DNA from: Candidatus Tayloriibacteriota bacterium
GTDB lineage: Bacteria > Patescibacteriota > Minisyncoccia > Phycocordibacterales > PALSA-1337
Assembly (NCBI GenBank): GCA_028286665.1
Contig: JAQBRD010000016.1
Coordinates: 1 to 59,784 of the forward strand
Reading direction: 5' to 3'
DNA length: 59,784 nt
Program-made: the position numbers and the translations under genes
Shown here: positions 1 through 59,784 of the stretch, one piece after another
How positions within the stretch are numbered: the stretch's first letter is position 1
How the letters are laid out: every line of letters starts with the position of its first letter
Notes under the pieces: model-generated
Database searches by the model: none
What the model saw: the letters and a program-made list of their open reading frames with translations, nothing else
What the model was told of the DNA's origin: nothing

Positions 1-210
1 AATACGCAGAGCAACTTCAGCTATGTGAAAGGATTCGTCCTCAACGTCTGGCACGCTTATCTCGAGAAGCCGGTGATGAAGGTTTGGAGTTTCTTCCTGA
101 CATACATCTGGGGTCCTGCGATCGGAAACCTGCAGCATCTGAATAGCCGTCAGCCTCTGAATACGCCGCCGCCGATGATGCCGCCAATACCGCGCAGCAA
201 TGCAATTTGA
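1..210 (+). CDS. 3' end of an unidentified CDS entering from upstream of the window (Pro-rich C-terminus)
   Basis: Frame 1 is open from nt 1 to TGA 208-210 (NTQSNFSYVKGFVLNVWHAYLEKPVMKVWSFFLTYIWGPAIG...PPPMMPPIPRSNAI*). No family recognised. Confidence 0.35.
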   Translation, partial: NTQSNFSYVKGFVLNVWHAYLEKPVMKVWSFFLTYIWGPAIGNLQHLNSRQPLNTPPPMMPPIPRSNAI

Positions 211-232
211 TTATCAATAGTTTAAAAAATCC

Positions 233-523
233 ATGAAAAAAATAGATTCGAAGAAATTTCTCCATATAGCCCTGATCATCATCATTCTCATCTGCCTGTA
301 TGCGATCATCGCGCAGCTCGGTCCGAAGCCCGGATCGCGCGAAGGACAGGCTACTTCTACTTCGCAGGAAATGACGCCTTCGGCGCTGACGCCGGAGGAA
401 TCTGCTCAAAAAACCCTATCAACGGGCGTCTTCATGCAGCAGCAGCCGCAGCCTTTGTCGAAGGAGGAAGCTGCGAGCAAAGCTGCTTCGGTGAAGGCGT
501 TCAGGGATAATAGCCGACCATAA
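233..523 (+). CDS. hypothetical small membrane-anchored protein
   Basis: ATG ORF of 96 aa. N-terminal hydrophobic helix (LHIALIIIILICLYAIIAQL) followed by a polar Ser/Thr/Gln/Pro/Ala-rich tail. Confidence 0.45.
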   Translation: MKKIDSKKFLHIALIIIILICLYAIIAQLGPKPGSREGQATSTSQEMTPSALTPEESAQKTLSTGVFMQQQPQPLSKEEAASKAASVKAFRDNSRP

Positions 524-561
524 TAGATGGCATAATCATTAGCAATTTTTAATCATTCTCA

Positions 562-1353
562 ATGAAGAAAATCAATATAATAGATGCAGCGAAGACTCTC
601 ATACTCGTTCTCGTGCTCTCGATCGGCGCTCAGTATCTGTTCGCTTGGACAGGACCTTGCGGGTCTCCTGCATCCTGCAACGCTCCAGCCCCGATCAATG
701 TCGCAGGCGCTTTGCAATCGAAGGATGGTCCGCTGACTATCAACGCAAGCACGACAAGCCAATTCCCGATAGGATTCGAAACCTATGGAACATCCATCTT
801 CCACGGCACGATGCGCATAGCTACCGGTACTCCTGCAGCAGGCAAGGTCCTCACCGCGCTTGATTCGAGCGGAAATGCATCATGGCAGACTCCAGCAGCG
901 ACATCCACAGCTACTTCTTCAGGATCGACCTTCGTCGCTACTGACGGAGATCTCATCGTCGTTAACGGCATAACGACTGCGAACTCGTGGGTATCTGTCG
1001 ATCTCGGACCTGCTGGCTTGAATCTGGTTCCTGCGGGAGCAAAGACAGTCATGCTCAAAGCATTCCTGTCTGCGACGGTCAATCAGAACAACGGCGTTCA
1101 GGCTACGCTCAATTACGCTATGTACGCAAAGGGCTACACTGATACGAATACCAAAACCGTAACCAACGCGAATATGTCAATCAATAACGGCGGCAGCGGC
1201 TACGCGATCACAGGATTCGGATCGGGAGTCTCTGGCACAACTGTCGTCTCTTTGGACGGTTCGACAAAGATCTGGTATCAGGTCGCGCGAACCATCACTA
1301 ACGGAGGCGTGAACACAAGGTCAAGTCTGTACGTCGTAGGATATACGATATAG
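562..1353 (+). CDS. membrane-anchored or secreted surface protein of unknown function (WTGP...NAPAPIN motif)
   Basis: 263-aa ORF. Signal-anchor (LILVLVLSIGAQYLFA), then WTGPCGSPASCNAPAPINV and GKVLTALDSSGNASWQTP. The rest is Thr/Ser/Gly/Asn-rich and beta-like. A strong terminator follows. Confidence 0.6.
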   Translation: MKKINIIDAAKTLILVLVLSIGAQYLFAWTGPCGSPASCNAPAPINVAGALQSKDGPLTINASTTSQFPIGFETYGTSIFHGTMRIATGTPAAGKVLTALDSSGNASWQTPAATSTATSSGSTFVATDGDLIVVNGITTANSWVSVDLGPAGLNLVPAGAKTVMLKAFLSATVNQNNGVQATLNYAMYAKGYTDTNTKTVTNANMSINNGGSGYAITGFGSGVSGTTVVSLDGSTKIWYQVARTITNGGVNTRSSLYVVGYTI

Positions 1354-1385
1354 GGATAAGCATAGCGGCTCAGCGATCAATCTAG

Positions 1386-1415
1386 AAAAACGCATCACTA
1401 GCTGATGCGTTTTTT
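1386..1415 (+). terminator. rho-independent terminator after 562..1353
   Basis: aaaaACGCATCActagcTGATGCGTtttttt: 8-bp stem, 5-nt loop, T-run. An A-run precedes it. Confidence 0.7.
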
Positions 1416-1703
1416 GCTGCCAGCCAATGAAAGGGAAGACGGAGTTCCCTTGTCTGCCATAATTCTTTTCGATCATCATTGCTCGCCGCTGCAGATGCAC
1501 GTCGGTTATAGTGCATCCTTGCCCGCAGCCTTTACCAGGCTAAGTTTTCGCCATGAGTAAGGAGGGTAATTGAGAACTCATAGCATTGGCGACAATGCAG
1601 AAATGAATGGCATTCTATATATACAGCCGTATTCATTCTATTATGATGTCGTAAAAGATATATTGTACGACACGACTAATATATTGCGCCAGGCTGCCCC
1701 AGC

Positions 1704-1730
1704 AAAAAAAGCGCATCATTGCTGATGCGC
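1704..1730 (-). terminator. rho-independent terminator after 1760..2068 (minus strand)
   Basis: GCGCATCAttgcTGATGCGC hairpin with a 7-nt A-run on the plus strand, which is a U-run on the minus transcript. The stem sequence is nearly the same as the terminator at 1386..1415. Confidence 0.65.
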
Positions 1731-1759
1731 TCGTCCTCCCCTTCAACTCGGCTTTCTTG

Positions 1760-2068
1760 CTACTTAACGCCAAGCATTATGTGGAGGTCATTGCTTATTT
1801 CTCTGGACAATTCATCATCGGTCGGAATCCGAATGATGCGGCCTTTGCCGTAGGTGCTCAATTGAGCAAGTCCGATGCCGGTGTCCACTTGCGGTGATCG
1901 GATCACTACCGTCCAGATGTTTCTGGAATCTCTGAGCGGTTCACCTAAGCGATATCTTTCATTCCCATGAGGATACGAATTCAGCATTCGCCTGATCTCT
2001 CGCACAATTTTCTTGCAGACTTTGTTTTTGCGACTATCATGAACTGGTTTCAGGTTCTTTTTATTCAT
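1760..2068 (-). CDS. hypothetical basic protein (102 aa)
   Basis: The ORF opens at 2128, but ATG 2068 is preceded by AGGAA about 6 nt upstream. MNKKNLKPVHDSRKNKVCKKIVREIRRM... No family recognised. The gene is isolated between terminators. Confidence 0.5.
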   Translation of the reverse strand: MNKKNLKPVHDSRKNKVCKKIVREIRRMLNSYPHGNERYRLGEPLRDSRNIWTVVIRSPQVDTGIGLAQLSTYGKGRIIRIPTDDELSREISNDLHIMLGVK

Positions 2069-2146
2069 ACGATTTCCTGCATTGTGGTTTTTTGGAGTGC
2101 TATATGTCCGCAGCCGCAGATTCAGCATTCGATATTACGCAATTAG

Positions 2147-2176
2147 AAAACCGCCTCCCTTTCGGAAAGCGGTTTT
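2147..2176 (-). terminator. probable intrinsic terminator after the 2203..2739 gene
   Basis: aaaaCCGCctccctttcggaaaGCGGtttt: imperfect hairpin flanked by A/T runs. Confidence 0.5.
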
Positions 2177-2202
2177 CTGAGACTTTAAGTTATAGCTCTC
2201 GC

Positions 2203-2739
2203 TTATCTCACTGCAAGCGGCTCTGCCTTCGACCAGCATGGAGATGATGAAACCCACGGCGCTGCTCCCTGTTCTTCGTAGATATATCGAGCGTAGGCAA
2301 GATTGCCTTCGACGCTGTAGATATCGTATCCGAGGGCTTTCGAAGCCGCAAGGTGGTATTTCTCGTTGATCTGCATGATCCCGACGTCCTGGTTATTGAC
2401 GATGCCGCGGATGACGGTGCCGTCCTTCTTGAACTGGCGGAACTCTGATTCGCATCGAGCGACTTCGATGAGGATCGGCTCGTTCTTGAAGTATTCCTGG
2501 ACTTTCTGGCGATATGAGAGGCTGCGGCCAACCGGCGAATTTGCGTCTATAGTCTGGATGATTGCTGTCGTTGTTGCCGATGTTGTCGTCGCTGCCATGG
2601 CTGTCGAGGTCACTGTGCCGGTCACGCTGGAATTCAGCGCTACCGTCGAAGCGAGCATCGACATGCCGGTTATGAGTTCAAGCATATAATTTAAAAAGAT
2701 ACAGGCAAGCCCGTATCTCAATACAAGATATACTAGCAC
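2203..2739 (-). CDS. lytic transglycosylase / lysozyme-like (SLT-type) cell-wall hydrolase, membrane anchored
   Basis: The C-terminal half carries ARCESEFRQF...VNNQDVGIMQINEKYH...GNLAYARYIY, an SLT-like catalytic Glu-Ser plus the MQIN motif. The N-terminus is a hydrophobic segment followed by a Thr/Ala-rich linker. The start is uncertain because there are internal ATGs. Confidence 0.7.
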   Translation of the reverse strand: MLVYLVLRYGLACIFLNYMLELITGMSMLASTVALNSSVTGTVTSTAMAATTTSATTTAIIQTIDANSPVGRSLSYRQKVQEYFKNEPILIEVARCESEFRQFKKDGTVIRGIVNNQDVGIMQINEKYHLAASKALGYDIYSVEGNLAYARYIYEEQGAAPWVSSSPCWSKAEPLAVR

Positions 2740-2880
2740 TTTTGAAAACTGATGTCAAGGGTGTTTTTGGCTGAAAGGCTGATTATACGTTGTAAAATAA
2801 GGGTTTCTTGACCATATATTTCGATCTACTTCAAGCAGCTCCTATTCCCTTCAGGAATCTTCCGGAAATCGGCATAGGTA

Positions 2881-2908
2881 TTGCTTTTTCCGGGTCCTCT
2901 GCTATACT
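2881..2908 (+). promoter_or_regulatory. candidate promoter of rpmA (TTGCTT-16-TATACT)
   Basis: The -10 TATACT (2903-2908) ends 9 nt before the rpmA ATG (2918), and there is no SD. This implies a leaderless or near-leaderless mRNA. Confidence 0.35.
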
Positions 2909-2917
2909 GTTTCCACT

Positions 2918-3208
2918 ATGGCAACCAAAAAAGCAGGCGGTTCAACAAAAAACGGTCGCGATTCCGGACCACAATATCTCGGAGTCAAAGTAAACCACGG
3001 CGAAATGGCTCAGATCGGGTCTATCATCGTGCGACAGCGCGGTACTGACGTCGTTCCAGGCCGAAATATCGGCATGGGCAAGGATCACACCCTTTTTGCG
3101 CTCAAGGACGGCATCGTCCAGTTCAGCACGAAGCGAAAGATGCATTTCGACAACACGATGAAGCGAAAGAAGATCGTCCACGTCGTTCCTGCAGTTTCAG
3201 CGAAGTAA
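2918..3208 (+). CDS. rpmA: 50S ribosomal protein L27
   Basis: [24 protein letters not shown]...IIVRQRGT...[15 protein letters not shown]: canonical L27 signature. Confidence 0.97.
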
Positions 3209-3266
3209 TATCTTCGCAATCTCCTGCTTCCAGTCAGCCTCTGTTATATAAAAGCCACATCTAAGG

Positions 3267-3292
3267 AAAAACCGCCCATCGGGCGGTTTTTC
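3267..3292. terminator. bidirectional intrinsic terminator between rpmA and rplI
   Basis: aaaaACCGCCCatcGGGCGGTttttt: 7-bp GC-rich stem with A-run and T-run flanks. Confidence 0.8.
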
Positions 3293-3317
3293 TGTGGCGT
3301 TTGGCTGATATTCAGTG

Positions 3318-3761
3318 TTATGCCGCTTTAACGACGAGCTTGAATTTCGCGCTCTTTTCACCTACCTTGATCTGGATGGTGTATTCGCCAGTTTCCTTGA
3401 TCGGCTTTTCGAGGACGATGTGTTCCGCAGAGATCTGGATGCGTGTCTGCTCCTGGATGACCGGAATGAGCTCATCCTTGTGGATGCCGGCGAAGAGGTG
3501 GCCTTTTTCGTTGGCTCGTTCGGACATAGTGATCATCTTGCCGTCGAGTTCGCTGAGATTCTTCGCGAGAAGCTCCTCATGAACCTTCTGTTCGCCGATA
3601 GCGCGGGCCTTTTCGAGCTCGATGCGCTTGGTGACTTCGGGAGTGGCTGCGACCGCAAGGCCTTTCGGAAGGAGGAGGTTGAGGGCATATCCGTCAGCGA
3701 TGTTCTTCACTTCGTACTTCTTCCCTACTTTCGGGACGTCTTTGAGGAAAATGACTTTCAT
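3318..3761 (-). CDS. rplI: 50S ribosomal protein L9
   Basis: [36 protein letters not shown]: canonical L9 N-domain plus a long helix and C-domain. Confidence 0.95.
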
Positions 3762-3816
3762 GGGTTTGTGGGTTATGCGTGTGAATTAATATGGCCGTAT
3801 GGGGCTAATCCTACTG

Positions 3817-5043
3817 TTATTTCGTGAGAATTTCAATAGCCTTCTTGAGCTGCGGATCGTTCTTCTTGAATTCCTCAGCGGTGGTCTTCGGATCGATCTT
3901 CACCTCGAAATCAGGAACGAGTCCGTCATGCGAGAGATTGTGGCCGAGCGGCGTAAGCCATCGGGCGATGGTGACCTTCAGAGAAGTGTTGCTCGTGACC
4001 GGGATGAGTTCTTGGACAGAACCCTTTCCGAATGTCTTTGTGCCGACAAGCTTCGCTATGCCGTGCTCATGGAGCGCGCCAGCGAGAATTTCAGCTGCTG
4101 AAGCGGATCCTTCATTGACGAGGATGGCCATATGAAGATTGCTGTTGAAGATATTGTAGCCTTTGCTTCGGAAGACATTCGGATCTTGTTTCCCTCCGAA
4201 ATCCTCGGTCACGACTACCTTTCCTGCAGGAAGGAACCAGCTTGCCATATCCCAGGCTGCATCAAGATAGCCGCCAGGATTGCCTCGGAGGTCGAGAACA
4301 AGCTTGTTGTTGCCTGAACTGACGAACTCGCGCAGAGCTCCCCGGAAGAGATTCGCAGACTGAGCGGTGAAGCTGTAGAGCCGTATGATGAATACGCCGT
4401 CTTTCGTTTCTGTGTCGATGGTCGGAACGTCGATGATGTCTCGGGCGATGGATTTCTCGATCACGCCTGCGACTCCGTCGCGCACGATCGTTAATTTGAC
4501 GATGGTGCCTTTTGCACCACGGATCATCTTTACGGCTTTTTCTACGCTGAAATCAATGGTCGGCGTATCATTGATCTTGACGACCTTGTCGCCAGACTTG
4601 ACGCCTGCTCGCTCAGCCGGGCTGTTCTTGATCGGTGCCACGACCGTGATCGTGTTGTCCTTCAATCCGATTTCCATGCCGACGCCTTGGAAGTTGCCGC
4701 TGATCTCTTCCTTGAAGAGCGTATTGTCTTCGGGAGGAAAGAATACCGTGTATGGATCGCCTTCTGATGCTGCGAGGCCTTTTATCGCTCCCCAGATCTT
4801 GTCTTGAGAAGTGCTGCTTGCTGCAGTCACGTATTTGTCGTCGAGCAGCTTCCAGACTTTCCAGAAGGTGTCGAATTGCTCGTCGGTCACGACTCCGCCT
4901 TTCTCTGCTGCGGGATGCGCGATCGCAGGACCGCCTGAATGGTTTCCGCTATAATAGCCGATTCCGAAGGCTATGCCGATGACTATTATGACGACTGCCC
5001 AGATTTCTATTTTTTTTCCGTTTGCTTTTGTATTTTCTTGCAT
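3817..5043 (-). CDS. carboxy-terminal processing protease (peptidase S41), membrane anchored
   Basis: N-terminal TM, a PDZ-like segment, LDLRGNPGGYL, LVNEGSASAAEILAGAL, GTKTFGKGSVQ. Confidence 0.93.
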   Translation of the reverse strand: MQENTKANGKKIEIWAVVIIVIGIAFGIGYYSGNHSGGPAIAHPAAEKGGVVTDEQFDTFWKVWKLLDDKYVTAASSTSQDKIWGAIKGLAASEGDPYTVFFPPEDNTLFKEEISGNFQGVGMEIGLKDNTITVVAPIKNSPAERAGVKSGDKVVKINDTPTIDFSVEKAVKMIRGAKGTIVKLTIVRDGVAGVIEKSIARDIIDVPTIDTETKDGVFIIRLYSFTAQSANLFRGALREFVSSGNNKLVLDLRGNPGGYLDAAWDMASWFLPAGKVVVTEDFGGKQDPNVFRSKGYNIFNSNLHMAILVNEGSASAAEILAGALHEHGIAKLVGTKTFGKGSVQELIPVTSNTSLKVTIARWLTPLGHNLSHDGLVPDFEVKIDPKTTAEEFKKNDPQLKKAIEILTK

Positions 5044-5126
5044 ATTGTATTAGTTTTGCGTACTCTGCATTATCTCAAATTACCGGCGCTCTGACAAATA
5101 TCCGCTTCATATAGTATACTTATCGC

Positions 5127-6047
5127 ATGGTAAACACATATACGTACAATGGCCTGACCTGGGTCGATGTCGAATCCCCGACGCGCGACGAGATCGGCGA
5201 GCTCGTTCGGAAATATGATCTCCATCCGACGATCGGCGACGAGCTCATCTCACCGATATCGGAACCTCGGGTCGAACTCCATAAGAACTGCGTATATCTC
5301 AACCTCGATATTCCCTCTCGCACGAAGCAGGGCCACAAAGGCGTCATCATGAAGAAAGAAGTCGACTTCGTCGTCGGCAAGGATTTCATCATCACTACAA
5401 AATACGATACAGTCGAGCCGCTCCATAATTTCTCCCGCATCTTCGAGACGAATTCGATCCTCGATAAGAAAGGCATCGGCGAGCATGCCGGCTTCATTTT
5501 CTACTACATGATAAAGAAGCTGTATGCGCACGTCGGTCGCGATCTGAGCAATATCCGCGATGATATGAGCCATGCTGAAACGAGGATCTTCGAAGGACAG
5601 GAACGCCGCATGGTCGTCGTCCTCTCGAATATCGGCCGGGAGCTCATCGATGCGCAGCAGATCCTCAGGACGCACGCGGAAGCGATCGAACTCGTCGGTC
5701 TCGCCATGGAGAAATTCTTCAGCCCGACATTCCGCTACTATACTGACGACATCACTGCCGACTACAAGAAAGTCTCGGAGCAGAGCAAGAACCTCCATGA
5801 GCTTCTCCGCGAACTCCGCGAGACGAACAACCTCCTCCTCACGACGAAGCAGAATGAGACGATGAAAAACCTCACGCTCATGGCTTTCGTCACATTCCCG
5901 CTCTCGCTCATCACCGATGTCTTCTCGATGAATACGAGTCATGCGCCGATCGTCGGCCTGCCCTATGACTTCGAGATCATCGTCGGAGTCATGCTCGTCC
6001 TGACGCTCTGCATGTTCGGATTCTTCCGATGGAAGAAATGGCTCTGA
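5127..6047 (+). CDS. corA: CorA-family divalent cation transporter (variant SMN motif)
   Basis: Soluble N-domain plus two C-terminal TM helices. MKNLTLMAFVTFPLSLITDVFSMNT is at the position of the YGMN loop. Confidence 0.8.
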   Translation: MVNTYTYNGLTWVDVESPTRDEIGELVRKYDLHPTIGDELISPISEPRVELHKNCVYLNLDIPSRTKQGHKGVIMKKEVDFVVGKDFIITTKYDTVEPLHNFSRIFETNSILDKKGIGEHAGFIFYYMIKKLYAHVGRDLSNIRDDMSHAETRIFEGQERRMVVVLSNIGRELIDAQQILRTHAEAIELVGLAMEKFFSPTFRYYTDDITADYKKVSEQSKNLHELLRELRETNNLLLTTKQNETMKNLTLMAFVTFPLSLITDVFSMNTSHAPIVGLPYDFEIIVGVMLVLTLCMFGFFRWKKWL

Positions 6048-6110
6048 TGTTTCGGCCGGCCTAGCCGGACGCCGCAGCTCATGATAGGCTCAAGGCAATA
6101 CAACATACGC

Positions 6111-7508
6111 ATGGATATTCTGATACACAATACGCTCAGCGGGAAAAAAGAGGTCTTCAAGCCCCTCGTCAAAGGCCGCGTCAGCATGTACCAGTGCGGA
6201 CTGACGGTCTATGATACCGGGCATATCGGCAATTTTCGGACATTCATCATGGGCGATATTATCCGTCGGACGTTCGAATATCGGGGTTATTTCGTGACGC
6301 AAGTTACGAATATCACTGACGTCGATGACAAGACTATCCGCAGAAGCCGCGAAGAGAAAACATCGCTTCTCGAGCTTACCCGGCGGTATGAAGCGCTTTA
6401 TTTCGAGGATATGGAATCGCTGAACATCCTCATGCCGCACAGGGTTCTTCGAGCTACCGATCATGTCAAAGACATGATCGAAATGATCAGCACGCTTCTC
6501 GAGAAAGGCTTCGCCTATCCATCGAAGGACGGCATCTATTTCAGCATCGGAAAATCAGCAGAATACGGCGCTCTTGCGCGTCTCGATAAGATCAGCGCTA
6601 CCGCAAACGACATGCTCAGGGAGCGGATTTCGAACGATGAGTACGAGAAGGAGAATCCTCGGGACTTCGCGCTCTGGAAATTCGAATCGGATGCCGATCG
6701 TGATGGCGAAAAAATCGTTTCCTGGGATGCACCGTTCGGAAAAGGCCGCCCTGGATGGCATATCGAGTGTTCCGCGATGGCGACTCGCGCGCTTGGCGAT
6801 ACGATCGACATCCATACTGGCGCTACTGACCTCATTTTCCCGCATCATACGAATGAGATCGCCCAGTCTGAAGCGGCTACCGGCAAGCGATTCGTGAATT
6901 ACTGGATTCATGGCGCTTTCATGAATGTGAACGATGCGAAGATGTCGAAGTCCAAGGGCAATTTCATAAAGATCGCAGATCTTGAAGCTGAAACCATCTC
7001 GCCGCTCAGTTTCAGATATTGGCTGCTCACCTCCCATTATCATACGCAAGTGAACTTCACTGCTGATGCGGTCAAAGCCGCCCAGCATGCGTTTATTCGC
7101 CTTGCAGAAGCATACGTCAGCTGGCCTGAAGGCGGTGCTGCTGATGCGACATATGCTGACAAATTCTCGGCTTTTATTAGCGATGATTTCGACATGCCGA
7201 AGGCTATCGCGCTTGTCTGGGAGCTTGCGAAGGACAAGAAGGTTTCAGACGCGGACAAGCGAGCTACTCTCCTTGATTTCGACCGCGTATTCGGACTTGG
7301 CTTCGATGCGCTTTTGCATGTAGATCAGGATTCAGGCATCCTCGCTCCTGCGGACGTTCCGATTGAAATTCAAGTTCTTGCTGAAGCTCGCGACGAGGCT
7401 CGCAAAGCGAAGGATTGGGCGAAAGCGGATGCGCTTCGCGCTGAGATCGAAGAGCGCGGCTATTCTGTTCAGGACAGCGATGCTGGCTTCGTGATTCGCG
7501 AGCTCTAG
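6111..7508 (+). CDS. cysS: cysteine--tRNA ligase
   Basis: CGLTVYDTGHIGNFRTF (HIGH) and KMSKSKGN. The ORF opens at 6081, but the conserved N-terminus begins at ATG 6111 (MDILIHNTLSGKKEVF). Confidence 0.95.
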   Translation: MDILIHNTLSGKKEVFKPLVKGRVSMYQCGLTVYDTGHIGNFRTFIMGDIIRRTFEYRGYFVTQVTNITDVDDKTIRRSREEKTSLLELTRRYEALYFEDMESLNILMPHRVLRATDHVKDMIEMISTLLEKGFAYPSKDGIYFSIGKSAEYGALARLDKISATANDMLRERISNDEYEKENPRDFALWKFESDADRDGEKIVSWDAPFGKGRPGWHIECSAMATRALGDTIDIHTGATDLIFPHHTNEIAQSEAATGKRFVNYWIHGAFMNVNDAKMSKSKGNFIKIADLEAETISPLSFRYWLLTSHYHTQVNFTADAVKAAQHAFIRLAEAYVSWPEGGAADATYADKFSAFISDDFDMPKAIALVWELAKDKKVSDADKRATLLDFDRVFGLGFDALLHVDQDSGILAPADVPIEIQVLAEARDEARKAKDWAKADALRAEIEERGYSVQDSDAGFVIREL

Positions 7509-7870
7509 GCTCCTGCCCTCTCTCTTCTGAAATCCTCAAATTCAGCGAGCTCATCTGCTTCATCCGAGCTCGCTGATTCCTTCGACTCTTCTTCGAAATT
7601 ATGGAGCGGCTGCATGGCGTCGAGTCGCGCCATGATTTTCAAGAAGCCGATATTCATTGCTGTTTCGAGCTTATCTATCCTTAATTCAAGCTGATTGAAT
7701 CTCAGCTCGAGCTTGTCTATTCTTGAACATACTTTATCGATCGAAGAATCGACTCGGACGAACTGATCGTTCACGAGAATCGCGAGATCATTGATCGCGG
7801 TGTCTATGATTTCCTTGACTTCGGTCCTTGTAGCGAAAGGCGTTTGATATTGCTGATGTTGCTGGCTCAT
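7505..7870 (-). CDS. hypothetical coiled-coil protein with acidic tail
   Basis: 121-aa ORF. Heptad-like IDKLELRFNQLELRIDKLE and an acidic C-terminus. It shares the tetranucleotide CTAG with the cysS stop (convergent overlap). Confidence 0.5.
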   Translation of the reverse strand: MSQQHQQYQTPFATRTEVKEIIDTAINDLAILVNDQFVRVDSSIDKVCSRIDKLELRFNQLELRIDKLETAMNIGFLKIMARLDAMQPLHNFEEESKESASSDEADELAEFEDFRRERAGA

Positions 7871-7970
7871 GCGTATTGCGTTAGCTGATATGAGATCAGC
7901 GTATCAAAGCGCGATGAAATTCCCTTCAAGAAGATATGAAGGAATACTAAAAGTTTATTTTGATTTTATC

Positions 7971-8711
7971 CTAAAGCTTGCCGAGGAATACCTTCTCGAG
8001 AATGCCGGTAGCGAGGAGCTGCTTCGGTTCGCCTTGGGCGACGACGCGGCCTTTGTCGAGGACGTATGCGCGATGCGTGATCTCGAGGAGCGATGCGAGA
8101 TTGTGTTCTACCACGACGACTGCTGTTCGGCGCCGTTCGTTGATCTCTTTGATCTTCGCGAAGACTTCCTTCACGATCTTGGGTGCGAGTCCGAGCGATG
8201 GCTCATCGAGCAGCAATACCTTCGGATCGGTCATGAGGCCTCGGGCTATGGCGAGCATCTGCTGCTGTCCGCCGGAGAGGCTGCCTGATTTCGCCTTCAA
8301 TTTCGCTCGCAATGCCGGAAATAATTCGAGCACATTCTCAATGCGCTCTTTGCGCTCTTTCGCGCTACTGATGGCCCATCCGCCGATCTCGAGATTCTCT
8401 GCGACGGTGAGATGGCGGAATACGCGTCGGCCTTGCGGGACGAATGAGATTCCGCGGTGGACGACTTCATGCGAGACCGGCTTGAAAGCTTGAGCTTCCC
8501 AGGCTACCGTGCCTGACTCGATCGGAGCGAGGCCGAAAATAGCCTTGAGGATCGTGGATTTTCCTGCACCGTTCGGTCCCATGAGCGCGACGACTTCCCC
8601 CTCGTCTATCGACACTGAGGCGCCATCAAGAGCCTTCACTCCGCCGTAATGGACGTGGATGTCGGTGAGGGTGAGGAGGGTTTCTTTCTTCATGAGGTAA
8701 TTATACCTCAT
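7971..8711 (-). CDS. livF: branched-chain-amino-acid-type ABC transporter ATP-binding protein (LivF-like)
   Basis: GPNGAGKST, LSGGQQQMLAIARGL, LLLDEPSLGL. An alternative start is ATG 8693 (MKKETLL). Confidence 0.9.
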   Translation of the reverse strand: MRYNYLMKKETLLTLTDIHVHYGGVKALDGASVSIDEGEVVALMGPNGAGKSTILKAIFGLAPIESGTVAWEAQAFKPVSHEVVHRGISFVPQGRRVFRHLTVAENLEIGGWAISSAKERKERIENVLELFPALRAKLKAKSGSLSGGQQQMLAIARGLMTDPKVLLLDEPSLGLAPKIVKEVFAKIKEINERRRTAVVVVEHNLASLLEITHRAYVLDKGRVVAQGEPKQLLATGILEKVFLGKL

Positions 8712-8716
8712 TTGTG

Positions 8717-9868
8717 TTACTTCTCTAGCCGTACGAACTTTCCATCCCGTACTGTCTTCATGAAGAAAGCATAGCTCACGTCCCCATTCTTATCGAATGA
8801 AAGGGGTCCGAAAAGCGACTCGCGGAGTCTGATTGACGATAGGAAGCTTTTCGTGCAGTCAGTAGCTTTTATGTTAGGCATACTATCCTCTTGGATAACA
8901 CTGCCACACTTGGCGTACGCATCTGCGATGAGACGTACTGCTTCATACGCTTCAGCCGCATAGCCATTCGGAAGTTCGTGATACTTTTCTTGGTATGCTT
9001 TTACAAAGCTAGCGTTTATGGAATCTGTAGCGTTAGAATCGTAAGCATTGGTGTATACGAGGTTTTCCGCAAGCTTCGCTGTACCTTCTTTGACTAGAGC
9101 TGGGTCTTCTGCTCCGCGATAGCTCACGAATACTGGCTGTATCTTCAGATTTGCTGCTTCTGCAAGAATGACGCTTGAATGAGACGCAAGTGACGCAAGA
9201 TATATGCTATCTACTCCAGCTTGCTTCATTTTCAAAAGAATCGTATTGAATTCCTTGCTGTCTGCAGGAAAGCCTTCCTCAGCAACTACGCTTATCCCGC
9301 TGCCCTCGGCTGATTTCTTTAGCGCATCACGAAGACTTACTCCGATCTCATTGTTCATATACATGATGCCGAGCTTTTTCTTGCCATGGCTTTTCAAATA
9401 TTCGATTGCAGGAGCCGCTTCCGTGTTCGCTTTGGAAGTGATTCGAAAAGTAAGGTCGTTCGGAGTACTGAATGCCGTCGCAAGTGTCGAAACTGCAATA
9501 TCAAGCACGCCGGCTTTTATTGCGAGAGGCTCTATGGCGACGCTTACATTGCTTGCCATGCTTATCACTGCACTGATGTTCTTTGTCTGGCGGAGCTTGT
9601 TGTATGCATCGATGCCGCCCTTCGGAGTGAAGAGGCTATCCTCATGAAAAAGATTGACCGGCAGATTCGGATGTTCATTCAGTGCTTTTATTTTTCCTAG
9701 CTCAGCACCTTTCATGGTTGATTCTCCAATATACGATGCTTGCCCAGTCAGGGTGCTTATGACGCCGATATTGAGAGCCTGCTTTCCTGCGGATGTATGT
9801 TTGCTTGCCCATACTCCAAGAATGATAAGGATAATGAGAGCAGCAGCGCCTAAGATTTTTTTGTTCAT
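8717..9868 (-). CDS. ABC substrate-binding protein, Leu/Ile/Val-binding-protein family (SBP1), TM anchored
   Basis: MNKKILGAAALIILIILGVWA anchor, then LNIGVISTLTGQASYIGESTMKGAELG, typical of type-I PBPs. The ORF opens at 9943, but ATG 9868 gives a normal N-terminus. AT-richer than livF by eye. Confidence 0.85.
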   Translation of the reverse strand: MNKKILGAAALIILIILGVWASKHTSAGKQALNIGVISTLTGQASYIGESTMKGAELGKIKALNEHPNLPVNLFHEDSLFTPKGGIDAYNKLRQTKNISAVISMASNVSVAIEPLAIKAGVLDIAVSTLATAFSTPNDLTFRITSKANTEAAPAIEYLKSHGKKKLGIMYMNNEIGVSLRDALKKSAEGSGISVVAEEGFPADSKEFNTILLKMKQAGVDSIYLASLASHSSVILAEAANLKIQPVFVSYRGAEDPALVKEGTAKLAENLVYTNAYDSNATDSINASFVKAYQEKYHELPNGYAAEAYEAVRLIADAYAKCGSVIQEDSMPNIKATDCTKSFLSSIRLRESLFGPLSFDKNGDVSYAFFMKTVRDGKFVRLEK

Positions 9869-10024
9869 GATATGTAGTATAACTTGATTTATGAATTTGC
9901 TTATTGTACCCAATGTAAACTTTAAAGCCATTAAAAATGACATAAAAAATATGAATAGGATTAATAGCTTGTAAATAAAGGCTATTTATGTATACTATTG
10001 TTGTCAATAATACTGGCAGTATCA

Positions 10025-10792
10025 ATGAACATAGTACAATCACTTTCAGATATCGGACTTGAGCCGAAACAGGCGGAACTCTATGCGCATCTTCTGAAGC
10101 AGCCAAAAGGGTCTGAACAGACGGTATTTTCTATTGCACAAGGAGTGGGCATGCCCCGCTCCACCACGTATCTCATTCTCGAGGAATTGGAAAATAAGAA
10201 ACTCGTCTCATCTTACAAGAAGAATAATGTGCTCCATTACCTGACGGCTGATCCCGTACGGCTTTCAAGAGATCTTGAGGAAAAAAAGGATCTACTTCAA
10301 TCGATTCTTCCGACGCTCCAGGCACTTTCGAAGGACGCTGCTTTTCGGCCGTCAGTGCAGACATTTACGGGCGCTCGCGGCGTGAAGATTGTCTTTGATG
10401 ATGCCTATAATAATCCACGCAAGCACGGCATCAAGGAATACCACACGATATCTCATCCGAAACTTCTTGAATACATGCCGAGGCAATTTCCTAAGTATAT
10501 GGAAAACAAGCGCCGACTCAATCTCTCGAGTAAGATTCTTGTGCCGAATTTCGTTTCAAGAAAAGGCCCTCCTGAGTATATGAGCGATAGCCACCGCGAG
10601 ACTCGCTATCTTACGCAGGATTTTTCGTTCGAGGGAACGCTTATGATATATGGGCGGAAGACTGCACTCATTTCACATAAGGACGGCGAGGTGTATTCCA
10701 TGATCATTGATTCACAGGCCATTACCGAAATGTTCGATGCGGTATTCAAATGTCTATGGAATCTAATTCCACAGGAAAAGTCCTCTCGTTAG
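10025..10792 (+). CDS. TrmB-family HTH transcriptional regulator-like protein (R1)
   Basis: MNIVQSLSDIGLEPKQAELYAHLLKQPKGSEQTVFSIAQGVGMPRSTTYLILEELENKKLV is a TrmB-type wHTH, with a roughly 170-aa C-domain. Divergent from SBP1. The ORF opens at TTG 9998. Confidence 0.75.
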   Translation: MNIVQSLSDIGLEPKQAELYAHLLKQPKGSEQTVFSIAQGVGMPRSTTYLILEELENKKLVSSYKKNNVLHYLTADPVRLSRDLEEKKDLLQSILPTLQALSKDAAFRPSVQTFTGARGVKIVFDDAYNNPRKHGIKEYHTISHPKLLEYMPRQFPKYMENKRRLNLSSKILVPNFVSRKGPPEYMSDSHRETRYLTQDFSFEGTLMIYGRKTALISHKDGEVYSMIIDSQAITEMFDAVFKCLWNLIPQEKSSR

Positions 10793-10803
10793 AGATTTTT
10801 GAA

Positions 10804-11565
10804 TTATTCCCCCAAATACGCCTCGATTACATCCCTTCGCGAAAGCACCTCGTCCGGCTTTCCTTCAGCGAGCAGCTGTCCTGCGTCGAGGACGTAGAGA
10901 TGATCTGATAGCTCTCGGATGATGTCCATGTTGTGCTCGATGAGGATGACGGCCTTGCCCTGCGTGCGAAGTTCCTTGATGACGCTGATGACCGTCTTTA
11001 CCATTTCAGGGAAAAGCCCCGCGAACGGCTCATCGAAGAAGATGATCTCGATGGCTGCGCCGTCGCTGCCGTGGCACATGGCGAGCACTCGCGCGATCTC
11101 GAGGAGCTTGCGCTGGCCGTATGAGAGGTTCTTCGCCATCTCGTGGCGCTTTTCCCAGAGGCCGACTTTGCGGAGCGTTTCCTCCGCTTTTTCGAGATGA
11201 TATGCGCTGTGCTTCTCGAAGAGCGAACCCCAGACGCCGCGCTTAGTGAGGACGATGAGCAGGTTGTCGAGCACTGGCATCTGCTCGAAGAGGCGCACAT
11301 CCTGGAACGTACGGGTCATGCCGTATGAAGGCACTTCATTCGGTGCGATCTTCGAAATGCGGACGCCACCGTCGCCGATGACGATCTCGCCTCCGTCCAT
11401 TGCATGCATGCCGGTGAGCGTATTCACGAGCGTCGATTTGCCGGAACCGTTCGGTCCGACGATCGAAGTGATCTTGCCCTGTTCGAAAGCGATCGACAAC
11501 TTATTGACCGCGTAGACGCCGTCGAAATGCTTCTCTATTTTGTTCGTCGAGAGCGCAGATTTCAT
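10804..11565 (-). CDS. livG: branched-chain-amino-acid-type ABC transporter ATP-binding protein (LivG-like)
   Basis: GPNGSGKST, LSYGQRKLLEIARVL, IFFDEPFAGL, and a LivG-type C-terminal extension. Confidence 0.9.
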   Translation of the reverse strand: MKSALSTNKIEKHFDGVYAVNKLSIAFEQGKITSIVGPNGSGKSTLVNTLTGMHAMDGGEIVIGDGGVRISKIAPNEVPSYGMTRTFQDVRLFEQMPVLDNLLIVLTKRGVWGSLFEKHSAYHLEKAEETLRKVGLWEKRHEMAKNLSYGQRKLLEIARVLAMCHGSDGAAIEIIFFDEPFAGLFPEMVKTVISVIKELRTQGKAVILIEHNMDIIRELSDHLYVLDAGQLLAEGKPDEVLSRRDVIEAYLGE

Positions 11566-11571
11566 GCCTGA

Positions 11572-12732
11572 TTATTTTACGAGATCGACATAGGTGCCGC
11601 CCTTCACGGTTCGGAACACGAGCGCGCGATTCACTTCGCAATCGCTGTTGAATGTGAGCGAGCCGGTGATTCCTTGGTAGCCCTTGAGCGAGCTGATGTA
11701 GTCACCGACTTTCTTCGGATCATTGCCGACTTTCGAGATTGCTTCTGCGACGATCTTGAGCGAGTCATAGTATCCTGCAGCGAGATAGACCGGCTTCGAG
11801 CCGAATTTGGTTTCATAGGTCTTCTTGAAAGCTTTGGTGACGTCAGAATCGGTCGCGAGCGCATCTCGCGAATAATCATAGTCGACGAAATCCATTCCCT
11901 CGGCGAGCGAGAGGTCCTTGAGCGCAGGATTCTGGGCGAGATAGTAATCGCTCACGAGCGGCTTCTTCCAGCCGAGTTCTTTCACCTGCTTGAGCATCGG
12001 TTCGACGGTGTTCGCGACATTCACGAGGATCATCGCGTCAGCGTTTGCCTGCTGCGCCTTGAGCTTCGTGATATTCGTTCTGAAGTCTCCGTTGCCGGTC
12101 GCATTGTAGAATTCGATCGCGGCGATCTTGCCGCCGGTCGGCTCGAATGCTTTGGTGAATTCAGCAGCGATTCCCTTTCCGTATTCGTTGTCCGGGAGGA
12201 GCATGACGACTGATTTGTAAGCCTTCTTTCCGAGGAGTTCCGTATATCCTGGTCCGAAGCTCTTCGCAGTGAGTGCAATTCGGCATGAGAGCGGCGAACC
12301 GTCGAAATATCCAGGCGTTGTTGCTCCGACTGCGAAGATAAGATTCCCGTCTTTGACAGCAGTCTCTCGGATTGCGCCGACTACCGGGCTTCCGTCAGCG
12401 AGGATGTACTTCACGCCGCGCAATTTGAGCGCATTGTATGCGTCGACAGATTTCTTCGGATCATACGCTGAGTCCTCGAGGACAAGCTCCACCTTCTGTC
12501 CATTGATGCCGCCATTGGCATTGATCTCATCGAGCGCGATCTGCGATGCGTTCTTCTGGAGGTCGCCAATAAGCGCCTGCGGACCCGAGAGGATATATGC
12601 TCCGCCGATCTTGATCGTATCTTTCTTCGAATTGCCCGCGCTTGCGGCTATGACGAGGACTATGGCTACGATAATAACGATGCCGACGATCAGATTCTTC
12701 TTGCTCTTGCTTGACTGGACGGTTGGTTCCAT
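11572..12732 (-). CDS. ABC substrate-binding protein, Leu/Ile/Val-binding-protein family (SBP2), TM anchored
   Basis: N-terminal TM (LIVGIVIIVAIVLVIAA), then IKIGGAYILSGPQALIGDLQKNASQIALDEINANGGINGQKVELVLEDSAYDPKKSV. Confidence 0.88.
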   Translation of the reverse strand: MEPTVQSSKSKKNLIVGIVIIVAIVLVIAASAGNSKKDTIKIGGAYILSGPQALIGDLQKNASQIALDEINANGGINGQKVELVLEDSAYDPKKSVDAYNALKLRGVKYILADGSPVVGAIRETAVKDGNLIFAVGATTPGYFDGSPLSCRIALTAKSFGPGYTELLGKKAYKSVVMLLPDNEYGKGIAAEFTKAFEPTGGKIAAIEFYNATGNGDFRTNITKLKAQQANADAMILVNVANTVEPMLKQVKELGWKKPLVSDYYLAQNPALKDLSLAEGMDFVDYDYSRDALATDSDVTKAFKKTYETKFGSKPVYLAAGYYDSLKIVAEAISKVGNDPKKVGDYISSLKGYQGITGSLTFNSDCEVNRALVFRTVKGGTYVDLVK

Positions 12733-12848
12733 TGTGTTTTGGGCTAGCTGTTATTATGCTGCTCGATTAATACGAGAATTCTAGCACATGCACGCCGGCC
12801 GTCTAGGAACATGAATCATTGAAAGCCTTTTGAAATTCGGGCGATTTT

Positions 12849-14012
12849 CTAGTCTATTTTCATGAATTTCCCGTCTCTAACAGTCTGTATTTCAAAGCCA
12901 TTTTCAGGAGTCCGAATAAAACCTGCCGCATTGAACTCGATTTTGTCGGAAGATGCTCCGCTCAGGGATTTTGTTGCAGCGATCGCGTCACGCAATGCTT
13001 TTCCTCCCCGGAGCTTCGATCGCTCAAGCCCATTCGCGATGACATATGCGGCATCATAGGCCGTTGCAGCTGAAGGATATCTCGGATATTCGCCAAATTC
13101 GGCTCGATACCCTTCTGCGAATCGCGGATATCCCTTAGTCTGCGTTGGCGTACTGAAGTATCGATCTTTCATTAGTTCTGGGCACGTCGTGAGCGAAGTT
13201 GGATCACCTGATGATTCTGTTCCGAGTGTCGGCCCTGCATATCCGAGCTCCTTTGCTTGCTTCAGGAAAGAACACTGATTGTAATCGCTTGTCACGATGA
13301 ATATCGCATCAGGACTATGCTGCATGGTCTTGGAAATTATCGTCCTGAAATCGGTCAGTAGCGGATTTCCCGCATCCTCTTCGCTTACCACAGTTACTCC
13401 GTATGAAGGAGCCTCTTTTTTGAATGCTTCAGCTGTGTATTCCCAGAACCCTGCAGCAAGCGGCTTTATTATTGCTACGCGCTTCAGATTGCTTTTCTGT
13501 GCGAAGCGAAGCAGCTCACGCACGCCGACCCTGTTGTCATGCCAGGTTGAAAAGAAGTATTCATAGTTCTTCACTCTCTCTAGGTCAGGAGTATTATTCG
13601 CACCGACCGTAGGCACTTGTGCAGCCTCGATTATCGGAAGCATTGGCATGGCAGGCTCATCCCATTGGGGACCGATTATCGCAACGACCTTGTCCGCATC
13701 GATGAGCTTTCGGGCTACTGAAACAGCATTTTTGATCTTGTCGAGCGACAAGTCTTCGCTTATCAATCGAATCTTGTGTCCTGAAACGCCCCCGCGAGCA
13801 TTTATCTCTTTGACCGCAAGTTCCGCTCCTCGCTTTTCTTCTTCGCCGATCGATACTCCGACTCCGGTGAGTGCGGAAATGCCGCCGATGCTTATTGTGT
13901 CTGGGCTGTCTGGGATCGCATTCTTTTGCGGTGATCTTTTTGCTGCGATTATTAGTCCAATGCTCGCGAGGATCAATATTGCCAGGAGGACTGCACAAGC
14001 TGATTTTTTCAT
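12849..14012 (-). CDS. ABC substrate-binding protein, Leu/Ile/Val-binding-protein family (SBP3), TM anchored
   Basis: N-terminal TM, then ISIGGISALTGVGVSIGEEEKRGAELAVKEINARGGVSGHKIRLISEDLSLD. Confidence 0.88.
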   Translation of the reverse strand: MKKSACAVLLAILILASIGLIIAAKRSPQKNAIPDSPDTISIGGISALTGVGVSIGEEEKRGAELAVKEINARGGVSGHKIRLISEDLSLDKIKNAVSVARKLIDADKVVAIIGPQWDEPAMPMLPIIEAAQVPTVGANNTPDLERVKNYEYFFSTWHDNRVGVRELLRFAQKSNLKRVAIIKPLAAGFWEYTAEAFKKEAPSYGVTVVSEEDAGNPLLTDFRTIISKTMQHSPDAIFIVTSDYNQCSFLKQAKELGYAGPTLGTESSGDPTSLTTCPELMKDRYFSTPTQTKGYPRFAEGYRAEFGEYPRYPSAATAYDAAYVIANGLERSKLRGGKALRDAIAATKSLSGASSDKIEFNAAGFIRTPENGFEIQTVRDGKFMKID

Positions 14013-14021
14013 AGAAATTTG

Positions 14022-14050
14022 TTGACTAAATCTGATAATGGCACTACTAT
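14022..14050 (+). promoter_or_regulatory. candidate sigma70-type promoter of TrmB-like R2 (TTGACT-17-TACTAT)
   Basis: -35 at 14022-14027 and -10 at 14045-14050, in the divergent SBP3/R2 intergenic region. Confidence 0.4.
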
Positions 14051-14118
14051 AGCCATATCAAATATGTCAGCAAACTCTCCTCAATAGGAGAGCAACTATT
14101 TAGAATTAGAGTACACCG

Positions 14119-14874
14119 ATGAAAACAGACATTCTCAGCAGGTATGGCCTCAATAAGAACGATATCGCCGTATATGACGCGCTGCTTCGCATCGGCAGAT
14201 CGAAGACCGGGCTTATTATCCGTGAGACCAGGATCGTGAGTTCCCGAGTGTACGAATCCCTTCGCATTCTCGTCGGCAGAGGTCTCGTGTCATACCAGGC
14301 TCGAAATAATATCAAATACTATCAGGCCGAATCGCCGGACCAGCTTATCGAAGAGGCATCGAAGGGTGTGAATGATCTGAAGGATCTTGCGAAGGATATC
14401 GCCAACTTCCCTATCGCGATTCCATCCAGAAATGACATCAACATATACGAAGGCCGACATGGCTTCAAGATGGCAACAACCCAGCACGTCGAGCGTCTCA
14501 AGAAGGGCGAAGATCTCTGCATCATCACCTTCTCTCATCGAATTTATACTGGCGGCAAAGGCGCTCGCGAACTCAGGAGCTTCTTCACTGAAACCGATAA
14601 GCCAATGATATCGAAAGACGTCGGCGCTCGGATGATTGCCGATCGCGGCATGCAGAAAACCATGAAGAAAGAGCGCATCGATGCGTCGATATATGACCTG
14701 CGTTATCTTCCTTCGGGATATTTTGGTCCCTGCGCCGTGGATATTTCAAAGACGGAAGTCCTGCTCCTCGTCTGGGGCGATAGCCCGATCGCATTCAGCA
14801 TCAAGAATCCGACCATTGTCGCAAGCTTTCAGAAAAACTTCAATTTCCTATGGGAAATGGCGAAGAAGAAATAG
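14119..14874 (+). CDS. TrmB-family HTH transcriptional regulator-like protein (R2)
   Basis: LSRYGLNKNDIAVYDALLRIGRSKTGLIIRETRIVSSRVYESLRILVGRGLV wHTH plus a C-domain. Divergent from SBP3. Confidence 0.75.
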   Translation: MKTDILSRYGLNKNDIAVYDALLRIGRSKTGLIIRETRIVSSRVYESLRILVGRGLVSYQARNNIKYYQAESPDQLIEEASKGVNDLKDLAKDIANFPIAIPSRNDINIYEGRHGFKMATTQHVERLKKGEDLCIITFSHRIYTGGKGARELRSFFTETDKPMISKDVGARMIADRGMQKTMKKERIDASIYDLRYLPSGYFGPCAVDISKTEVLLLVWGDSPIAFSIKNPTIVASFQKNFNFLWEMAKKK

Positions 14875-14885
14875 CCGCCGAGCCC

Positions 14886-16004
14886 TTATTTCAAAGGAAA
14901 TTCGACAAGCTTTCCGCCGCTGTATCTATAGTAGACAGGGTCCATATCGAAGATCCGATCATCGCCGAAGCCTGCAGACTGAAGGGCGCCTTTATGGGCA
15001 TCCTTCTTCATCTCAGAAACGATGCAGCTTGTATCGTTCTGTGCGCACTTCGACATGCCCCCATAGAGATATATAATCTCATCATAGCCGTATGCAGCCG
15101 GAATGAAGTCCTTTTCGGTTATCGCAGGGTATTTTTTCTGGATATTCGACTTGAATTCGGTTGAGAGCGGCTGATCGAACGTGATGACGCCTTCGAGCGA
15201 CGATGTCGCGACTGATGATCGGACTTTCTCTGTGAAGACGTCCGGAATGCCGAGGCCGGTGAAGACTGGCACATTAAATCTGAGATCGCCCTTCTGCTTG
15301 AAGAAGCTGACCGCATGATCTTCATAGAATACCGGAATAATCGAATCTACGCCTGCCGTTTTCATTTTTGAGATCGTCGTCTTGAAGTCAGTCATGTCCT
15401 CGCCGAACAGATATGGCGTCACCTTGATCCCATGTCGGATCGCCACCGCATCGAGCGCCGTCTGGCATTCCGGAGCAAAATCGAGGTTGATGGAAACAAG
15501 TGCGATGTTCTTTGATCCATGCTCTGCGAGATAATCGCCAGCGATGCCGCACTGCTTCGCCACATCAAAATAGAATTTGAATGCATTCGGATTTTCATTC
15601 ACGAATTTCTTCACGACTGCATCGTAGACGAGCGGGATGCCTGCCTTGAGCGCGATCGGAGAAACCGATGAAGATGGGCCGGCGAATTCGACGGTGAGCG
15701 CATTTACTTTGTCGATATTGATCAGCTTCTGAGCTGCGGTCGCTGATTTCTGCGCATCGGTTCCGCCGTCCTCGATCACAACATCGACATTCCCGCCTTT
15801 TGCCCTGATTTCGTCGACGGCAAGCGCAATTCCTTTGTTGTAACCTTCGCCCCAATACGCTCCCCAGCCGGTGAGCGGCGAGATGACGCCGATCGTGTGC
15901 ATCGTCTTTCTGTGCGGCGTATTGTTCGTCGTCATCAAAAATGCCAAAAGAATGATTACAGCTGCAGCGACTATCGTCCAGGTTATTTTCTTATTCATAT
16001 GCAT
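14886..16004 (-). CDS. ABC substrate-binding protein, Leu/Ile/Val-binding-protein family (SBP4), TM anchored
   Basis: N-terminal TM, then IGVISPLTGWGAYWGEGYNKGIALAVDEIRAKGGNVDVVIEDGGTDAQKS. An alternative start is ATG 15998. Confidence 0.85.
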   Translation of the reverse strand: MHMNKKITWTIVAAAVIILLAFLMTTNNTPHRKTMHTIGVISPLTGWGAYWGEGYNKGIALAVDEIRAKGGNVDVVIEDGGTDAQKSATAAQKLINIDKVNALTVEFAGPSSSVSPIALKAGIPLVYDAVVKKFVNENPNAFKFYFDVAKQCGIAGDYLAEHGSKNIALVSINLDFAPECQTALDAVAIRHGIKVTPYLFGEDMTDFKTTISKMKTAGVDSIIPVFYEDHAVSFFKQKGDLRFNVPVFTGLGIPDVFTEKVRSSVATSSLEGVITFDQPLSTEFKSNIQKKYPAITEKDFIPAAYGYDEIIYLYGGMSKCAQNDTSCIVSEMKKDAHKGALQSAGFGDDRIFDMDPVYYRYSGGKLVEFPLK

Positions 16005-16010
16005 TTAAAT

Positions 16011-16877
16011 TTATAATTTATACTCCCCCACCAACCCCTGCGGCCGATACAGCATGAGCACGATGAGAATGACGCCGTAGGTGACCTGTCGCATCTGCGC
16101 GGCGATGTCCGACGGGAATCCGACGAAGCGGAGGATTTCCGGCAGGAGGATGAGTACCGCTGCGCCGATGACCGCGCCCTTGTTCGATGCAAGGCCGCCG
16201 AGGATGACGATGGCCAGGAGGAAGATCGATTCGGTCAGGGTGAATGTCGACGGGTCGATGAAAGTGATGTAGCTTGCGAACAATGCCCCGGCGACCGATG
16301 CGAGCATCGCGCCGATGACGAAGATGGCGAGCTTGTAGAAGAGCGTGTTGTAGCCGAACACTCGGAGCGCCTCCTCATCTTCGCGGATTCCCTTCAGCAC
16401 GCGGCCGAATGATGAATTCGTCAGATATTCGCAGAAGAAATAGATCGCCACGAGGAATACCGCTGAAAGTACGAGGAACCAGATGTTTTCGCTGAAAGTG
16501 AATCCGAAAAGCGAAGGTCGGCCGATGCCTGGAATGCCGAGCGGGCCTCGCGTGAGCGATTGCCAGTTGAGGAAGATGCTGTAGACGATGATGTTGAAGC
16601 CGAATGAGCCGAGCGCATAATAGTCGTCCTTGAATTTCGAAAGGACGAAGCCGATGCCGAGCGAAATAACCGCAGTGATCGCCATGCCGATGAGCACCGC
16701 GAAGAAGAAATTCATCCCGACTGTCGTTAGCAGGATAGCCGTCGCGTATGCGCCGATTCCATAGAATGCCGCCTGCGTAATCGAGAGCAATCCTGTCACT
16801 CCCACGATCAAATTGAGCGAAAGTCCGAGGATTCCGTAGATGCAGATCAGGATGCCGATGTGGATGAGATATTCCAT
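16011..16877 (-). CDS. livM: branched-chain-amino-acid-type ABC transporter permease (LivM-like)
   Basis: 288-aa polytopic protein. GLLSITQAAFYGIGAYA and REDEEALRVFGYN motifs typical of LivM. Confidence 0.9.
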   Translation of the reverse strand: MEYLIHIGILICIYGILGLSLNLIVGVTGLLSITQAAFYGIGAYATAILLTTVGMNFFFAVLIGMAITAVISLGIGFVLSKFKDDYYALGSFGFNIIVYSIFLNWQSLTRGPLGIPGIGRPSLFGFTFSENIWFLVLSAVFLVAIYFFCEYLTNSSFGRVLKGIREDEEALRVFGYNTLFYKLAIFVIGAMLASVAGALFASYITFIDPSTFTLTESIFLLAIVILGGLASNKGAVIGAAVLILLPEILRFVGFPSDIAAQMRQVTYGVILIVLMLYRPQGLVGEYKL

Positions 16878-16880
16878 GTT

Positions 16881-17747
16881 TTATCTTTTTAATATTCCCT
16901 GCGGCCGGAACAGGAGGAATATTATGAGTACGCCGAAAGCGATCGCATCTTTCCATTCGCCGGAGATCTTCCAGATGCCGAAGTTCTCGACGAAGCCGAG
17001 GAAGAATGCGCCGAGCACGCCGCCATAGATATTGCCGATGCCGCCGATGATCGAGGCGATCACGCCTTTCAAGAGCAGCGAAAGCCCCATAGTCGGCTCG
17101 ATGCCCGTATCGAAACCGACGAGGATGCCGGCGAGTCCTGCGATCGCAGATCCGATGAAGAATACCTTGCCGATGACGACGCGGGTGTTGATGCCGACGA
17201 TCTTCGAGACCTCTTCATCGTCGCCGACCGCTTTCACGGCCTTTCCGAACATCGTGTATTTGAGCGACAGCGCCATGCCGAGCATGAGGACGATGCCGAT
17301 AATGAGCGTGATGAGCTGGACTTGGGTGATGACGCCGCCGAGAATTTCATACACATGATCATTCCCCGCACTCGTCGAGAGCGTCTGGAACTGGCTGGTG
17401 AAAAGGATGGCAATGACGGCTTGGATCGCAGTGAAGGCGCCGAGCGCCGCGACGAGAAGCACCATGCTCGAGGATTTGCGTTCGCGGAGCGGCGCATAGA
17501 TGAAGCGGTACAGGAGCCATCCGAGAAGTCCTGAGACGAGCATGCCGATGACTATCGCGAAGAAGATGTTGAGGCCGAGAGATTTGTAGAAGTAGAAGAC
17601 CGCATATCCGCCGACCGCCGTGAGCGCCCCGTACCCGAGGTCGAAGAATCGGGCTGTTCCGTAGATGAGATTGAAGCCAAGAGCGACCATGGTGTAGATG
17701 GCGCCAGCGATGATGCTGTTGACTATGAGTTGCGGGACAATATCCAT
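16881..17747 (-). CDS. livH: branched-chain-amino-acid-type ABC transporter permease (LivH-like)
   Basis: 288-aa polytopic protein. LVNSIIAGAIYTMVALGFNLIYG and VGDDEEVSKIVGIN motifs typical of LivH. Confidence 0.9.
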   Translation of the reverse strand: MDIVPQLIVNSIIAGAIYTMVALGFNLIYGTARFFDLGYGALTAVGGYAVFYFYKSLGLNIFFAIVIGMLVSGLLGWLLYRFIYAPLRERKSSSMVLLVAALGAFTAIQAVIAILFTSQFQTLSTSAGNDHVYEILGGVITQVQLITLIIGIVLMLGMALSLKYTMFGKAVKAVGDDEEVSKIVGINTRVVIGKVFFIGSAIAGLAGILVGFDTGIEPTMGLSLLLKGVIASIIGGIGNIYGGVLGAFFLGFVENFGIWKISGEWKDAIAFGVLIIFLLFRPQGILKR

Positions 17748-17789
17748 ATAGCTCGCGTTGTGCTCACAGTATAGCCTGTATTCGAGATT

Positions 17790-18563
17790 TTATGCAAAGT
17801 CGCCTTTTTCCTGCTCCACCCTCTTCCAATGATCATCGAAAACATGTTTGAGCATGCTCACAATAGATTGATTTTCGATCATGATGCCGACATTGTCTGC
17901 ATATGAGAAGAAATATGCACGATTGGCTACGAAATAGATGCCGGCCATCTGCGGATCGATATCGAGATGCTTCACGGTTCGACGATATGCGCTTTTTTCA
18001 TCTCGTATATTGAATCCGTCCGGTCCTTTGGCGATGAAAAGACGCGTATCGACTTTATAGGAAGCTCGCTTCTGTATGAAATACTTCAAATAATTTTCCA
18101 AGCCTTTCGCATGCGTGAAATAATTGATGCCGTATCCTCGGAACATCTTGCTTTTGCCGCGCTTATATATATCGAGAATGCTCTCAAGAAGCCGCTCTTG
18201 CCCCATGCTGCCATCATAGAATTCCACTTTCGGGAGTTTGCCCGTCATCGGCCTGATTCTTTCGGAAGTGCTCGCAGCTTCGCCTTGCAGCTCTTTCCTC
18301 AATTTCGCCATTCTCTCCTGCTCATTCTTCAGGTATGCGGAGAGATGAAGCTTGTCGGTATGAAAATGCTTCACGTTCCTTATCGCAGTCTGAACTACCA
18401 GCCCTTTTTCTGCCAAACCGATGAGGATCGAATATGCTGTCTGCCGCGGAATCCCGATCGACGACGCGATATTGGCGGAAGGCATCGGCGGTTTTCCGAC
18501 GAGCGCTACGCAGATCGAAGTTTCAGTTTCGGATAATCCAATTTTCTTGAGAATCTGTTTCAT
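17790..18563 (-). CDS. TrmB-family HTH transcriptional regulator-like protein (R3)
   Basis: MKQILKKIGLSETETSICVALVGKPPMPSANIASSIGIPRQTAYSILIGLAEKGLV wHTH plus a C-domain. The ORF opens at 18638, but that would overlap SBP5, so ATG 18563 is chosen. Confidence 0.75.
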   Translation of the reverse strand: MKQILKKIGLSETETSICVALVGKPPMPSANIASSIGIPRQTAYSILIGLAEKGLVVQTAIRNVKHFHTDKLHLSAYLKNEQERMAKLRKELQGEAASTSERIRPMTGKLPKVEFYDGSMGQERLLESILDIYKRGKSKMFRGYGINYFTHAKGLENYLKYFIQKRASYKVDTRLFIAKGPDGFNIRDEKSAYRRTVKHLDIDPQMAGIYFVANRAYFFSYADNVGIMIENQSIVSMLKHVFDDHWKRVEQEKGDFA

Positions 18564-18571
18564 GTGGAAGG

Positions 18572-18589
18572 TGACGAAAATTTTCGTCA
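18572..18589. promoter_or_regulatory. perfect 18-nt palindrome in the divergent R3/SBP5 intergenic region (candidate operator)
   Basis: TGACGAAAATTTTCGTCA equals its own reverse complement. It starts 9 nt upstream of the R3 start codon. Confidence 0.4.
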
Positions 18590-18620
18590 GACATGCTAAA
18601 AATACATCGGAATAGAGCTT

Positions 18621-19805
18621 TTGGCAAGGGTGTTTCATTCAGGATCGAGCTTGAAACAATTGCTTGCGTATCATGAAGCAGTGAATACAAAAACCAATAA
18701 GATTCTGCTTTGGATTTTCGGAATGGTCGCGATAGCTGCCCTGCTGCTTGCGGTGAGCAAAGGTTTCTCCCATCCGCCGAAGCAGATCCGGCTCGGCTTG
18801 ATGGTTCCCCTCTCTGGAAATAGCGCCTCAGTCGGCGAGCGCATCAGGAATGGCGCGCAAATAGCCGTTGCCGATCTCGAAAGGAATGGCCAGCACATCT
18901 CGCTCATCATAGAAGATGACAAAGGTGACTCTCCCACTGCAGTCAGTGTCGCAAATAAGCTCATCTCGAGCGATCGCGTCCGCATCATTATCGGAACTGC
19001 GAAGTCAGATCCGATGCTCGCGATAGCTCCGATCACCGAAAAGAATAAGATCATCCTCATTTCCCCTACTGCTGGTGCCGATGCAATATCTTCTGCCGGC
19101 GATTATGTCTTCCGGACGATCGAGCTTGCTGACGGACATGGCAAGGCTGCTGCAGAATTCTTCTCTTTGAAAAATATTCGGACTGCCGGAATGTTCGTGG
19201 CAAATGCTTCCAATGCGCAGAGCTATGGGAATGCTTTCGTTCGGCATTTTTCTGAAACTGGCACATTGACCGCGACTTCGACATATAATCCCGCAGACGC
19301 TGATTTCCGAACGATCATATCGAAAATCATCTCGACACATCCGCAGGCAATGTATCTCGGCGTCGCTACGGCGAAAGATGCCGGACTGATCGTGAAGCAG
19401 TCCCGCGAACTCGGCTACGCCGGGCCAATCGTGGCAAGCGTAGCTGCCTTTGCGCCGGAATTTATCACGACAGCAGGAAGCGCAGCCGAAGGCGCTTATG
19501 TGAACGCGCCGTCATTCGATGCTTCGGTCAGCCCTGCATTGGAATTCAATCAGAAGTATCGAACGCGATTCGGCGCCGACAGCGATGGCTTCGCCGCGAA
19601 TTCATACGATGCGATCATGCTTGCGGCTCGGGCTATCCATTCATGCGGTGGCGACAGCAATACTGACTGCATTCGCGACACGCTCTATCAGACAAAGGAC
19701 TACCGAGGCGTAAGCGGCACCATGACGTTCGATCGCAATGGCGATGTCGCGAAGCCTGTGGCTATCAAGAGAGTTGCTGGGGGTAAGTTCGTGGATGCAC
19801 AATAA
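18621..19805 (+). CDS. ABC substrate-binding protein, Leu/Ile/Val-binding-protein family (SBP5), TM anchored
   Basis: TM (ILLWIFGMVAIAALLLAV), then IRLGLMVPLSGNSASVGERIRNGAQIAVADLERNGQHISLIIEDDKGDSPTAV. The start is uncertain: TTG 18621 or GTG 18681. Confidence 0.85.
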   Translation: MARVFHSGSSLKQLLAYHEAVNTKTNKILLWIFGMVAIAALLLAVSKGFSHPPKQIRLGLMVPLSGNSASVGERIRNGAQIAVADLERNGQHISLIIEDDKGDSPTAVSVANKLISSDRVRIIIGTAKSDPMLAIAPITEKNKIILISPTAGADAISSAGDYVFRTIELADGHGKAAAEFFSLKNIRTAGMFVANASNAQSYGNAFVRHFSETGTLTATSTYNPADADFRTIISKIISTHPQAMYLGVATAKDAGLIVKQSRELGYAGPIVASVAAFAPEFITTAGSAAEGAYVNAPSFDASVSPALEFNQKYRTRFGADSDGFAANSYDAIMLAARAIHSCGGDSNTDCIRDTLYQTKDYRGVSGTMTFDRNGDVAKPVAIKRVAGGKFVDAQ

Positions 19806-19829
19806 AACCCGATCTTGCGATCGGGTTTT
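19804..19829. terminator. bidirectional intrinsic terminator between convergent SBP5 and SBP6
   Basis: aaaaCCCGATCttgcGATCGGGtttt. Confidence 0.75.
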
Positions 19830-19852
19830 ATTTCTACGCTTTAATTGAGGTT

Positions 19853-20974
19853 TTATTTCGAAACAACAGCCTTCCCGTCCCTGATGACTGCAACTTCGTA
19901 ATTCGCCGTCTTGAGATCCCCGTTCTCATCGAAGCTGATTTCCTTGGATGAAACCCCGCTTGTATAAACTGTCTTGTAGAGTTCGTTCTTGATAGACGTC
20001 TTGTCTGTTCCGACCGATCCAATCACTTTTGCGATGATCTTCGTGCCGTCATATGCTGTCGCGCTGCAGCCTGCGATCTCATCCGATGCTGTCTTCGCCT
20101 TCATTGCTGTCCTGAATGCATCGGTCGGATTGCTTGTCACTCGACTGTACATCGAACCTTCGGCGACTTTGCCGGCAGAACTCCATATCTTCGGATCGTC
20201 CCAGCCGTCTCCGCCGAACCAGGTCGTCTTCAGGCCAACATCCTTTGCCTGGCTGAGCGCTACTACTGTCTCATTCGAATACCCGAGGAAATAGAGAGCA
20301 TCGACATTCGCAGCCTTTACTTTCGTGAGGATCGTCCTGAGATCGTGAGTATTCTGGTCATATCCGTCATCGACAGCGACTGTGCCGCCGAGCTTCTTGA
20401 ATTCCTGGATGAAAACATCATTGATCCCGATGCCCCAATCAGATTTCACATAGAGTACCGCCACCTTCTTCTTTCCAAGCGTATTGAAAAGATGGTCAGC
20501 TCCGAATTTTCCTTGGAATGAATCAGATGGATAATTTCTGAAAATATAGTCCCCAGCCTTCGTCAGTGTGGGGACTGATGAGCAGTATGAGAGAACCGGA
20601 GTCCTCGACTGTTCTGCGGCCTGTGCAAAAGCCATCGTTTCGCCTGAACAAGCTCCGCCGAGAATTACGGATACTTTGTCGACATTGATGAGCTTATTCG
20701 CCGCACTCGAGGCCGCTGTTCCTCCGCATTTGCCATCCTCATACATAACTTCAAGCTGTCGGCCATTGATTCCCCCGGCAGCATTCACTTCAGCTGTTGC
20801 GATTTCTACTGCCGCCTTCGCATTTTGTCCGATGTTCGCAGCGTCTCCTGAAAGAGGTCCTACGAAGCCGATCCTGATCGGTCCAGTTTCCTTATTCCCC
20901 GACATCGAAACGAATGCGATGACGATGATAATGAGCACGACTATCCCGAGCGCTATTTTCCCGTTCTTGGTCAT
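19853..20974 (-). CDS. ABC substrate-binding protein, Leu/Ile/Val-binding-protein family (SBP6), TM anchored
   Basis: TM, then IRIGFVGPLSGDAANIGQNAKAAVEIATAEVNAAGGINGRQLEVMYEDGKCGGTAA. Confidence 0.88.
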   Translation of the reverse strand: MTKNGKIALGIVVLIIIVIAFVSMSGNKETGPIRIGFVGPLSGDAANIGQNAKAAVEIATAEVNAAGGINGRQLEVMYEDGKCGGTAASSAANKLINVDKVSVILGGACSGETMAFAQAAEQSRTPVLSYCSSVPTLTKAGDYIFRNYPSDSFQGKFGADHLFNTLGKKKVAVLYVKSDWGIGINDVFIQEFKKLGGTVAVDDGYDQNTHDLRTILTKVKAANVDALYFLGYSNETVVALSQAKDVGLKTTWFGGDGWDDPKIWSSAGKVAEGSMYSRVTSNPTDAFRTAMKAKTASDEIAGCSATAYDGTKIIAKVIGSVGTDKTSIKNELYKTVYTSGVSSKEISFDENGDLKTANYEVAVIRDGKAVVSK

Positions 20975-21022
20975 TTGGATTTGCTAATTGATAATTAGCA
21001 ATAGTATGTACCAGACTATGCC

Positions 21023-22111
21023 TTATTGTCCAATAGTGACCGGCTTGCCGTTCCGTATCATTCTGACCACGGCTTTGCTGATGACGAAGCCTTCTGGGTC
21101 GATCGTCAGATCGCCGAGCGCCCCGCTCATGCCTTTGATGTTCAGCAATTCTGATACGATGGCATCTTTGCTTGACTTGCCTGTCTTCGCATACGCAGCC
21201 TCGCTCGCATTCGCAATCATGCCGACGATGTCGTATGCATTGGCTGAGCCGAGGGTTGGCTGCTTGCCATACTTGTTCTGATACAGATCGATGAATGCAT
21301 TCGTCGCATCAGCTGCATTCACATACCAGTTGCCTTCATACAGCTGCGGCTGGTCAGTCTGCTCGAATGATTCGATAGCAGTGATCGGGGTTTTCACGCC
21401 AAGCTCCCTGAGCTGTTTCGTCACGTTCTCGAGTTCGGGACTGAAAGCGAAGAGCACATAGATGTCCGGCTGCTTCTCCTGCGCTTTCAATATCCTTGTC
21501 TTGAAATCGGTTTCTCCGAAGTTGAAATCCTCTTCATCTACGATTGAGATCTCGGTTCCCGCGATCTGCCGCTTCATCTCGTTATTGATCGCGATGATTC
21601 CTGGGATATGGGCGCCGAATATCGCGATCTTGCGGATCTTGCGGCGTCCGAGCTCTTTGATGAACGTTTCTACCTCTGCCTTCGGCGGAGTCCAGTGGAT
21701 GAAATTGTAGTTCCCTTTGGCGATCGTCGGATCTGAGGCTATTGCGAAATGGATTACCTTGTTCTTCTCAGCAATCGGATTGACGATATTCCCAGCGCTT
21801 GAAGCGAGCGTCACTATCGCGTCGACTTTGTCGATAGAAATCAGCTTTTGAGCTGCGCTCGCGGTCCTTTTCGGATCGAAGCCGTCATCCTCGAAAATTA
21901 ATTCGTATTTCAGGCGCGTATCATGAAGCTGAGACTGGGCAAGCATCGCCGCATTCCTAACTCCTTCTCCGAGAAAAGCCACATTGCCGGAGAGCGGTAC
22001 AATGACGCCGATTTTGATTGAGGCTGGCGGTTTATTCGGCATCCGCGCGATCAGTACTGCAATGGCAATGAGGATTATGATGCTCAGGATTATTTTGAGA
22101 TGTTGTTTCAT
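21023..22111 (-). CDS. ABC substrate-binding protein, Leu/Ile/Val-binding-protein family (SBP7), TM anchored
   Basis: MKQHLKIILSIIILIAIAVLIA anchor, then IKIGVIVPLSGNVAFLGEGVRNAAMLAQ. The ORF opens at 22162, and ATG 22111 is chosen. Confidence 0.85.
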   Translation of the reverse strand: MKQHLKIILSIIILIAIAVLIARMPNKPPASIKIGVIVPLSGNVAFLGEGVRNAAMLAQSQLHDTRLKYELIFEDDGFDPKRTASAAQKLISIDKVDAIVTLASSAGNIVNPIAEKNKVIHFAIASDPTIAKGNYNFIHWTPPKAEVETFIKELGRRKIRKIAIFGAHIPGIIAINNEMKRQIAGTEISIVDEEDFNFGETDFKTRILKAQEKQPDIYVLFAFSPELENVTKQLRELGVKTPITAIESFEQTDQPQLYEGNWYVNAADATNAFIDLYQNKYGKQPTLGSANAYDIVGMIANASEAAYAKTGKSSKDAIVSELLNIKGMSGALGDLTIDPEGFVISKAVVRMIRNGKPVTIGQ

Positions 22112-22274
22112 ATTTGTGTGTTTATTCAGTAACGATACCGAGCTCGCCTGTTTTTGTCTCAAATAACATCCAATATATAGCTGAAATATACTTGCAAAAT
22201 AAGGGCAGAAATTAATTCATTGGATTTTGTTCGTGGTTAGTGACAAATAATATATCCTGTGGTATCGTGCAAAT

Positions 22275-23084
22275 ATGAAAAACGAAGCACTCATAAGGAA
22301 TCTTCAGAAGACTGGTCTCAGCGAGAAAACAGCTTTGGTCTATACTGCCCTCCTCGAAATGGGCGGTGCCTACCCGTCAGCGATCTCGGAGAAGACGAAG
22401 ATCAATCGAAGCACCGTATATAAGATCCTCCTCGATCTTTCGATCAAAGGCCTCATTACTGAAATCGAGCGCGGAAAGAAGCTCTATTATCAGGTCGAAA
22501 AACCCGAGAAGCTGGTTCGATATGCGAAAGCTCAGGCGGATACGGCAAAAGACGCATATGAAAAGACCCGCGAGCTCATTCCTGACATCGCCGGCATCTT
22601 CGCCATGAGTCCGAATAAGCCGAAGATCAGATTCTTTCAGAATGCAGATGGCATCATGTCCATCTTCGAGGATCATGTGAGCATCAGCAAGAAGTATGAA
22701 ATGCTTGGCTTCGCCAATACCGCCGAGCTGTCGCGATTCTTCGATCCTGGATTCCTCACGAAATACATCAAGAAGAAGGAGAAGATCGGAATCACCACTC
22801 GCGGCTTCGTTCCGAACACCTCCGGAGACAGGCACTATGCCGAGGAATTCTATAAAGGCGTAAAAGAGTCCATAAAGCTCAAGGTTCGCTACATTCCTCG
22901 AGAAGAATTCCCCTTTAACGGCGAAATTACCATATATGGGACTGATAGGGTTTCAATAATCAACTTCGACGATCGCGGCATTGTCGGCATTATCATAGAA
23001 GACAAGCCGATACATGATATGATGACGCGTATTTTCGAACTTGCGTGGAAAGGCGGAGAGTCAAGCGTTATTAAATCTAAGTAA
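22275..23084 (+). CDS. TrmB-family HTH transcriptional regulator-like protein (R4)
   Basis: LQKTGLSEKTALVYTALLEMGGAYPSAISEKTKINRSTVYKILLDLSIKGLI wHTH plus a C-domain. Divergent from SBP7. Confidence 0.78.
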   Translation: MKNEALIRNLQKTGLSEKTALVYTALLEMGGAYPSAISEKTKINRSTVYKILLDLSIKGLITEIERGKKLYYQVEKPEKLVRYAKAQADTAKDAYEKTRELIPDIAGIFAMSPNKPKIRFFQNADGIMSIFEDHVSISKKYEMLGFANTAELSRFFDPGFLTKYIKKKEKIGITTRGFVPNTSGDRHYAEEFYKGVKESIKLKVRYIPREEFPFNGEITIYGTDRVSIINFDDRGIVGIIIEDKPIHDMMTRIFELAWKGGESSVIKSK

Positions 23085-23155
23085 TCCACAGCTTATGAAG
23101 GTTGCGGGCGCTTTCGGGGAGATTTTTAATTTCGGCCGCATGTTAGAATAGATGC

Positions 23156-24565
23156 ATGAACGAAACCCAGCGCACCGCTTCTCCTTATTTCCGAGCAAAA
23201 GATCTGCGGATTCCTCCGCAGTCGCTCGAGGCGGAAAAGGCATTGCTCGGCTCCATCATGATCCGACCCGAAGTCATCCATGACGTCATCGACGTCATCA
23301 AGGAGCATTCATTCTATGCTGACCGACATCGCCACACCTGGACGACGATGATCGAGCTTCATGGCAAAGGTTCGCCGATCGATCTCCTTTCCCTTTCATC
23401 TCGATTGAAAGAGCGCGATCTCCTCGAGCAGGCCGGCGGCATGACGTATCTCACCGAGCTCGTCAACAGCGTCCCTTCCTCGACTAACGCCAAGCATTAC
23501 GCCGAAATCGTCCAGAAGAAGCAGCTCATGCGCGACCTCATCAGCGCATCGGAATTCATCGGCAATCTCGGCTTCGACGAGGAGGGCGACATCGAAGAGG
23601 TCCTCGACAAGGCTGAAAAGAAGATCTTCGACGTCACCAACTTCACCGGCACGCACAAATTCGTCGCCATCGGCGAAGAGCTCGTCACCGCGATGGAACG
23701 CATCGATATGCTCCATAAGACGCAGGGTTCGCTCCGCGGCGTGCGCTCCGGCTTCCGCGACATCGACAACAAGCTCGCCGGATTCCAGAAATCCGACCTC
23801 ATCATCCTCGCAGCGCGACCTTCGATGGGAAAGACTGCATTCGCGCTCGACATCGCCCGCAAGGCAGCGATCGAGCATAATGTCCCTGTGGGCATCTTCT
23901 CGCTCGAAATGAGCGCGCAGCAGCTCGTCGACCGTATGCTCTCCGCAGAATCCCAGGTTGACGCATGGAAGATCCGCACTGGCGCAAATTTGAGCATCGA
24001 TCACGATTTCAAAGCCATCCGCGAGGCGATGGATCGCCTTTCGCACGCTCCTATCTATATCGACGATCAGTCGAGCAACAACATCATGAAGATGCGCTCG
24101 GTCGCCCGCCGGCTCAAGGCTGAAAAAGGCCTCGGCCTCATCATCGTCGACTACCTCCAGCTCATGGTTCCTTCGAATACCAAAGCTTCGGACAACCTCG
24201 TCCAGCAGGTCACGGAAATCTCGCGATCATTGAAGAATCTCGCACGCGAGCTCGACGTTCCCGTCATCGCCCTTTCGCAGCTCTCCCGAGCGGTCGAGCA
24301 GCGCGGAGGCAGGCCTCGACTCTCCGACCTCCGAGACTCCGGTTCCATCGAGCAGGATGCCGACGTGGTCATGTTCATCCATCGCGAAGCAAATGAAGAA
24401 GGCGGCGGAAAGAAGCAGGAAGCTGAGATCCTCATCGAGAAGCACCGAAACGGACCGACCGGCGTCGTGAAGCTCTTCTTCGACAAGGAAAAGACCTCGT
24501 TCGTCACCATGGAAAAGGGCGAGTTCGGCGACTTCGATGGAGGCGGTTCGGGCGGCGGATTCTAA
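23156..24565 (+). CDS. dnaB: replicative DNA helicase DnaB
   Basis: PPQSLEAEKALLGSIM, Walker A ARPSMGKTAFAL, LIIVDYLQLM, ALSQLSRAVEQR. No intein-sized insertion. Confidence 0.96.
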   Translation: MNETQRTASPYFRAKDLRIPPQSLEAEKALLGSIMIRPEVIHDVIDVIKEHSFYADRHRHTWTTMIELHGKGSPIDLLSLSSRLKERDLLEQAGGMTYLTELVNSVPSSTNAKHYAEIVQKKQLMRDLISASEFIGNLGFDEEGDIEEVLDKAEKKIFDVTNFTGTHKFVAIGEELVTAMERIDMLHKTQGSLRGVRSGFRDIDNKLAGFQKSDLIILAARPSMGKTAFALDIARKAAIEHNVPVGIFSLEMSAQQLVDRMLSAESQVDAWKIRTGANLSIDHDFKAIREAMDRLSHAPIYIDDQSSNNIMKMRSVARRLKAEKGLGLIIVDYLQLMVPSNTKASDNLVQQVTEISRSLKNLARELDVPVIALSQLSRAVEQRGGRPRLSDLRDSGSIEQDADVVMFIHREANEEGGGKKQEAEILIEKHRNGPTGVVKLFFDKEKTSFVTMEKGEFGDFDGGGSGGGF

Positions 24566-24615
24566 CGCCTGCCTTTCCTCGCTCATTTTGGTATACTTCG
24601 CAGTATCATTCTCTT

Positions 24616-25230
24616 ATGGACCCCATTTCCCGCTTGGCTGAATACTTCCGCGACTTTCCCGGCATCGGCCCTCGACAGGCCAAGCGTTTCGTCTATTATC
24701 TCCTCACCAGGAATGCAGGCACGCTTGATGAGATCTCGCGTCTCATTCTCGAGATCAAGAAGCAGGTGCATATCTGCAGCAGATGCTTCCGTTTTTTCAA
24801 TGCTCAGAATGCAGCTGTCGGAAATGTCTGCCCGATCTGTGCCGACAAGGACCGCGACCAATCCATCCTCATGGTCGTGAGCAAAGATGCGGATTTTGAA
24901 GCGATCGAAAAAGCCCATGTACATCATGGCCTCTATTTCATACTCGGCGGCACCGTGCCGATCTTGGAGAAGAATCCTGAGCAGCGCATCCGATCGCGCG
25001 AACTCATGAACCGGCTTAGTGACGATGTCTCGATAAAAGAGCTCGTGCTTTCCCTTTCGGCTACGCCTGACGGCGAGCATACTGCCGATGTCATCCGCAG
25101 TCTCGCGAAAGACATCGTCGCAGAGCGATCCATCCGCGTCACCGTCCTCGGCCGCGGCCTTTCTACTGGCAGTGAGCTTGAATATGCAGACAGCGATACG
25201 ATCAAAAGCGCGTTCAATAATCGAATATAA
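24616..25230 (+). CDS. recR: recombination protein RecR
   Basis: FPGIGPRQAKRFVYYLL (HhH), C4 zinc finger CSRCFRF...CPICAD, Toprim LMVVSKDADFEAIEK. Confidence 0.95.
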   Translation: MDPISRLAEYFRDFPGIGPRQAKRFVYYLLTRNAGTLDEISRLILEIKKQVHICSRCFRFFNAQNAAVGNVCPICADKDRDQSILMVVSKDADFEAIEKAHVHHGLYFILGGTVPILEKNPEQRIRSRELMNRLSDDVSIKELVLSLSATPDGEHTADVIRSLAKDIVAERSIRVTVLGRGLSTGSELEYADSDTIKSAFNNRI

Positions 25231-25255
25231 AAAACTGCCCGAGCGGGCAGTTTTT
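25229..25255. terminator. bidirectional intrinsic terminator between recR and rplU
   Basis: aaaaaaCTGCCCgagcGGGCAGttttt. Confidence 0.8.
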
Positions 25256-25261
25256 CAGTAT

Positions 25262-25624
25262 TTATTTGATCGCGTCGATCTTGATTTCGAAGAATGGCTG
25301 TCGGTGGCCGTTTTTCTTAAAATACTTGCTCTTCTGCTTGAATTTGATGACGTTCACCTTTGCGAGGCGGCCGATCTTCGTGATCTTGCCGGTGACTGCT
25401 GCCTTCGGGATGAATGGAGCGCCAATAGTGGTGTCTGAACCGTTGTCTACGAGGAGAACCTGGTCGAATGTGACCGCATCGCCCTCCTTGTATTCCTTGC
25501 CAATTTCAGCAGAAATCTTTTCAATCTTGATCAAATCGCCGACTGAGACCTGGTACTGCTTGCCTCCGTTCGCGATGATCGCGAATTCCTTGTTTTCTGC
25601 GGTTTTTGTTGCGCTATTAGCCAT
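25262..25624 (-). CDS. rplU: 50S ribosomal protein L21
   Basis: FAIIANGGKQYQVSVGDLIKIEKI...VIKFKQKSKYFKKNGHRQPFFEIKIDAI: L21 signature with a short N-terminal extension. Confidence 0.93.
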   Translation of the reverse strand: MANSATKTAENKEFAIIANGGKQYQVSVGDLIKIEKISAEIGKEYKEGDAVTFDQVLLVDNGSDTTIGAPFIPKAAVTGKITKIGRLAKVNVIKFKQKSKYFKKNGHRQPFFEIKIDAIK

Positions 25625-25705
25625 AGTGGAGATATTCTATACTATCCGCTGAAAAATGCAAGCACCAAGCCGCTATTTGAGCGTTTCTGCCGCCGAATGG
25701 CCATT

Positions 25706-26866
25706 CTACTCCTCAATTTCAGGCTTTTCGAGCAATTCAACCTCAAGTCCTGGCGTCGCGCCAGTGATCCTGAGCACATCCTTGTCCACTTTCTTGAGCT
25801 CTTTCGAGGCGTTATTGAAATGGCTGACCGTCGTTCCGAGCGTCGCGCCGAGCTTCGTGTGATATTCCTCGTATTTCTTCAGATGCGTGCCGAGTTCCTC
25901 GACGCGCTTGATGATGTCCTTGGCAGTCTCCTCGATCTGCATCGCTTTCAAGCCCTGCAGCACTGTCTGGAGATATGCGAGGAATGACGTCGGCGAAACG
26001 ATTATGACCTTGTACTTGCTTGCTGCTCGCTGGATGAGATTCTCATTCTCGCCGTCTGATCCGCTGCCGCTCGTCGCGACTGCGCCGATCTTATTGATGA
26101 GCAGGTCATAGTAGATGGCTTCGTGCGGGATGAACATGAAGGCGAACTCCATCGTTCCATCCTGCGGACGTACGTACTTCGAAGTTTCCTGGATTCGCAT
26201 CTTGAGATCGTTCACGAAGAGCTTCTCAAGGCGCTCCTTCTCGAGCGGATCGCGCTCCTCGATGAGGCGGTTGTAGTTCTCGAGCGAGAATTTCGAGTCG
26301 ATCGGAATGACCTTGTCCTTCACGAATACGGCAGCATCGACGATGAGGTCTGCGCCGTCATCGGTCTTGCCGAGCTTGTACTGCATCTGGTAATTCCCTG
26401 GCGGCAGGATATTCTTGAGCAATGTCTCGAGGTAGTATTCGCCGAGCACGCCGCGCTGCTTCGGGTTCTTGAGGATGTCCTGGAGGCTCTGGAGCTGGTC
26501 TGCGAATGAGATGACCTGCTTGCCGGTCTCCTTCACTTCTGCGAGCTCGACGGTGATCTCCTTGATGAGCTTGGCGGATTCGCTGAATTGGCGGTGGACG
26601 GTCTCGCTCATATGGCGCGTGCTCTCCGTCATCTTCTGATCGACGGTGCGGTTGAGATCGCCGACTTCCTGGCGCATATTCTGGGATTCCTGGCGGACAT
26701 TGCGGGAGAGCTCATTCATCTGCTCGAGGATGAGCTTCAAGCCGACGTCTTCCTTGGTATCGAGGTCGTTTTCGCGGAGTTTCTGGCCTTTTTTCATATA
26801 GACCACCATGAAAACGATATTGGTGACGAATACGAGGGCGACGAGTACGATGAGGAATGCGGTCAT
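25706..26866 (-). CDS. rmuC: DNA recombination protein RmuC
   Basis: N-terminal TM, long coiled coil, and an RmuC nuclease-like core (DAAVFVKDKVIPIDSKFSLENY...FMFIPHEAIYYDL). Confidence 0.9.
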   Translation of the reverse strand: MTAFLIVLVALVFVTNIVFMVVYMKKGQKLRENDLDTKEDVGLKLILEQMNELSRNVRQESQNMRQEVGDLNRTVDQKMTESTRHMSETVHRQFSESAKLIKEITVELAEVKETGKQVISFADQLQSLQDILKNPKQRGVLGEYYLETLLKNILPPGNYQMQYKLGKTDDGADLIVDAAVFVKDKVIPIDSKFSLENYNRLIEERDPLEKERLEKLFVNDLKMRIQETSKYVRPQDGTMEFAFMFIPHEAIYYDLLINKIGAVATSGSGSDGENENLIQRAASKYKVIIVSPTSFLAYLQTVLQGLKAMQIEETAKDIIKRVEELGTHLKKYEEYHTKLGATLGTTVSHFNNASKELKKVDKDVLRITGATPGLEVELLEKPEIEE

Positions 26867-26885
26867 ATATGCTAGTATATCAGAT

Positions 26886-27377
26886 ATGACAATTCATGAA
26901 ACCATCAAGAACCAGATCAAGGACGCGATGCGAGCCAAGGACTCCGTGCGCCTCGACGTGCTCCGCGGACTGACCGCAGCTTTCTCAAACGAGATCATCA
27001 CGAAAGGCGCCGCTCTCGCCCCGTCTTCGACGGCTGGCGTCGAACTCATCAACGACGAATCGGCCCTCGCGCTCATCAAGCGCAGCGTGAAGCAGCACAA
27101 GGACTCGATCGACCAGTTCGACAAGGGCGGCCGAAAGGATCTCTCTGACAAGGAGCGCGCAGAACTCGTCATTCTCGATACCTTCGTGCCAGCAGGAATG
27201 AGCCAGGATGACATCCGGAAGCTCGCGGAGGCAAAGATCGCAGGTCTGCCAGGCGGCAAGCTCGAGAAGCCGATGGCCGGCAAATTCATGGGCGAACTCA
27301 TGCGCGAAATCAAGGCGAAAGGCATCGCGGCCGACGGTGCGGATGTGAAGTCGGTCATCGATTCGCTAGTTTCATAA
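26886..27377 (+). CDS. yqeY: GatB/YqeY domain protein
   Basis: MTIHETIKNQIKDAMRAKDSVRLDVLRGLTAAFSNE...LIKRSVKQHKDSIDQFDKGGRKDL. The ORF opens at 26808 inside rmuC, so ATG 26886 is chosen. Confidence 0.85.
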   Translation: MTIHETIKNQIKDAMRAKDSVRLDVLRGLTAAFSNEIITKGAALAPSSTAGVELINDESALALIKRSVKQHKDSIDQFDKGGRKDLSDKERAELVILDTFVPAGMSQDDIRKLAEAKIAGLPGGKLEKPMAGKFMGELMREIKAKGIAADGADVKSVIDSLVS

Positions 27378-27451
27378 TTGCAGCATTGCGCGCGGAATTC
27401 CGCATTTTAGAAAATTGCCCTCGCTGGGCTTTTTTCGTATAACAACATATA

Positions 27452-27480
27452 TTGACATATATAGTCAATGGTAGTATAAT
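27452..27480 (+). promoter_or_regulatory. consensus sigma70 promoter TTGACA-17-TATAAT
   Basis: TTGACA at 27452-27457, TATAAT at 27475-27480, spacer exactly 17 nt. A hairpin (GAACCAgtgagttgaatTGGTTC) follows immediately. Confidence 0.6.
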
Positions 27481-27562
27481 GAGGAACCAGTGAGTTGAAT
27501 TGGTTCTTGATTCCTCACCTTCTCAGTTCAGACAACCGTCAACAATTGATCCCTGAAAACAT

Positions 27563-27859
27563 ATGCAGCAGCAACCCCATGAAAAGACCATGATGGATCA
27601 ATTCATCGAGTACAACGACGGCCTTGAAGCACTATGTCGCCCCAAGGTCCCGCTCTATGAATTCCTCCGCATCATGGAAGCTTCCAGAATGGCAGAAGCA
27701 AAAAAGCAGGCAACCCCTCCGAAAGCAGCTTCGGTCAGGCTGACCGAGCCGCTCAAGCCGAAACCCCGCAAGAAGCCACGAACCGAAATTGGTTGGTGGC
27801 AGGAGTTTCAGCAGAGACAAGAAGCTCGTGAAGACAGTCGCCAACCCAGGTTCGCTTGA
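27563..27859 (+). CDS. hypothetical 98-aa protein (basic Lys/Pro-rich centre); coding status uncertain
   Basis: ATG ORF between the consensus promoter and a strong terminator. No SD before the ATG. No family recognised. Confidence 0.4.
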   Translation: MQQQPHEKTMMDQFIEYNDGLEALCRPKVPLYEFLRIMEASRMAEAKKQATPPKAASVRLTEPLKPKPRKKPRTEIGWWQEFQQRQEAREDSRQPRFA

Positions 27860-27871
27860 GTAATGAAAGCA

Positions 27872-27908
27872 ATGCCCTTCCGTTCAATTCGGAAGGGCAT
27901 GTTTTTTT
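27872..27908 (+). terminator. rho-independent terminator
   Basis: ATGCCCTTCCGttcaattCGGAAGGGCATgttttttt: 11-bp stem plus T7. Confidence 0.8.
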
Positions 27909-27934
27909 GAATGGTATTGATTCGAGCGACTGAG

Positions 27935-29626
27935 TTATGCTGCCGCAAGTTCGACGATGAATGCAGAGCCCTTTCCTTCACCTTCTGATTCAGCCCAGAT
28001 CTTTCCATGATGCGCGAGGACTACGTCCTTCGCGACGAAGAGTCCGAGGCCGGTGCCGTGGATATTCACCGCACTTGCGTTATTCGCTCGGCTGAATTTA
28101 TTGAAAAGCTTCGGCATAACTTCGGGAGCGATGCCGACGCCGTTGTCCTTCACCATGAAGCGGATCGTCGCTCCCGGTCCTGCGGGCAAAGCTATCCTCT
28201 CCAATGAGACATTCACGAAGCCCTTCGGCGTGTACTTCAGCGAATTGTCGATGACGTTGGCAAGCACCTGCTTGAATTTGTCCCGGTCGGCGCTCACGAT
28301 GTAGTCGCCCGGATCTGCTGAGAATGAGAAAGCGACGTCTTTCTTTGCGTCGATGTTTGGCCTCAATTCGCCGATGACTGATTTCACGAGCTCGTTGAGA
28401 TCGAGCTTGTCGAGTGTATATTTCATCGTGCCGAGCTCGATGCGCGAGACGTTCAGGTAATCGTCGACGATGTTTGTAAGCGTCTTCGATGATTCGAAGA
28501 TTCGGGAGACTGCCTCTCGCAGCGGATCTCCCATGGTTCCGAGATCTCCCTCGAGTATCATGGATGCGTAGCCCTTCATCGCCGTGAGCGGCGCCCGGAG
28601 CTGATGCGTGGCGAATGAGACGAACTCCGACTTCTGCTTGTCGAGCTCGGTGAGGCGGTTATTTGCTTTCTGGAGGCCTGTTGCGAGTTGCTCGATCTTC
28701 TCACGCTGCTCGACTTCGCGTTTGACGCTGCGAACGAGAAATACGCCGCTTATCAGGAATGTGATGAAAGTTATCGTTGTGAGCACCACGTCGAGTACGC
28801 TTGATGGGAAGAAAAGCTGCGCACCAATGAGGATCGCCGTACCGGTGATAAGGGCTTGGGTGGCGAGAAGCTTGATATTGAAGGTCTTGAACTTCACGAT
28901 GCTGTAGATGAGGAATCCGAAAAATACCGGCATCGTGAAGAGGCCTATCTGGGCATATGTCCAATCCTCAGTGGAGCTGCTTATGATATTGCCGATAGAG
29001 AAGCAGAGGAGAAGCGCAATTATGCCCGTAGAAAGCATTATGATTTCCCTCCTACCTCCCGTTTTCTCCTTGATTACTTCCTTTACTGAAAAATACAATA
29101 TCCAGAGAAGATAGAAGAGTTCTACTCCATACGTATAATAAAGAGCTATCGGTCCTTCTTCGCTCAGGCAGCTTCCGGTATTGAATCCTGACAATGTCAA
29201 ACTTGTTGGCACGAGGATGACTATTGGCAAGTATACGAGAGCGATCAGCAGTTTCTTTTTGAATGTAATGTCTCGCTTTTTTACGAGGACATCAATCAAG
29301 TAAAGAGCGCTGATATAAATAAGCGGTTCGACAAGGATCTGGAGCGACCAGACGAACATGATTACATCGCCTCTGTTGCTTGCCCAGAAAATAGAATCCA
29401 GGAAAACCCACGCCGAGAATGCGAGCGTAAGGCTAAAAAGAATCCTATTCGGCAAAGCTTTAGGATCCTTCAAGAGGATGAAGAGTCCGAGGAAGAATGA
29501 AATGATCGTGATTGGCAGATGCGAATAATAGACGAGCGGAGGAACTTTGTCTGCAAACAAGAACAGATGCGGAGTTGGATCGCTGCAAAAACCTGGGTTT
29601 GAAAAAAAGCTATTGATGAAATTCAT
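27935..29626 (-). CDS. sensor histidine kinase with polytopic N-terminal membrane domain
   Basis: About 7 predicted TM segments. H-box SFATHQLRAPLTAMKGY. ATPase boxes DNSLKYT, VKDNGVGI, GTGLGLFVAKDVV. No adjacent response regulator. Confidence 0.92.
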   Translation of the reverse strand: MNFINSFFSNPGFCSDPTPHLFLFADKVPPLVYYSHLPITIISFFLGLFILLKDPKALPNRILFSLTLAFSAWVFLDSIFWASNRGDVIMFVWSLQILVEPLIYISALYLIDVLVKKRDITFKKKLLIALVYLPIVILVPTSLTLSGFNTGSCLSEEGPIALYYTYGVELFYLLWILYFSVKEVIKEKTGGRREIIMLSTGIIALLLCFSIGNIISSSTEDWTYAQIGLFTMPVFFGFLIYSIVKFKTFNIKLLATQALITGTAILIGAQLFFPSSVLDVVLTTITFITFLISGVFLVRSVKREVEQREKIEQLATGLQKANNRLTELDKQKSEFVSFATHQLRAPLTAMKGYASMILEGDLGTMGDPLREAVSRIFESSKTLTNIVDDYLNVSRIELGTMKYTLDKLDLNELVKSVIGELRPNIDAKKDVAFSFSADPGDYIVSADRDKFKQVLANVIDNSLKYTPKGFVNVSLERIALPAGPGATIRFMVKDNGVGIAPEVMPKLFNKFSRANNASAVNIHGTGLGLFVAKDVVLAHHGKIWAESEGEGKGSAFIVELAAA

Positions 29627-29696
29627 AGTTGGTTTCTTGGGTTTGCTGCTCTATCTGATTGTGGTATGATGCTCGTATAATATAAACAATATTACC

Positions 29697-30086
29697 ATGT
29701 TACGCGTAAAGACAAAAATCGGAAAAAGCGCAATTGAGGGCATAGGACTGATAGCCGATCAGTTCATTCCGAAAGGAACGATAACTTGGCAATATGATCC
29801 TCGTTTCGATATTTCGTATGATGAAAATGAATTGAAGGAGTTGCCTGATTTTCTTCAAAGCCAATTTTCAAAATATTCTTATTTCGATCATGATCTGAAG
29901 AAATACATACTATGCTCCGATGATCAGAGATTTATTAATCATTCAGATGCTCCGAATGTCAAATCGACCCCTGAGAAAGATGTGTCCGTACAGGATATTC
30001 AGCCTGGAGAAGAGATTACCTGCGATTATACCCACTATGAGCATGACTGGTTTGAGCGTCGAGGAATAAAGAAAGGCTTCAAATAG
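29697..30086 (+). CDS. minimal SET-domain protein (putative protein lysine methyltransferase)
   Basis: GIGLIADQFIPKGT, RFINHSDAPNV and GEEITCDYTHY are SET-domain core motifs. 129 aa. Confidence 0.8.
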   Translation: MLRVKTKIGKSAIEGIGLIADQFIPKGTITWQYDPRFDISYDENELKELPDFLQSQFSKYSYFDHDLKKYILCSDDQRFINHSDAPNVKSTPEKDVSVQDIQPGEEITCDYTHYEHDWFERRGIKKGFK

Positions 30087-30693
30087 ATTGTTTCTTTGCA
30101 AATTTCCTTCTAATAATAGGCATGTACAGGAATAAAGTAACGATTCCATTGACAATCAATAGGTAAAGCGGATAAAAGGCTATAGAGAATGTCCATTTCT
30201 CTATAGCGAAGATATTCAAAGCTCCTGAAAATGATTCGAGCGTCCAAGCGGCACGATCCTCACCTTCGGGTCTGAGATACGATTTCTTGATAGTAGGGAT
30301 AAGTCCTAGAAAATCCATGACTATGTTGGTCACCAGCGCGATCTGAGCTGATCGGAATATAGCCCAGACGGAGGCGCTGATTATCGCACTCGCTAGGCAC
30401 CATTTATCGAGGCGTTCCCATTTCCCTTCTCCATACTTGAGCGAAAGTATGGAGATTATCAATGGGCCAAGCACGTAGCTTAAGGCTACCCAGATTGTAT
30501 CCCTCGCTCCGCTTGCGTAATAACTGCTGGCGATCATTATTCCCACAAGTGTCAATATCCACCAGGTTGATCGGCTTGGCTTCGTCCTGCCCTTGACCGT
30601 GGAAATCATATACAGAACGTATGCGCTGAATGAAATACAGCCAGCGACGATTCCGAGCACCGGACTAATTTGCGGCAGCATCAGAACTTTCAA
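30079..30693 (-). CDS. hypothetical polytopic membrane protein
   Basis: About 6-7 hydrophobic segments. The ORF opens with TTG 30693, and the first ATG is at 30681. Its 3' end overlaps the SET gene by 8 nt (convergent). Confidence 0.6.
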   Translation of the reverse strand: MKVLMLPQISPVLGIVAGCISFSAYVLYMISTVKGRTKPSRSTWWILTLVGIMIASSYYASGARDTIWVALSYVLGPLIISILSLKYGEGKWERLDKWCLASAIISASVWAIFRSAQIALVTNIVMDFLGLIPTIKKSYLRPEGEDRAAWTLESFSGALNIFAIEKWTFSIAFYPLYLLIVNGIVTLFLYMPIIRRKFAKKQSI

Positions 30694-30799
30694 TTATCGG
30701 ATAATCCTTGGATATAACGGTTCTGTAAAACGTAAAGCAAATAGAAAGTGCTATGAGTATGAGGATGACTTTAATCAAAATTTTAGATTTTTTGTCCAT
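30665..30799 (-). CDS. possible 44-aa single-TM micro-protein
   Basis: MDKKSKILIKVILILIALSICFTFYRTVISKDYPIIESSDAAAN*. Its stop overlaps the start region of the downstream membrane protein. No SD. It falls below the ORF-track cutoff. Confidence 0.25.
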   Translation of the reverse strand: MDKKSKILIKVILILIALSICFTFYRTVISKDYPIIESSDAAAN

Positions 30800-30803
30800 A
30801 ATT

Positions 30804-31196
30804 CTAGTATATGTTACTTTCCGGATATCTGAGGCCGCGCTTGATGAAATTGAATTCGATGTCTTTCAGATCGAACTTTGATTTGAAGTATGCGAGGATC
30901 TTCTCGGTATCAAGGCCGTTCTGGCAGGTATATACGTCTGCGCTCACGAATCCTCGCGCTGGGAATGTGTGGATGCTGATATGGCTTTCTTCGATCACTA
31001 CGAATCCGCTCCAGCCGCCTGGGTCTTTCAGGTCGTTTCCTGGCGCAAAATAGATTTCAGGCGTTGAGAGCTTCTTCATTCCAAGGACGCCTGGAAGGTC
31101 GTTCACGCATGAAAATACGAGTTCCTTGTCGTTAAGCTTGTCCTTGTTCCCTTCATAGCCGTCGATGGTGAGATGTTCGCCGAAATGCATGTGCAT
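30804..31196 (-). CDS. speD: S-adenosylmethionine decarboxylase proenzyme (small, class-1 SpeD/SpeH type)
   Basis: Autoprocessing site and pyruvoyl motif VVIEESHISIHTFP. 130 aa. Confidence 0.9.
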   Translation of the reverse strand: MHMHFGEHLTIDGYEGNKDKLNDKELVFSCVNDLPGVLGMKKLSTPEIYFAPGNDLKDPGGWSGFVVIEESHISIHTFPARGFVSADVYTCQNGLDTEKILAYFKSKFDLKDIEFNFIKRGLRYPESNIY

Positions 31197-31222
31197 AGTA
31201 TAGCAGGAAAAATTCTTGATGC

Positions 31223-31252
31223 AAAAGAAAACTGCAGGATAGATCCTGCAGT
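31223..31252 (-). terminator. intrinsic terminator after 31284..31934 (minus strand)
   Basis: CTGCAGGAtagaTCCTGCAG hairpin with an A-rich run on the plus side, which is a U-run on the minus transcript. Confidence 0.65.
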
Positions 31253-31283
31253 TTCGCGTATTTAGGGGGCATCAACCCCACTC

Positions 31284-31934
31284 TTATCTGATTGTGCAAA
31301 CGGCGCAATCATCGCAGGCGCCTCCGCCTCTGCATCTGTCGCAATTAGCCTTCTTTCCTTCCCAATTCCCCGACAGCTTTCCGAATATCCGGCGGGCGAC
31401 GGGAGCGATCGGAGTCACTTTGGCCGCCTCGACCGCACGATTCTCCTTCGTGAACGGGTTGTGGTGGATGAAGTATCCGAAGTGCTCGTTGCAGAACTTC
31501 GCATACTCCCGGGTGAAGATGATGAACGTGTGCCACGCTTCATCGATCATGGGCGACGGAGAGTATCCGTGCTTTCCGGTGTTCGTCCCGCAGATATACA
31601 GGAACATGAGCATGTCCTTGAAGAGGCGGTTCGCCTCGCGTTTGGACAGCTTCAATTCCTCCTGGAGGCGTTCGACGAGCGGTGGAAAGCGATATGCCAT
31701 CACTTCCTCTCTCGAGCGCATCTCCTGGATCGGAGGCTTGTTGCTGGTTGTCTTGCCGTCGGTATAACATTTTCCGCAACTACTGCATCTGTCACTATGC
31801 GGCAACGCGCCTGATTTTTTCCCCGCACTTGGAGGCGGGCTCTTGCAGTCAGTGCTGCATATTGCGCCAGCCAGTGAGGGATTCCTTCGCACTCCTGCAT
31901 GCTGAGGCTTTCGCTCAGCTTGGATATTTTTCAT
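31284..31934 (-). CDS. Cys-rich protein of unknown function, paralogue A (D..WH...Y..FC....G.FIHH.P core)
   Basis: ATG 31934 is preceded by the AGAGGA SD (the ORF opens at 31988). The core is about 60% identical by eye to 32664..33233. Cys clusters: CSTDC, CSSCGKC, CDRCRGGGACDDCAVC. Confidence 0.7.
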   Translation of the reverse strand: MKNIQAERKPQHAGVRRNPSLAGAICSTDCKSPPPSAGKKSGALPHSDRCSSCGKCYTDGKTTSNKPPIQEMRSREEVMAYRFPPLVERLQEELKLSKREANRLFKDMLMFLYICGTNTGKHGYSPSPMIDEAWHTFIIFTREYAKFCNEHFGYFIHHNPFTKENRAVEAAKVTPIAPVARRIFGKLSGNWEGKKANCDRCRGGGACDDCAVCTIR

Positions 31935-32041
31935 TTGTTGTCCTCTCTTTGTTTCAGCAGAAAAATTCAATGACCGATCTACCTGCATTCCATCAAGGTT
32001 CTGCCTGTGAAAATAGTATTATAAAACTATGATTTGTCAAG

Positions 32042-32590
32042 TTACTTCTTGATGAGCACCACCTCAAATACATGCCAATATTTCAACCCTTCTTTAATGG
32101 TATCTCCCATTCCTTCGTATTGATTAAAATTGCGCAGCTTAGCATTGGGTATCTCTGAAACAAACTTTTTTATTTCTTCAAGATCCCATATATGCCAATT
32201 AGAACGATCTGCCCAAGCATCTCTGTCACCGATGACATTGAAGATGACAACTCCACCAGAAACGATACCATCAACCATATCCTGAATGACTTTTTTTGCA
32301 TCCTCCTTGGATAAAAATTGAAGTGAAAATGAAGCGATGATCAAGCTGTAGTAATTCTTCTTAATTGAAAAATGTTCAATTTTGCTCTCAAGCACTTCAA
32401 TGTTGGAGTTATTTTTTTTGATAGCGTCCAAAGATGATGATGCGTGGTCTACAGCCTGAACATCAAATCCTTCATCGGCTATAAACAAAGTATCAAATCC
32501 TTTGCCGCATCCCAAGTCTAAAGCAGCACCCTTTGGAGTGGCAAAAGAATTTTCCTTGATCAGTTTTGTTATGATGTATTTAAATGCCAT
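32042..32590 (-). CDS. class-I SAM-dependent methyltransferase (small, TehB-like size)
   Basis: Motif I ALDLGCGKGFDTLFIA, then DVQAVD and GGVVIF. The gene is visibly AT-rich. Confidence 0.85.
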   Translation of the reverse strand: MAFKYIITKLIKENSFATPKGAALDLGCGKGFDTLFIADEGFDVQAVDHASSSLDAIKKNNSNIEVLESKIEHFSIKKNYYSLIIASFSLQFLSKEDAKKVIQDMVDGIVSGGVVIFNVIGDRDAWADRSNWHIWDLEEIKKFVSEIPNAKLRNFNQYEGMGDTIKEGLKYWHVFEVVLIKK

Positions 32591-32663
32591 GTATTTGCTT
32601 AATTAAAAAGCTGGCTATTCTTTCTTCAAATAGCCAGCTTGTGAATTCGGTCCTCACTCGAAG

Positions 32664-33233
32664 TCATGGACAACCGCAGTTGCCATCGCATGTGCAGATA
32701 GCATAGCTATCCCCTTTTGAATTCCAGTTATCCGAGAGTTCTTTCCCGAAAACTCGGGCAGCAATCTTGCTGGCCGGCCTCGAATTTTTCACATCTTGTT
32801 CGCGGGTCTCCTTTGTGAAAGGGTTGTGATGAATGAAGAATCCGAAGTTTGTCTCGCAGAACTTGGCATATTCTTTCGTAAAGACGATAAAATTATGCCA
32901 CGCTTCGTCAATTTTCTTTGACGGAGAGAGTCCGAATTTGGTGGTGTTTGTTGCGCAGAGGTAAAGAAACTTCACCAAATCTGCTACCAACTCCTCAGCT
33001 TCCTTTTTGGAGATTTTGAGTTCTTCCTCCAATCTCTCCACTAAGGCTGGGAAACGGTAGGCAAGCACTTCCTGCTTGCTGCGCATTTCCTTAACGGGGG
33101 GTTTGGTAATTACCTGGCCGCAACCGCTTTGGCAATCATGGCAGGAACCTCCACCACACAACGCTGTTTTCTGCTTGATTTTACCATGAGCAGCTCTGGC
33201 TTCACCACTTAGTCCTAACAATGTGCTTTTCAT
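32664..33233 (-). CDS. Cys-rich protein of unknown function, paralogue B
   Basis: CGGGSCHDCQSGCG ... KPPVKEMRSKQEVLAYRFPALVERLEEELKISKKEA ... IDEAWHNFIVFTKEYAKFCETNFGFFIHHNPFTKE ... CTCDGNCGCP. Confidence 0.75.
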   Translation of the reverse strand: MKSTLLGLSGEARAAHGKIKQKTALCGGGSCHDCQSGCGQVITKPPVKEMRSKQEVLAYRFPALVERLEEELKISKKEAEELVADLVKFLYLCATNTTKFGLSPSKKIDEAWHNFIVFTKEYAKFCETNFGFFIHHNPFTKETREQDVKNSRPASKIAARVFGKELSDNWNSKGDSYAICTCDGNCGCP

Positions 33234-33440
33234 TTTTTCTAACCGATCTTGTTTCTTATAGAATCATGTTGAGAGGTCATATGTTCCCATCAACATTTCC
33301 ATAAGTCAGCGAAATTCGCTGAAAACTGCACCTGAAGCTGCTTATAAATAGCATGAGGTAAAGTTTCCAACGAATCTCTCTAGCTAAAGAATATAACAAA
33401 TTGACAACATGTCAAGGTCGCCTGTTGATAACATTATTGC

Positions 33441-36400
33441 CTAGATAACCACATTCACCAGCCTTCCCTTCACGATGATGACTTTCTTCACCGGCTTGTC
33501 GCCGATCCATTTCTTGATTTCAGAGATGGCGAGGGCGCGCGCTTCGAGGTCGGTGTTGCCGGCGTTCGTTTCGGATTCGAAGGTCGCGCGGACTTTGCCG
33601 TTCACCTGGACGATGATCTCGACGGTCGATTCGGCGAGCTTGGCTGCGTCGAAGACCGGCCACGCTGAAACATGGATCGATTCTTTGTGCTTCAATTTCG
33701 CCTGCCAGATCTCGTCGGCGACATGCGGTGCGAATGGCGCGAGGAGCTTGAGGAGCGTTTCATACTGGCCTTTCGATACCGTTGTCTCCCGCTCGAGCTC
33801 GTTCACTGCGATCATCATGGTGCTGATGGCCGTGTTGAAGCGCATCGCGTCGATGTCTTCGGTCACCTTCTTGATAGTCTTGTGGATGAGGGCCTCGATC
33901 TTCGCGGCGTTGCCTCCGATGATGATCTCAGCTGCGGTGACCTTCTCCTGAAGTCGCCAGACTCGCTCGATGAAGCGGCGGGAACCGATGGCGTTGTTCG
34001 TGCTCCACGCAGCCTGCTGGTCGAACGGACCGATGAACATTTCGTACACGCGGAGCGAGTCAGCCCCGATGTTCTTGATGATTTCATCCGGATTCACCAC
34101 ATTTCCCCATCGCTTGCTCATCTTGCGTCCGTCTTCGGCCATGATGAGGCCGACATGCTGGAGCTTCTTGAACGGCTCGATAGTCGTCACGACGCCGATG
34201 TCATAGAGGAACTTGTGCCAGAAGCGCGCATATATCAGATGTCGTGTCGCATGCTCAGCGCCGCCGACATAGAGGTCGACCGGTGCCCAGTAATGCTCTT
34301 TCTTCGAATCAGCGAAGGTTTTCTTGTTCTTCGGATCCATATAGCGGAGATAGTACCAGCATGAACCTGCCCATTGCGGCATGGTGTTGGTCTCGCGCTT
34401 GCCGAGACCTTTGCATTGCGGACATTTCACATTGACCCATTCTTCGATCGCGGCGAGCGGAGATTCGCCGGTGCCGGTCGGTTCGTAGAATTTCACCCGA
34501 GGGAGCTTCACCGGGAGATCTTTTTCAGGAACAGCGACGATGCCGCACTTCTCGCAGTGGATGATCGGGATAGGCTCGCCCCAATAGCGCTGGCGGGAGA
34601 AGACCCATGGTCGGAGCTTGTAATTCACTTTGCGCGTCGCGTAGCCCTTCTGCACGAGATGGTCGATGATGTCGCTGCGGACTTCTGACCATTCGCGTCC
34701 CGCGAATTCTGCGGGTTCAGTCAGGATGCCGTTCTTCACCGGAGGCTTGTCCTCGATGCCGTGCGCGCGGTTCCAAGCGATGACGAGCGCTTCTCGGTTG
34801 AGGAATTTCGACACTTCTTCAGACGAAAGCCACACTGCATCGTGCAGCGCTTTCTCCGATTCCGAGGTTTCCTTTCGATCTCCGTTCTTTAATTTGAAAA
34901 GAGCCGGCTGGAAATGCGCGAATCGATTCTCTTTCTTCACGATATGATAAAACTGCGCATGGAGCTTGCCGCCAAGGATCTTCACGAACTCAGGATTCGC
35001 ATACCCGGTCTCTTCGACTATCTCGCGGACGCCTGCAGCCGCAGGACCTTCATTGCCCTCGATGCCGCCGATGACGAAGCCCTTCCAGTCGACTGCCTTC
35101 GTGCTGAGGCAGAGATATTTGTCTTCTGACCAGTGCTTCACGACGCACATGACCGCATTTCGTTCTACATACGGAGCTTCCGGACGGACAGCATCTTCTC
35201 CTTCAGTGGTCTTGATGAGCTTCTCTGCGACCGGATGAAGCGGAAGATCGTATTTCTTTGCGAACGCATAGTCGCGCTCATCGTGCGCCGAGCAATTCAC
35301 CATGCCGGTGCCGTAGTCAGCCAAGACGTATGAAGCGATCCAGATCGGCAAGTCGCGACCGGTTCCTGCGAAATTCTCGATGTATCGGCCGGTGAACATC
35401 CCTTCCATGTCCTTGTCGATGTCGAAGCGGTTCGCGGCTTTCTTCGCCTTGATCTTCTCGACGAATTCGAGGACTGCCTTCTCGTTCTTCGTTCCCTTTA
35501 TGAGTTCAGCGACGAGCGGATGCTCAGGCGCGATGACGGTAAAAGTCTCCGCACAGTAGGTCTGAGGCACGGAGTTGTACATCTCGACGAGGATGCCGAG
35601 GTCTTTGATCTTGCACATGAAATTGACGCCTTCGCTGCGGCCGATCCAGTTCTTCTGGAGTTCCTTGATGGATTCGGGCCAGTCGAGGAGCGGCTTGTCG
35701 GCGGCTGCCTCTATCTTCGCGAGCTCCGCATCGCTCATATTGAGGCGCTGCATCCACACATCGAGCTCTGCGCAGGTAAAATTGTCGTGATTGAGCTTCT
35801 TCGGATCGAGCCAGACCGGCGCATGCTTCGCCTTCTCTTCGGCGCCGATCGGAGCCTGCGCATCGTCGATCAATTCGAAATGGATCGCATTCGAATATGC
35901 GACTCGGTTCTCGCCCTTGTGCGCTGCATAGTATTCGCCTTTGACGATGCCTCCGAGGACTCTGATGAATTTGAGATTCTTGTAGCCTGTCTCCTCGAGG
36001 ACTTCGCGGCGGGCTGCTTCGACGATATCCTCGCCTTCCTCAACGCCGCCGATGACGAAGCCTGTCCATGGGAATTTCTTCCACTTGATGCAGAGGATCT
36101 TGCCGTTCTTCGGATTCACGACGAGGGCATGAACGGTCTTTCGCTCGACCGATTTCTTGCCGGCGAGCGGCGGGTTCTTCCGGTCGACGAGATGCGGAAT
36201 ATCATCCCGATTCTTCGCATCGAGATCCTTGAGCATTCGATCTGCATAATCAGTGATCTTGAGGATCCACTGGCGCATCATTTTCTTCTCGACGGGCGTG
36301 CCGCAGCGTTCGCACTTGCCGTCCTCGACGTCTTCGTTCGCAAGGCCTGTCTTGTCGACTGGGCACCAGTTGATCGGCTCGAATGATTCGTATGCGAGCC

Positions 36401-36839
36401 CTCGCTTGAAGAGCTGCACGAATATCCACTGCGTCCATTTGTAGTATTCGGGATCGGTCGTGTTCACTTCTCGAGTCCAGTCATAGTCGAAGCCGATGTT
36501 CTCGAGCTGTTCCTTGAAATGCGCGACATTTTTCTTTACGGCGTCAGCCGGATTCGTCTTCATCTTGATCGCGTAATTCTCTGCAGGCAGGCCGAAAGCA
36601 TCGAAGCCCATCGGATGGAGGACTTCATGGCCCTGCATGCGTTTCATGCGCGAGACGATGTCGGTTGCGATATAGCCTTTCGGATGCCCGACATGGAGAC
36701 CCTCACCGGACGGATACGGGAACATGTCGAGGACGTAGAATTTCTTCTTCGCGCTATCGTCGCGCGTTCTGTAGATCTTCTTCGATGCCCAATTTTTCTG
36801 CCATTTCTTCTCGATTTTTGAGTGGTCGTATTGCTCCAT
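33441..36839 (-). CDS. leuS: leucine--tRNA ligase with two inserted Nudix-hydrolase domains
   Basis: HIGH (LHVGHPKGY), Zn finger CPVDK...CERCG, NWIGRSEG, VIAPEHPL, SAHDERD, SRQRYWGEPIP, KMSKR. In addition there are two perfect Nudix boxes, at nt 35982-36050 and 35001-35069. Confidence 0.95.
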   Translation of the reverse strand: MEQYDHSKIEKKWQKNWASKKIYRTRDDSAKKKFYVLDMFPYPSGEGLHVGHPKGYIATDIVSRMKRMQGHEVLHPMGFDAFGLPAENYAIKMKTNPADAVKKNVAHFKEQLENIGFDYDWTREVNTTDPEYYKWTQWIFVQLFKRGLAYESFEPINWCPVDKTGLANEDVEDGKCERCGTPVEKKMMRQWILKITDYADRMLKDLDAKNRDDIPHLVDRKNPPLAGKKSVERKTVHALVVNPKNGKILCIKWKKFPWTGFVIGGVEEGEDIVEAARREVLEETGYKNLKFIRVLGGIVKGEYYAAHKGENRVAYSNAIHFELIDDAQAPIGAEEKAKHAPVWLDPKKLNHDNFTCAELDVWMQRLNMSDAELAKIEAAADKPLLDWPESIKELQKNWIGRSEGVNFMCKIKDLGILVEMYNSVPQTYCAETFTVIAPEHPLVAELIKGTKNEKAVLEFVEKIKAKKAANRFDIDKDMEGMFTGRYIENFAGTGRDLPIWIASYVLADYGTGMVNCSAHDERDYAFAKKYDLPLHPVAEKLIKTTEGEDAVRPEAPYVERNAVMCVVKHWSEDKYLCLSTKAVDWKGFVIGGIEGNEGPAAAGVREIVEETGYANPEFVKILGGKLHAQFYHIVKKENRFAHFQPALFKLKNGDRKETSESEKALHDAVWLSSEEVSKFLNREALVIAWNRAHGIEDKPPVKNGILTEPAEFAGREWSEVRSDIIDHLVQKGYATRKVNYKLRPWVFSRQRYWGEPIPIIHCEKCGIVAVPEKDLPVKLPRVKFYEPTGTGESPLAAIEEWVNVKCPQCKGLGKRETNTMPQWAGSCWYYLRYMDPKNKKTFADSKKEHYWAPVDLYVGGAEHATRHLIYARFWHKFLYDIGVVTTIEPFKKLQHVGLIMAEDGRKMSKRWGNVVNPDEIIKNIGADSLRVYEMFIGPFDQQAAWSTNNAIGSRRFIERVWRLQEKVTAAEIIIGGNAAKIEALIHKTIKKVTEDIDAMRFNTAISTMMIAVNELERETTVSKGQYETLLKLLAPFAPHVADEIWQAKLKHKESIHVSAWPVFDAAKLAESTVEIIVQVNGKVRATFESETNAGNTDLEARALAISEIKKWIGDKPVKKVIIVKGRLVNVVI

Positions 36840-36887
36840 ATGATTGGAATTAAGAGTGAATATAGTATAGCACTTCTTCCTTGTCGC

Positions 36888-39098
36888 TTATTTGATCGGC
36901 CATTCGGTGACTATGAGCGGCAGCTTCTGCTTGTCGTCGACTGATCCTGGGATATATGACCAGATTTCTTCGGTAACGAAAGGTATGAACGGATGCAAGG
37001 TAATAAGCACTCTTTCGAGAGTTCGGAGGAGGAACTGCTGGCGCGATAGGACGACCGCCGGATCGACTGCTGCTGCGGAAGCATCCTTCGGGCCGAATGG
37101 ATTCGGTACGATCTTCTTGCTGTCTTCGAGGATGACATCGGCCAAGGTGTGCCAGACATAATGATAAAGCTTCTCTGCAGCCATATAGAAACGGTATTCT
37201 TCCATGTCCTTCGTAATATCGACGATGAGCGCATGGCGTTCCTCGCTGAGTTTCTTGTCAGCTTCGGTGTATGCGGTGAAATTTCGATCGTACGCGACGC
37301 CTTCGGTCGATGAAAGAATGAATCGGGTGATGTTCCAGATCTTGTTCGAGAAATTCTTGTATCCCTTGATCTTGTCTTCTCGGAGCGACATTTCGCTTCC
37401 TGGAGTATTGCCGACGACGAGGCCGAGGCGGAGCGCGTCGGTGCCGTATTTGTCGGTGAGATCGAGCGGATTGACCACATTTCCCTTGCTCTTGCTCATT
37501 TTTTTCCCCTGAGCATCATTCACCATGCCGTGGAGATATACGTATTTGAAAGGCTCCTTCTTCTCGAGATAGAGGCCGAAGATGACCATGCGCGGAATCC
37601 ATTTGAAGATGAGATCGGAGCCGGTTTCCATGACATTCGTCGGGTAGAAATTCTTGAAATCTGGCGAATCTGGATACCCGAGCGCGAGAAGCGGCCACTG
37701 GCCTGATGAGAACCATGTGTCGAAAGTATCGGTGTCCTTCGTGACTTCTGCCGATCCGCATTTCGGGCACTTCGAAATCGTTCCGTCGACATCGACGAAA
37801 TATTCTTTGCATCCGCCGCACAGCTTTGCCGGAACAGGAATTCCCCAGACGATCTGGCGCGAGATATTCCAATCGATGGTGTTCTCCATCCAATAGTTGA
37901 AGATCTTCCGGTAGTTATCAGGGATGAATTTCACTTTTTCCTCTGCGATAGCTTGCAATGCCTTGTCAGCAAGCGGTTTCATCTTCACGAACCACTGCGC
38001 CTTCACCTGCGGCTCGATGGCCGTACCGCATTTGTAGCAGCATGGAACGCTGTGCATATAATTTTCCTCAACCTTCTCGAGCAGTCCTTTCGCTTTGAGC
38101 TTCTCGACGATCTTCGGTCGAGCCTCGGCAATCTTCATGTCAGCGAATTCTCCTGCGATCGGCAAGAGCTTGCCTCTCCAGTCGATGATCTGCTCCTTCT
38201 CGAGCTTATGGCGTTCGGCGATCTCGAAGTCGATGCCGCTGTGCCACGGAGTGATGGTCATGACGCCGGTTCCGAAAGCCATGTCGATAGCCGCGTCCTT
38301 GATGACAGTCGCGGTGATCGGGCCATTGATCCATTCGAGATCGAACTTGTCGCCGTGCTTGTATTGCTCATATCGCTTGTCGTCCGGATGCATTACGACG
38401 TACTTGTCGCCGAACTTCGTCTCAGGACGAGCTGTTCCGATAATGAAAGGCCCGTATTTGAAATAGTAGAAGGCATCTTTCTGCTCTTTGCTCTCGGTCT
38501 CAACATCTGAGAGCGATGTCTGATGCTTCGAGCACCAGTTTACGATTCGCGAACCTCGGTATACGAGGCCATCATCAAAGAGCTTCTTGAAAGTATTCTG
38601 GACTTCCTTCACGATCTTCTCATCGAGCGTGAATCTATTGCGAGACCAATCGCATGAAGCGCCGATCTTCTGAATCTCGGACTCGATATGCTTCTTGTTC
38701 TCAAGCGTGAAGGCCATGATCTCATCATAGAGCTCTTTCGGCTCCATCTTGAAACGGGATCGTCCTTCCTTTTCGAGTTTTTTTTCGTACACCACCTGCG
38801 TCTCAAATCCGGCATGGTCAGTACCTGGAACCCAGAGAGCTTTGTAGCCCTGCATTCGCTTGAAGCGGATCATGATGTCTTCGAGGGTCATCGCGAGTGC
38901 GTGACCAGCGTGAATATGGCCGTTGGCATTGAGCGGCGGCATGATGATCGTATACGGCTTTGTGAAGCGGTTGCCGCCATTCGCTGCGCCGATCTCCGCG
39001 AGCTTGTCAGGGTTGAAATAGTCGCCGTCGAGCCACATTTTGTATATGCGGTCCTCTGTTTCCTTCGGGTTGTAGGGTTTCAGGAATTTGTCATTCAT
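36888..39098 (-). CDS. valS: valine--tRNA ligase (short form, 736 aa)
   Basis: PPLNANGHIHAGHAL (HIGH), GTARPETKFGD (editing domain), KKMSKSKGN. The conserved N-terminus starts at ATG 39098 (MNDKFLKPYNPKETEDRIYKMW). The upstream part of the ORF (to 39365) has no ValRS similarity. Confidence 0.93.
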   Translation of the reverse strand: MNDKFLKPYNPKETEDRIYKMWLDGDYFNPDKLAEIGAANGGNRFTKPYTIIMPPLNANGHIHAGHALAMTLEDIMIRFKRMQGYKALWVPGTDHAGFETQVVYEKKLEKEGRSRFKMEPKELYDEIMAFTLENKKHIESEIQKIGASCDWSRNRFTLDEKIVKEVQNTFKKLFDDGLVYRGSRIVNWCSKHQTSLSDVETESKEQKDAFYYFKYGPFIIGTARPETKFGDKYVVMHPDDKRYEQYKHGDKFDLEWINGPITATVIKDAAIDMAFGTGVMTITPWHSGIDFEIAERHKLEKEQIIDWRGKLLPIAGEFADMKIAEARPKIVEKLKAKGLLEKVEENYMHSVPCCYKCGTAIEPQVKAQWFVKMKPLADKALQAIAEEKVKFIPDNYRKIFNYWMENTIDWNISRQIVWGIPVPAKLCGGCKEYFVDVDGTISKCPKCGSAEVTKDTDTFDTWFSSGQWPLLALGYPDSPDFKNFYPTNVMETGSDLIFKWIPRMVIFGLYLEKKEPFKYVYLHGMVNDAQGKKMSKSKGNVVNPLDLTDKYGTDALRLGLVVGNTPGSEMSLREDKIKGYKNFSNKIWNITRFILSSTEGVAYDRNFTAYTEADKKLSEERHALIVDITKDMEEYRFYMAAEKLYHYVWHTLADVILEDSKKIVPNPFGPKDASAAAVDPAVVLSRQQFLLRTLERVLITLHPFIPFVTEEIWSYIPGSVDDKQKLPLIVTEWPIK

Positions 39099-39183
39099 AA
39101 CGTGGGCAGCGCATCGCGCAATGCCTATAAATATAGCAGAAATAAGGCTTTTTGCCACTCGCGAGGAGGCTTCGTTGGTATGC

Positions 39184-39212
39184 TTGACAAAGAATAATAA
39201 GTCTGCTAGTAT
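39184..39212 (+). promoter_or_regulatory. candidate promoter TTGACA-17-TAGTAT driving the non-coding locus
   Basis: TTGACA at 39184-39189 and TAGTAT at 39207-39212. It points away from valS into an ORF-poor region. Confidence 0.45.
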
Positions 39213-39219
39213 ACTCAAT

Positions 39220-39726
39220 ACGGCAATCTGATGGAATCCATTGGGTCTGCCGGTCGTAACAAAGCACACGAGCGAGAAAGTCTTGGGGTATTGACCAAGC
39301 TGCATATAAGCCAAGCAATGATTCGCCTGAGTGGAAGCTAAACAACTAGGCAGATCAAGTGGCAATATTCAAGATACAAAGGTTTGCAACTGACCACTAA
39401 GTCCATAATTGGAGCATCGGGTGGAAAAGTTAGGGCAATATTCGCAGCAGAGTGCGCGATGAGCCGTTACAAGCGATGGAGTCCGACCATAAGACTGAAG
39501 ATGCGAGCGGAGACTATCGCATCAAAGAATTATGGATTAAGCACAAGCGATCCTCAGTCTTCCCGGTAAAAAAAGGTGAGTTCCGGGAGCCACGCCTGAT
39601 TGTGACCAGCAAGTAAGTGGTCAGATACAGAGCGGAAAGGTAAAACTCGGTACCAGTGGTATCCAGAAGGCCAAAGTGTTCGTGGGTCGCCGATTGCCTT
39701 GTGCATCGGCGGCCCTTTCTTCTTTT
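39220..39726 (+). ncRNA. candidate structured non-coding RNA of about 0.5 kb, class unassigned
   Basis: 633-bp gap between valS and tkt. It has a plus-strand promoter-like element, several 5-7-bp hairpins (39282-39299, 39500-39523, 39603-39623), a 10-nt direct repeat GGCAATATTC (39361 and 39434) and a strong plus-strand terminator. The only ORF is a TTG-initiated one of 61 codons without an SD. Confidence 0.45.
39684..39726 (+). terminator. rho-independent terminator (plus strand)
   Basis: GGGTCGCCGATtgccttgtgcATCGGCGGCCCtttcttctttt: 11-bp stem (one G-U) plus a U-rich tail. The minus-strand version has no U tail. Confidence 0.75.
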
Positions 39727-39731
39727 ATATT

Positions 39732-40748
39732 TTATTTCTTCCTCAAAAGTACCTTCATGACAGCCGCCTTGATATGCGACTCCCCCATGCCGTAGTGCTC
39801 GATAAGCTCGTTCGGCGTTCCTGATTGGCCGAATTTGTCTGCGACGCCGACGAATTCGATCGGAACCGGACAATGCTGCGCGAGGCATTCGGCGACTGCT
39901 CCTCCGAGGCCTCCGGCGATCTGATGCTCTTCGACGGTGACGATGGCACCGCACTCCTGTGCCAATTTCCATACAGCTTCCTCATCGAGCGGCTTGATGG
40001 TCGTGATATTCAGAACTTTGACTGCTTTGCCCAGCTGCTCGAGCGCCTGCGCGACCTTAATCGCTTTGAAAACGAGCGCGCCGGTGGCGATGATGCCGAC
40101 CTCGGTTTTCTTGTCGGGCGTTTTTGACGCGTCTCCAGGCGAGAACATGAGCTGCGCCTTCCCGATGACGAATGGCGTCGCGTCGGTCGTGATGATTGGC
40201 GTCTTTTCGCGGGCGAGGCGGATATAGGTAGGGTCTTTCGTCATTGCGCATGCGATTGTCGCCTTCTTTGCCTCGATGGCATCGCATGGAGAGATGACGA
40301 CCATGCGCGGAATGACGCGAGTGATGGCGATGTCCTCGAGTGCCTGATGGGTGCCGCCATCCTGGCCGACAGAAATTCCTGCATGAGAGCCGGCGATCTT
40401 CACCGGGCGATCATTGTATGCGATCGTCGTGCGGATCTGTTCCCAGTTTCGTCCCGGAGAGAACATCGCGTATGAAGTAATGAAAGGAATCTTCCCCATC
40501 GCCGCCATTCCTGAAGCGACCGAAGCGAGATTCTGCTCAGCGACGCCCATCTCGATGAAGCGATCCGGAAAGCGCTGCTTGAAGAGATTCATCTGCGTCG
40601 AATCCGTGAGATCAGCGCAGAGCCCGACGACTCGCGTGTCATTGATGCCTGCCTGCAGGAGGCCTTCGCCGAAGCCTTTTCGGATCGGAACCTGCTCGAC
40701 ATCTGCGTCGAAGATCTTCGGATTGAGCTTTTGCGATGGATTGATCAT
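39732..40748 (-). CDS. transketolase, C-terminal (pyrimidine-binding) subunit
   Basis: GVAEQNLASVASGMAAMGKIPF, GSHAGISVGQDGGTHQALEDIA. 338 aa. Confidence 0.92.
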   Translation of the reverse strand: MINPSQKLNPKIFDADVEQVPIRKGFGEGLLQAGINDTRVVGLCADLTDSTQMNLFKQRFPDRFIEMGVAEQNLASVASGMAAMGKIPFITSYAMFSPGRNWEQIRTTIAYNDRPVKIAGSHAGISVGQDGGTHQALEDIAITRVIPRMVVISPCDAIEAKKATIACAMTKDPTYIRLAREKTPIITTDATPFVIGKAQLMFSPGDASKTPDKKTEVGIIATGALVFKAIKVAQALEQLGKAVKVLNITTIKPLDEEAVWKLAQECGAIVTVEEHQIAGGLGGAVAECLAQHCPVPIEFVGVADKFGQSGTPNELIEHYGMGESHIKAAVMKVLLRKK

Positions 40749-41035
40749 ATGAGATTATTCGGAATCAGATACCAGAAGCAGAATACGATGCTGACGATTG
40801 CGAATACGAGGAGTACCGCACCTTCGATTCGGCGGTACGAATACTCGAGTTCGGAGCATTTGTAGCCATAGCTCGATTCTTTGTTGAAGATGAGCGTGAT
40901 GCCGAGGAGCAGGCTCGAAATGAGGAATGCGAAAGCCCAGACCCGCTCAAACCAGCCCTGCGCCCAGAGCATGCTCACCGAAAGGACGAATATCAGTTTC
41001 AATGCGATCTCGATTTTCTTCAGGTTCTTCTTCAT
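40745..41035 (-). CDS. hypothetical 96-aa three-TM membrane protein lodged between the transketolase subunit genes
   Basis: Three hydrophobic segments. Its stop overlaps the start of the downstream tkt gene (ATGA, 4-nt overlap), which implies co-translation. Confidence 0.55.
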   Translation of the reverse strand: MKKNLKKIEIALKLIFVLSVSMLWAQGWFERVWAFAFLISSLLLGITLIFNKESSYGYKCSELEYSYRRIEGAVLLVFAIVSIVFCFWYLIPNNLI

Positions 41036-41065
41036 GTGTATGGAAATTATTTTTGATTATGCAGG

Positions 41066-41974
41066 TTACGCCGATTCGTTCTCGCTCTGTATCTTCCCGC
41101 CGAGGGTCCGGACATTCCAGAGCGCGCGCTTCACCTGCTCGATTTCTTCAGGCGTGGTCGGAGCCTTGCCATGCCATTCGAATTTGCCTTCGAATTCAGG
41201 CACGCCCTTTCCAGGAATCGTATACGCGATGATGACTGAAGGACGGTCTGAAACCGCTCGCGCCTGGCCGAAGGCTTCGTCGATCGCGCGGAAATTATGC
41301 CCGTCGACTTCCTGGACATGCCAGTTGAACGCGCGCCACTTATCCGGCAATGGATTGAGCGGCATGATATCCTCGGTGAAGCCGTCGATCTGGATATTGT
41401 TTCGATCGACGACGACGGTGAGATTGCCGAGGCGCTCCCGTCCGGCAAGCATGATCGCTTCCCAGTTCTGTCCTTCATCGAGCTCGCCGTCTCCGAGGAA
41501 GCAGTACATCTGCTTCGATCCGGTGCGGCCGGTATCGATCCGCTCGGCTATCGCCATGCCAACTGCCTGAGAAAGTCCCGACCCGAGCGGGCCAGATGAA
41601 GTCTCGAGCATCGGCAGCCACTCGCGATGCGGATGACCTTGGAGGCGCGAGCCGAATTTGCGGAGCGTCTTGAGTTCGCTCACGGGAAAATATCCCGAGT
41701 GCGCCATCGTTGCGTAGAGTACCGGGCAGATATGGCCGTTCGAGAGGACGACTCGATCGCGGTACTGCCAGTCGGGTTTCTTCGGATCATGCTTCAGCGC
41801 GATGAAGTAGAGGTATGTGAAAATATCCGTCATGTCGAGCGGACCTGCGGTATGCCCTGTCTTCGCTTCGATGAGCATCTCGATGATCGAGCGTCGGATG
41901 TCGAGCGCCTTCCCTTCGAGATCTTTTATTTTTTCGTCGGTGAGTGCCATGTGTTGGTGAAAGTATAGCATCAA
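41066..41974 (-). CDS. transketolase, N-terminal (thiamine-diphosphate-binding) subunit
   Basis: GHTAGPLDMTDI, SNGHICPVLYA, LGDGELDEGQNWEA. AAGGA SD before ATG 41974. An alternative start is ATG 41950. Confidence 0.92.
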   Translation of the reverse strand: MMLYFHQHMALTDEKIKDLEGKALDIRRSIIEMLIEAKTGHTAGPLDMTDIFTYLYFIALKHDPKKPDWQYRDRVVLSNGHICPVLYATMAHSGYFPVSELKTLRKFGSRLQGHPHREWLPMLETSSGPLGSGLSQAVGMAIAERIDTGRTGSKQMYCFLGDGELDEGQNWEAIMLAGRERLGNLTVVVDRNNIQIDGFTEDIMPLNPLPDKWRAFNWHVQEVDGHNFRAIDEAFGQARAVSDRPSVIIAYTIPGKGVPEFEGKFEWHGKAPTTPEEIEQVKRALWNVRTLGGKIQSENESA

Positions 41975-41992
41975 ACCGATCCTTGCGGCTGG

Positions 41993-42667
41993 CTATATAT
42001 TCTGAAAAGTGTGGATTGCTTCCGGGATGTTCTCTTCATTGAAGATCGATGATCCGATGATGAGGCGGTTCGCTCCGGCTTCCTTGAGAAGCAGCGCCGA
42101 GTCGTGATTCACCCCGCCGTCGACGGATATGATCATTTCAGGGTATTTCGCTCGGACTTCGCGGATCTTGTCGAGGACCTTCGGATCGAATGTCTGACCC
42201 TGGAATCCGATGCGGTCGATTCCCATGCACTGGATGAATCTGATCCGATTGCCATAGGTGCTGATGAGCTCATCGACTGCCGCCATCGGCGTATCTATGC
42301 TGACTGCGATGCCGATCTCTACGAGCTCTGTCGCATTCTCGAGCACTTTGTCGAAATGCTTCGTCGATTCGATGTGGATGACGACGCGCGCGGCACCTGC
42401 GGCGACCCAGCGAGCGATATCGTCTTCGGGATTCGTGACCATGAGGTCGATCTCATAATCGACATCTTCCCATGCAGGCATGCCGCGGTCTTCGCGGAGG
42501 ATTTCCTCGAAATTGGTGTCATGCTTCTTGTACGGCCAGCTGAAGCTCGAGACGAATCGTCCGTCGCAGATGTCTACCTGCACTACCGGAGCGAAGCCTC
42601 TGACGGACTCGATGCAAGTTTCGAGATCATTGAAGTCTTTTGGGAGGATTGCGGGGATTATTTCCAT
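41993..42667 (-). CDS. ribulose-phosphate 3-epimerase-like TIM-barrel protein (divergent)
   Basis: VQVDICDGRFV, EIDLMV, IGFQGQTFD, ISVDGGVN and IIGSSIF are co-linear with the Rpe motifs HxDvMDGxFV, DvHLM, PGFGGQxF, vDGG and vaGSaiF. Confidence 0.75.
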   Translation of the reverse strand: MEIIPAILPKDFNDLETCIESVRGFAPVVQVDICDGRFVSSFSWPYKKHDTNFEEILREDRGMPAWEDVDYEIDLMVTNPEDDIARWVAAGAARVVIHIESTKHFDKVLENATELVEIGIAVSIDTPMAAVDELISTYGNRIRFIQCMGIDRIGFQGQTFDPKVLDKIREVRAKYPEMIISVDGGVNHDSALLLKEAGANRLIIGSSIFNEENIPEAIHTFQNI

Positions 42668-42697
42668 ATATTTGAAATTATGATTCGTTGCTTAAAA

Positions 42698-43156
42698 TTA
42701 CTCGATATTATCGATGAGCGCGATTCGCCGTGCATGGCGCTTATCTCCTGAGAAAGGCGTCGTCAGCCAGAGATCGACGACGTTCTTCATCTGCTTTTCA
42801 TCGATGAAACGGGCGCCGAGCGACAGGACGTTCGCATCGTTATGCTCGCGGGACAATTTCACGATCTCGATCGGGCCGCCGTAGTAGACTGCTGCTCGGA
42901 CTTCCGGAAAGCGATTGCAGATCATCGCCTCGCCATTGCCTGAGCCGCCGAAGACGATCGCCTTGATATTTTGAGGGTCTTCGAGCACTCGCATAGCTAC
43001 AGGAATGAGCAATTTCGGATAATCATCCTCTGGATCAAGCGTATGCGCTCCCATATCCTCGACATTATAGCCGTTTTCCTTGAGATATGTGACGAGGATA
43101 TTCTTCAGTTCGAAGCCTGCGTGGTCGGTGCCGATGAGGATTTTGCCGTTTTTCAT
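42698..43156 (-). CDS. rpiB: ribose-5-phosphate isomerase B
   Basis: KILIGTDHAGFELKNILVTYLKENGYNVEDMG, GSGNGEAMICNRFPEVRAA: RpiB/LacAB family. Confidence 0.93.
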   Translation of the reverse strand: MKNGKILIGTDHAGFELKNILVTYLKENGYNVEDMGAHTLDPEDDYPKLLIPVAMRVLEDPQNIKAIVFGGSGNGEAMICNRFPEVRAAVYYGGPIEIVKLSREHNDANVLSLGARFIDEKQMKNVVDLWLTTPFSGDKRHARRIALIDNIE

Positions 43157-43177
43157 GGGGTGATTATAGCATTTATT

Positions 43178-43645
43178 TTAGAGCGGAGGAGAAAGCTTGA
43201 AATTGAAGCCGTACGATTCAAGCGGAGTCTCCTTGCCTGTCTTCGTTTTCGGCTCGATCTGTAATAGTGAAATTACGCAATGAGGAGTGATGGTGTCTTT
43301 GCCGAGCTCTATATCATAATCCTGTCCCCCATCGCCTTTGAATGAAATATGCGTCTTTACGACAACGGTGCCTGCCCAGATGCAATTCGCGTTTGCCTGA
43401 CACCTGCTATCCTGGATGATTTGATAAGGCTTGATCCTAAAATAGCCGACAGATATCTCATCGCCGAGCTTTATATATACTTCTATGTCAGGCTTACGGG
43501 CCAACTCATCCATATACTGTGCTGCGGTAGAGTGCTGCAGTCCAGTATCCTGCCCGTATTCCTTCGTCACACTGATGCTGCTGACATACATGCCTGCTGC
43601 AAGGAGAATCGCTACTGTTATTATTGCAACTATGATTTTCTTCAT
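43178..43645 (-). CDS. hypothetical membrane-anchored or secreted protein
   Basis: 155-aa ORF with an N-terminal signal-anchor (IIVAIITVAILLAAGMYV). No family recognised. Confidence 0.5.
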   Translation of the reverse strand: MKKIIVAIITVAILLAAGMYVSSISVTKEYGQDTGLQHSTAAQYMDELARKPDIEVYIKLGDEISVGYFRIKPYQIIQDSRCQANANCIWAGTVVVKTHISFKGDGGQDYDIELGKDTITPHCVISLLQIEPKTKTGKETPLESYGFNFKLSPPL

Positions 43646-43692
43646 CCGCTGATTATATCATGAGGCCTCTTAGAGATATCGTCGTGCGAATA

Positions 43693-43723
43693 GAAAAGCC
43701 GGTCGATTGCCCGACCGGCTTTT
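43693..43723 (-). terminator. intrinsic terminator after gap (minus strand)
   Basis: aaaAGCCGGTCGattgccCGACCGGCTttt: 9-bp stem. Confidence 0.7.
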
Positions 43724-43742
43724 CCGCTCACTGTGGATTGAG

Positions 43743-44798
43743 TTAGATCAGTTTCCCAACCTCCATCACATGCCGCACGAGCGTGTGCGTGTATCCCATC
43801 TCATTGTCATACCAGCCGAGGACCTTCACGAGGTTTCCTCCGACGACGCGAGTGAATGCGAGATCAGCGATCGATGCGTGCGGGTTGCCGATGATGTCTC
43901 GAGAGACGAGCTGTTCTTCGGTGACGGTGAAGATTCCCTGCCATCGTGCGTCAGCCGCGGCCTTCTTCAGGATCGCATTGACCTCTTCGGCCGTGGTGTC
44001 CTTCTTCGAAATGAATGTGATGTCGACGAGCGAGCCGGTGACGACTGGAACTCGGATAGAAATACCGTCGAAGAGTCCCTTGAGGTGCTTCACGATCTTG
44101 GTGACTGCGATTGCTGCTCCGGTCGATGATGGAACGAGGTTCATGGCTGCTGCTCGGCCTTCTCGATAGTCCTTCTTGCTTGGGCCGTCGACGAGCGCCT
44201 GGCTCGCGGTGTAGCCGTGAACGGTATTGAGGAGCGCCTTCTCGATGCCGAGTGCTTCGTCGAGGATAGCGAGGAGCGGGCTTCCGGCATTCGTCGTGCA
44301 TGAAGCATTCGAGCTCACGATGCAATTCTTCAGATCGCCTTCATTCATCGCCATGAGCACGGTCGCGCTCTGGAACGGAGAGGTCGGTTCGTCCTTCGTC
44401 GGAGCAGAAACGACGACGCGCTTAGCGCCTGCGGTGACATGGGCCATCGCCTTCTCTGCTGATGTGAAAAGTCCTGTCGATTCGATGACGACATCGACGT
44501 TATTTGCGCCCCATGGGAGCTTCGTCGGGTCTTTTTCGCTCACATACTTCACCTCCTGAGTTCGCTTGTCAGAACCGATATTCGAAATGACGAAGCCAGA
44601 GCCGTCAGCCTTTGCTACAACGTCGAATGTGCTCATGCCTTGCGCGGTATCGTACTTGAGGAGGTACGCCATGTTCTTGATATCGCCGAGATCGTTCACT
44701 GCGACGACATTTATTTCAGGATGTTCGAGAGAAACTTTCAGGAACGCTCGTCCGATGCGTCCGAAACCGTTGATAGCGACATTGATTTGCTTGCTCAT
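43743..44798 (-). CDS. gap: glyceraldehyde-3-phosphate dehydrogenase (type I)
   Basis: NGFGRIGRAF, SNASCTTN, WYDNEMGY. The conserved N-terminus starts at ATG 44798 (MSKQINVAINGFGRIGR). The ORF extension to 45005 overlaps the divergent gene. Confidence 0.95.
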   Translation of the reverse strand: MSKQINVAINGFGRIGRAFLKVSLEHPEINVVAVNDLGDIKNMAYLLKYDTAQGMSTFDVVAKADGSGFVISNIGSDKRTQEVKYVSEKDPTKLPWGANNVDVVIESTGLFTSAEKAMAHVTAGAKRVVVSAPTKDEPTSPFQSATVLMAMNEGDLKNCIVSSNASCTTNAGSPLLAILDEALGIEKALLNTVHGYTASQALVDGPSKKDYREGRAAAMNLVPSSTGAAIAVTKIVKHLKGLFDGISIRVPVVTGSLVDITFISKKDTTAEEVNAILKKAAADARWQGIFTVTEEQLVSRDIIGNPHASIADLAFTRVVGGNLVKVLGWYDNEMGYTHTLVRHVMEVGKLI

Positions 44799-44882
44799 GA
44801 TATATGGTATGAAATTATTTCCGATAAATATTGTGTATAACGCAAAGTATATCATAAGTGATTCCTGAGCTATACTAGACCC

Positions 44883-45608
44883 ATGCTCCACCCTGCTCAC
44901 CAGATAAAGATGTACCGAAAGAAGCATCACAAGGTGATCGCGCTTCTCACCCTCCTTGTTCCGCTCGTCATCCTGCTCGTCATCGGCATGATCACGAAGA
45001 CCCAATGGTTCGACATCTTCACTGCGCTCGGCATCTCATGGTTCCGGCTCCTTCTCGGCTATATCATCTCGCTCGTGCTCGGCGTCGCGACCGCGCTCAT
45101 TCTCGGAACGAGCAAATTCGGCGAATCCGTCACGCCCGTACTCGACGTCATGCAGAATGTGCCGTCATTCGCCCTCATCCCGCTCTTCGCCATGCTTTTC
45201 GGGTATACGAATCTCATGGCGATCCTCTTCATCGCGAGCTCGGCGATCTGGCCGATCATCTTCTATGCAGTGAGCGCGATCAGGAATGCCCGCCAGGATC
45301 TGAATGATGCATCGCGGATATTCGGAGCGACTGGCTGGAGGCGTGTCTTCTATTATTTCATCCCGCTTTCATTCCCTGCGATACTCACCGGCTCGATCGT
45401 TGCCATCGCCATCGGCTGGGAGGCGGTCATCGGCATCGAGATCATCGGCTTCAAGAATGGCATCGGCGTCCTTCTCAATACGGCGAGCAATTCGAGCGAT
45501 CAATCGCTTGTCATCGCCGGCATATCCGCGCTCCTCTTCGTCGTCTTCATCCTGAATCGGCTCGTCTGGTCGCCGCTCATCGCAAAAACCCACGCATATG
45601 CAGACTGA
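44883..45608 (+). CDS. ABC transporter permease (nitrate/sulfonate/taurine-type, BPD_transp_1-like)
   Basis: Six TM segments. EAA-type loop ARQDLNDASRIFGATGWRRVFYYFIPLSFP. Confidence 0.85.
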   Translation: MLHPAHQIKMYRKKHHKVIALLTLLVPLVILLVIGMITKTQWFDIFTALGISWFRLLLGYIISLVLGVATALILGTSKFGESVTPVLDVMQNVPSFALIPLFAMLFGYTNLMAILFIASSAIWPIIFYAVSAIRNARQDLNDASRIFGATGWRRVFYYFIPLSFPAILTGSIVAIAIGWEAVIGIEIIGFKNGIGVLLNTASNSSDQSLVIAGISALLFVVFILNRLVWSPLIAKTHAYAD

Positions 45609-46335
45609 CCCTCATATTTTGAAATTAGCCGGCATCGGCCATACCTTCATCACGGATGCGGGCGTCGCGAGCCGTTCGCTCTCGGATATCGACCTCACGA
45701 TTAAGCGAGGCTCATTCGTCTCGCTTGTCGGTCCGTCAGGCTGCGGCAAATCGACGCTGCTCCGCATCATGGCGGGATTATTGAAACCGGCACACGGCAC
45801 GATCGAACGGAATTTCGACAAGCCGGCGATGGTCTTCCAGAATTTCGGATTGCTGCCATGGCTCACGGTCATCGAGAATGTCGGCTTCGGCCTCGAGATG
45901 TCCGGTATGAAAAAATCCGCTGCTCGCCAGATCGCTCACGAGAAGCTCCATGAAGTCGGACTGCTCGAGCACGCATACAAATATCCACGCGAGCTCTCCG
46001 GCGGCCAGCGCCAGCGCGTCTCGATCGCTCGCGCGCTCGCAGTTTCGCCTGACATCCTCTTCATGGACGAGCCATTCTCGAGCCTCGATCCGTTCACCGC
46101 TGCGGTGCTCAAGAAAGACCTCCTCATCATCTGGGAAAAATATAAAATGACCGTAGTGATGGTGAGCCACATCATCGAGGACGCGATCCTCATGTCAGAC
46201 GAAGTCGTCGTGATGGCTGCGCATCCCGGCACGATCATCGGGCATCATCATATCCATACGCTGCGGCCGCGCGACGATCGCTCTCCGGAATTCTTCGAGC
46301 TCTTCGATGCAATTGAGAAGTCGATCAAGGGCTAG
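45598..46335 (+). CDS. ABC transporter ATP-binding protein (nitrate/sulfonate/taurine-type)
   Basis: GPSGCGKSTLL, LSGGQRQRVSIARAL, LFMDEPFSSLD. 11-nt overlap with the permease gene. Confidence 0.9.
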   Translation: MQTDPHILKLAGIGHTFITDAGVASRSLSDIDLTIKRGSFVSLVGPSGCGKSTLLRIMAGLLKPAHGTIERNFDKPAMVFQNFGLLPWLTVIENVGFGLEMSGMKKSAARQIAHEKLHEVGLLEHAYKYPRELSGGQRQRVSIARALAVSPDILFMDEPFSSLDPFTAAVLKKDLLIIWEKYKMTVVMVSHIIEDAILMSDEVVVMAAHPGTIIGHHHIHTLRPRDDRSPEFFELFDAIEKSIKG

Positions 46336-46414
46336 AGTTGAATTTTTTGTAGAAAAAGCAAATCCCCAAGCCACATAGAGTGGTCCTGGGGAATTTCACT
46401 TCTTATTGGAGATG

Positions 46415-46825
46415 CTATTCTTCGGGATATTCGAACGGCTTGAGCATCCTGCTCAATTCTGCATTGAGTTGCTGAATCTTCTCGCTGCCGAAAGGCTTCG
46501 AGATTTCTACGCAATTTTCACCGCCCACTTCCATTTGCTTGTGACTATTATCACTGCTGATCATGATCATGCCGACCTCGATTCCTAATTTCTGGCGGAT
46601 TGCCTGGATGAGGCCATCTACGCTTCGGCCTCCGTGGATTGTGTCATCGAGCACGATTGCTTGGAAGCTTCCGGTTTCGATCGCGTGCATGGCAGTCTCA
46701 ATTGAGGGCGCAATATGGAATTCACGATTGTGATCCGGTGACCCTTTAATCAATTTCGGAATCAATGAAGAGATATTTTCTTCATCTTCAATAAGAAGGA
46801 TTGTTACTGGTTTCGCTTTATTCAT
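46415..46825 (-). CDS. single-domain response regulator (CheY-like receiver)
   Basis: ILLIEDEENI, phospho-acceptor region AIVLDDTIHG, MIMISSD. No output domain and no adjacent kinase. Confidence 0.85.
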   Translation of the reverse strand: MNKAKPVTILLIEDEENISSLIPKLIKGSPDHNREFHIAPSIETAMHAIETGSFQAIVLDDTIHGGRSVDGLIQAIRQKLGIEVGMIMISSDNSHKQMEVGGENCVEISKPFGSEKIQQLNAELSRMLKPFEYPEE

Positions 46826-46966
46826 CTTTCAACTTTCTGTATGCGCCGGTACGACGCGGTTTCGAGGGTTCATGATGTATATTATCACATAATATACATA
46901 AAGTCAAGTAAATACAGCATAAAATAGCCCTGAACAGAGCCATATTTGAGATTGTTTCGGATGAAA

Positions 46967-48973
46967 CTAGGAAACTGCCTCGATAAGCTTCGCAAGCGAG
47001 ATGGTAGCTACGCCAGTCATCGAATCCCCCGCTCCGTAGTAGATATAGACGATGCCCTTTCGGACGACTGCTCCGCATGGAAAGACGACATTGCCGACCT
47101 GCCCGCTGCGCTCGTATGGAGTTTCGGGTTCGAAGATCGGATAGGCTGTGCGGCCGATGACCTTCTCGGGATTTCGTCCGTCGAGCAACGCTGCGCCGAG
47201 GCGATAGAAGCCGTCTTCGCCGATACCGTGATAGAGCATGATCCAGCCTTTGTCGCACATGAATGGGGTACCAGCGACGCCGACTTTCTTGCTGTCCCAC
47301 ATGCCGGGGCGAGGTCCGAGGATGAAGCGATGCTCGAATGCATTGCGGTTGAGGAACTCGAGCGTGTCGGAATAATCGATGACGATGTTGTGATCGACTC
47401 GGTGGATGAGGGCGAAATGGCTGCCGGGCTTCCCTGGCGCCGCGGTCAGTTTCACTGGGAAGAGCACGCCATCTTTGTCGTCAACTCCGTCTTTGCTGAT
47501 CACGATCGGCGCCGTCCATTTCCAGATGCGCTTCTTGAAATCACGAATGGAAATAGAAGTCATCGCGATGCTCGGAACCTGCACGCCGTTGTATGCAGTG
47601 TAGGTCATGTAGAGGCGATTGCCAGTGAAGGTAACGCGAGGATCTTCGCAGCCGGAATTCCCTCCTGGAATGCGCTTCTCCTCGAAGCTCGCACGCGGAG
47701 TATAGATCGGGATCGTCAGTCGATCGCTCACGCGGATGCCGTCCTTGCTCGTCGCGAGGCCGACGGTCGAAGTGTTGTCATCTGACATTGCTCGGTAGAG
47801 AAGCTGCACTGATCCGCCGAGGTCGAAAGCCGCCGGATTGAAGACCGCTCTCGATTCCCATGCATGCTCGCGGATCGGTTCCATGAGCGGTTCTGCAGTC
47901 GGGCGGTTGAAGGTGTGGGAATGCTTGTATGCATGAACTTTCTCGCCATGGCCTGAGCTGTCAGTGAATTCCATGCTTGAGACGAGCGCTTCGAGGCTGA
48001 CTTCAGCTTCAGCTGTGACGGTGTCAGCGCCTCCGTAGAAGACATGGAGCTTGTCGCCGCTGCCGTCTTTCTTGGTTCCCTTCGTGATGAGCGCGCCTGA
48101 TGGGAATGTGATATCTGAAACGATTCCTTTTTTCTCGTAGGTTGTTTCAGGAACGATGAAAGCTCCGCGGGTCTTGGCAATGATCTTCCGAGGATCGTTC
48201 AGATCGAGAAGGACTGCCTGGATGCCGAAGATCTGCTTGCCCTGCGTGTAGTAATTCTGAATATGCGAATAGACGAGGAGCCAGCCATATCTGGTATGGA
48301 TCGGCGCTGCACCCACTTCAACCTGGTCGGTGTCGCGGCGAGGGATGTTGATAGTGTGCTCGTCGATATGATCGTGCCACTCACGCCATTTGGCTTCATT
48401 CCACATATCTGCCTCATGATCGAATTGCGCGATGGCGATCTTTGCCGGCGGCTCATCGGTATGCGCGGCGAAGATGATGGTGAATTTGCCGTTGATCTTC
48501 TCTGGGAAAAGCGACATGGCTTTCGCATTGAATGGCGTGACGAGGTGGCGCTCTTTGATCGTCTTCATGTCGTCACTGAGTGCGACTGCGGCCTTGATGC
48601 CTTCAGCTCGAAATGGAAAGGCTGAAAGGGCTGTATAGAAAATATAGTAGGTGTCGCCGAGCTTGGTCGCGCGAGGGTCTTCGCAGCCGAAACGTTCCCA
48701 TGGATATGTCGGCGCGAGAAGCTGCTCATGTGTCTCGAATGTTCCTTTCCCGGTCTGCCTCGATATGCCGATAGTCGATAGTACGAATGATTCTCCGCCG
48801 CCGCTATTGCCGCCATTGACAACTTTCTTCGGTTTCGACATGGCTCGATAGACGAGCGCCAGCGTGTTCTTGATCATGAGCGGCGCTCCGTTGCATGCGG
48901 AATACGATCTCCATGGCGTTCGTTCGCTCGGCTCGAGAATCGGATTGTGTTTGTTTCGGTGGACGGAGAACAT
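46967..48973 (-). CDS. tandem double GH130-type (beta-mannoside phosphorylase/glycosidase-like, DUF377) protein
   Basis: Two complete modules. Each has NPIL/EPL...WE...FNP...YRA, then GCEDPR (FGCEDPRAT, SGCEDPRVT) and YYGGAD/YYGAGD. Confidence 0.85.
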   Translation of the reverse strand: MFSVHRNKHNPILEPSERTPWRSYSACNGAPLMIKNTLALVYRAMSKPKKVVNGGNSGGGESFVLSTIGISRQTGKGTFETHEQLLAPTYPWERFGCEDPRATKLGDTYYIFYTALSAFPFRAEGIKAAVALSDDMKTIKERHLVTPFNAKAMSLFPEKINGKFTIIFAAHTDEPPAKIAIAQFDHEADMWNEAKWREWHDHIDEHTINIPRRDTDQVEVGAAPIHTRYGWLLVYSHIQNYYTQGKQIFGIQAVLLDLNDPRKIIAKTRGAFIVPETTYEKKGIVSDITFPSGALITKGTKKDGSGDKLHVFYGGADTVTAEAEVSLEALVSSMEFTDSSGHGEKVHAYKHSHTFNRPTAEPLMEPIREHAWESRAVFNPAAFDLGGSVQLLYRAMSDDNTSTVGLATSKDGIRVSDRLTIPIYTPRASFEEKRIPGGNSGCEDPRVTFTGNRLYMTYTAYNGVQVPSIAMTSISIRDFKKRIWKWTAPIVISKDGVDDKDGVLFPVKLTAAPGKPGSHFALIHRVDHNIVIDYSDTLEFLNRNAFEHRFILGPRPGMWDSKKVGVAGTPFMCDKGWIMLYHGIGEDGFYRLGAALLDGRNPEKVIGRTAYPIFEPETPYERSGQVGNVVFPCGAVVRKGIVYIYYGAGDSMTGVATISLAKLIEAVS

Positions 48974-48994
48974 GGGAATTTTTTTATTGTGCGG

Positions 48995-50851
48995 CTACTT
49001 GCATTTCGAAAGCTTGATCTGCTTGTCCTTGATTATATCATTGAGGAACTCCTGGAGCGGCACGGATGCGACGCACGTGACGCGATCTCCTCCGCCGTAG
49101 TAGACGAGGAGATGTCCGTCCTTCACGACTGCGCCGGATGCGTAGACGACTCCCGGCTTCCCTTCATTCTCATACGGCATTTCCGGCGTGAGGATCGGTT
49201 CGGATGATCGATAGAGGATCTTCTTCGGGTTCTCCAGATCAAGGATCATCGCGCCGAGCTTGTAGCGATTCGGATCGAAGGAATCGGTGGCGTGATAGAG
49301 GACGAGCCAGCCGAGATCGGTCTTGATCGGCGGCGGCCCTGCGCCGCGCACTTTCGTATCCCAGAATTCCCTGCGGCCGCCGCTCGGCGGCCGGCTCTTG
49401 ATATGCATTTTGTTCCGTTCGAACATGCCGAGATCGTCGACGTATTCGACGAGGACATCCGGCGTGATGCTGTGGAGGATGGCGAATTTGCCATCGACTT
49501 TCTCCGGGAACAGCACCCAGTTCTTGCTCATCACGCCCGGAGGCGAAATGAGGACGGGCTTCTTCCAATTCCATTGCTGCTTATTGAAATCTGAAACGGA
49601 GATCGAGGTCATGGCCATGCGCATGGAGTCCCAGCCGCCGAATGCGACATAGGTGAGATAAATTCGGCGGCCGATCTTCACTGCGCGAGGATCTTCGCAG
49701 CCGCCCCAGCCTCCGCCGGACGGATAATATGCAGGCGCATAGCTCAATGGGCCATGCGATCCTTTGCCGCCCTTTTCAGGAACATCGAAGCCTTTGCTCG
49801 GATGATAGATCGGGTGCGAAAGTCTCTCGTCGAAATTGAAACCGTCCTCGCTCGCTGCGTAGCCGATGCGTGAAATTCCATCAGGACCCATCGCTCGGTA
49901 GAAAAGATGCACGTCATCGTTATGGATGACTGCTCCGGGATTGAAGACGGCTTCGTTTTCCCATTCGTTGTGCGGATGCGGAACGAGAATCGGATTGAGT
50001 TCGTGCCGCTTGAGGACGACTCGCTCGATTCGAGGCTTGTGGAGAATGCGGCCGAATGGAACGATGTCCGCAGAGATGATGCGGCCGTCAGCTCGGCGCC
50101 AGTACGCGACCACCCGGTCGCCGAGTATCACGGCGCCGAGCGCCGCGCAGCCTGCGCCCTTGCCCTTCGGAATCGTCGTTTCCCAGAGCGGCTCATCGGA
50201 GCGCCAGATCATCTTGCGCATGTCTTTGCGATCGAAAAGCGCGCCGCCGACGAAGAGCTTCATGCTGCCATCGGCTTCCTGCTTCCGAGATTCATACATG
50301 AGGGCGATGCCGCGATCGGTATCGAATGCATTGAGCAGCGTCACATTTTCAGCATCGAATGAGCCTGCGCGAGACGTGAACAGGTACTGATCTCCGTCGT
50401 TCCATTTTTTCAGATCAGGCGACGTGAGTCCGCGGACGAATACGCCTCCTTCATATGCGAGATATGAGCCGGCGATCGGCTTGTCATCCGTGACGAAAAC
50501 GAATTCGAGGCTTTCGTATTCAGTTTCAGAAATGACATTCCATACATACAAATCCTTCGAGGACGCCACGACGAGCGAAGCCCGTCCTCTGAAGGTGCGG
50601 GTGTAGGTCATGAGATTGCGTCCGACGTATGAAAATCGGAAATTGGAGCAATGGAGCGGATTGTGGATGGTGAGAGCCTTCTTGAAGATGACTTTCTTCG
50701 GATCAAGCTCGAGCGAACCGCGGCGATCGACCCAGGAGAGACGGAATTCTGAATTGTCGAGATCTGTTTGTAGCAAAGCGACCCTGTGATCATCAGAGAC
50801 GACTCCTACCGGAAGCAGCGTCGGATGGGTTTTTGCTTTTGCGATGATCAT
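48995..50851 (-). CDS. GH130-type protein: degenerate N-terminal beta-propeller-like module plus complete C-terminal GH130 module
   Basis: The C-terminal half has LNPILVPHPHNEWENEAVFNPGAV...LFYRAMG, GGCEDPRAV and VYYGGGD. The N-terminal roughly 285 aa lack the CEDPR motif. Confidence 0.8.
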   Translation of the reverse strand: MIIAKAKTHPTLLPVGVVSDDHRVALLQTDLDNSEFRLSWVDRRGSLELDPKKVIFKKALTIHNPLHCSNFRFSYVGRNLMTYTRTFRGRASLVVASSKDLYVWNVISETEYESLEFVFVTDDKPIAGSYLAYEGGVFVRGLTSPDLKKWNDGDQYLFTSRAGSFDAENVTLLNAFDTDRGIALMYESRKQEADGSMKLFVGGALFDRKDMRKMIWRSDEPLWETTIPKGKGAGCAALGAVILGDRVVAYWRRADGRIISADIVPFGRILHKPRIERVVLKRHELNPILVPHPHNEWENEAVFNPGAVIHNDDVHLFYRAMGPDGISRIGYAASEDGFNFDERLSHPIYHPSKGFDVPEKGGKGSHGPLSYAPAYYPSGGGWGGCEDPRAVKIGRRIYLTYVAFGGWDSMRMAMTSISVSDFNKQQWNWKKPVLISPPGVMSKNWVLFPEKVDGKFAILHSITPDVLVEYVDDLGMFERNKMHIKSRPPSGGRREFWDTKVRGAGPPPIKTDLGWLVLYHATDSFDPNRYKLGAMILDLENPKKILYRSSEPILTPEMPYENEGKPGVVYASGAVVKDGHLLVYYGGGDRVTCVASVPLQEFLNDIIKDKQIKLSKCK

Positions 50852-50854
50852 TTG

Positions 50855-51199
50855 TTATGAAACTCGTCCATAATCATCCTCGATTCGGACAATGTCCGTC
50901 TCGTCGAAGGTGCCGAGCGCTATTTCAAGGAATACGACTCTGTCTTTCGTTGCGGCAATGCGATGCGGCGTTTTCGTTTCGACGAAAAATTCGTCTCCTT
51001 CCTTCCCACTCATAGTCTGATCGCCGATAGTCACGGTCGGGTTTCCCTGGACGATCCTCCAGAATTCCTGGCGATGATCGTGATACTGCAGGCTCAGCTT
51101 TTGTCCAGGCTCGACAGTGATGATTTTCACAGTCGAAATCTCGTTGTGCGTATACCGTACAAAATTACCCCATGGACGCTGCTCGAGTAGCTTCTTCAT
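50855..51199 (-). CDS. cupin protein resembling the type-II phosphomannose isomerase cupin domain
   Basis: RPWGNF...VKIITVEPGQKLSLQYHDHRQEFWRIVQG...PHR. The ORF opens at 51229, and ATG 51199 (MKKLLEQRPWG) is chosen. Confidence 0.75.
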   Translation of the reverse strand: MKKLLEQRPWGNFVRYTHNEISTVKIITVEPGQKLSLQYHDHRQEFWRIVQGNPTVTIGDQTMSGKEGDEFFVETKTPHRIAATKDRVVFLEIALGTFDETDIVRIEDDYGRVS

Positions 51200-51950
51200 A
51201 TGTCGAAAGTATAGCATGCAGACGATCAAGGGTGTCCTGTGGATTACTTACCTTGATGCACTCGACGGTCGTTTCAGCCTGCACCGAGTAATCATTTCCT
51301 CCGGGAAAGACGGCATCTCCGAAAAAAAGCGCTTCGCTCGCGTCGATTTTCAGATATTCGAGCATCTTGCCGATTGCGAATGCCTTGTTGTAGCCTTTCC
51401 TCGTGATGTCGATGGATGTCATGCCGCCGATCTTAACGTCGAATTCAGGCAGGAGCGGATCGAGCGCAGCTTTTATCCGCATGCGGATGGATTGGTCAGG
51501 ATCCCAGGTCGATTTCTTCTCGATCGGCGCTTGTTGACCGAGGCCTGAGAGCGTTACTTGTCCGCCGCGGTTCTCGACGATGTCTCCATATGGGCCGGTT
51601 CGAGCGAGATTGAATGGTGGCTCGAATGCGAGTTCGAGAGCGTCCACGATCTTCGTGCCTTCCTCTTTCGAAAAAAGGTCTTCGTAGATCGTTTCATATC
51701 CTGCAGTATTTTTTGAAACAAGGAGCGCTGCGCCATTCTGCGGAAAAAGCATGAATTTCGAAAGTCGATCGCCCTGACATGGAAGCCTCTCGATGATCTG
51801 CGTCGACATCTGCTCGACTGCTGCTCCGGAGATGACCGCGAGGTGCACGTGCGAGAGGAGGCCGCAGAGAACCTCTGCCATTTCAGGGGTGATCGCTGAT
51901 TTGCTTTCAGCAAGCGTTCCGTCGAGATCGAATGCGAGGACTTTTTTCAT
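51165..51950 (-). CDS. HAD-IIB hydrolase, phosphomannomutase-like
   Basis: Motif I AFDLDGTLA, ITRKGYNK, and motif IV FFGDAVFPGGNDYS. ATG 51950 is chosen (the ORF opens at 52040). 35-nt overlap with the cupin gene. Confidence 0.8.
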   Translation of the reverse strand: MKKVLAFDLDGTLAESKSAITPEMAEVLCGLLSHVHLAVISGAAVEQMSTQIIERLPCQGDRLSKFMLFPQNGAALLVSKNTAGYETIYEDLFSKEEGTKIVDALELAFEPPFNLARTGPYGDIVENRGGQVTLSGLGQQAPIEKKSTWDPDQSIRMRIKAALDPLLPEFDVKIGGMTSIDITRKGYNKAFAIGKMLEYLKIDASEALFFGDAVFPGGNDYSVQAETTVECIKVSNPQDTLDRLHAILSTYEEATRAASMG

Positions 51951-52020
51951 GATGAAAGTATACCAGCTTGCCATTGAAAGCCGAAGAGCTGTTGCAACAA
52001 TTGGTTTTTGCCAGCATCTC

Positions 52021-52048
52021 TTGACATTTATGATTTTCAATGTAGATT
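52021..52048 (+). promoter_or_regulatory. candidate promoter of the GNAT gene (TTGACA-16-TAGATT)
   Basis: TTGACA at 52021-52026 and TAGATT at 52043-52048. A GGAGG SD at 52056-52060 lies upstream of ATG 52073. Confidence 0.4.
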
Positions 52049-52072
52049 GAATATCGGAGGAAACAATATATT

Positions 52073-52540
52073 ATGTCTGAACTATCGAAAACAGCGATCT
52101 TCTCTTTTCCTGCGTCATATGTCATCGACCTGCGATGGCGCGAACTGCGCCAAGGCATGCCGATTGAAACAGCCCATTTCGAGGGAGACGAGCTGAAGAC
52201 AACGAAGCATTATGGCCTGGTCTATCCGTATCCACCGTATGAAACTTCGGAGCTTGCGTCATGCGTGACCTTCATGCTCAATGAGCATGAAGGCAAGCAA
52301 GCATGGCAGCTTCGAGGAATGGTTACGGAAAAGCAGTACCAGGGAAAAGGCTTCGGCAGAATGCTGCTCGCCAGCACTACAAAAAATCTTGCTGACAAAT
52401 CTGGCATTCGGCTCTTCTGGTGCAATGCCAGGAAAGTTGCAATCAAGTTCTATGAGAAGCAAGGCTGGGCAGTAGTCGGGCCGGAATTCGACATCAAGGA
52501 TGCCGGACTGCACTGTGTGATGAGCTACGAACAGAAATAG
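52073..52540 (+). CDS. GNAT-family N-acetyltransferase
   Basis: Acetyl-CoA motif A-like QYQGKGFGRMLL and FYEKQGW. Confidence 0.85.
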   Translation: MSELSKTAIFSFPASYVIDLRWRELRQGMPIETAHFEGDELKTTKHYGLVYPYPPYETSELASCVTFMLNEHEGKQAWQLRGMVTEKQYQGKGFGRMLLASTTKNLADKSGIRLFWCNARKVAIKFYEKQGWAVVGPEFDIKDAGLHCVMSYEQK

Positions 52541-52556
52541 AGAATCGAAAAAGCAA

Positions 52557-52582
52557 AGCGGCCTGCAAGAGGCCGCTTTTCT
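52557..52582. terminator. intrinsic terminator between convergent GNAT and oxygenase genes
   Basis: AGCGGCCTgcaagAGGCCGCTtttctcgttt. Confidence 0.75.
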
Positions 52583-52601
52583 CGTTTCACATACCCATTG
52601 T

Positions 52602-53432
52602 CTATTTCTTGAAGAGTCCGGCGAAAGCCTCAGGCTTCATGTCGTAGTTGAAACCCTGTGCCTTTTCCTGGAGTCGGCCGTGCGCATCTTTGTCGTACTT
52701 CGGAGTGTCTTTCAGCTGCACGAAGCAGACGGACGAATAGCGACCTTTCTGCGCAGTTTCTGGCGTAGCGACGACTCGGTGACAAGTCGCTTTCAATTCG
52801 CTGCCTGAACGGAGCTGCATCTGCATCGACGGAATAATGAGCGTCTCGCCTGCGGTGATCGGCAGATTGATCCACTTTTTTCCTGGCGTAAGAATCTGGA
52901 ATCCGGGAGCATCCTCGAAAAGGTGCAGCGTGAATCCGCTCTGATCGACATGGGCTGAAGCCGTCTCATCGCCGACTTCTCGGTTATCGAAATAATGGAT
53001 GAATCGTACAAAGAACGCCTTGTCGCTCGCTGAAACCTCTTCAGCAAAACCTCTGAGTGAGAACGCCGACTCCGACTGTTCGGCGAAATCGACGACTGTC
53101 GGCTTGATGAGGCTGACAAGCGCGATCGCCTTTTCGAGGAAATCGAGCACGACCGGATTCGATATCACTTTCGAATTTGCAGCAAGCCAGTTCTTGGCTT
53201 CGACGGTCACATCGAAATTCTCTTTCCGGTCGCCCTTATTGCCAGAACCGTCCTTGATTTCGTAGCCGACGCCGGCTCCGCCATTGCTGTATGGCAGGCC
53301 TTTCTTCACTTCGACCGGAAGTGCGCAGAATTTCTTCCAAGACTTCTCCGTTTCCTCGACTGCTTTTCGCAATGCGGCAGGATATGCGAGCATGAAATGA
53401 CCGTTGTTTTTTAGATCTAGAATCGTATTCAT
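52602..53432 (-). CDS. 2-oxoglutarate/Fe(II)-dependent oxygenase superfamily protein
   Basis: HxD...H facial triad candidates AHVDQSGFTLH and ATCHRVV, with isopenicillin-N-synthase-like layout. Confidence 0.75.
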   Translation of the reverse strand: MNTILDLKNNGHFMLAYPAALRKAVEETEKSWKKFCALPVEVKKGLPYSNGGAGVGYEIKDGSGNKGDRKENFDVTVEAKNWLAANSKVISNPVVLDFLEKAIALVSLIKPTVVDFAEQSESAFSLRGFAEEVSASDKAFFVRFIHYFDNREVGDETASAHVDQSGFTLHLFEDAPGFQILTPGKKWINLPITAGETLIIPSMQMQLRSGSELKATCHRVVATPETAQKGRYSSVCFVQLKDTPKYDKDAHGRLQEKAQGFNYDMKPEAFAGLFKK

Positions 53433-53520
53433 ATCAATGATTGGGTTAAGGTTAATTGCGACTTCAGGCTACATGCTATCTCGTGTATAAATATTGAATA
53501 GTGAGGACGCCCTCGGCAAA

Positions 53521-54291
53521 CTAACTGTCGCTCTGCACGTTCTCTTCGTAGAAGAATGGCAGCTTTTTGATCTTGCCTGCTTTGATCGCGACGAGGACAT
53601 CGCGGATCTTCACTAGCGAATCGAACTCGGCTGATTCATTCTGAATGGCCTGATCGATGCCGACCCAGACATTCCTGCCGAATTTCGATTCAGAAATGAG
53701 CTCGCCGGAAAATGTTTCAGCATATGAGATCGGAAACATGACGTCTGAAAAAAGCTCATGATTCACATACATCATGCGTCGCTGGAAGCCGAGCAGCCGG
53801 AAATCATAGGAAACGAGGCCGGTTTCATCCTCGAGCTTGCGGGCTGCTGCGGCAAGTATTTCCTCGCCCTTGCGGACGACGCCGCCAGGCACGCCGATCT
53901 TGCCGTATGAGGGATGCACGCCGCGGATCTGATTGAGAATCTGGGTGCGGCCGCCTTTCCTGACTGGCTCGCCTCGATCATTGATTCTGCGAGAAACGAT
54001 CGTGATGACATTGATTTTGAAGAGACTCGCATTCTTTTCCTCTTCTTTGTTGAGCGGATATGCGTCGGCGACATGCTTCACGCCGATTTCTGTGAGCTGG
54101 TATCCATCACGTGAGGTTGCCTTTGCCCCTCCTACTTTTCTGATGAAGCTTTTCTTTACGAGGAATTGCAAATGATAATTGAACAGGTCGTTCGGGACGG
54201 CTTTCGGCTTCATTTCGCTGTAGCGAAGAGACTTCGCGTTCTTGAGCTGCGTGAGGATCTGGTTCTGGATTGGCGAAAACGAGATTGGCAT
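53521..54291 (-). CDS. winged-HTH / Nudix fusion protein with slightly degenerate Nudix box
   Basis: N-terminal wHTH (ILTQLKNAKSLRYSEMKP...LFNYHLQFLVKKSFIRK). Nudix box GVVRKGEEILAAAARKLEDETGL, where REUxEE reads RKLEDE. ATG 54291 is chosen (the ORF opens at 54420). Confidence 0.75.
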   Translation of the reverse strand: MPISFSPIQNQILTQLKNAKSLRYSEMKPKAVPNDLFNYHLQFLVKKSFIRKVGGAKATSRDGYQLTEIGVKHVADAYPLNKEEEKNASLFKINVITIVSRRINDRGEPVRKGGRTQILNQIRGVHPSYGKIGVPGGVVRKGEEILAAAARKLEDETGLVSYDFRLLGFQRRMMYVNHELFSDVMFPISYAETFSGELISESKFGRNVWVGIDQAIQNESAEFDSLVKIRDVLVAIKAGKIKKLPFFYEENVQSDS

Positions 54292-54319
54292 GAGGTATTT
54301 ATAGCTTTTCCACAAGGAA

Positions 54320-56017
54320 ATGCAACCATTCGGCGGTATACTATACGGCATGACCACCCAATCTATCGAAGCGACGCGGAAGTTTTTCGACACGATGAAA
54401 TCGACATTCAAGGGAGACATCGATTATGCCGACAAGACGCTTGATTTCTATTCGCATGATGCGAGCCTTTTCGAAGTCCGACCGCAGATCGTCGTCTACC
54501 CGAAAGACTCTGCAGACGTGTGCGCGCTCGTGAAGTGGGTGAATGAGAATCGCGCTATCCATCCAGGACTCTCCATCACCGCCCGCTCGGGCGGAACCGA
54601 CATGACCGGCGGCTCGATCAACACGTCGATCATCATGGATTTCACCCGCTCCATGAATGCGATCGGAGAGATCACGGATGAAACAGGAACCGTCCAGCCA
54701 GGCTGCTTCTATCGGAATTTCGAGGCTGCGACGATGAAGCGCAAGCGATATATGCCGACATACCCTGCTTCGCGAGAGATCTGCGCGGTCGGCGGCATGG
54801 TCGCGAATAATTCCGGCGGCGAGAAAAGCATCAAATTCGGAAAGACCGCCGACCATATCCGCGCTTTGAAGGTCGTCTTCAATGACGGCAAGGAATATTC
54901 AGTCACGAAGATGACAGTCGCTGAACTGAAAGCAAAAGCATCCTCAGGCAGCTACGAAGGCGGCCTCTACCAGAAACTCTGGGATCTCGTTCAGAAAAAT
55001 TATGATGCGATCAAGGCTGCAAAGCCTGATGTCTCAAAGAACTCCTCCGGTTACTACCTCTGGGACGTGTACGACAAATCATCGGACAGTTTCGACCTCT
55101 GCCGCCTCATCGTCGGCTCGCAAGGAACGCTCGGCATCATCACCGAGATCACCTTCGAGCTCGTGCCGGTCATGCCGCATTCGAATATGCTTGTGGCTTT
55201 CCTGCCGGATCTGTCGAAGCTCAGCCTCATGATCAACGAGATCCTTCCCTTCGGCCCGGACAGCCTCGAATCATATGATGACTACAGCATGGTCCTCGCC
55301 TTCAAATTCTTCTTCGATTTCTTCAAGGAACTGGGATTTGTCGGCGCGATCAAGCTCGGCCTCCGTTTCATTCCCGATATGTGGACGGTGATCGCGAGCG
55401 GCCGCATCCCGAAGCTCATCCTCATGGCGGAATTCACCGGCGAATCAGAGACCGAGATCAAAGCGAAGCTCGTCGCGCTCAATGCGCAGCTGAAGCATTT
55501 CAAATACAAGACGCACATCACCAGCTCGTCCGAAGAAGCTGAGAAATACTGGCGCGTCCGCCGAGAGAGCTTCAATCTCCTCAGGAAGCACGTGCACAAC
55601 AAACGAACGGCGCCGTTCATCGACGATATCATCGTCAAGCCTGAATATCTGCCGGAATTCCTTCCTCGCGTGACGAAGCTCATCGATTCATACCACCTCG
55701 AATACACCATTGCAGGACATCCGGGCAATGGAAACTTCCATATTATCCCGCTCATGGATCTCCATTCGGCATATTCTGCTCAGACCATCCTCGAGCTCTC
55801 GAAGAAAGTCTATGACCTCGTCCACGAATACAAAGGCTCGATCAGCGCCGAGCACAATGATGGAATCATCCGCACGCCGTATCTCCTGCAGATGTTCGGC
55901 CAGGAAATGGTGGATGTCTTCCGAGAGACGAAAGAGATATTCGACCCGAATCATATCTTCAATCCGGGCAAGAAAGTCGGCGGCACATTCGAGGATATCC
56001 GTCTCGCGATAAAATAA
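54320..56017 (+). CDS. FAD-linked oxidase (GlcD / D-lactate-dehydrogenase-like)
   Basis: FAD_binding_4-like ITARSGGTDMTGGS and a C-terminal oxidase domain with GSISAEHNDGIIR. An alternative start is ATG 54350. Confidence 0.9.
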   Translation: MQPFGGILYGMTTQSIEATRKFFDTMKSTFKGDIDYADKTLDFYSHDASLFEVRPQIVVYPKDSADVCALVKWVNENRAIHPGLSITARSGGTDMTGGSINTSIIMDFTRSMNAIGEITDETGTVQPGCFYRNFEAATMKRKRYMPTYPASREICAVGGMVANNSGGEKSIKFGKTADHIRALKVVFNDGKEYSVTKMTVAELKAKASSGSYEGGLYQKLWDLVQKNYDAIKAAKPDVSKNSSGYYLWDVYDKSSDSFDLCRLIVGSQGTLGIITEITFELVPVMPHSNMLVAFLPDLSKLSLMINEILPFGPDSLESYDDYSMVLAFKFFFDFFKELGFVGAIKLGLRFIPDMWTVIASGRIPKLILMAEFTGESETEIKAKLVALNAQLKHFKYKTHITSSSEEAEKYWRVRRESFNLLRKHVHNKRTAPFIDDIIVKPEYLPEFLPRVTKLIDSYHLEYTIAGHPGNGNFHIIPLMDLHSAYSAQTILELSKKVYDLVHEYKGSISAEHNDGIIRTPYLLQMFGQEMVDVFRETKEIFDPNHIFNPGKKVGGTFEDIRLAIK

Positions 56018-56022
56018 TATAT

Positions 56023-57084
56023 ATGAAACAAACCTACCTGAACAAATACATTCTCGGCACAGCCTTGCTCTCTGTTTCGGCGCTATTCCCCACCGCCGCA
56101 TCGGCCTATCTGGTCACAAGCGCCCCAGATGTCGGAAACTGCATAGAACTGAAAATCGATCTGAGCGTCGGATCAGATGACGGCGCAAAGAAAGGCGAGG
56201 TCACGCAGATCCAGCAGTTCCTCAAGTCGAAAAAGCTGCTGACGTCCGAGCCGAACGGATATTTCGGCCCGGCGACCAAAGCGGCTGTGAAGAAATTTCA
56301 GACGGCCAACAAGCTTGCGGCTTCTGGAAATGTCGGGCCGCTGACGAGAACGCTGATTCGGAAGATGACCTGCCAAACTCCAGTCGCTGCCGCCGCTCCC
56401 ACCCCAGTCAGCAGCACGAATGCTTCTGATGCGACGCCGATAGCGAGCACCTCACTGCCATCTCCTGCGCCTTCTCAAGCAACGGCAACGACCGTGTCAT
56501 CCCCGAGTGCTGGCGAAATCATCACCGCAGGCCAGATGCTCAATATCCGATGGAAATCCAAGAAAGGAATCGGCTATGACGTCATTCTCGAGGATTCGAA
56601 AGGCGCGACCCAAGGATATATCGTTTCAAGCCGCTACGAGCTCGATATTTTCGCTTGGAAAACCGGCCAGCTCATGAAAACGGAGGGTTCGAATAGCGAA
56701 TTCGTGCCTCCTGGCGACTATCGAATCCGCATCGTCGATGCGAGAAGGAGCGCGGCCGTAACTGACCAAGTCAGCGGCGTATTCACCATCAAGGAAAAGC
56801 CGCTCAATCTCATCAGCATTCTGCCGGCGACTGCGGCTGAGAATTCGCATGCTGACATAGCTCTCTTCGGCAGCGGCTTCAGCAGCCTCACGATGGTGAG
56901 ATTCGACGGCGAAAGCAGCCGTACCGTTTTCCCGACTACGGTTTCGAAAGACGGCAAGATCATGATCTTCACCTTTCCTGAGAGCATCGCAGTCGGCCAG
57001 CATAGCGTGGATTTATATAACAACTACGCGAATGCATCGTCTACGCCAAGCAATAGCAAGGACTTCGTAGTTACCGCCCAATAG
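56023..57084 (+). CDS. secreted protein with peptidoglycan-binding domain and Ig/IPT-like repeats
   Basis: Signal peptide. PG_binding_1-like GEVTQIQQFLKSKKLLTSEPNGYFGPATKAAVKKFQ. Ala/Pro/Ser/Thr linker. Beta-rich C-terminus. Confidence 0.75.
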   Translation: MKQTYLNKYILGTALLSVSALFPTAASAYLVTSAPDVGNCIELKIDLSVGSDDGAKKGEVTQIQQFLKSKKLLTSEPNGYFGPATKAAVKKFQTANKLAASGNVGPLTRTLIRKMTCQTPVAAAAPTPVSSTNASDATPIASTSLPSPAPSQATATTVSSPSAGEIITAGQMLNIRWKSKKGIGYDVILEDSKGATQGYIVSSRYELDIFAWKTGQLMKTEGSNSEFVPPGDYRIRIVDARRSAAVTDQVSGVFTIKEKPLNLISILPATAAENSHADIALFGSGFSSLTMVRFDGESSRTVFPTTVSKDGKIMIFTFPESIAVGQHSVDLYNNYANASSTPSNSKDFVVTAQ

Positions 57085-57092
57085 AGAATAAG

Positions 57093-57121
57093 AAAAGCGC
57101 CCGCATCGCGGGCGCTTTTCT
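57093..57121 (+). terminator. rho-independent terminator
   Basis: aAAGCGCCCGCatcGCGGGCGCTTttc: 10-bp stem. Confidence 0.8.
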
Positions 57122-57133
57122 GAGCGAACTGTA

Positions 57134-57313
57134 TTATACGCATCTGTAAGACATGCGGACTCCGATGCCTCGGTATTCGAGCAGGATGCAGCGGACGCAC
57201 ATCGTCTGGCTTTTCCGAGTCTTGATGTAGCGGTTGCCGCAATCGCAATCGATGACCTTGCATCTCGAGAAGAGATACTCTGCAGACCAGCGTTTTTTCA
57301 TTGGATTATTCAT
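57134..57313 (-). CDS. possible 59-aa Cys-rich (zinc-ribbon-like) protein
   Basis: MNNPMKKRWSAEYLFSRCKVIDCDCGNRYIKTRKSQTMCVRCILLEYRGIGVRMSYRCV*. One residue below the ORF-track cutoff. Its start is 1 nt after the stop of the upstream micro-ORF. Confidence 0.4.
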   Translation of the reverse strand: MNNPMKKRWSAEYLFSRCKVIDCDCGNRYIKTRKSQTMCVRCILLEYRGIGVRMSYRCV

Positions 57314-57314
57314 G

Positions 57315-57404
57315 TTATTTGGTGAAGATGAGACCGGCGGCGAAGAATAACATTCCGCAGAGCGCTACAGGGATCAGCATGCTTGTCCAGATGAGGGTTT
57401 TCAT
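57315..57404 (-). CDS. possible 29-aa single-TM micro-protein
   Basis: MKTLIWTSMLIPVALCGMLFFAAGLIFTK*. It lies between the 186-aa gene and the 59-aa ORF on the same strand. Confidence 0.3.
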   Translation of the reverse strand: MKTLIWTSMLIPVALCGMLFFAAGLIFTK

Positions 57405-57416
57405 GATAGTTGCTGA

Positions 57417-57977
57417 TTAGCGGACGTATGTCACCTGTCGGTATTTGATAAAGCCATATACTGCCGAAGCGGCGATGAGGGCGAGGATCGCTGCGAGCCA
57501 GAACCAGAAGCTGCTTGCTCCCGCGATCAGAGCGTCAGAAACCGATGCGAGCTGGCTCGCAGAAGCCGCATCGTCGGTGCTTGTCGCCGTAGCTGCAAGC
57601 GCTTCATTCGTTCCGAACGATGCGAGCGATACGTCTGATGCTCCCGAGTTCGATCCGGCACCGGCGCTAGAAGCGTCTGCTGCTGAGAAGTCCTGAGAAC
57701 CTCCCATTCCATTCGATTCAGCAGTGCCGCCCGATGATGCTCCAGCACCTGAGCCGATCGCTTGGCTCATGCCGCCTGAATGGTAGCCGCCCGTGCTTCC
57801 GCCTCCCGAACTGACCGTCGCCGGCGGGGTTCCTTGCGCCGCGGACTGTCCTGACGGGTTATTCGACGAGCCATTGTTAGACGACAGCGTTCCGGTGACT
57901 TCAGAAGCGTGAGCGAATGAAGCGCTGAGGAAGACGATTGCGATAAGGGTGCCGATGCCTGCGGTGAAGATTTTCAT
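57417..57977 (-). CDS. secreted low-complexity Gly/Ser/Ala-rich protein with C-terminal TM anchor
   Basis: Signal peptide (LIAIVFLSASFAHA), a long G/S/A/N-rich region, and a C-terminal helix FWFWLAAILALIAASAVYGFI followed by KYRQ. Confidence 0.6.
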   Translation of the reverse strand: MKIFTAGIGTLIAIVFLSASFAHASEVTGTLSSNNGSSNNPSGQSAAQGTPPATVSSGGGSTGGYHSGGMSQAIGSGAGASSGGTAESNGMGGSQDFSAADASSAGAGSNSGASDVSLASFGTNEALAATATSTDDAASASQLASVSDALIAGASSFWFWLAAILALIAASAVYGFIKYRQVTYVR

Positions 57978-58012
57978 TTTGATTGGTTGCTTTTTATTAT
58001 GCCTTCTATTAA

Positions 58013-58132
58013 TTAATTGAATGCGTGCACATATGAAGCTGAAACATATGCGATGCTCATGAGCGCGATAGCTCCGAATATGAGGCTCATTGAAACCTGC
58101 GAAAGCGTCGTCTTGTTTGTATTCGTATCCAT
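58013..58132 (-). CDS. possible 39-aa single-TM micro-protein
   Basis: MDTNTNKTTLSQVSMSLIFGAIALMSIAYVSASYVHAFN*. No SD. Found by hand translation. Confidence 0.25.
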   Translation of the reverse strand: MDTNTNKTTLSQVSMSLIFGAIALMSIAYVSASYVHAFN

Positions 58133-58201
58133 GGTCTTATGAAAATTAGTTTGATATTTGCTGATAAATGATGCTACTTACTTCCTGCAGATTGGGCTGA
58201 G

Positions 58202-58342
58202 CTAGGGATCGTACAGATCATCCTGATACTGCTCGCGCATCCTGTCGATGATCGTCTTGATGTGTACGCAGCTTTCGCTGAGCTGCTTTTCAGCAAGATC
58301 GAATGTACATTTAATGTAACCGAGCTCTCTCTGAGGTTTCAT
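58202..58342 (-). CDS. possible 46-aa soluble micro-protein
   Basis: MKPQRELGYIKCTFDLAEKQLSESCVHIKTIIDRMREQYQDDLYDP*. Found by hand translation. Confidence 0.25.
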   Translation of the reverse strand: MKPQRELGYIKCTFDLAEKQLSESCVHIKTIIDRMREQYQDDLYDP

Positions 58343-58483
58343 ATAGTGGACGCCGGCATATATGCATATCTATTACAATCTAATTTTAATGTAATAAATA
58401 AAGAGCTGCAACGACTTCCTTGATATGGGTCAAACCCGTTTGCATTATCAGTTCGATTATTTATATATAATTTCTTACAAAAA

Positions 58484-59784
58484 ATGAATCACACAACATT
58501 ATTCACTCGTTACACAGTCCTGAAGAAGATCATGACTATGGCGACGACGAGTGCGATGATCATCGTCGGACTTGCACCAGCAATAACTCCGATGCTTGCG
58601 CACGCAGAAGGTCCAGCTCCGGTAATCTCATCGGTTACCGCTGACCCGGCGAGCGGTACCGTGCATGTCGGAGAAGAATTCGATGCATATTTCATAGAAG
58701 CAAGCGGAGCGAACGATCTCGTCATCGACGGATCGTGCACCGTCAACAACAAGGACGTCGCATCGACGCTCCAAAGTCTCACGGACGGACGATATAAGGT
58801 GAATTATTTTGTTGCAGCGGGCGATGAGCCTCGGACTGCCGGAAGCATTCCGATCTCATGTTCATTCAAGAACACGGACGGAGCGACAGTTTCAGCTGCA
58901 TCTTTTACAGATGGAAACACTACGGCTATCGATAGCGCGGTAGTCGACGGCACAGGTACAGATACTGGTACCGGCGACACGGGAACAACCACCGACACTA
59001 CGGGCGGTACGGGAACAACAACAGATACCACCGCAACGACTACGGATACGACTGGCGGCACTAACGCCACATCCACAGACACTACCACTACTACGGGCGG
59101 CGGCAATGGCACCGGAACTGTCCTGTATAGCGAAGATTTTGAGGGCGCAAATACGCCAGACCTCCCTGCTGGCTGGACTATCGGCGGCAATACTCCGAAC
59201 TGGGGTACGTACGATACCGGCGACGGAGCCTTCGGAAAGGTACTCTATTCGGACTACCAGAACTATCCATACCTCCCGAATGCAGACACAACCGCGACTT
59301 CCCCGACGATCGATTTGAACGGACAGACAGCTGCGGCACTCGGCCTCACGGCTCGCTGCGACTCTGAATATACGAATCCGACTTCGAACTCTGACTATAT
59401 AGCTCTCGAAACAAGCTCGGATGGCGTGAACTTCCACGAGCTCACTCGATGGAACGAATTCAGCATGGATACTGATACTGAATCAGACGGTTCCTCGATC
59501 AAAACTTTCAGCGGCATCGCTATTCCAGCCCAGGATCTCACGTCCAATTTCAAATTCCGACTTCATTGGATAACGAATGCGGATGACGGCGGATACGACG
59601 GCTGCATGGTTGATCAGATCAAGATCACTAACGGCTCGGATACGAATGTCGGCGGCGCTGACACCACTGCCCCCGTCATCACAGGCCTTCCGGAGCATTC
59701 GGTCTCTACCGCCACCCCGTTCGAATGGTTCTGGAGCGCGAACGAATCGGCCCAGTTCCGATCGCTCGTCGACGCTGACCCTAA
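58484..59784 (+). CDS. large secreted surface protein, 5' part (runs off the window)
   Basis: Open frame from ATG 58484 to the window end, so it is absent from the ORF track. Signal peptide (...APAITPMLAHA/EGP), an Ig-like segment, a Thr/Gly/Asp-rich linker, then a MAM / choice-of-anchor-J-like module (LYSEDFEGANTPDLPAGWTIGG...SPTIDL...ALETSSDGVNFHEL). Confidence 0.75.
   Translation, partial: MNHTTLFTRYTVLKKIMTMATTSAMIIVGLAPAITPMLAHAEGPAPVISSVTADPASGTVHVGEEFDAYFIEASGANDLVIDGSCTVNNKDVASTLQSLTDGRYKVNYFVAAGDEPRTAGSIPISCSFKNTDGATVSAASFTDGNTTAIDSAVVDGTGTDTGTGDTGTTTDTTGGTGTTTDTTATTTDTTGGTNATSTDTTTTTGGGNGTGTVLYSEDFEGANTPDLPAGWTIGGNTPNWGTYDTGDGAFGKVLYSDYQNYPYLPNADTTATSPTIDLNGQTAAALGLTARCDSEYTNPTSNSDYIALETSSDGVNFHELTRWNEFSMDTDTESDGSSIKTFSGIAIPAQDLTSNFKFRLHWITNADDGGYDGCMVDQIKITNGSDTNVGGADTTAPVITGLPEHSVSTATPFEWFWSANESAQFRSLVDADP
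58946..59118 (+). repeat. coding low-complexity Thr/Gly/Asp repeat (ACN-GGN-GAY rich) inside the surface-protein gene
   Basis: Translates to GTGTDTGTGDTGTTTDTTGGTGTTTDTTATTTDTTGGTNATSTDTTTTTGGGNGTG. Confidence 0.5.

Follow-up and report, generated by a model that had tools for sequence, protein, structure and literature searches.

In the TrmB family, a C-terminal subdomain of TrmB carries six of the seven sugar contacts (PMC4158304). TrmBL2, a protein of 264 aa whose DNA-recognition residue is Tyr50, does without this sugar-binding subdomain, and the review gives no effector for it (PMC4158304). Binding proteins (SBPs) can feed signalling pathways, as PMC8050422 documents in general terms. 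No description of a layout with multiple receptors and private regulators was found in the literature searched.

The window, i.e. the whole stretch of 59,784 nucleotides (59.8 kb) that was analysed, contains at 7971-23084 one LivH/LivM permease pair, one LivG/LivF ATPase pair, seven SBP genes and four TrmB-family genes (R1-R4), as the original prediction had stated (Table 1). The open reading frames were confirmed, while four starts were revised. These are probably ATG 9868 (MNKKIL...) for SBP1, whose ORF reaches 9943, ATG 22114 for SBP7, ATG 18563 for R3 and GTG 18681 or ATG 18723 for SBP5; the listed start TTG 18621 of SBP5 would overlap R3. HMMs built from the locus proteins found no further copies in the window, and the window is the scope in which the translocator is single. 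One relative MAG carries two permease loci (L091 and L137) and therefore, 'one translocator' may fail genome-wide.

Table 1. Features of the locus, in window coordinates (Pfam E values or bit scores for genes).
Feature	Position	Strand	Remark
livF-type ABC ATPase	7971..8711	-	ABC_tran 1e-35
SBP1	8717..9868	-	Peripla_BP_6 9e-42
R1-type palindrome	10002..10018		TGTCA-N7-TGGCA; overlaps predicted R1 transcription start
R1	10025..10792	+	PF01978 32.3 bits (cut-off 25.6); ORF listed as 9998/10025
livG-type ABC ATPase	10804..11565	-	ABC_tran + BCA_ABC_TP_C
SBP2	11572..12732	-	Peripla_BP_6 5e-48
SBP3	12849..14012	-	Peripla_BP_6 1e-46; divergent partner of R2
R2-type palindrome	14073..14094		AACTCTCC-N6-GGAGAGC
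R2	14119..14874	+	PF01978 40.7 bits
SBP4	14886..16004	-	Peripla_BP_6 5e-35
livM-type permease	16011..16877	-	BPD_transp_2 6e-47
livH-type permease	16881..17747	-	BPD_transp_2 5e-44
R3	17790..18563	-	PF01978 40.9 bits; divergent from SBP5
R3 palindrome	18572..18589		TGACGAAAATTTTCGTCA; perfect 9+9
SBP5	18681..19805	+	Peripla_BP_6 1e-50; divergent from R3
Predicted bidirectional terminator	19806..19827		between convergent SBP5 and SBP6
SBP6	19853..20974	-	Peripla_BP_6 2e-54
SBP7	21023..22114	-	Peripla_BP_6 3e-46; conserved divergent partner of R4
R4-type motif	22224..22249	+	ATTTTGTTCGT-N5-(T/G)TGACAAAT
R4	22275..23084	+	PF01978 53.4 bits

The assignment of the translocator genes to LivH, LivM, LivG and LivF is backed by NCBIfam models, but Urt (urea) models obtain equal scores and none of the matches passed an equivalog cut-off. 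The livF product matched LivF with 3e-58 and UrtE with 1e-67, the livH product LivH and UrtB (both ~1e-32), and the livG and livM products LivG (2e-53) and LivM (1e-50), respectively. The BCA_ABC_TP_C tail of the livG product is LivG-type. The LivM protein is 68-86% identical across 80 species. We consider it rather probable that the locus encodes an amino-acid (HAAT/Liv-type) ABC importer of a Paceibacteria-like member of the Patescibacteria, with a multi-receptor build.

The seven binding proteins gave near full-length matches to Peripla_BP_6 (E 1e-35 to 1e-54). They are as strongly diverged as predicted, with pairwise identities of 21-30% versus 43-63% to orthologues that every paralogue has in other species (e.g. 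50% for SBP1 in L111 and 54% for SBP2), and are intact, ancient paralogues, not pseudogenes. All seven have a hydrophobic N-terminal helix (mean Kyte-Doolittle 2.3-3.2) and lack a lipobox, as expected; the sequence would fit an anchor that stays uncleaved as well as a cleaved signal peptide. Residues compared at the ligand-pocket positions of LivJ differ among the seven and are most deviant in SBP5. SBP6 is the most LivJ-like, with PDB matches to 4gnr, 3td9 and LivJ/LivK (1e-30 to 1e-35), and is the only one that kept the alpha-amino-acid anchoring residues of LivJ (equivalents of C78, S79, S102, Y202 and D226).

Each of the four TrmB-family genes is divergent from a neighbouring SBP gene, R1 and SBP1 being separated by 156 nt. 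R1 and R2 are convergent with livG and SBP4, respectively, with gaps of 11 nt in both cases. Promoters and transcription units were predicted from consensus sequences. SBP5 would form a separate unit that ends at a perfect hairpin (AACCCGATC-TTGC-GATCGGGTT) with T-runs on both strands, likely a bidirectional terminator. Individual regulation of every receptor cassette, as originally proposed, fits SBP1, SBP3, SBP5 and SBP7, but not the other three, which lie behind other genes and are without their own regulator: SBP2 is downstream of SBP3, SBP4 is the final gene of the R3-livH-livM-SBP4 string and SBP6 follows SBP7 after 48 nt. The core genes are distributed as well. livF lies 5 nt downstream of SBP1 and is probably co-transcribed with it, livG follows SBP3-SBP2 with 6 nt between SBP2 and livG, and livH begins 42 nt downstream of R3 on the same strand. 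livF, livG and livHM thus appear in three different cassette-headed transcription units, and because their upstream genes differ, expression of the core subunits seems to be tied to three distinct control regions. On this reading, the translocator would be neither a constant chassis nor a separate unit. For a transporter that needs all four subunits, such a split over units under different control seems awkward, except with homeostatic control or read-through.

R1-R4 (250-269 aa) exceeded the gathering score of the PF01978 TrmB HTH (32-53 bits vs 25.6), which agrees with their predicted family. Their pairwise identity is 19-31%, and R1 aligns with R2-R4 end to end. The AF2 model of R4 (pLDDT 88.7) had TrmBL2 (5bpd) as its best Foldseek match over the full length with an E value of 5e-13, and its C-terminal domain is PLD-like. 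R1-R4 resemble TrmBL2 in their architecture of winged HTH, coiled coil and PLD-like C-terminal domain, and differ from TrmB in the lack of the C-terminal sugar-sensing (effector) subdomain, so that the ligand sensing originally proposed would be speculative. The DNA-recognition tyrosine is invariant in their alignment (Y49). R4 has 406 homologues, with 45-69% identity across Patescibacteria species among the best matches, and belongs to a type of CPR regulator whose conservation is very wide. R2 has an orthologue with 70% identity (L003), while only few relatives of R3 were found.

The regulator clades differ in their conserved palindromes, each of which is located in the shared intergenic region and covers the promoter or transcription start of the clade's own regulator. 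In 2.59 Mb, 37 of 39 unique sites were located upstream of regulator genes, including 3/3 R1-type regex sites and 13/13 unique R2-type sites; for the R4 motif, ~95% of 102 matches were at R4-type promoters. The R1 palindrome, close to a predicted promoter-like site (9969-9996), follows the clade consensus TGTCAT-N5/6-TGACAGTAATC in degenerate form and is kept in the R1 orthologues of L082 and L111. The R2 palindrome comes after the predicted R2 promoter (14022-14050) and is ~61-80 nt away from the SBP3 start codon, on its upstream side. It matched exactly in 8/9 listed members of the clade, the copy in L031 having one mismatch, and was the only site in the window at ≤2 mismatches (a match with three is at 24318-24339). 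It could instead act as an mRNA hairpin (ACUCUCC/GGAGAG) that masks the Shine-Dalgarno sequence. The R3 palindrome closely follows the predicted R3 promoter (18627-18599) and occurs once in the window compared to 0.02 copies expected by chance. R3 relatives with 40-43% identity have a TGACGA-N6-TCGTCA-like palindrome upstream; it is exact in L163, and one arm has a mismatch in L162. Within the R4 motif is the inverted repeat TTTTGT-N12-ACAAAA. The motif overlaps the -35 of the predicted R4 promoter (22240-22268) and has a single match in the window, ~110-150 nt from the SBP7 start. It was found at a fixed ~51 nt from the ATG in 73/77 R4 orthologue promoters.

The divergent intergenic regions have a median length of 155 nt, form a compact shared region of about 100-160 bp and are 35-64 nt at their shortest; the distance from palindrome centre to SBP start codon is 47-154 nt. 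The palindromes appear to be placed primarily for autoregulation, and their proximity suggests control of the SBP promoters.

Homologues come under the names Patescibacteria, Parcubacteria, Taylorbacteria and similar, in keeping with an ultra-small bacterium of the Patescibacteria (CPR). Species representatives of the Patescibacteria yielded 160 loci, in which the unique adjacencies of regulator and SBP comprised 130 divergent, 54 convergent and 4 co-directional ones. Among 35 livM-seeded loci with full flanks, the number of SBPs ranged from 0 to 13 (median 5) around one permease pair, and 24 contained at least one TrmB-like gene, with up to six divergent pairs. Interruptions of the type 'livG, cassette, livF' and split permease pairs recur. 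Relatives with 11-13 SBPs and zero regulators (L100 and L121) indicate that the regulator is an optional add-on. Partners were consistent in 58% of comparisons versus 32% expected by chance, and in 43% versus 34% when R4-type pairs were left out; in neither test did any of 200 permutations attain the observed value. R2/SBP3 orthologous pairs were present in L003, L120, L132, L031 and L023, and 33/47 R4-type pairs had an SBP7-type partner. Cassette type, orientation and partner pairing are conserved across >100 species.

The regulators might purely control themselves or distant targets, their adjacency to SBP genes being due to a common history or to joint movement of the two genes as a block. 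We regard this as unlikely. In its favour, the palindromes all overlap the promoter or transcription start of the regulator itself, the R4 motif is identical, in its spacing too, with or without an upstream SBP, only ~41% of R4 orthologues adjoin an SBP (30/73 with a divergent one) and 59% have other neighbours, and R3 relatives are paired with unrelated genes. The extreme orientation bias, the shortest intergenic regions and the co-inheritance of the partners argue against it, as does the clade 1 palindrome, whose centre is ~48 nt from the SBP ATG and must therefore overlap the SBP promoter region. In many relatives, moreover, the R4-type gene directly faces a canonical SBP-livH-livM(-livG-livF) operon (L002, L008 and L029). 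An accumulation of duplicated SBP genes and unrelated regulators by chance is hardly credible. Gene order does vary from genome to genome, and canonical S-P-P-A-A operons and regulator-free arrays occur, but the age of the paralogues, the orientation bias, co-inheritance and conserved operators argue for design, and the arrangement is, on this comparison, no random accretion. The original prediction had named as refuting findings HTH proteins foreign to the TrmB family or to the adjacent DNA, and SBPs that are pseudogenes or an arrangement without conservation; given the TrmB-family match, adjacent palindromes, intact SBPs and conservation, both fall away.

It is improbable that some or all SBPs are tethered surface sensors or host- or partner-binding proteins, with the translocator serving one or two of them. 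The restriction of LivJ-type anchoring residues to SBP6, the predicted separate unit of SBP5 and the general signalling role of SBPs would fit. However, all seven are embedded among translocator genes, with spacings as short as those of SBP1-livF and SBP2-livG, and SBP arrays of relatives stay tightly interleaved with permease and ATPase genes. No gene for a signalling partner, such as a chemoreceptor or a kinase that has an SBP-docking domain, was found inside the cluster, the nearest histidine kinase being at 27935-29626. Very improbable is a role of the regulators as abundant, largely sequence-unspecific chromatin or insulator proteins like archaeal TrmBL2, with incidental adjacency. The full-length structural match, similar size and shared lack of the sugar-binding subdomain (PMC4158304) favour it, but clade-specific palindromes are kept across species and occur almost exclusively at the cognate regulator's promoter, and four paralogues of such low identity are unlike a single abundant architectural protein.

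In the multi-receptor importer that we favour, each regulator would bind its own palindrome as a dimer and repress its own gene, and the same site would also set the activity of the divergent SBP promoter, with an arrangement resembling that of LysR-type regulators. Cassettes within the operon, whose regulator genes run opposite to it, would cut the locus into the units SBP1-livF, SBP3-SBP2-livG, R3-livH-livM-SBP4, SBP5 and SBP7-SBP6. Local regulators would set both the choice of receptor and the supply of translocator subunits. Speculatively, the C-terminal domains would sense the imported solute or another metabolite. The locus is a lineage-wide, apparently undescribed variant of known themes, in which a multi-receptor ABC importer is combined with local divergent regulators.

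The genes that the original prediction had listed for the 7971-23084 locus were all borne out by the ORF map and Pfam scans, and the observation as a whole, namely one Liv-type ABC translocator interleaved with seven binding-protein (SBP) genes and four TrmB-type regulator genes, was confirmed far beyond chance. A BPD_transp_2 permease pair, an ABC ATPase pair and cluster-B SBPs were found with Pfam, as in importers of the HAAT or Liv type (TC 3.A.1.4). The NCBIfam models did not separate Liv from Urt (urea) for either the translocator or the SBPs, as the scores were equal and no equivalog cut-off was reached. Thus, the substrate class of the translocator is not fixed by these models. Within the 59.8-kb window, seven SBPs accompany a single permease pair and a single ATPase pair, and no further copies of the locus proteins were detected with HMMs built from them. 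The cluster is flanked by ordinary housekeeping genes; those for an S41 peptidase, CorA and CysS lie at one end, and those for DnaB, RecR and RmuC at the other end. An identical piece of the locus is present in a Logan contig from SRR13312974. In the leucyl-tRNA synthetase encoded elsewhere in the window (1132 aa), a NUDIX domain (PF00293, 88.7 bits, aa 233-351) separates the first segment of the catalytic core from the editing domain, which is an unusual combination. A histidine kinase with HisKA and HATPase_c domains (563 aa) is encoded at a distance of approx. 5 kb from the cluster, where the GC content of the window is lowest (0.45-0.48 at 28-34 kb).

Features of the locus and its surroundings; units were read from gene spacing and strand, palindromes are predicted sites
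Feature	Position	Description
LivF-like ATPase	7971-8711	ABC_tran; NCBIfam LivF 3e-58
LivG ATPase	10804-11565	ABC_tran + BCA_ABC_TP_C (LivG-type C-terminal extension); NCBIfam LivG 2e-53
LivM-like permease	16011-16877	PF02653 (BPD_transp_2) 6e-47; NCBIfam LivM 1e-50, under equivalog cut-off
LivH-like permease	16881-17747	PF02653 (BPD_transp_2) 5e-44; NCBIfam LivH 3e-32, under equivalog cut-off
SBP1	8717	likely start 9868, slightly different from listed ORF start
SBP2	11572	
SBP3	12849	
SBP4	14886	
SBP5	18621	likely start 18681 or 18723, slightly different from listed ORF start
SBP6	19853	
SBP7	21023	likely start 22114, slightly different from listed ORF start
R1	10025	regulator, divergent from SBP1
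R2	14119	regulator, divergent from SBP3
R3	17790	regulator, divergent from SBP5; likely start 18563, slightly different from listed ORF start
R4	22275	regulator, divergent from SBP7
R1-type palindrome	10002-10018	TGTCAT-N5/6-TGACAGTAATC; degenerate copy
R2-type palindrome	14073-14094	AAACTCTCC-N6-GGAGAGTAA
R3 palindrome	18572-18589	TGACGAAAATTTTCGTCA; perfect repeat, 0.02 expected by chance
R4-type motif	22224-22249	ATTTTGTTCGT-N5-TTGACAAAA; sole match in window
Palindromes of further regulator clades		AATTCGGCGAAAAGCGAATA; ATCATCAGAATTGCTGAT; TTGTTG-N8-CAACAA; TGACTAAAAATTAGTCA
Predicted unit SBP1-livF		5-nt gap
Predicted unit R1 alone		convergent on livG, 11-nt gap (10793-10803)
Predicted unit SBP3-SBP2-livG		
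Predicted unit R2 alone		convergent on SBP4, 11-nt gap (14875-14885)
Predicted unit R3-livH-livM-SBP4		42-, 3- and 6-nt gaps
Predicted unit SBP5 alone		ends at hairpin
Predicted unit SBP7-SBP6		
Predicted unit R4		possibly running on into dnaB
Hairpin between convergent SBP5 and SBP6	19806-19827	perfect 9 bp, AACCCGATC/GATCGGGTT, loop TTGC, T-runs on both strands
Histidine kinase	27935-29626 (-)	
Leucyl-tRNA synthetase	33441-36839 (-)	

The seven receptors are Peripla_BP_6 proteins (Pfam, E 1e-35 to 1e-54 at near full-length model coverage) with pairwise identities of 21-30%. Orthologues of each were found in other species with 43-63% identity and therefore, the paralogues are old and have been maintained. 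All seven N-termini consist of a basic stretch and a strongly hydrophobic helix of approx. 19 residues, the sequence of which fits an anchor as well as a cleaved signal. A lipobox is absent from all of them. Likewise, 322 of 338 related SBPs have the basic N-terminus and the hydrophobic helix without a lipobox, and only four contain a lipobox-like motif. SBP6 matched Liv-type proteins of Streptococcus and Thermotoga as well as E. coli LivJ and LivK (1e-30 to 1e-35; LivJ/LivK 1e-30 to 1e-31), and the best match of SBP7 was 3td9. The SBPs were aligned with LivJ (sequence identical to 1z15_A), whose ligand contacts we take to be Y18, L77, C78, S79, A100, A101, T102, Y150, Y202, E226 and F276. By this alignment and the assumed positions, the set anchoring the alpha-amino acid (C78, S79, S102, Y202, D226) was kept by SBP6 alone, and the other six depart from LivJ at most contact positions, each in a different way. 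These differences in the predicted pockets would fit different ligands for the individual SBPs.

The expected TrmB relationship of the four regulators held, as PF01978 (TrmB HTH) matched the N-termini of all four with 32.3, 40.7, 40.9 and 53.4 bits at a gathering cut-off of 25.6. R1-R4 have lengths of 250-269 aa and can be aligned end to end with pairwise identities of 19-31%. Y49, the DNA-recognition tyrosine equivalent to Tyr50 of TrmBL2 (PMC4158304), is invariant in R1-R4 and 26 orthologues of R4. R4 was modelled with AlphaFold2 on the basis of 26 orthologues (pLDDT 88.7). In this model, the winged HTH is followed by a long helix (79-110), as expected of the dimerising helix of the family, and by a beta-rich alpha/beta C-terminal domain (117-268). 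The archaeal chromatin protein TrmBL2 (PDB 5bpd, 5bpi, 5bqt, 5box) was the best full-length match of the R4 model in the PDB with Foldseek (E 5e-13, 15-17% sequence identity) and is alike in fold, length and domain set, while PLD3 matched the C-terminal domain. A profile search of PDB sequences gave matches to TrmB (3qph) and TrmBL2 that were limited to the N-terminal part.

Of the seven residues with which TrmB contacts the sugar, six (in P. furiosus Asn305, Gly320, Met321, Val324, Ile325 and Glu326) belong to a second C-terminal subdomain that is absent from TrmBL2 (PMC4158304). R1-R4 end before this subdomain, in contrast to archaeal TrmB with 338 aa, and had no PF11495 match in Pfam; the NCBIfam models of TrmB and TrmBL1 cover only their residues 1-100. 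Membership in the sugar-sensing TrmB, TrmBL1 or Tgr subgroups was rejected because both PF11495 and the second subdomain are missing. The regulators therefore belong to the TrmB family by their DNA-binding domain and are TrmBL2-like by architecture. Among R4 orthologues, conservation of the C-terminal domain is strong, with Y141, E142, K168, E217 and Y221 being invariant, and most of these positions differ among the paralogues. Such a distribution would agree with a domain that has a specific function and is no proof of the ligand sensing that had been proposed. In total, 406 homologues of R4 were found, the best 120 of which are 48-65% identical. Named ones come from Patescibacteria, Parcubacteria, Taylorbacteria, Falkowbacteria, Magasanikbacteria and similar groups, as do the closest livM relatives (68-86%). 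A link of R4 to dnaB was considered as well. No DnaB match adjoined any of 80 R4 orthologues, and the adjacency is thus local to this genome.

GTDB species representatives were scanned with alignments of the R4 family (loci L002-L081) and of LivM (L082-L161, the best 80 of 250 relatives) as seeds, the former replacing a genome scan with the single R4 protein that gave one locus only. The loci were annotated with HMMs built from the window proteins. In the 35 LivM loci with full 10-kb flanks, the number of SBP genes ranged from 0 to 13 (median 5) and that of TrmB-like genes from 0 to 6. At least one TrmB-like gene was present in 24 of the 35, and up to six regulator/SBP pairs were arranged head-to-head. 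The predicted arrangement thus recurs across Patescibacteria: among 218 regulators and 378 SBPs in a deduplicated set, 130 adjacencies were divergent versus 4 co-directional. Another 54 were convergent, which is a by-product of tandem regulator/SBP cassettes. Interruptions of the type livG, regulator-SBP, livF recurred, and occasionally an SBP gene lay between livH and livM. As relatives also contained plain SBP-livH-livM-livG-livF operons and arrays of 11-13 SBPs without any regulator, the locus types form a continuum. The permeases (64-86% identity) were far more conserved than the receptors.

Some of these loci deserve mention on their own. L100, L121 and L102 have 11-13 Liv-family SBP genes around a single permease pair; no TrmB-like gene was found within 10 kb in L100 and L121 (complete chromosome OZ246403.1), and L102 has 13 SBPs and two regulators. 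The MAG SRP133034_co1_10 contains two separate LivM loci (L091 and L137 on contigs CAZBVQ010000001.1 and CAZBVQ010000002.1) and therefore, one translocator per genome is not universal in the group. Apparent livM insertions of 370-410 nt in L087, L093, L097, L106 and L144 were discarded as a tblastn artefact, in which a weak match to the LivH paralogue had been joined on.

The idea that regulators and receptors diversified together was examined by best hits. For each pair, the best-matching regulator and the best-matching SBP in another genome with at least two pairs were either partners or not. Across 2850 comparisons, 58% gave partners (32% expected), and 43% did so when R4-type pairs were excluded (34% expected). 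When partners were shuffled 200 times within genomes, the observed value was never attained, be it with or without the R4-type pairs. Co-inheritance was strongest for R4/SBP7, with an SBP7-type partner in 33 of 47 R4-type pairs. Clear orthologous pairs of R2/SBP3 were found in L003, L120, L132, L031 and L023. Partner swapping occurs too, an example being the R1 orthologue of L082. The R4-type gene of many relatives (e.g. L002, L008 and L029) directly faces a canonical operon starting with SBP7-livH-livM, which looks like a simple ancestral layout. An SBP neighbour was present in only 30 of 73 assessable R4 orthologues, the rest facing assorted genes. A search for R3 orthologues with the R3/SBP5 pairing gave only six relatives of R3, and those examined are not beside SBPs. 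The relatives at L162 (8539-10744), L163 (4893-6762) and L164 (270-2139) are divergent from a protein of 335-346 aa without Pfam match and have no Liv neighbours; in L163 this protein is followed by an ABC2-type exporter pair.

In start-codon-aligned upstream regions of R4 orthologues, the R4-type motif with the inverted repeat TTTTGT-N12-ACAAAA inside was present in 73 of 77 and starts at a fixed distance of approx. 51 nt from the ATG. It overlaps the -35 box. As the -10 box comes as close as 6-10 nt to the ATG, R4-type mRNAs would be leaderless or nearly so; the corresponding stretch of the window is 22240-22277. A PWM search of 2.59 Mb of related loci gave 102 matches, approx. 95% of them at R4-type promoters. 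A wider R4 regulon did not emerge, since the PWM matched almost only R4's own promoter. The only clear extra site lies directly upstream of a livG-type ATPase gene in L039 (15039-15064) and L126 (13014-13039), which are apparently from one contig, JANNXY010000034.1. The other regulator clades have palindromes of their own, all in the same relative place upstream of the regulator genes, and regexes for clade palindromes found unique sites there in 13/13, 18/19, 3/3 and 3/3 cases. A TGACGA-N6-TCGTCA-like palindrome is retained in R3 relatives with 40-43% identity, exactly in L163 and with a mismatch in one arm in L162. By eye, a second, AT-rich palindrome whose arms seemed to co-vary was noted approx. 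75-95 nt upstream of R4 orthologues (similar at 9968 and 2789). It was rejected, as its arms are no longer than in shuffled sequences. An Rfam scan of the window gave no family at the gathering score, not even a tRNA.

Conserved, clade-specific palindromes in the adjacent intergenic DNA are what local operators would look like, and this comparative evidence for the predicted binding of the regulators beside their own genes is strong. Whereas TrmBL2 is a broad binder of both coding and intergenic DNA (PMC4158304), the CPR regulators have such palindromes, restricted to their own promoters, which argues for specific rather than TrmBL2-style unspecific binding. Compared with consensus promoter matches, all four palindromes of the window overlap the regulator's own -35 box or transcription start, the classic position for autorepression, which would thus be the predicted effect. 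They are located 47-154 nt from the start codon of the partner SBP. As the intergenic regions can be as short as 35 nt (median 155 nt), the palindrome must overlap the SBP promoter region in the shortest ones, and control of the divergent SBP gene is therefore plausible. Between R2 and SBP3, a weak minus-strand promoter (TTGCTG-16-TATAGT) was read by eye and not matched by any tool; its -10 overlaps that of R2 and its -35 abuts the palindrome. The R2 palindrome could instead work at the mRNA level, as a hairpin in which a GGAG ribosome-binding site is hidden.

In the original prediction, individually regulated receptor cassettes plug into one shared translocator. Judged from gene spacing and strand, the translocator is probably not a constant unit beside them, since the liv genes themselves seem to be embedded in cassette-headed units. 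If the unit reading is right, livF, livG and livHM would each be under a different one of three regulator-bearing control regions, and cassettes on a constitutive chassis do not fit this picture. Such split control might be a homeostatic autoregulation, a coordinated control or a matter of read-through. The hairpin between SBP5 and SBP6 is likely a bidirectional terminator and was missing from the consensus terminator scan. R1 and R2, which run against the operon, stop exactly 11 nt from the convergent stop codons of livG and SBP4, respectively. No terminator-like hairpin was found in either gap and convergent transcription may matter at both places. The modular design is partly supported, namely by the conservation, the co-inheritance, the TrmB-family membership and the predicted local operators, but three SBPs lack a regulator.

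Several receptors on one translocator are classical, as known for E. coli LivJ/LivK with LivHMGF and HisJ/ArgT with HisQMP2. The locus resembles E. coli Liv in its two BPD_transp_2 permeases, LivG and LivF ATPases and Peripla_BP_6 receptors. LivJ and LivK are approx. 80% identical, whereas the seven SBPs are highly diverged. Moreover, the E. coli receptors are free in the periplasm, whereas a tether is predicted from the N-terminal helix of the SBPs, and E. coli liv expression is controlled by Lrp, whereas here the operon order is broken by local TrmB-family genes. Borrelia burgdorferi, a host-dependent bacterium with a reduced genome, has OppA1-5 with one OppBCDF and separate promoters for the receptor genes. 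Many Liv-family SBPs were reported for Rhodopseudomonas palustris (PMC3223731), and TTT SBPs are over-represented in Rhodoplanes (PMC5994714). These three expansions share with the locus many diverged SBP genes per translocator. In none of them do we know of a divergent regulator with a private operator for each receptor gene or of translocator genes scattered among receptor cassettes.

The founding case of a regulator inside an importer cluster is the TrmB gene of the Thermococcus/Pyrococcus trehalose/maltose ABC cluster, which TrmB controls (PMC4158304). The operator of TrmB is palindromic, both repressors and activators are known in the family, and one member, Tgr, was proposed to regulate itself (PMC4158304). 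The locus shares the PF01978 regulator encoded within an ABC-importer cluster, but its host is bacterial (CPR), the importer is of the amino-acid or HAAT type rather than for sugars, and there are four paralogous regulators, each with its own predicted operator. The head-to-head pairs with a compact common control region, in which the palindrome lies over the promoter of the regulator gene and ahead of that of the target, are reminiscent of LysR-type regulators. In that paradigm, regulator and target genes diverge, and a single site between them serves the regulator both for repression of its own gene and for activation of the target. The families are unrelated, as the window regulators combine a TrmB wHTH with a PLD-like domain, and activation of the SBP genes would be a prediction by analogy.

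The individual parts, i.e. receptor sharing, receptor expansion, a TrmB gene inside an importer cluster and divergent autoregulation, are known. No paper combining TrmB with Patescibacteria, Candidate Phyla Radiation, Parcubacteria, Saccharibacteria or similar names was found in a full-text search, with subscription-only papers outside its range, and the CPR genomics papers checked do not mention these transporters or regulators. In the searchable literature, the combination of CPR-wide TrmBL2-like regulators with private operators, head-to-head with Liv receptor genes in cassettes that split the liv operon, was not found described. It is possible, albeit rather doubtful in its full extent, that it represents a Patescibacteria-wide modular system of nutrient acquisition. 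Co-evolving cassettes of tethered receptors and TrmBL2-like regulators with private operators would be shuffled into and around a conserved LivHMGF, gating receptor choice and the supply of translocator subunits by metabolite, as a main regulatory circuit of these gene-poor, host-dependent bacteria.

Patescibacteria make up a large share of bacterial diversity, have few biosynthetic pathways and are mostly uncultured, and their imports and regulation are largely unknown. The locus would be an unusual case of one ABC translocator with subunits spread over differently controlled predicted units. The TrmBL2-like architecture, known from archaeal chromatin, apparently serves predicted sequence-specific local regulators in bacteria, and this family of small regulators with clearly predicted operators offers testable handles. 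With seven or more soluble receptor domains per genome, ligand screening could expose nutritional dependencies and aid cultivation. If the modular reading is true, the cassettes would give a direct read-out of what Patescibacteria draw from their surroundings.

Follow-up and report, generated by a model that had tools for sequence, protein, structure and literature searches.

Two Cys-rich PF27765 proteins and a TehB-like methyltransferase encoded side by side in Candidatus Tayloriibacteriota, and the gene partnerships of their family

The described proteins closest to those discussed here are the plant glycine-rich domain proteins (GRDPs), about 800 aa long, which combine a DUF1399 domain (PF07173) with a Cys/Gly-rich segment of consensus [CG]GGGCGG[GC]. 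Bacterial PF27765 proteins are likewise built from a domain and a Cys/Gly segment, although they measure only about 150-230 aa, and the RNP-1 motif is a feature that sets the plant GRDPs apart from them. We know of no catalytic activity for any GRDP-like domain. For the enzyme encoded at this locus, the nearest described relatives are the TehB proteins (PDB 2xva and 3m70), which are about 180-200 aa long. A further comparison, by functional analogy only, is offered by the borosin OphMA, which acts with the S9 peptidase OphP, and by the plant BURP-domain burpitide cyclases, all of which are self-modifying fused RiPP precursors.

The locus belongs to a 59,784-nucleotide stretch of a Candidatus Tayloriibacteriota contig, called the window hereafter. 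Following the minus strand, it consists of a PF27765 gene (copy B, 32664-33233), a gene for a SAM-dependent methyltransferase (MTase, 32042-32590) and a second PF27765 gene (copy A, 31284-31934). An earlier sequence-only reading had placed three open reading frames at these positions, and an ORF check found them all, on the minus strand. Judged from its sequence, the locus appears to be a self-contained three-gene module with promoter-like and terminator-like sites of its own. The best explanation that we can offer for it, plausible though short of probable, is that the PF27765 domain has its own Cys-rich arm as substrate or working partner, and that the MTase modifies the PF27765 protein.

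The PF27765 domain and its relation to GRDPs

Both window proteins (P0001 and P0004) and all 66 retrieved homologues carry the precomputed tag PF27765.1, and a family profile built from 129 members recognizes copy A and copy B with E values of 9.6e-56 and 1.6e-52, respectively. The family is already catalogued, with a Pfam entry of its own (PF27765, UCP032817-like), and amounts to about 8,500 clusters at 50% identity. The two proteins had been described as lacking an established function, and this description stands: hmmscan of the family against NCBIfam, PHROGs, PADLOC and a Pfam copy without the PF27765 model gave no real match, searches of the PDB by sequence, profile and fold returned no solved relative, and the literature contained nothing relevant on UCP032817/PF27765, on the E. 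coli module mentioned below, or on TehB together with Cys-rich proteins. Rather than assigning the pair to a well-characterised family, the profile searches led to PF27765, which is uncharacterised. Weak matches to MqsA, HU, DUF3791 and rSAM_RiPP_SSH (E>0.01) were taken as chance, and DinB, HD, ferritin and hemerythrin-type folds were excluded as close relatives because the PDB searches were empty.

Members of the family occur in CPR bacteria, Proteobacteria, Actinobacteria, plasmids and phages, and matches on Ralstonia megaplasmids comprise 105 records that are unannotated in PLSDB. Extra Pfam domains were not found in the longer members. A defence or anti-defence role, prompted by the mobile-element contexts, was dropped, as no evidence supported it.

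According to the AF2 models, PF27765 proteins consist of an all-alpha domain of ~125 residues with flexible, disordered arms rich in Cys, Gly, Ser and Asp. The signature D-x2-W-H, Y-x3-C and G-x3-H-H-x-P, together with LSxNW at the end of the domain, is invariant or nearly so in the alignments, both copies included. In copy B numbering, the invariant residues are D109, W112, H113, Y122, H136 and P138, and the near-invariant ones are C126, G131, H135 and W170.

The resemblance to DUF1399/GRDP proteins that the sequence-only reading had pointed out holds at the level of the fold, where Foldseek gives a probability of 1.0 for the two models, but not at the level of the sequence, where the PF07173 model is not reached. 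With hmmscan, neither copy matched PF07173 (gathering score 22.7 bits) at E<=1, and just 1 of 129 relatives touches the model (E=0.1). A weak sequence bridge is provided by a P. savastanoi homologue, which scores 18.8 bits (E=0.0028) against the same gathering score and links the two families through a common WH...Y..C...H-type motif region. One RefSeq record calls the E. coli homologue 'glycine-rich domain-containing protein'.

Foldseek searches of BFVD matched both copies to A0A3G5A0N6, 'Glycine-rich domain-containing protein-like', with E=8.3e-5 and TM(target) 0.64 for copy A, E=4.4e-4 and TM(target) 0.67 for copy B, and probability 1.0 for each. The best superposition on a giant-virus GRDP-like protein, in which predicted models are compared on both sides, reaches TM 0.67 with an rmsd of 3.6 Å over 128 columns. 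On the strength of these models, the PF27765 domain has the same predicted fold as the GRDP-like/DUF1399 proteins, to which it is remotely related.

Layout of the three-gene locus

Copy B is a protein of 189 aa (32664..33233, minus strand, as are all features described below). Its start is placed at 33233, and the M50 start given in the database is considered too short because the motif KPPV.EMRS and the N-terminal LGLSGEARAAHGK are conserved in homologues. The N-terminal Cys cluster, C26-x4-C-x2-C-x3-C38 (33120..33158), falls in a predicted disordered linker (pLDDT ~50); it is not found in the close homologue P0007, though the flanking N-terminal peptide is common to both. The all-alpha domain (residues 44-170, 32724..33104), defined by alignments, the AF2 model (core pLDDT above 90) and the GRDP-like fold match, is followed by the C-terminal Cys-rich tail NSKGDSYAICTCDGNCGCP (32667..32723, 4 Cys), whose motif is conserved in homologues. 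Copy B carries the canonical tail of its subfamily, AICTCDGNCGCP, and the pattern [AS]IC[TD]x[DAK]G[ND]CGCP is also kept in P0002, P0003 and P0005-P0008.

For copy A (P0004; 31284..31934), the coordinates given earlier are right, although the product is 216 aa long and not 217. The reading frame is open up to 31988 (234 aa), and the start is assigned to the ATG at 31934, ahead of which stands AGAGAGGA as ribosome-binding site. The N-terminal Cys clusters CSTDC ... CSSCGKC (31767..31859) belong to a disordered extension (pLDDT 50-60), the conserved domain spans 31362..31739, and the tail, NCDRCRGGGACDDCAVCTIR, is divergent and contains 5 Cys. As for copy B, the AF2 model has a core with pLDDT above 90, and both termini are disordered.

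BLASTP aligns the two copies with E=1e-64 and 45% identity over 208 columns, and their cores (residues 84-209 of the 234-aa reading frame of A, 44-170 of B) are identical at 80 of 127 positions (63%), in line with the ~60% estimated beforehand. They are true paralogues, as had been claimed, and the Cys clusters reported at both termini of each are all present. A recent tandem duplication is ruled out, because the third base matches in just 34 of the 80 codons for identical residues; by this codon comparison, the duplication is old and the paralogues anciently diverged. What sets both apart from the rest of the family is the additional Cys clusters at their N-termini; copy A further stands out by its non-canonical tail.

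The predicted expression signals are distributed over the whole module. A promoter-like site, TTGACA-16-TATTCT (33388..33415), which agrees with the consensus in 10/12 positions of the scan, lies upstream of copy B. The gap between copy B and the MTase gene contains a hairpin with a 13-bp GC-rich stem and a T-run (32608..32640; dG -22.8, z -4.1), a predicted terminator or attenuator. A second predicted promoter-like site, TTGACA-16-TACTAT (32013..32040), is found immediately 3' of the MTase stop and upstream of copy A, and the module ends with an intrinsic-terminator-like hairpin having a 12-bp stem and a T-run (31228..31255; dG -28.7, z -4.1). Copy B is cut off from the MTase gene by a terminator-like hairpin and copy A has a promoter-like site of its own, which rules out a tight operon; the predicted hairpin and internal promoters suggest instead that the genes are transcribed separately. 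The hairpin after the PF27765 gene is kept in 10 loci, with counterparts of the copy B/MTase hairpin located 3' of the PF27765 gene in L001, L007, L015, L017, L018, L019, L022, L034 and L041, and such a position is compatible with a high substrate:enzyme expression ratio. According to searches of Rfam, neither the window module nor any of 15 related loci contains a riboswitch or other regulatory RNA, and the single match to a frameshift site, being below threshold, was put down to chance.

The composition of the three genes differs as had been noted, with a GC3 of 0.67 for copy A, which is host-like, 0.52 for copy B and 0.38 for the MTase gene, compared to 0.62-0.73 for the housekeeping neighbours. 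The atypical GC3 of the MTase gene suggests a separate history, and this, like the separate transcription units, would fit an alternative that we regard as improbable: the PF27765 protein would be a small non-enzymatic protein, a regulator, adaptor or mobile-element cargo with structural Zn or Fe-S Cys clusters, and the MTase would either be co-inherited or act elsewhere, on a small molecule, an RNA or another protein, with no more than a functional or regulatory connection to its neighbours. The numerous solitary family genes in integrative elements, phages and plasmids also agree with this alternative. Neither PADLOC nor PHROGs has a match for the family, however, and the invariant Asp/His/His/Tyr set resembles a ligand or catalytic site more than a scaffold.

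The methyltransferase and other gene partners

The middle gene (32042..32590), which is AT-rich, encodes a protein of 182 aa, a size similar to that of TehB, and its identification as a class-I SAM-dependent methyltransferase was supported by Pfam (TehB, 1e-13; Methyltransf_25, 7e-13). TehB is its top match in Pfam, NCBIfam and the PDB. The Pfam TehB score of 51.4 bits exceeds the cut-off of 20.4, whereas the scores against the NCBIfam TehB equivalogs (50.6-59.8 bits) are far below their cut-offs of 218-303. The SAM-binding half aligns with TehB (profile against PDB 2xva, E=1.2e-14, positions 17-115), while the C-terminal, substrate half is unlike TehB: the alignment ends at position 115 of 182, and the subfamily has conserved residues of its own in this half, namely, W126, G162, T164, K170, W172 and H173. 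A PADLOC match to 'mad2' reflects generic methyltransferase similarity.

The gene neighbourhoods were surveyed in ~45 locus types, a sample found with a narrow alignment and so biased to IDEAWH-type relatives. In 13 of the 28 informative locus types, from CPR lineages and Acidobacteria, a TehB-like MTase gene lies <=150 bp from the family gene, usually with a terminator-like hairpin between the two; in L016 and L023, the gap or overlap of the two genes is 4 bp. Two further loci, one of them from a Pseudomonadota MAG, have the MTase directly behind a GNAT, and none was found elsewhere in 266 kb of flanks. The linkage to a methyltransferase is therefore conserved across several phyla, as the sequence-only reading had asked to see, and the pairing of PF27765 with the MTase is real. 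The bracketing of the enzyme by two copies, on which that reading was centred, exists here but was seen in no other locus, the layout that recurs among relatives being one PF27765 gene followed by the MTase gene.

These data also bear on co-inheritance with a non-enzymatic protein. The identities of family protein and MTase correlate only moderately in a mirror-tree comparison (r about 0.45-0.48), for which shared phylogeny could account, and co-divergence of this extent, moderate at most, would suit two genes without a direct functional bond, as would the MTase linkage of a member that has no Cys. Against this stands the recurrence of the adjacency across phyla amid very different flanking genes, with cases in which the two genes overlap.

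No single partner enzyme is universal, and a modifying enzyme is absent from about half of the loci. Partners in some lineages are GNAT, MTase and S9 peptidase genes, and in some a radical-SAM (rSAM) enzyme; some relatives have an ABC exporter, with or without a GT4, and some a C39-ABC together with 2OG oxygenases. In E. coli, 7.9-kb plasmids, for which NZ_CP023847 is an example, combine the family gene with an ABC exporter and a JmjC hydroxylase gene (88 of 5,426 complete genomes). Overall, exporters or peptidases are found near the family gene in E. coli, Brucella, Agrobacterium, Xanthomonadales, L018, L022 and L025. Some family genes lie near CadD/ArsR, and some near TelA-like and sulfur-transferase genes.

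The relationship to TehB raises the alternative, an unlikely one in our estimate, that the locus handles soft metals, metalloids or chalcogens. The Cys arms and the His/Asp site would bind Zn, Cu(I), Cd, As(III), Te(IV), Se(IV) or persulfide, the MTase would methylate the bound chalcogen or metalloid as in a split ArsM/TehB-like system, and the ABC exporters of other lineages would expel the conjugates. That the nearest solved and curated relatives of the MTase are TehB proteins speaks for it, and so do the CxxC, CxC and CxxxC spacings, which are metallothionein- or knuckle-like, the location of the clusters on either or both sides of the domain with extra ones in some lineages, as might be expected of arms or of added capacity, and the CadD/ArsR and TelA-like/sulfur-transferase contexts. 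These contexts, however, are isolated cases in transposon-rich DNA, the TehB equivalog cut-offs are missed widely, and the substrate half of TehB fails to align. Moreover, GNAT, GT4, JmjC, S9 and rSAM partners are unexpected for metal detoxification, and no metal-responsive regulator or riboswitch was found adjoining the module.

The Cys-rich arms and what the domain may do with them

Across the family, the C-terminal tails are short (median 26 aa), rich in Cys, Gly, Ser and Asp, with Thr also abundant, and they typically contain 3-4 Cys, mostly spaced by 2-5 residues. Cys makes up 14% of the tail and 1.6% of the domain body, and the motif C-x-[PG]-[SD]-x-[ND]-C was seen 32 times versus 0.3 in shuffles. 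By their dense CxC, CxxC and CxxxC spacings, the tails qualify in sequence as metallothionein-like Cys clusters. Metal or metalloid binding, redox chemistry and a modified-peptide substrate, to which the sequence-only reading had linked the Cys clusters, are all kept as candidate roles. The tail sequence varies among subfamilies and is kept within each, and tandem paralogues have near-identical domains with different ends. Conservation of the Cys clusters, which the earlier reading had made a point of, is family-wide for the C-terminal ones, whereas the N-terminal ones occur in about 8% of relatives and are lineage-specific. Cys tails are missing in P0023, in the Vibrio and Aureibacter members, and in L020 and L024. 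The C-terminal tail as obligatory methyl acceptor is ruled out because, among the MTase-linked members, L023 lacks any Cys cluster and L015 has one at the N-terminus only. The AF2 models dock the tail onto the domain without confidence.

The combination of a folded domain and a short variable segment in one polypeptide recalls OphMA and the BURP-domain cyclases, as does the presence, in some lineages, of S9 prolyl-oligopeptidase-family genes, tailoring enzymes and exporters near PF27765. The family is unrelated to both in sequence and fold, and differs from them in that the Cys segment is N-terminal or internal in some members. This analogy leads to a sharper version of the own-arm explanation, which we consider doubtful, namely, that PF27765 proteins are autocatalytic RiPP-like precursors in which one polypeptide contains both a peptide-modifying domain and the Cys-rich core peptide on which it acts. 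The Cys residues of the tail would be converted to cross-links or heterocycles. Enzymes encoded nearby would then tailor the product by methylation, acetylation, glycosylation or hydroxylation, its release would fall to S9 or C39 peptidases, and ABC transporters would export it, possibly as a bacteriocin or metallophore.

Several features agree with such precursors. Tailoring enzymes and exporters change around an unchanging domain, and the tails, with their Cys, Ser, Thr and Gly, stop 1-4 residues past the last Cys. The genes are carried on plasmids or MGEs, the hairpin 3' of the gene is typical for precursor genes, loci with multiple paralogues exist, this window included, and self-sufficiency of the protein would account for the solitary genes. 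Other features are difficult to reconcile with precursors: the window module has no adjoining protease or exporter, tandem fusions of the domain retain an internal tail, the Cys clusters of some members are N-terminal, and in a recent Agrobacterium paralogue pair the N-terminal linker diverges faster than the tail, which is fairly well kept. Furthermore, the plant relatives are large and intracellular, and GRDP-like domains are without known catalytic activity.

The tentative explanation given at the outset, that the domain acts on or with its own arm, is broader. The domain would be the part that does the work and stays the same, with the Cys arm as its intramolecular partner; the arm would supply a set of ligands or, folding back onto the His/Asp/Tyr/Cys site, serve as substrate. 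Neighbouring enzymes that differ from lineage to lineage would then act on the PF27765 protein. In the window, as in roughly half of the related loci, this enzyme would be the MTase, whose likeliest reaction would be the transfer of a methyl group to a thiol(ate) or other nucleophile, located either on the arm or in the domain site. One MTase would serve both paralogues, each produced in excess from its own transcription unit. In other lineages, acetylating, glycosylating, hydroxylating, radical-SAM and S9/C39 proteolytic enzymes and ABC exporters would replace it, and this variety of partners suggests that the Cys-rich segment is further tailored there and sometimes released and exported. The explanation is supported by the recurrent MTase adjacency, by the residues that the MTase subfamily conserves in its substrate half, by the hairpin kept after the family gene, by the non-random Cys motif of the tails, by the differing ends of tandem paralogues and by the fact that the non-MTase partners all have protein- or peptide-modifying or export functions, the exporter-linked members bearing Cys/Gly tails; plant GRDPs, too, join their domain to a Cys/Gly-rich segment. 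It is weakened by the members without Cys tails, L023 among them although MTase-linked, by the roughly 50% of loci in which no modifying enzyme is nearby, by the separate transcription of the genes, by the moderate mirror-tree correlation and by the low confidence with which AF2 docks the tail.

A bolder proposal, and in our view an unlikely one, would make PF27765 a new class of self-acting domain, which alters its own Cys arm chemically or loads it with metal and in bacteria gives rise to a new family of peptide products; the same would then extend to the GRDP/DUF1399 superfamily. If this were true, these would be ribosomal, Cys-derived peptides, bacteriocin- or metallophore-like, that are tailored by enzymes and exported by ABC transporters.

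PF27765 is a large family, of about 8,500 clusters, with a fold link to plant and giant-virus GRDPs, yet it has no literature. In the window, the gene that most often accompanies the family is met in a compact and insulated setting, in which one enzyme is common to two different Cys-rich variants; the E. coli plasmid version opens a genetic approach in a model organism. A biochemical result on the window module, whatever its outcome, would be the first handle of this kind on domains of the DUF1399/GRDP type.

Gene order and transcription signals of the module

The module lies on the minus strand and consists of copy B (32664-33233, 189 aa), a SAM methyltransferase (MTase; 32042-32590, 182 aa) and copy A (31284-31934, 216 aa, in an ORF that is open as far as 31988), placed as the sequence-only reading had them when the ORFs were checked. 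Copies A and B are paralogues (BLASTP, E=1e-64), and the likeness of their cores, judged by eye as about 60%, came to 63% (80 of 127 residues identical). Their duplication is old, because their nucleotide identity is 62% and the third base is common to only 34 of the 80 codons for identical residues. For copy A, the most likely start is the ATG at 31934, with AGAGAGGA ahead of it. Copy B, judged from conservation, starts at 33233 and not at M50 of the database gene call (P0001), because homologues retain both KPPV.EMRS and the N-terminal peptide LGLSGEARAAHGK, whose counterpart in one of them, P0007, is LGLTGEARVAHRK. Residues 7-18 of copy B (33180-33215) form a short peptide of the type SG[KE](V/A)A[HR]xS, which is found upstream of a variable linker in 8 of 211 family members (copy B and seven others).

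The compositional contrast within the module was also confirmed, with GC3 values of 0.67 for copy A, 0.38 for the MTase and 0.52 for copy B; copy A is akin to the genes for leucyl-tRNA synthetase (LeuRS, 0.73), HisKA (0.62) and AdoMetDC (0.63). On the opposite strand, 1.2 kb from the module, a 129-aa SET-domain protein (29697-30086, plus strand; Pfam SET, 1e-13) is encoded with a GC3 of 0.385, atypically low like that of the MTase (0.377); the two genes may have been acquired jointly, unless the match is a coincidence. The LeuRS (33441-36839, minus strand; 1,132 aa) has an unusual architecture for an aminoacyl-tRNA synthetase, containing two inserted NUDIX-domain stretches (Pfam, E=4.4e-25), the first at residues 233-351, and a second Nudix-box-like segment near residue 600. 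ARAGORN predicted neither tRNA nor tmRNA genes in the whole 59.8-kb window (1-59784).

All signals of the module are on the minus strand. Promoter-like sites are predicted ahead of copy B (33415-33388) and behind the MTase stop, ahead of copy A (32040-32013); a 13-bp hairpin with a T-run occupies the interval between copy B and the MTase (32640-32608; dG -22.8, z -4.1), and a strong terminator-like hairpin is predicted to close the module (31255-31228). In related loci, a GC-rich hairpin with a T-run also stands directly 3' of the family gene, before the MTase in L001, L007, L015, L019, L034 and L041 and before a GNAT gene in L017, L018 and L022, with z values of -2.4 to -6.2 and, in several cases, a TATACTATA-like box behind it. 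The conserved design is thus a family gene followed by a terminator or attenuator and then by an enzyme gene, and the genes do not form a tight operon. A riboswitch was not detected.

A catalogued family with a remote relation to GRDP-like proteins

An hmmscan-type check against local Pfam (which had no PF27765 model), NCBIfam, PHROGs and PADLOC returned nothing significant and no well-characterised family for either copy, in line with the unknown function first ascribed to them. In the protein database, both copies and every homologue carry the tag PF27765 ('UCP032817-like'), a recent Pfam entry, and a literature search gave no paper naming UCP032817 or PF27765. The window proteins are new members of this catalogued, wholly uncharacterised family. 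A word-indexed search recovered only about 10 close relatives; an exhaustive profile search gave 8,568 clusters (50% identity) at E<=1e-3 and 2,206 at E<=1e-10. In copy B numbering, W112, Y122, H136 and P138 never vary among 129 diverse members, and conservation is at least 90% at D85, D109, H113, C126, G131, H135 and W170.

In AlphaFold models, each copy has an all-alpha core of about 125 residues modelled at pLDDT above 90, and disordered Cys-rich termini at either end. No solved structure matched by sequence, profile or fold (best Foldseek E against the PDB, 3). Against predicted viral structures, both models matched giant-virus 'Glycine-rich domain-containing protein-like' (GRDP-like) proteins (probability 1.0 in both cases; E=4e-4 and 8e-5; TM up to 0.67; rmsd 3.6 Å across 128 columns). 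By sequence, the window proteins do not match Pfam GRDP-like (PF07173, DUF1399) significantly; a Pseudomonas savastanoi plasmid homologue that scores 1e-15 with our family profile reaches E=0.003 with PF07173, below the Pfam threshold, and an E. coli homologue is called 'glycine-rich domain-containing protein' in one RefSeq record. The resemblance to DUF1399 that had been proposed from sequence therefore holds as a remote, fold-level relationship and not as family membership. The DUF1399 literature found consists of plant phenotype studies only; plant GRDP2 combines DUF1399 with a Cys/Gly-rich segment of consensus [CG]GGGCGG[GC] (PMC4299439), and so resembles the family in having domain and segment in one protein. 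To our knowledge, this fold-level link, the family-MTase pairing and the family-wide Cys-tail architecture are not described in the literature searched.

The methyltransferase and other partners

The middle gene (METHYLTRANSFERASE) does encode a class-I SAM methyltransferase, its top matches being TehB (Pfam, 1e-13; PDB 3m70, 2xva). It is not a TehB equivalog, scoring 50-60 bits with the NCBIfam TehB models against cut-offs of 218-303. A profile built from 12 family-linked MTases aligns to TehB over the SAM-binding half only (positions 17-115), and the C-terminal half, unlike that of TehB, has its own conserved W126, G162, T164, K170, W172 and H173.

Surveying neighbourhoods, as had been suggested, demonstrated that the linkage recurs. 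The survey covered 34 distinct genomic and metagenomic locus types, 28 of which have 700 bp or more of sequence downstream of the family gene; a homologue of the window MTase lies within 150 bp of that gene in 13 of the 28, and in two more a class-I MTase directly follows a GNAT. Across 266 kb of flanks, the MTase had no further match. Loci with the linkage belong to Saccharibacteria, Parcubacteria, Paceibacteria, unclassified CPR MAGs and one Acidobacteriaceae MAG, with differing flanking genes, and L021, one of the pair in which a GNAT comes before the MTase, is from a Pseudomonadota MAG. The family gene usually precedes the MTase; two loci are convergent, L025 has the MTase upstream, and in two loci the genes have a 4-bp gap or overlap between them. 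Only the window, among the loci examined, has a second family gene behind the MTase. Pairwise identities of family proteins and MTases correlate moderately (r about 0.45-0.48). The TehB-like MTase is the dominant partner within the branch of the window.

Across the family, the neighbours, when present, are almost always enzymes of group transfer, oxidation or proteolysis, or exporters. In CPR and a Pseudomonadota MAG, a GNAT comes after the family gene, and behind it either a class-I MTase (L017, L021) or an S9 prolyl-oligopeptidase-family hydrolase (L018, L022); L025 has the order MTase, family gene, S9. The family genes at L018 7929-8411, L021 632-1282 and L022 1618-2100 encode a nearly identical tail, KIPGSCGPGVCGASTNCQ, with the same downstream GNAT, in MAGs labelled Patescibacteria, Paceibacterota and Pseudomonadota, which suggests horizontal cassette transfer or mis-binning. 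Microbial-mat contigs have two tandem family genes, then a Sel1-repeat protein and then a radical-SAM enzyme, adjoined by ArdC and an integrase, and in a Xanthomonadales MAG the downstream genes encode a methyltransferase, two 2OG oxygenases and an ABC exporter with a C39 peptidase. Rhizobium has a family gene with a GT4 glycosyltransferase, and Agrobacterium (plasmid pAtCFBP6625a, L063 3405-4641) two tandem paralogues, then GT4 and an ABC transporter; in Rhodococcus an AlkB-like 2OG oxygenase is upstream, with CadD/ArsR nearby. In Brucella pituitosa the family gene (tail SCAGCGGQGGGGGGCSHCSACKDDG) precedes an ABC exporter. The E. coli module joins a family gene with a Cys/Gly tail (GSVCGCSGKGCGAGCSCNSR) to genes for an ABC exporter and a JmjC_2 hydroxylase. 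Of 5,426 complete genomes, 88 have it, never on chromosomes and only on mobilisable plasmids of about 7.9 kb (NZ_CP124464.1, L052 4896-8121; also NZ_CP023847.1 and others); it looks microcin-like, and no description of it was found in the searched literature.

These partners bear on a reading in which protein and MTase handle metal(loid)s or chalcogens together. The TehB similarity and the flexible position of the Cys clusters speak for it, but the GNAT, GT4, JmjC and S9 partners do not fit and the MTase fails TehB-specific criteria; we consider it unlikely. Many family genes stand alone in integrative elements, in phage-like regions or among housekeeping genes. Such copies on mobile elements, together with the separate transcription units, would suit a small structural Zn or Fe-S protein linked indirectly to the MTase, an explanation that we consider doubtful and that does not account for the cross-phylum adjacency.

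The Cys-rich arm as a possible substrate

In the 150 best profile hits of the family search, the domain ends with a near-invariant LSxNW, followed by a tail of median 26 residues, in which 14% of residues are Cys (1.6% in the domain body). Tails usually contain 3-4 Cys, the last 1-4 residues from the C-terminus, and are rich in Gly, Ser and Asp. They are not random low-complexity sequence: C-x-[PG]-[SD]-x-[ND]-C was counted 32 times where shuffled tails give 0.3, and [ST]TNC 36 times where they give 0.4. The tail of copy B is the canonical one for its subfamily, [AS]IC[TD]x[DAK]G[ND]CGCP; that of copy A differs (CxxC-x5-CxxC-x2-C). In the Agrobacterium pair, which are recent paralogues, the domains are identical at 113 of 118 positions with 21 synonymous-only codon differences, the tails keep all Cys and differ at 7 of 27 aligned positions (six substitutions, one gap), and the N-terminal linkers share 16 of 55 residues (29%). 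The sole family match in the viral contig collection, a 346-aa protein on a 167-kb contig (IMG/VR UViG_3300021479_000006, L051 4911-5951), combines a hydrophobic segment with a long tail rich in Ser and Cys (SSCSSCSSKSSCSSSS...).

N-terminal Cys clusters are confined to about 8% of members. A C-terminal tail is present in 11 of the 13 MTase-linked proteins; in L015 the cluster is N-terminal and L023 has none. One MTase-linked Saccharibacteria protein has its cluster, LTCTGTCGDCETG, solely at the N-terminus. The segment can also be internal, as the tandem fusions P0010 and P0049 keep one behind each domain, and it is absent from P0023, from L020 and L024, and from Vibrio and Aureibacter members. 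A sharper version of the reading given below makes the protein an autocatalytic, RiPP-like precursor: its Cys segment, once modified, would be tailored and, in some lineages, set free for export. This accounts for the variety of partners and the exporters; N-terminal or internal segments, the lack of a protease and exporter in the window, and the large, intracellular plant relatives fit it poorly, and we consider it improbable.

The constant element of the family is the domain, with its conserved polar constellation, usually accompanied by a flexible Cys-rich arm. From this constancy, the arm, the functions of the neighbours and the dominance of the MTase, we tentatively infer that the domain could act on or with its own arm and the MTase on the family protein. 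The family domain would then work on or with its Cys-rich arm, the MTase would act on the family protein, and copies A and B would be alternative substrates, each expressed from its own unit.

Follow-up and report, generated by a model that had tools for sequence, protein, structure and literature searches.

Two questions are raised by the leuS gene of this locus: is a leucyl-tRNA synthetase (LeuRS) that carries two Nudix-like inserts a real protein, and what would such domains do inside a synthetase? We addressed both for the gene in its window, the whole 59,784-nt stretch of contig JAQBRD010000016.1 from a Candidatus Tayloriibacteriota bacterium, an ultra-small member of the Patescibacteria (CPR).

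The leuS product is a bacterial-type LeuRS with two Nudix domains

The 1132-aa ORF product is a genuine bacterial-type LeuRS with two intact inserted Nudix domains (Table 1). The whole protein scored 948 bits against the NCBIfam profile TIGR00396 (leuS_bact, cut-off 548.4), and Pfam detected tRNA-synt_1, tRNA-synt_1_2 (editing domain, aa 396-545), Anticodon_1 and NUDIX in two stretches. The protein aligned co-linearly with T. thermophilus (Tt) LeuRS (1H3N), and HIGH, KMSKR, ZN1, ZN2 and AHDERD were all found, bearing out the original prediction that the LeuRS landmarks are all there in a single ORF. A full-length AF2 model (pLDDT 85.5, pTM 0.72) best matched bacterial LeuRS folds, with target-normalised TM-scores of up to 0.82 for the E. 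coli LeuRS-tRNA structures 4AQ7/5OMW. The order of modules is thus that of bacterial LeuRS (T. thermophilus 1H3N/2BTE; E. coli 4AQ7), from which the window protein differs by two extra domains of ~165-175 aa, by the absence of the leucine-specific domain (Tt residues ~581-636), by a variant T-rich editing motif common to ~45 of 120 relatives, and by an Asp in place of one ZN1 Cys (family consensus CPSC...CERC).

In Tt numbering, insert 1 enters precisely at residue 210, where ZN1 gives way to the CP1 linker, and insert 2 takes the place of the loop 365-379, which puts it ~17 residues past AHDxRD and within the C-terminal portion of the editing domain. The inserts had been proposed to bracket CP1, which is approximately right; insert 2, however, lies inside CP1 and not after it. 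The proposed bounds were near those found and could be refined to aa 210-384 and 541-702 against 1H3N.

Scanned alone, inserts 1 and 2 gave 57.1 bits (E 2.5e-15) and 41.3 bits (E 2e-10), each clearing the Pfam NUDIX gathering score of 21.1 bits. The two Nudix boxes are perfect, at nt 35982-36050 and 35001-35069 as claimed, and their residues are invariant in alignments A1 (box 1) and A2 (box 2). When all ORFs of 70 aa or more in the six frames of the 59.8-kb window were scanned with a relaxed Nudix-box pattern, only these two boxes matched. Structure prediction confirmed the expected fold: insert 1 alone was modelled by AF2 with a pLDDT of 90.2 and a pTM of 0.85, and all 474 matches of this model in a PDB fold search were Nudix folds; in the full-length model, insert 2 (pLDDT ~89-95) showed the secondary-structure pattern of insert 1.

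Table 1. Features of the leuS gene, in order from the N-terminus of its product (Tt, T. thermophilus LeuRS).
Feature	Position (nt)	Strand	Remarks
leuS ORF, 1132 aa, bacterial-type LeuRS with two Nudix inserts	33441..36839	-	single ATG-initiated ORF
Rossmann fold, half 1 (catalytic), and ZN1, aa 1-209	36213..36839	-	aligns to Tt residues 1-210
HIGH motif (HVGH)	36684-36695	-	
ZN1 module, aa 159-179, CPVDK...CERC	36303-36365	-	second Cys replaced by Asp
Insert 1, aa 210-384, site-1-type Nudix with own N-terminal linker and C-terminal helices	35688..36212	-	Pfam NUDIX
Insert 1 N-terminal linker, NPPLAGKKSVER	36141-36176	-	
Nudix box 1, GGVEEGEDIVEAARREVLEETGY, aa 264-286	35982..36050	-	R278, E279, E282, E283
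X-loop 1, EYYAAHKGENR, aa 302-312	35904..35936	-	Tyr +17/+18 past box, then K..NR
CP1 editing domain, N-terminal and central part, aa 385-540	35220..35687	-	Pfam tRNA-synt_1_2 and Tt alignment
Variant T-rich editing motif YNSVPQT	35559-35579	-	canonical FTTRPDT
GTGMVNCSAHDERD, conserved editing Asp retained	35271-35312	-	within CP1 editing domain
Insert 2, aa 541-702, site-2-type Nudix within editing domain	34734..35219	-	Pfam NUDIX and Tt alignment
Nudix box 2, GGIEGNEGPAAAGVREIVEETGY, aa 591-613	35001..35069	-	R605, E606, E609, E610
X-loop 2, QFYHIVKKENR, aa 629-639	34923..34955	-	Phe +17, Tyr +18, then K..NR
CP1 end, ZN2, Rossmann half 2, anticodon-binding and C-terminal domains, aa 703-1132 and stop	33441..34733	-	Pfam and Tt alignment
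SRQRYWG	34578-34598	-	
ZN2, HCEKCG...CPQCKG	inside 33441..34733		
KMSKR	34110-34124	-	

The architecture is widespread in CPR genomes

The gene is not the singular oddity that it first seemed but a member of a large CPR-wide LeuRS family, whose members already have entries with automatically assigned names in public databases. Of the 120 best relatives, nearly all have Nudix modules of this type, and 25, drawn from independent assemblies, have the two-insert architecture. Many separate assemblies encode proteins with both inserts that match the window protein at 50-56% identity with full coverage. The module is encoded by no fewer than 196 species-representative genomes, most of them with CPR names, and it resided inside the LeuRS ORF at 78-79 of 80 fetched loci. 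The relatives define four insertion hot-spots in LeuRS, filled by modules in differing combinations; some carry tandem modules at site 1, and Ser-hydrolase, HAD (HAD_2) or Ham1 domains sometimes occupy the hot-spots alongside Nudix modules. Conservation of the modules (45% and 42%) is about equal to that of the editing domain (41.5%). All together, we are almost certain of the two-Nudix LeuRS architecture and of its reality across the family. Full-text searches of the literature and the 2017 Nudix clan review (PMC5389931) returned no publication on a two-Nudix LeuRS, in keeping with the earlier remark that no described synthetase of this kind was known.

The two modules are old paralogues

An internal duplication had been suspected from the resemblance of the inserts. 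They are indeed paralogous (38% identity over 120 ungapped residues, E 2e-26), but a recent event in the window gene is not supported, because the modules fall into largely site-specific lineages, have separate closest relatives and have free-standing orthologues. The nearest neighbour was another site 2 module for 83 of 87 site 2 modules, and the closest relatives of the window's two modules are different sets of single-site LeuRS proteins. Judged by these neighbours, inserts 1 and 2 are old paralogues from largely site-specific lineages.

Predicted activity and candidate substrates

On balance, we lean towards an account in which the inserts are autonomous, probably active Nudix pyrophosphohydrolases functionally tied to aminoacyl-tRNA synthetases (aaRS). 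Two autonomous domains would have been inserted into surface loops in the connective-polypeptide region of an apparently functional LeuRS, site 1 being the hinge that joins the ZN1 module to CP1 and site 2 a loop of the CP1 editing domain that the insert replaces. Each would most likely act as a Mg2+-dependent pyrophosphohydrolase through its REx2EE glutamates, working beside the synthetase and outside leucylation or editing chemistry. Catalytic activity itself we consider likely.

The substrate is far less certain than catalysis. Adenine dinucleoside polyphosphates (ApnA: Ap4A, Ap3A), or RNA capped with them, would be the most plausible substrates, although we propose them only tentatively. 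ApnA-type compounds are favoured because, to our knowledge, they are the sole nucleoside-diphosphate-X compounds that synthetases themselves make (from aminoacyl-AMP and ATP). Against an ApnA substrate, LeuRS is only a modest Ap4A producer and ArgRS is not known to make any, yet one free-standing Nudix gene adjoins argS. The candidacy also rests on an X-loop tyrosine and on a weak resemblance to Ap4A hydrolases. Of 179 modules, 122 have an aromatic pair that places Tyr at +17/+18 past the box, and PMC5389931, the source of this position rule, associates a Tyr there with activity on ApnA (after Dunn et al. 1999). With Ap4A hydrolases and RppH (human NUDT2, Aquifex 3I7U, lupin 1F3Y, E. coli RppH) the inserts share the Nudix fold, a complete box and, ~17 residues beyond it in the X-loop, a Tyr or other aromatic residue. 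The best neighbours among solved sequences include the Ap4A hydrolases 3I7U and 1F3Y (E 5e-6 to 1e-3, 15-22% identity), a weak similarity that is mostly driven by the Nudix box. Unlike these free-standing enzymes, the subfamily of the inserts is mostly synthetase-embedded and is set apart by a K..NR motif that does not vary and by an N-terminal linker that is conserved.

In-cis clearance of ApnA, as originally suggested, is plausible on this evidence. Destruction of mis-activated adenylate, also suggested, is chemically unlikely from established Nudix chemistry, since aminoacyl-AMP, being an acyl-phosphate, falls outside the nucleoside diphosphate-X compounds.

Probable coupling to synthetases and alternative explanations

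The two inserts belong to one small, distinct Nudix subfamily of 104 clusters (E<=1e-30), which was encountered here in genomes with CPR or DPANN names; its members outside LeuRS bear on whether the link to synthetases is functional. The modules could instead be hitch-hiking house-cleaning hydrolases, acting on oxidised or non-canonical nucleotides or ADP-sugars, with LeuRS as a passive scaffold and no link to aminoacylation: insertion into an essential, constitutive and insertion-tolerant gene would guarantee expression in tiny, little-regulated CPR genomes. House-cleaning folds (Ham1/ITPase, HAD_2, Ser_hydrolase) in the same four hot-spots fit this explanation equally well, and so do the gain and loss of architectures in a combinatorial manner between close relatives. 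Nor can the inserts be assigned to a specific Nudix subfamily: no curated model reached its cut-off, the best being RppH NF001938 (35 bits versus 116), and the fold search with insert 1 gave generic Nudix matches, an uncharacterised E. faecalis protein on top and similar scores for ADP-ribose pyrophosphatase, RppH, NudI and Ap4A hydrolases. Some free-standing members also reside in nucleotide-metabolism or repair neighbourhoods: one near dUTPase, thymidylate kinase and another Nudix gene (L091), one adjoining Fpg (L089) and one near MsrA/MsrB (L081). The Fpg neighbour hints at a MutT-like role, in that lineage at least.

Against a chance host, the contexts among the best 150 subfamily representatives were almost exclusively LeuRS, free-standing proteins (~37, of 150-210 aa) and one class II ProRS with an inserted Nudix (P0190); no other essential host protein was seen among these 150. 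The ProRS case extends to 5 ProRS-Nudix clusters, and it is hard to ascribe to chance that synthetases of both class I and class II received the domain independently. Moreover, the free-standing gene directly adjoins an aaRS gene in 5 of 11 independent lineages (leuS three times, thrS and argS once each) with gaps of 1-48 nt, where chance adjacency is roughly estimated at ~6-8% per gene; in a sixth lineage it lies two genes away from a ProRS-Nudix gene. In one case (P0146), a site-1-type free-standing gene, 52% identical to insert 1 with the window's linker included, is followed after 1 nt by a downstream leuS with the site 2 Nudix only; this pair is a fusion/fission (Rosetta-stone) relationship. 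We thus consider functional coupling of the modules to synthetases reasonably probable and mere hitch-hiking rather unlikely.

An RNA-directed function is improbable. The Nudix domains would then resemble RppH or Dcp2 in processing the 5' ends of RNA (triphosphate, NAD or Np4A caps), or would use tRNA as a substrate, with the RNA-binding surface of the synthetase positioning them. Both inserts are part of the CP1 region, which handles tRNA, RppH models give the best partial matches in NCBIfam, and PDB profile matches include Dcp2, AvrM14 decapping effectors and E. coli RppH; however, the scores are far under family cut-offs and centred on the Nudix box. There is also no obvious tRNA substrate, because the 5' end of mature tRNA is a monophosphate made by RNase P, and the free-standing forms imply that targeting of the domain needs no synthetase.

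Even less probable is a non-catalytic Nudix fold that would modulate LeuRS (CP1 movement, oligomerisation) by nucleotide sensing, structure or protein interaction, although Nudix-fold proteins without enzyme activity are known (PMC5389931). A sizeable minority of the relatives' modules, including 22 of 26 second-of-tandem site 1 modules, have a conserved variant box (GQ...AEI.EETG) in which the Arg and first Glu are missing, meaning that not every copy has to be catalytic, and 15 of 120 proteins have no strict box. Yet even the variant boxes retain the three metal-binding glutamates, both copies in the window have perfect boxes, and the strict box (GX5EX7REUXEEXG) occurs in 42 of 51 single and 25 of 26 first-of-tandem site 1 modules and in 69 of 87 site 2 modules (~75-96%, at ~40-50% overall identity), with at least one in 105 of the 120 proteins.

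Last, an artefact (mis-assembly or frameshift) or a mobile, intein-like insertion cut from the mature protein, for which only the unusual ORF length speaks, is effectively refuted: the ORF is uninterrupted with uniform GC along the gene, a chimera or frameshift is excluded in practice because the two-insert architecture recurs in independent assemblies, the model shows the inserts as folded domains continuous with LeuRS, Pfam detected no Hint/intein or transposase domain in the protein, and the inserts lack flanking repeats, whether direct or inverted, the in-register paralogue match 981 nt apart being the sole repeat signal.

Comparison with known systems

Synthetases with extra domains are not without precedent, as eukaryotic synthetases also bear appended domains. 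NCBIfam NF040702 (isoleucine--tRNA ligase, N-acetyltransferase domain-containing) likewise describes a synthetase with an additional catalytic-type domain. In contrast to both, the Nudix domains (and the Ser-hydrolase, HAD and Ham1 domains of relatives) are inserted internally in CP-region loops and not terminally; a single protein may hold such insertions at up to four sites, and only genomes with CPR or DPANN names have them. Double MutT/Nudix-domain proteins (Lin et al. 2009, as cited in PMC5389931) also combine two paralogous Nudix domains in one polypeptide; in the window protein, however, the two are split by the editing domain and go back to distinct lineages, each specific to its site, rather than to a local tandem duplication. 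In eukaryotes, signalling by LysRS-made Ap4A with a separate Nudix Ap4A hydrolase is experimentally established (PMC7244319). The favoured account would have the same conceptual pairing of an ApnA-making synthetase with an ApnA-degrading Nudix enzyme, which in CPR/DPANN would be fused or operonic, whereas the LysRS system consists of separate proteins.

A bacterial leucyl-tRNA synthetase carrying two Nudix domains

The original prediction held that the window encodes a leucyl-tRNA synthetase (LeuRS) of 1132 residues with two Nudix inserts, and this was borne out by Pfam, by the TIGR00396 family model and by the single open reading frame (ORF). The protein scored 948 bits against TIGR00396 (leuS_bact, an NCBIfam equivalog with a cut-off of 548.4), as expected of a bacterial-type LeuRS. 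Pfam recognized the class I synthetase core, the editing domain (tRNA-synt_1_2, aa 396-545), the anticodon-binding domain and two NUDIX stretches. The class I signatures are present (HVGH, corresponding to HIGH, aa 49-52; KMSKR, aa 906-910), the bacterial topology is kept, with ZN1 (aa 159-179) placed ahead of the editing domain, and both ZN2 and the editing Asp (AHDERD) are retained. When aligned to the Thermus thermophilus enzyme (1H3N, Tt numbering), aa 1-209 correspond to Tt 1-210, aa 385-540 to Tt 210-364, aa 703-902 to Tt 380-580 and aa 906-1132 to Tt 637-876. Nothing in the window protein corresponds to the T. thermophilus leucine-specific domain (approximately residues 581-636), the KMSKR loop coming directly after, and the second zinc-ligand Cys of ZN1 is replaced by Asp, the family consensus being CPSC...CERC. 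The full-length AlphaFold model (pLDDT 85.5, pTM 0.72) found bacterial LeuRS as its top PDB matches, with a TM-score up to 0.82 to the E. coli LeuRS-tRNA complex. The window protein is thus a member of the bacterial LeuRS family.

At site 1, Tt residue 210, the linker leading into CP1 is separated from the ZN1 module by insert 1 (aa 210-384), a clean insertion. At site 2, insert 2 (aa 541-702) takes the place of a short loop (Tt 365-379) that belongs to the editing domain and follows the AHDxRD motif by about 17 residues. Scanned alone, each insert matched Pfam NUDIX (PF00293, gathering score 21.1) significantly, as had been anticipated: 57.1 bits (E 2.5e-15) for insert 1 and 41.3 bits (E 2e-10) for insert 2. 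The exact Nudix box GX5EX7REUXEEXGU lies precisely where it had been placed in both inserts (aa 264-286 and aa 591-613), and these two are the sole matches, even to a relaxed box, in the six-frame ORFs of the window. A model of insert 1 computed from an alignment of 22 modules (pLDDT 90.2, pTM 0.85) showed the strand-helix order of a Nudix domain; Foldseek matched it to the PDB 474 times at E<=1e-3, with nothing but Nudix folds among the top matches listed. In the full-length model both inserts reached about 85-95 pLDDT and shared one secondary-structure pattern, in line with the predicted Nudix fold. The inserts are therefore members of the Nudix superfamily, with a modelled alpha/beta/alpha fold.

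Two other explanations were discarded. An intein or another self-removing or mobile element is contradicted by the Pfam scan, which revealed no Hint, endonuclease or transposase domain, and by the insert borders, where no flanking or terminal repeats were found. An assembly chimera or a frameshift was also rejected: the ORF is unbroken, GC content is uniform along the gene and the architecture recurs in independent assemblies.

The upstream valyl-tRNA synthetase ORF, as listed, begins at a TTG codon and carries about 100 N-terminal residues without similarity to synthetases; its true start is probably an internal Met near MNDKFLKPYNP. The downstream 189-aa ORF had no Pfam match, and neither tRNA genes nor Rfam families at gathering score were detected across the 59.8-kb window (1-59784).

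Coordinates of the leuS gene, its motifs and neighbours in the window, and of a ProRS-Nudix locus
Feature	Position	Strand	Remark
Valyl-tRNA synthetase gene	36888-39365	(-)	Directly upstream of leuS, 48 nt from the leuS ATG
leuS ORF	33441-36839	(-)	1132 aa, ATG start, no interruption (ORF call)
ZN1 module CPVDK...CERC	36303-36365	(-)	Motif coordinates
T-rich motif YNSVPQT	35559-35579	(-)	Motif coordinates
GTGAVMAVPAHD = GTGMVNCSAHD	35271-35312	(-)	Motif coordinates
Position of the missing leucine-specific domain	aa 902-906, about nt 34122-34136	(-)	From the 1H3N alignment
189-aa ORF downstream of leuS	32664-33233	(-)	Cys-rich ends CGGGSCHDCQSGCG... and ...CTCDGNCGCP
ProRS-Nudix locus (L096)	2762-4693		Free-standing subfamily Nudix two genes upstream

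The Nudix modules are constrained and of old descent

A shared origin of the two inserts by internal duplication had been proposed, and their 38% identity over 120 ungapped residues indeed supports paralogy. A recent event, on the other hand, is rejected by the largely site-specific lineages of the modules. Among 190 modules from 120 LeuRS proteins, nearest neighbours mostly occupied the same site; for site 2, this was true of 83 of the 87 modules. The site 2 module of the window was closest (58-69%) to those of P0002, P0003 and P0005, the nearest LeuRS relatives of the window protein, none of which has an insert at site 1. Its site 1 module was closest (68-74%) to the first of two tandem site 1 modules in P0019, P0041 and P0029, relatives without a site 2 insert, and the modules of other two-insert proteins showed just 40-45% identity to those of the window. 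Because the nearest relatives of each insert reside in different single-site proteins, the duplication must be old, and the architectures were rearranged through gain, loss or recombination.

The catalytic motif is maintained in most modules. The strict box GX5EX7REUXEEXG was found in 42/51 single site 1 modules, 25/26 first-of-tandem site 1 modules and 69/87 site 2 modules, versus just 4/26 second-of-tandem site 1 modules, and at least one strict box was retained in 105 of the 120 proteins. Most exceptions were a conserved variant, GG[IV]E.GQ..E.AA.[AST]EI.EETG (also written GG[IV]E.GQ[TS].E.AA.[AST]EI.EETG), which lacks the first Glu together with the Arg and retains the three metal-binding Glu; it prevails in the second-of-tandem site 1 modules (22/26 non-canonical). 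Beyond the box, an invariant K..NR motif and a Trp were common to site 1 and site 2 modules. Overall conservation of the modules (45% and 42%) was comparable to the 41.5% of the editing domain, against 62-77% for catalytic core segments.

Nudix-bearing LeuRS are widespread in Patescibacteria

A whole-protein search was used to collect LeuRS relatives, and the best 120 listed were analysed. Those bearing names were assigned to Patescibacteria (CPR), Paceibacterota, Nomurabacteria, Taylorbacteria, Magasanikbacteria or Parcubacteria, and PF00293 was present in nearly all of the 120. Spacing between LeuRS landmarks revealed four insertion hot-spots in these proteins. Site 1 (ZN1 to WPES) has a baseline of 14-22 aa and expands to ~180 aa with one Nudix or ~350 aa with two Nudix-like modules; site B, inside the editing domain, expands from ~111 to ~290 aa; site 2 (AHDxRD to SRQRYWG) from 17-65 to ~205 aa; and site 3 (SRQRYWG to GGAEHA) from ~94 to ~300 aa. 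Fifteen insert combinations were counted, and the one seen in the window, with one Nudix at site 1 and one at site 2, was the second commonest (25/120). The recurrence of this architecture that was to be looked for in related genomes was thus found.

Fillers other than Nudix also occur at the hot-spots. In P0007, P0013, P0027 and P0087, four of these relatives, Ser_hydrolase was found in the editing domain or at site 3, HAD_2 at site 3 and Ham1p_like at site 1. A single protein of ~1550 aa can combine up to three Nudix modules with another hydrolase.

The scan of species-representative genomes relied on a pair of short motifs from the site 2 module, so that its counts are lower bounds. At least 196 loci were confirmed, and the module lay inside the LeuRS ORF in 78-79 of the 80 loci fetched. 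Public names of such sequences are automatic ('leucine--tRNA ligase', 'class I tRNA ligase family protein'). Several LeuRS-Nudix loci (L002, L009, L010, L017, L021, L028, L029, L045 and others) came from metagenome bins titled 'uncultured Gammaproteobacteria', 'Saccharibacteria', 'Nanoarchaeota' or 'Woesearchaeota'; these titles may reflect mislabelling or mis-binning, or else a real transfer of bacterial-type leuS into DPANN archaea. For several of the metagenome bins, the organism name evidently cannot be relied on.

The same Nudix type occurs in ProRS and as separate genes beside synthetase genes

In one species-representative locus (L078), the same Nudix type is encoded by a separate 161-aa gene whose stop codon is followed, after 2 nt, by the ATG of a leuS that lacks inserts. 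An alternative genetic code (table 25) is not needed to explain this locus, since the Nudix gene is genuinely separate and leuS begins 2 nt later. A general rule that single-insert leuS genes are accompanied by an extra upstream Nudix gene was not upheld: of the 80 species-representative loci, L078 alone showed a separate gene within 3.5 kb. A further separate gene beside leuS, P0146, is known from the gene table alone.

A profile of seven free-standing proteins was then searched against 1.84 billion representative proteins. The subfamily proved small and distinct, with 104 clusters retrieved at E<=1e-30 and 332 at E<=1e-10. LeuRS motifs were present in 88 of the best 150 matches, and about 37 were free-standing proteins of 150-210 aa; the remaining mid-sized matches, when scanned, were mostly LeuRS fragments with the editing domain, and a few were tandem-Nudix proteins or Nudix with an unassigned extension. 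Among these 150, P0190 proved to be a class II prolyl-tRNA synthetase (ProRS) with the module between its anticodon-binding and C-terminal domains. ProRS-Nudix proteins form five clusters (P0190, P0274-P0277), versus ~115 insert-less close relatives, and some ProRS relatives are named as DPANN archaea (Nanoarchaeota or Woesearchaeota).

The genomic neighbourhoods of eleven independent free-standing lineages were inspected. An aaRS gene was directly adjoining in five of them: P0121/P0122 lie 2-4 nt, P0146 1 nt and P0143 10 nt upstream of leuS, P0213 48 nt upstream of thrS, and P0158 12 nt downstream of argS. In a sixth, P0163 is encoded two genes upstream of ProRS-Nudix, and the others (P0123, P0126, P0127, P0149 and P0136) had no aaRS neighbour. 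With chance aaRS occupancy of adjacent positions roughly estimated at 6-8%, we calculated the probability of five or more cases in eleven lineages to be ~1e-3. The leuS downstream of P0146 bears a site 2 Nudix alone, and P0146 itself is of the site 1 type, 52% identical to insert 1 of the window, linker NPPxxGKKxVER included. What is a site 1 fusion in the window is thus a separate upstream gene in the P0146 genome.

Taken together, the two domains have the Nudix fold and intact catalytic motifs, are under constraint and can exist independently, and Nudix domains of this type are linked in genomes to both synthetase classes.

In another locus (L091, 5094-8498), an isoleucyl-type class I synthetase (>1184 aa) carries a His_Phos_1 domain between its tRNA-synt_1 halves, in the vicinity of argS, a free-standing subfamily Nudix, another Nudix, dUTPase and thymidylate kinase genes. 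Among CPR synthetases, LeuRS is therefore not the only one to carry hydrolase insertions.

Variation at the editing site

In place of the canonical threonine-rich motif (FTTRPDT or TTRPDT), the window protein reads YNSVPQT. This variant is conserved within a clade, in ~45/120 relatives, against 54/120 with the canonical TTRP, and a third variant, TFSAHF, was seen in ~10 of the 120. Read from the motifs, the variants suggest that post-transfer editing specificity may be altered or lost in part of the CPR LeuRS family; the deviation concerns editing specificity, not LeuRS membership. The idea that the inserts compensate for a degenerate editing site was rejected, as T-rich motif type and insert architecture were uncorrelated.

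Possible functions of the Nudix domains

We infer that both inserts are probably active pyrophosphohydrolases. Their assignment to a named Nudix subfamily was attempted with NCBIfam, PDB sequence and profile searches and Foldseek, and gave generic or weak matches. None of the curated NCBIfam Nudix models reached its cut-off for the inserts: the best RppH score (NF001934-NF001938) was 35.4 bits versus a cut-off of 116, with a match covering ~30 residues in and beside the box, and MutT, NudE, NudB, YtkD and the other named Nudix equivalogs gave at most 29 bits versus cut-offs of 95-475. Weak PDB sequence and profile matches included the Ap4A hydrolases 3I7U and 1F3Y, Dcp2, ADP-ribose pyrophosphatase, CT771 and AvrM14. 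The two Ap4A hydrolases were among the top matches at E 5e-6 to 1e-3, values that are partly box-driven, and the fold search did not single them out.

The X-loop offers the one specific lead. A conserved Tyr about 17 residues after the box correlates with hydrolase activity on ApnA dinucleotides (Dunn et al. 1999, reviewed in PMC5389931). Insert 1 has Tyr at both +17 and +18, insert 2 has Phe at +17 and Tyr at +18, and Tyr was present at +17 or +18 in 122/179 modules, a correlate of ApnA hydrolase activity and not a proof of it. Synthetases themselves produce ApnA, which are nucleoside-diphosphate-X molecules. Taking the X-loop Tyr and this side reaction together, we rank clearance of ApnA in cis or near-cis as the likeliest role, a tentative choice that stays short of an even chance. 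Hydrolysis of mis-activated aminoacyl-adenylate would be chemically unlikely for a Nudix enzyme.

The main rival reading is that the Nudix domains are unrelated house-cleaning enzymes for which LeuRS is a mere carrier. It is favoured by the presence of Ham1, HAD and Ser-hydrolase domains at these LeuRS hot-spots, and by free-standing members found in repair or nucleotide-metabolism neighbourhoods. A broader proposal, to which we give rather less credence than to ApnA clearance, is that the subfamily is a dedicated aaRS partner in ultra-small prokaryotes, CPR bacteria and DPANN archaea, that would remove a nucleotide by-product of aminoacylation, for example ApnA or ApnA-capped RNA, acting in cis (within LeuRS or ProRS) or in trans (beside leuS, thrS, argS or proS). 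More broadly still, CPR LeuRS would be a multi-enzyme platform in which the inserted Nudix, HAD, Ser-hydrolase and Ham1 domains might each handle a product or an error of the synthetase reaction.

Few enzymes have been studied as intensively as the aminoacyl-tRNA synthetases, and in bacteria their domain make-up is considered essentially fixed. The original prediction knew of no described synthetase with catalytic-looking Nudix domains fused around its editing site, and we found none with Nudix domains described in the full-text literature searched; a 2017 review of the Nudix clan (PMC5389931) does not mention tRNA synthetases. The Nudix-bearing LeuRS family is widespread and apparently undescribed. 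A whole bacterial radiation has a LeuRS rebuilt to carry one to five extra hydrolase domains, and one Nudix type tracks synthetase genes in three forms, as a class I insertion, a class II insertion and a tightly adjoining gene. Should ApnA-type compounds be the substrates of the domains, these would be the first synthetases to carry the destroyer of their own side product within the same polypeptide, with a bearing on alarmone and RNA-capping control in minimal, symbiotic cells. If the partner or platform proposal is true, it would reveal a previously unrecognised layer of synthetase-linked quality or alarmone control. Even as passengers, the modules mark natural, well-tolerated LeuRS insertion sites that are of interest for protein engineering and for understanding the origin of CP1-type insertions. 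In all cases, the family offers clean fused and unfused pairs for experiments.

In one locus (L089, 3016-4513), the free-standing P0149 begins 4 nt past an Fpg/MutM DNA glycosylase gene, which hints at a MutT-like role on an oxidised guanine nucleotide, at least in the P0149 lineage.
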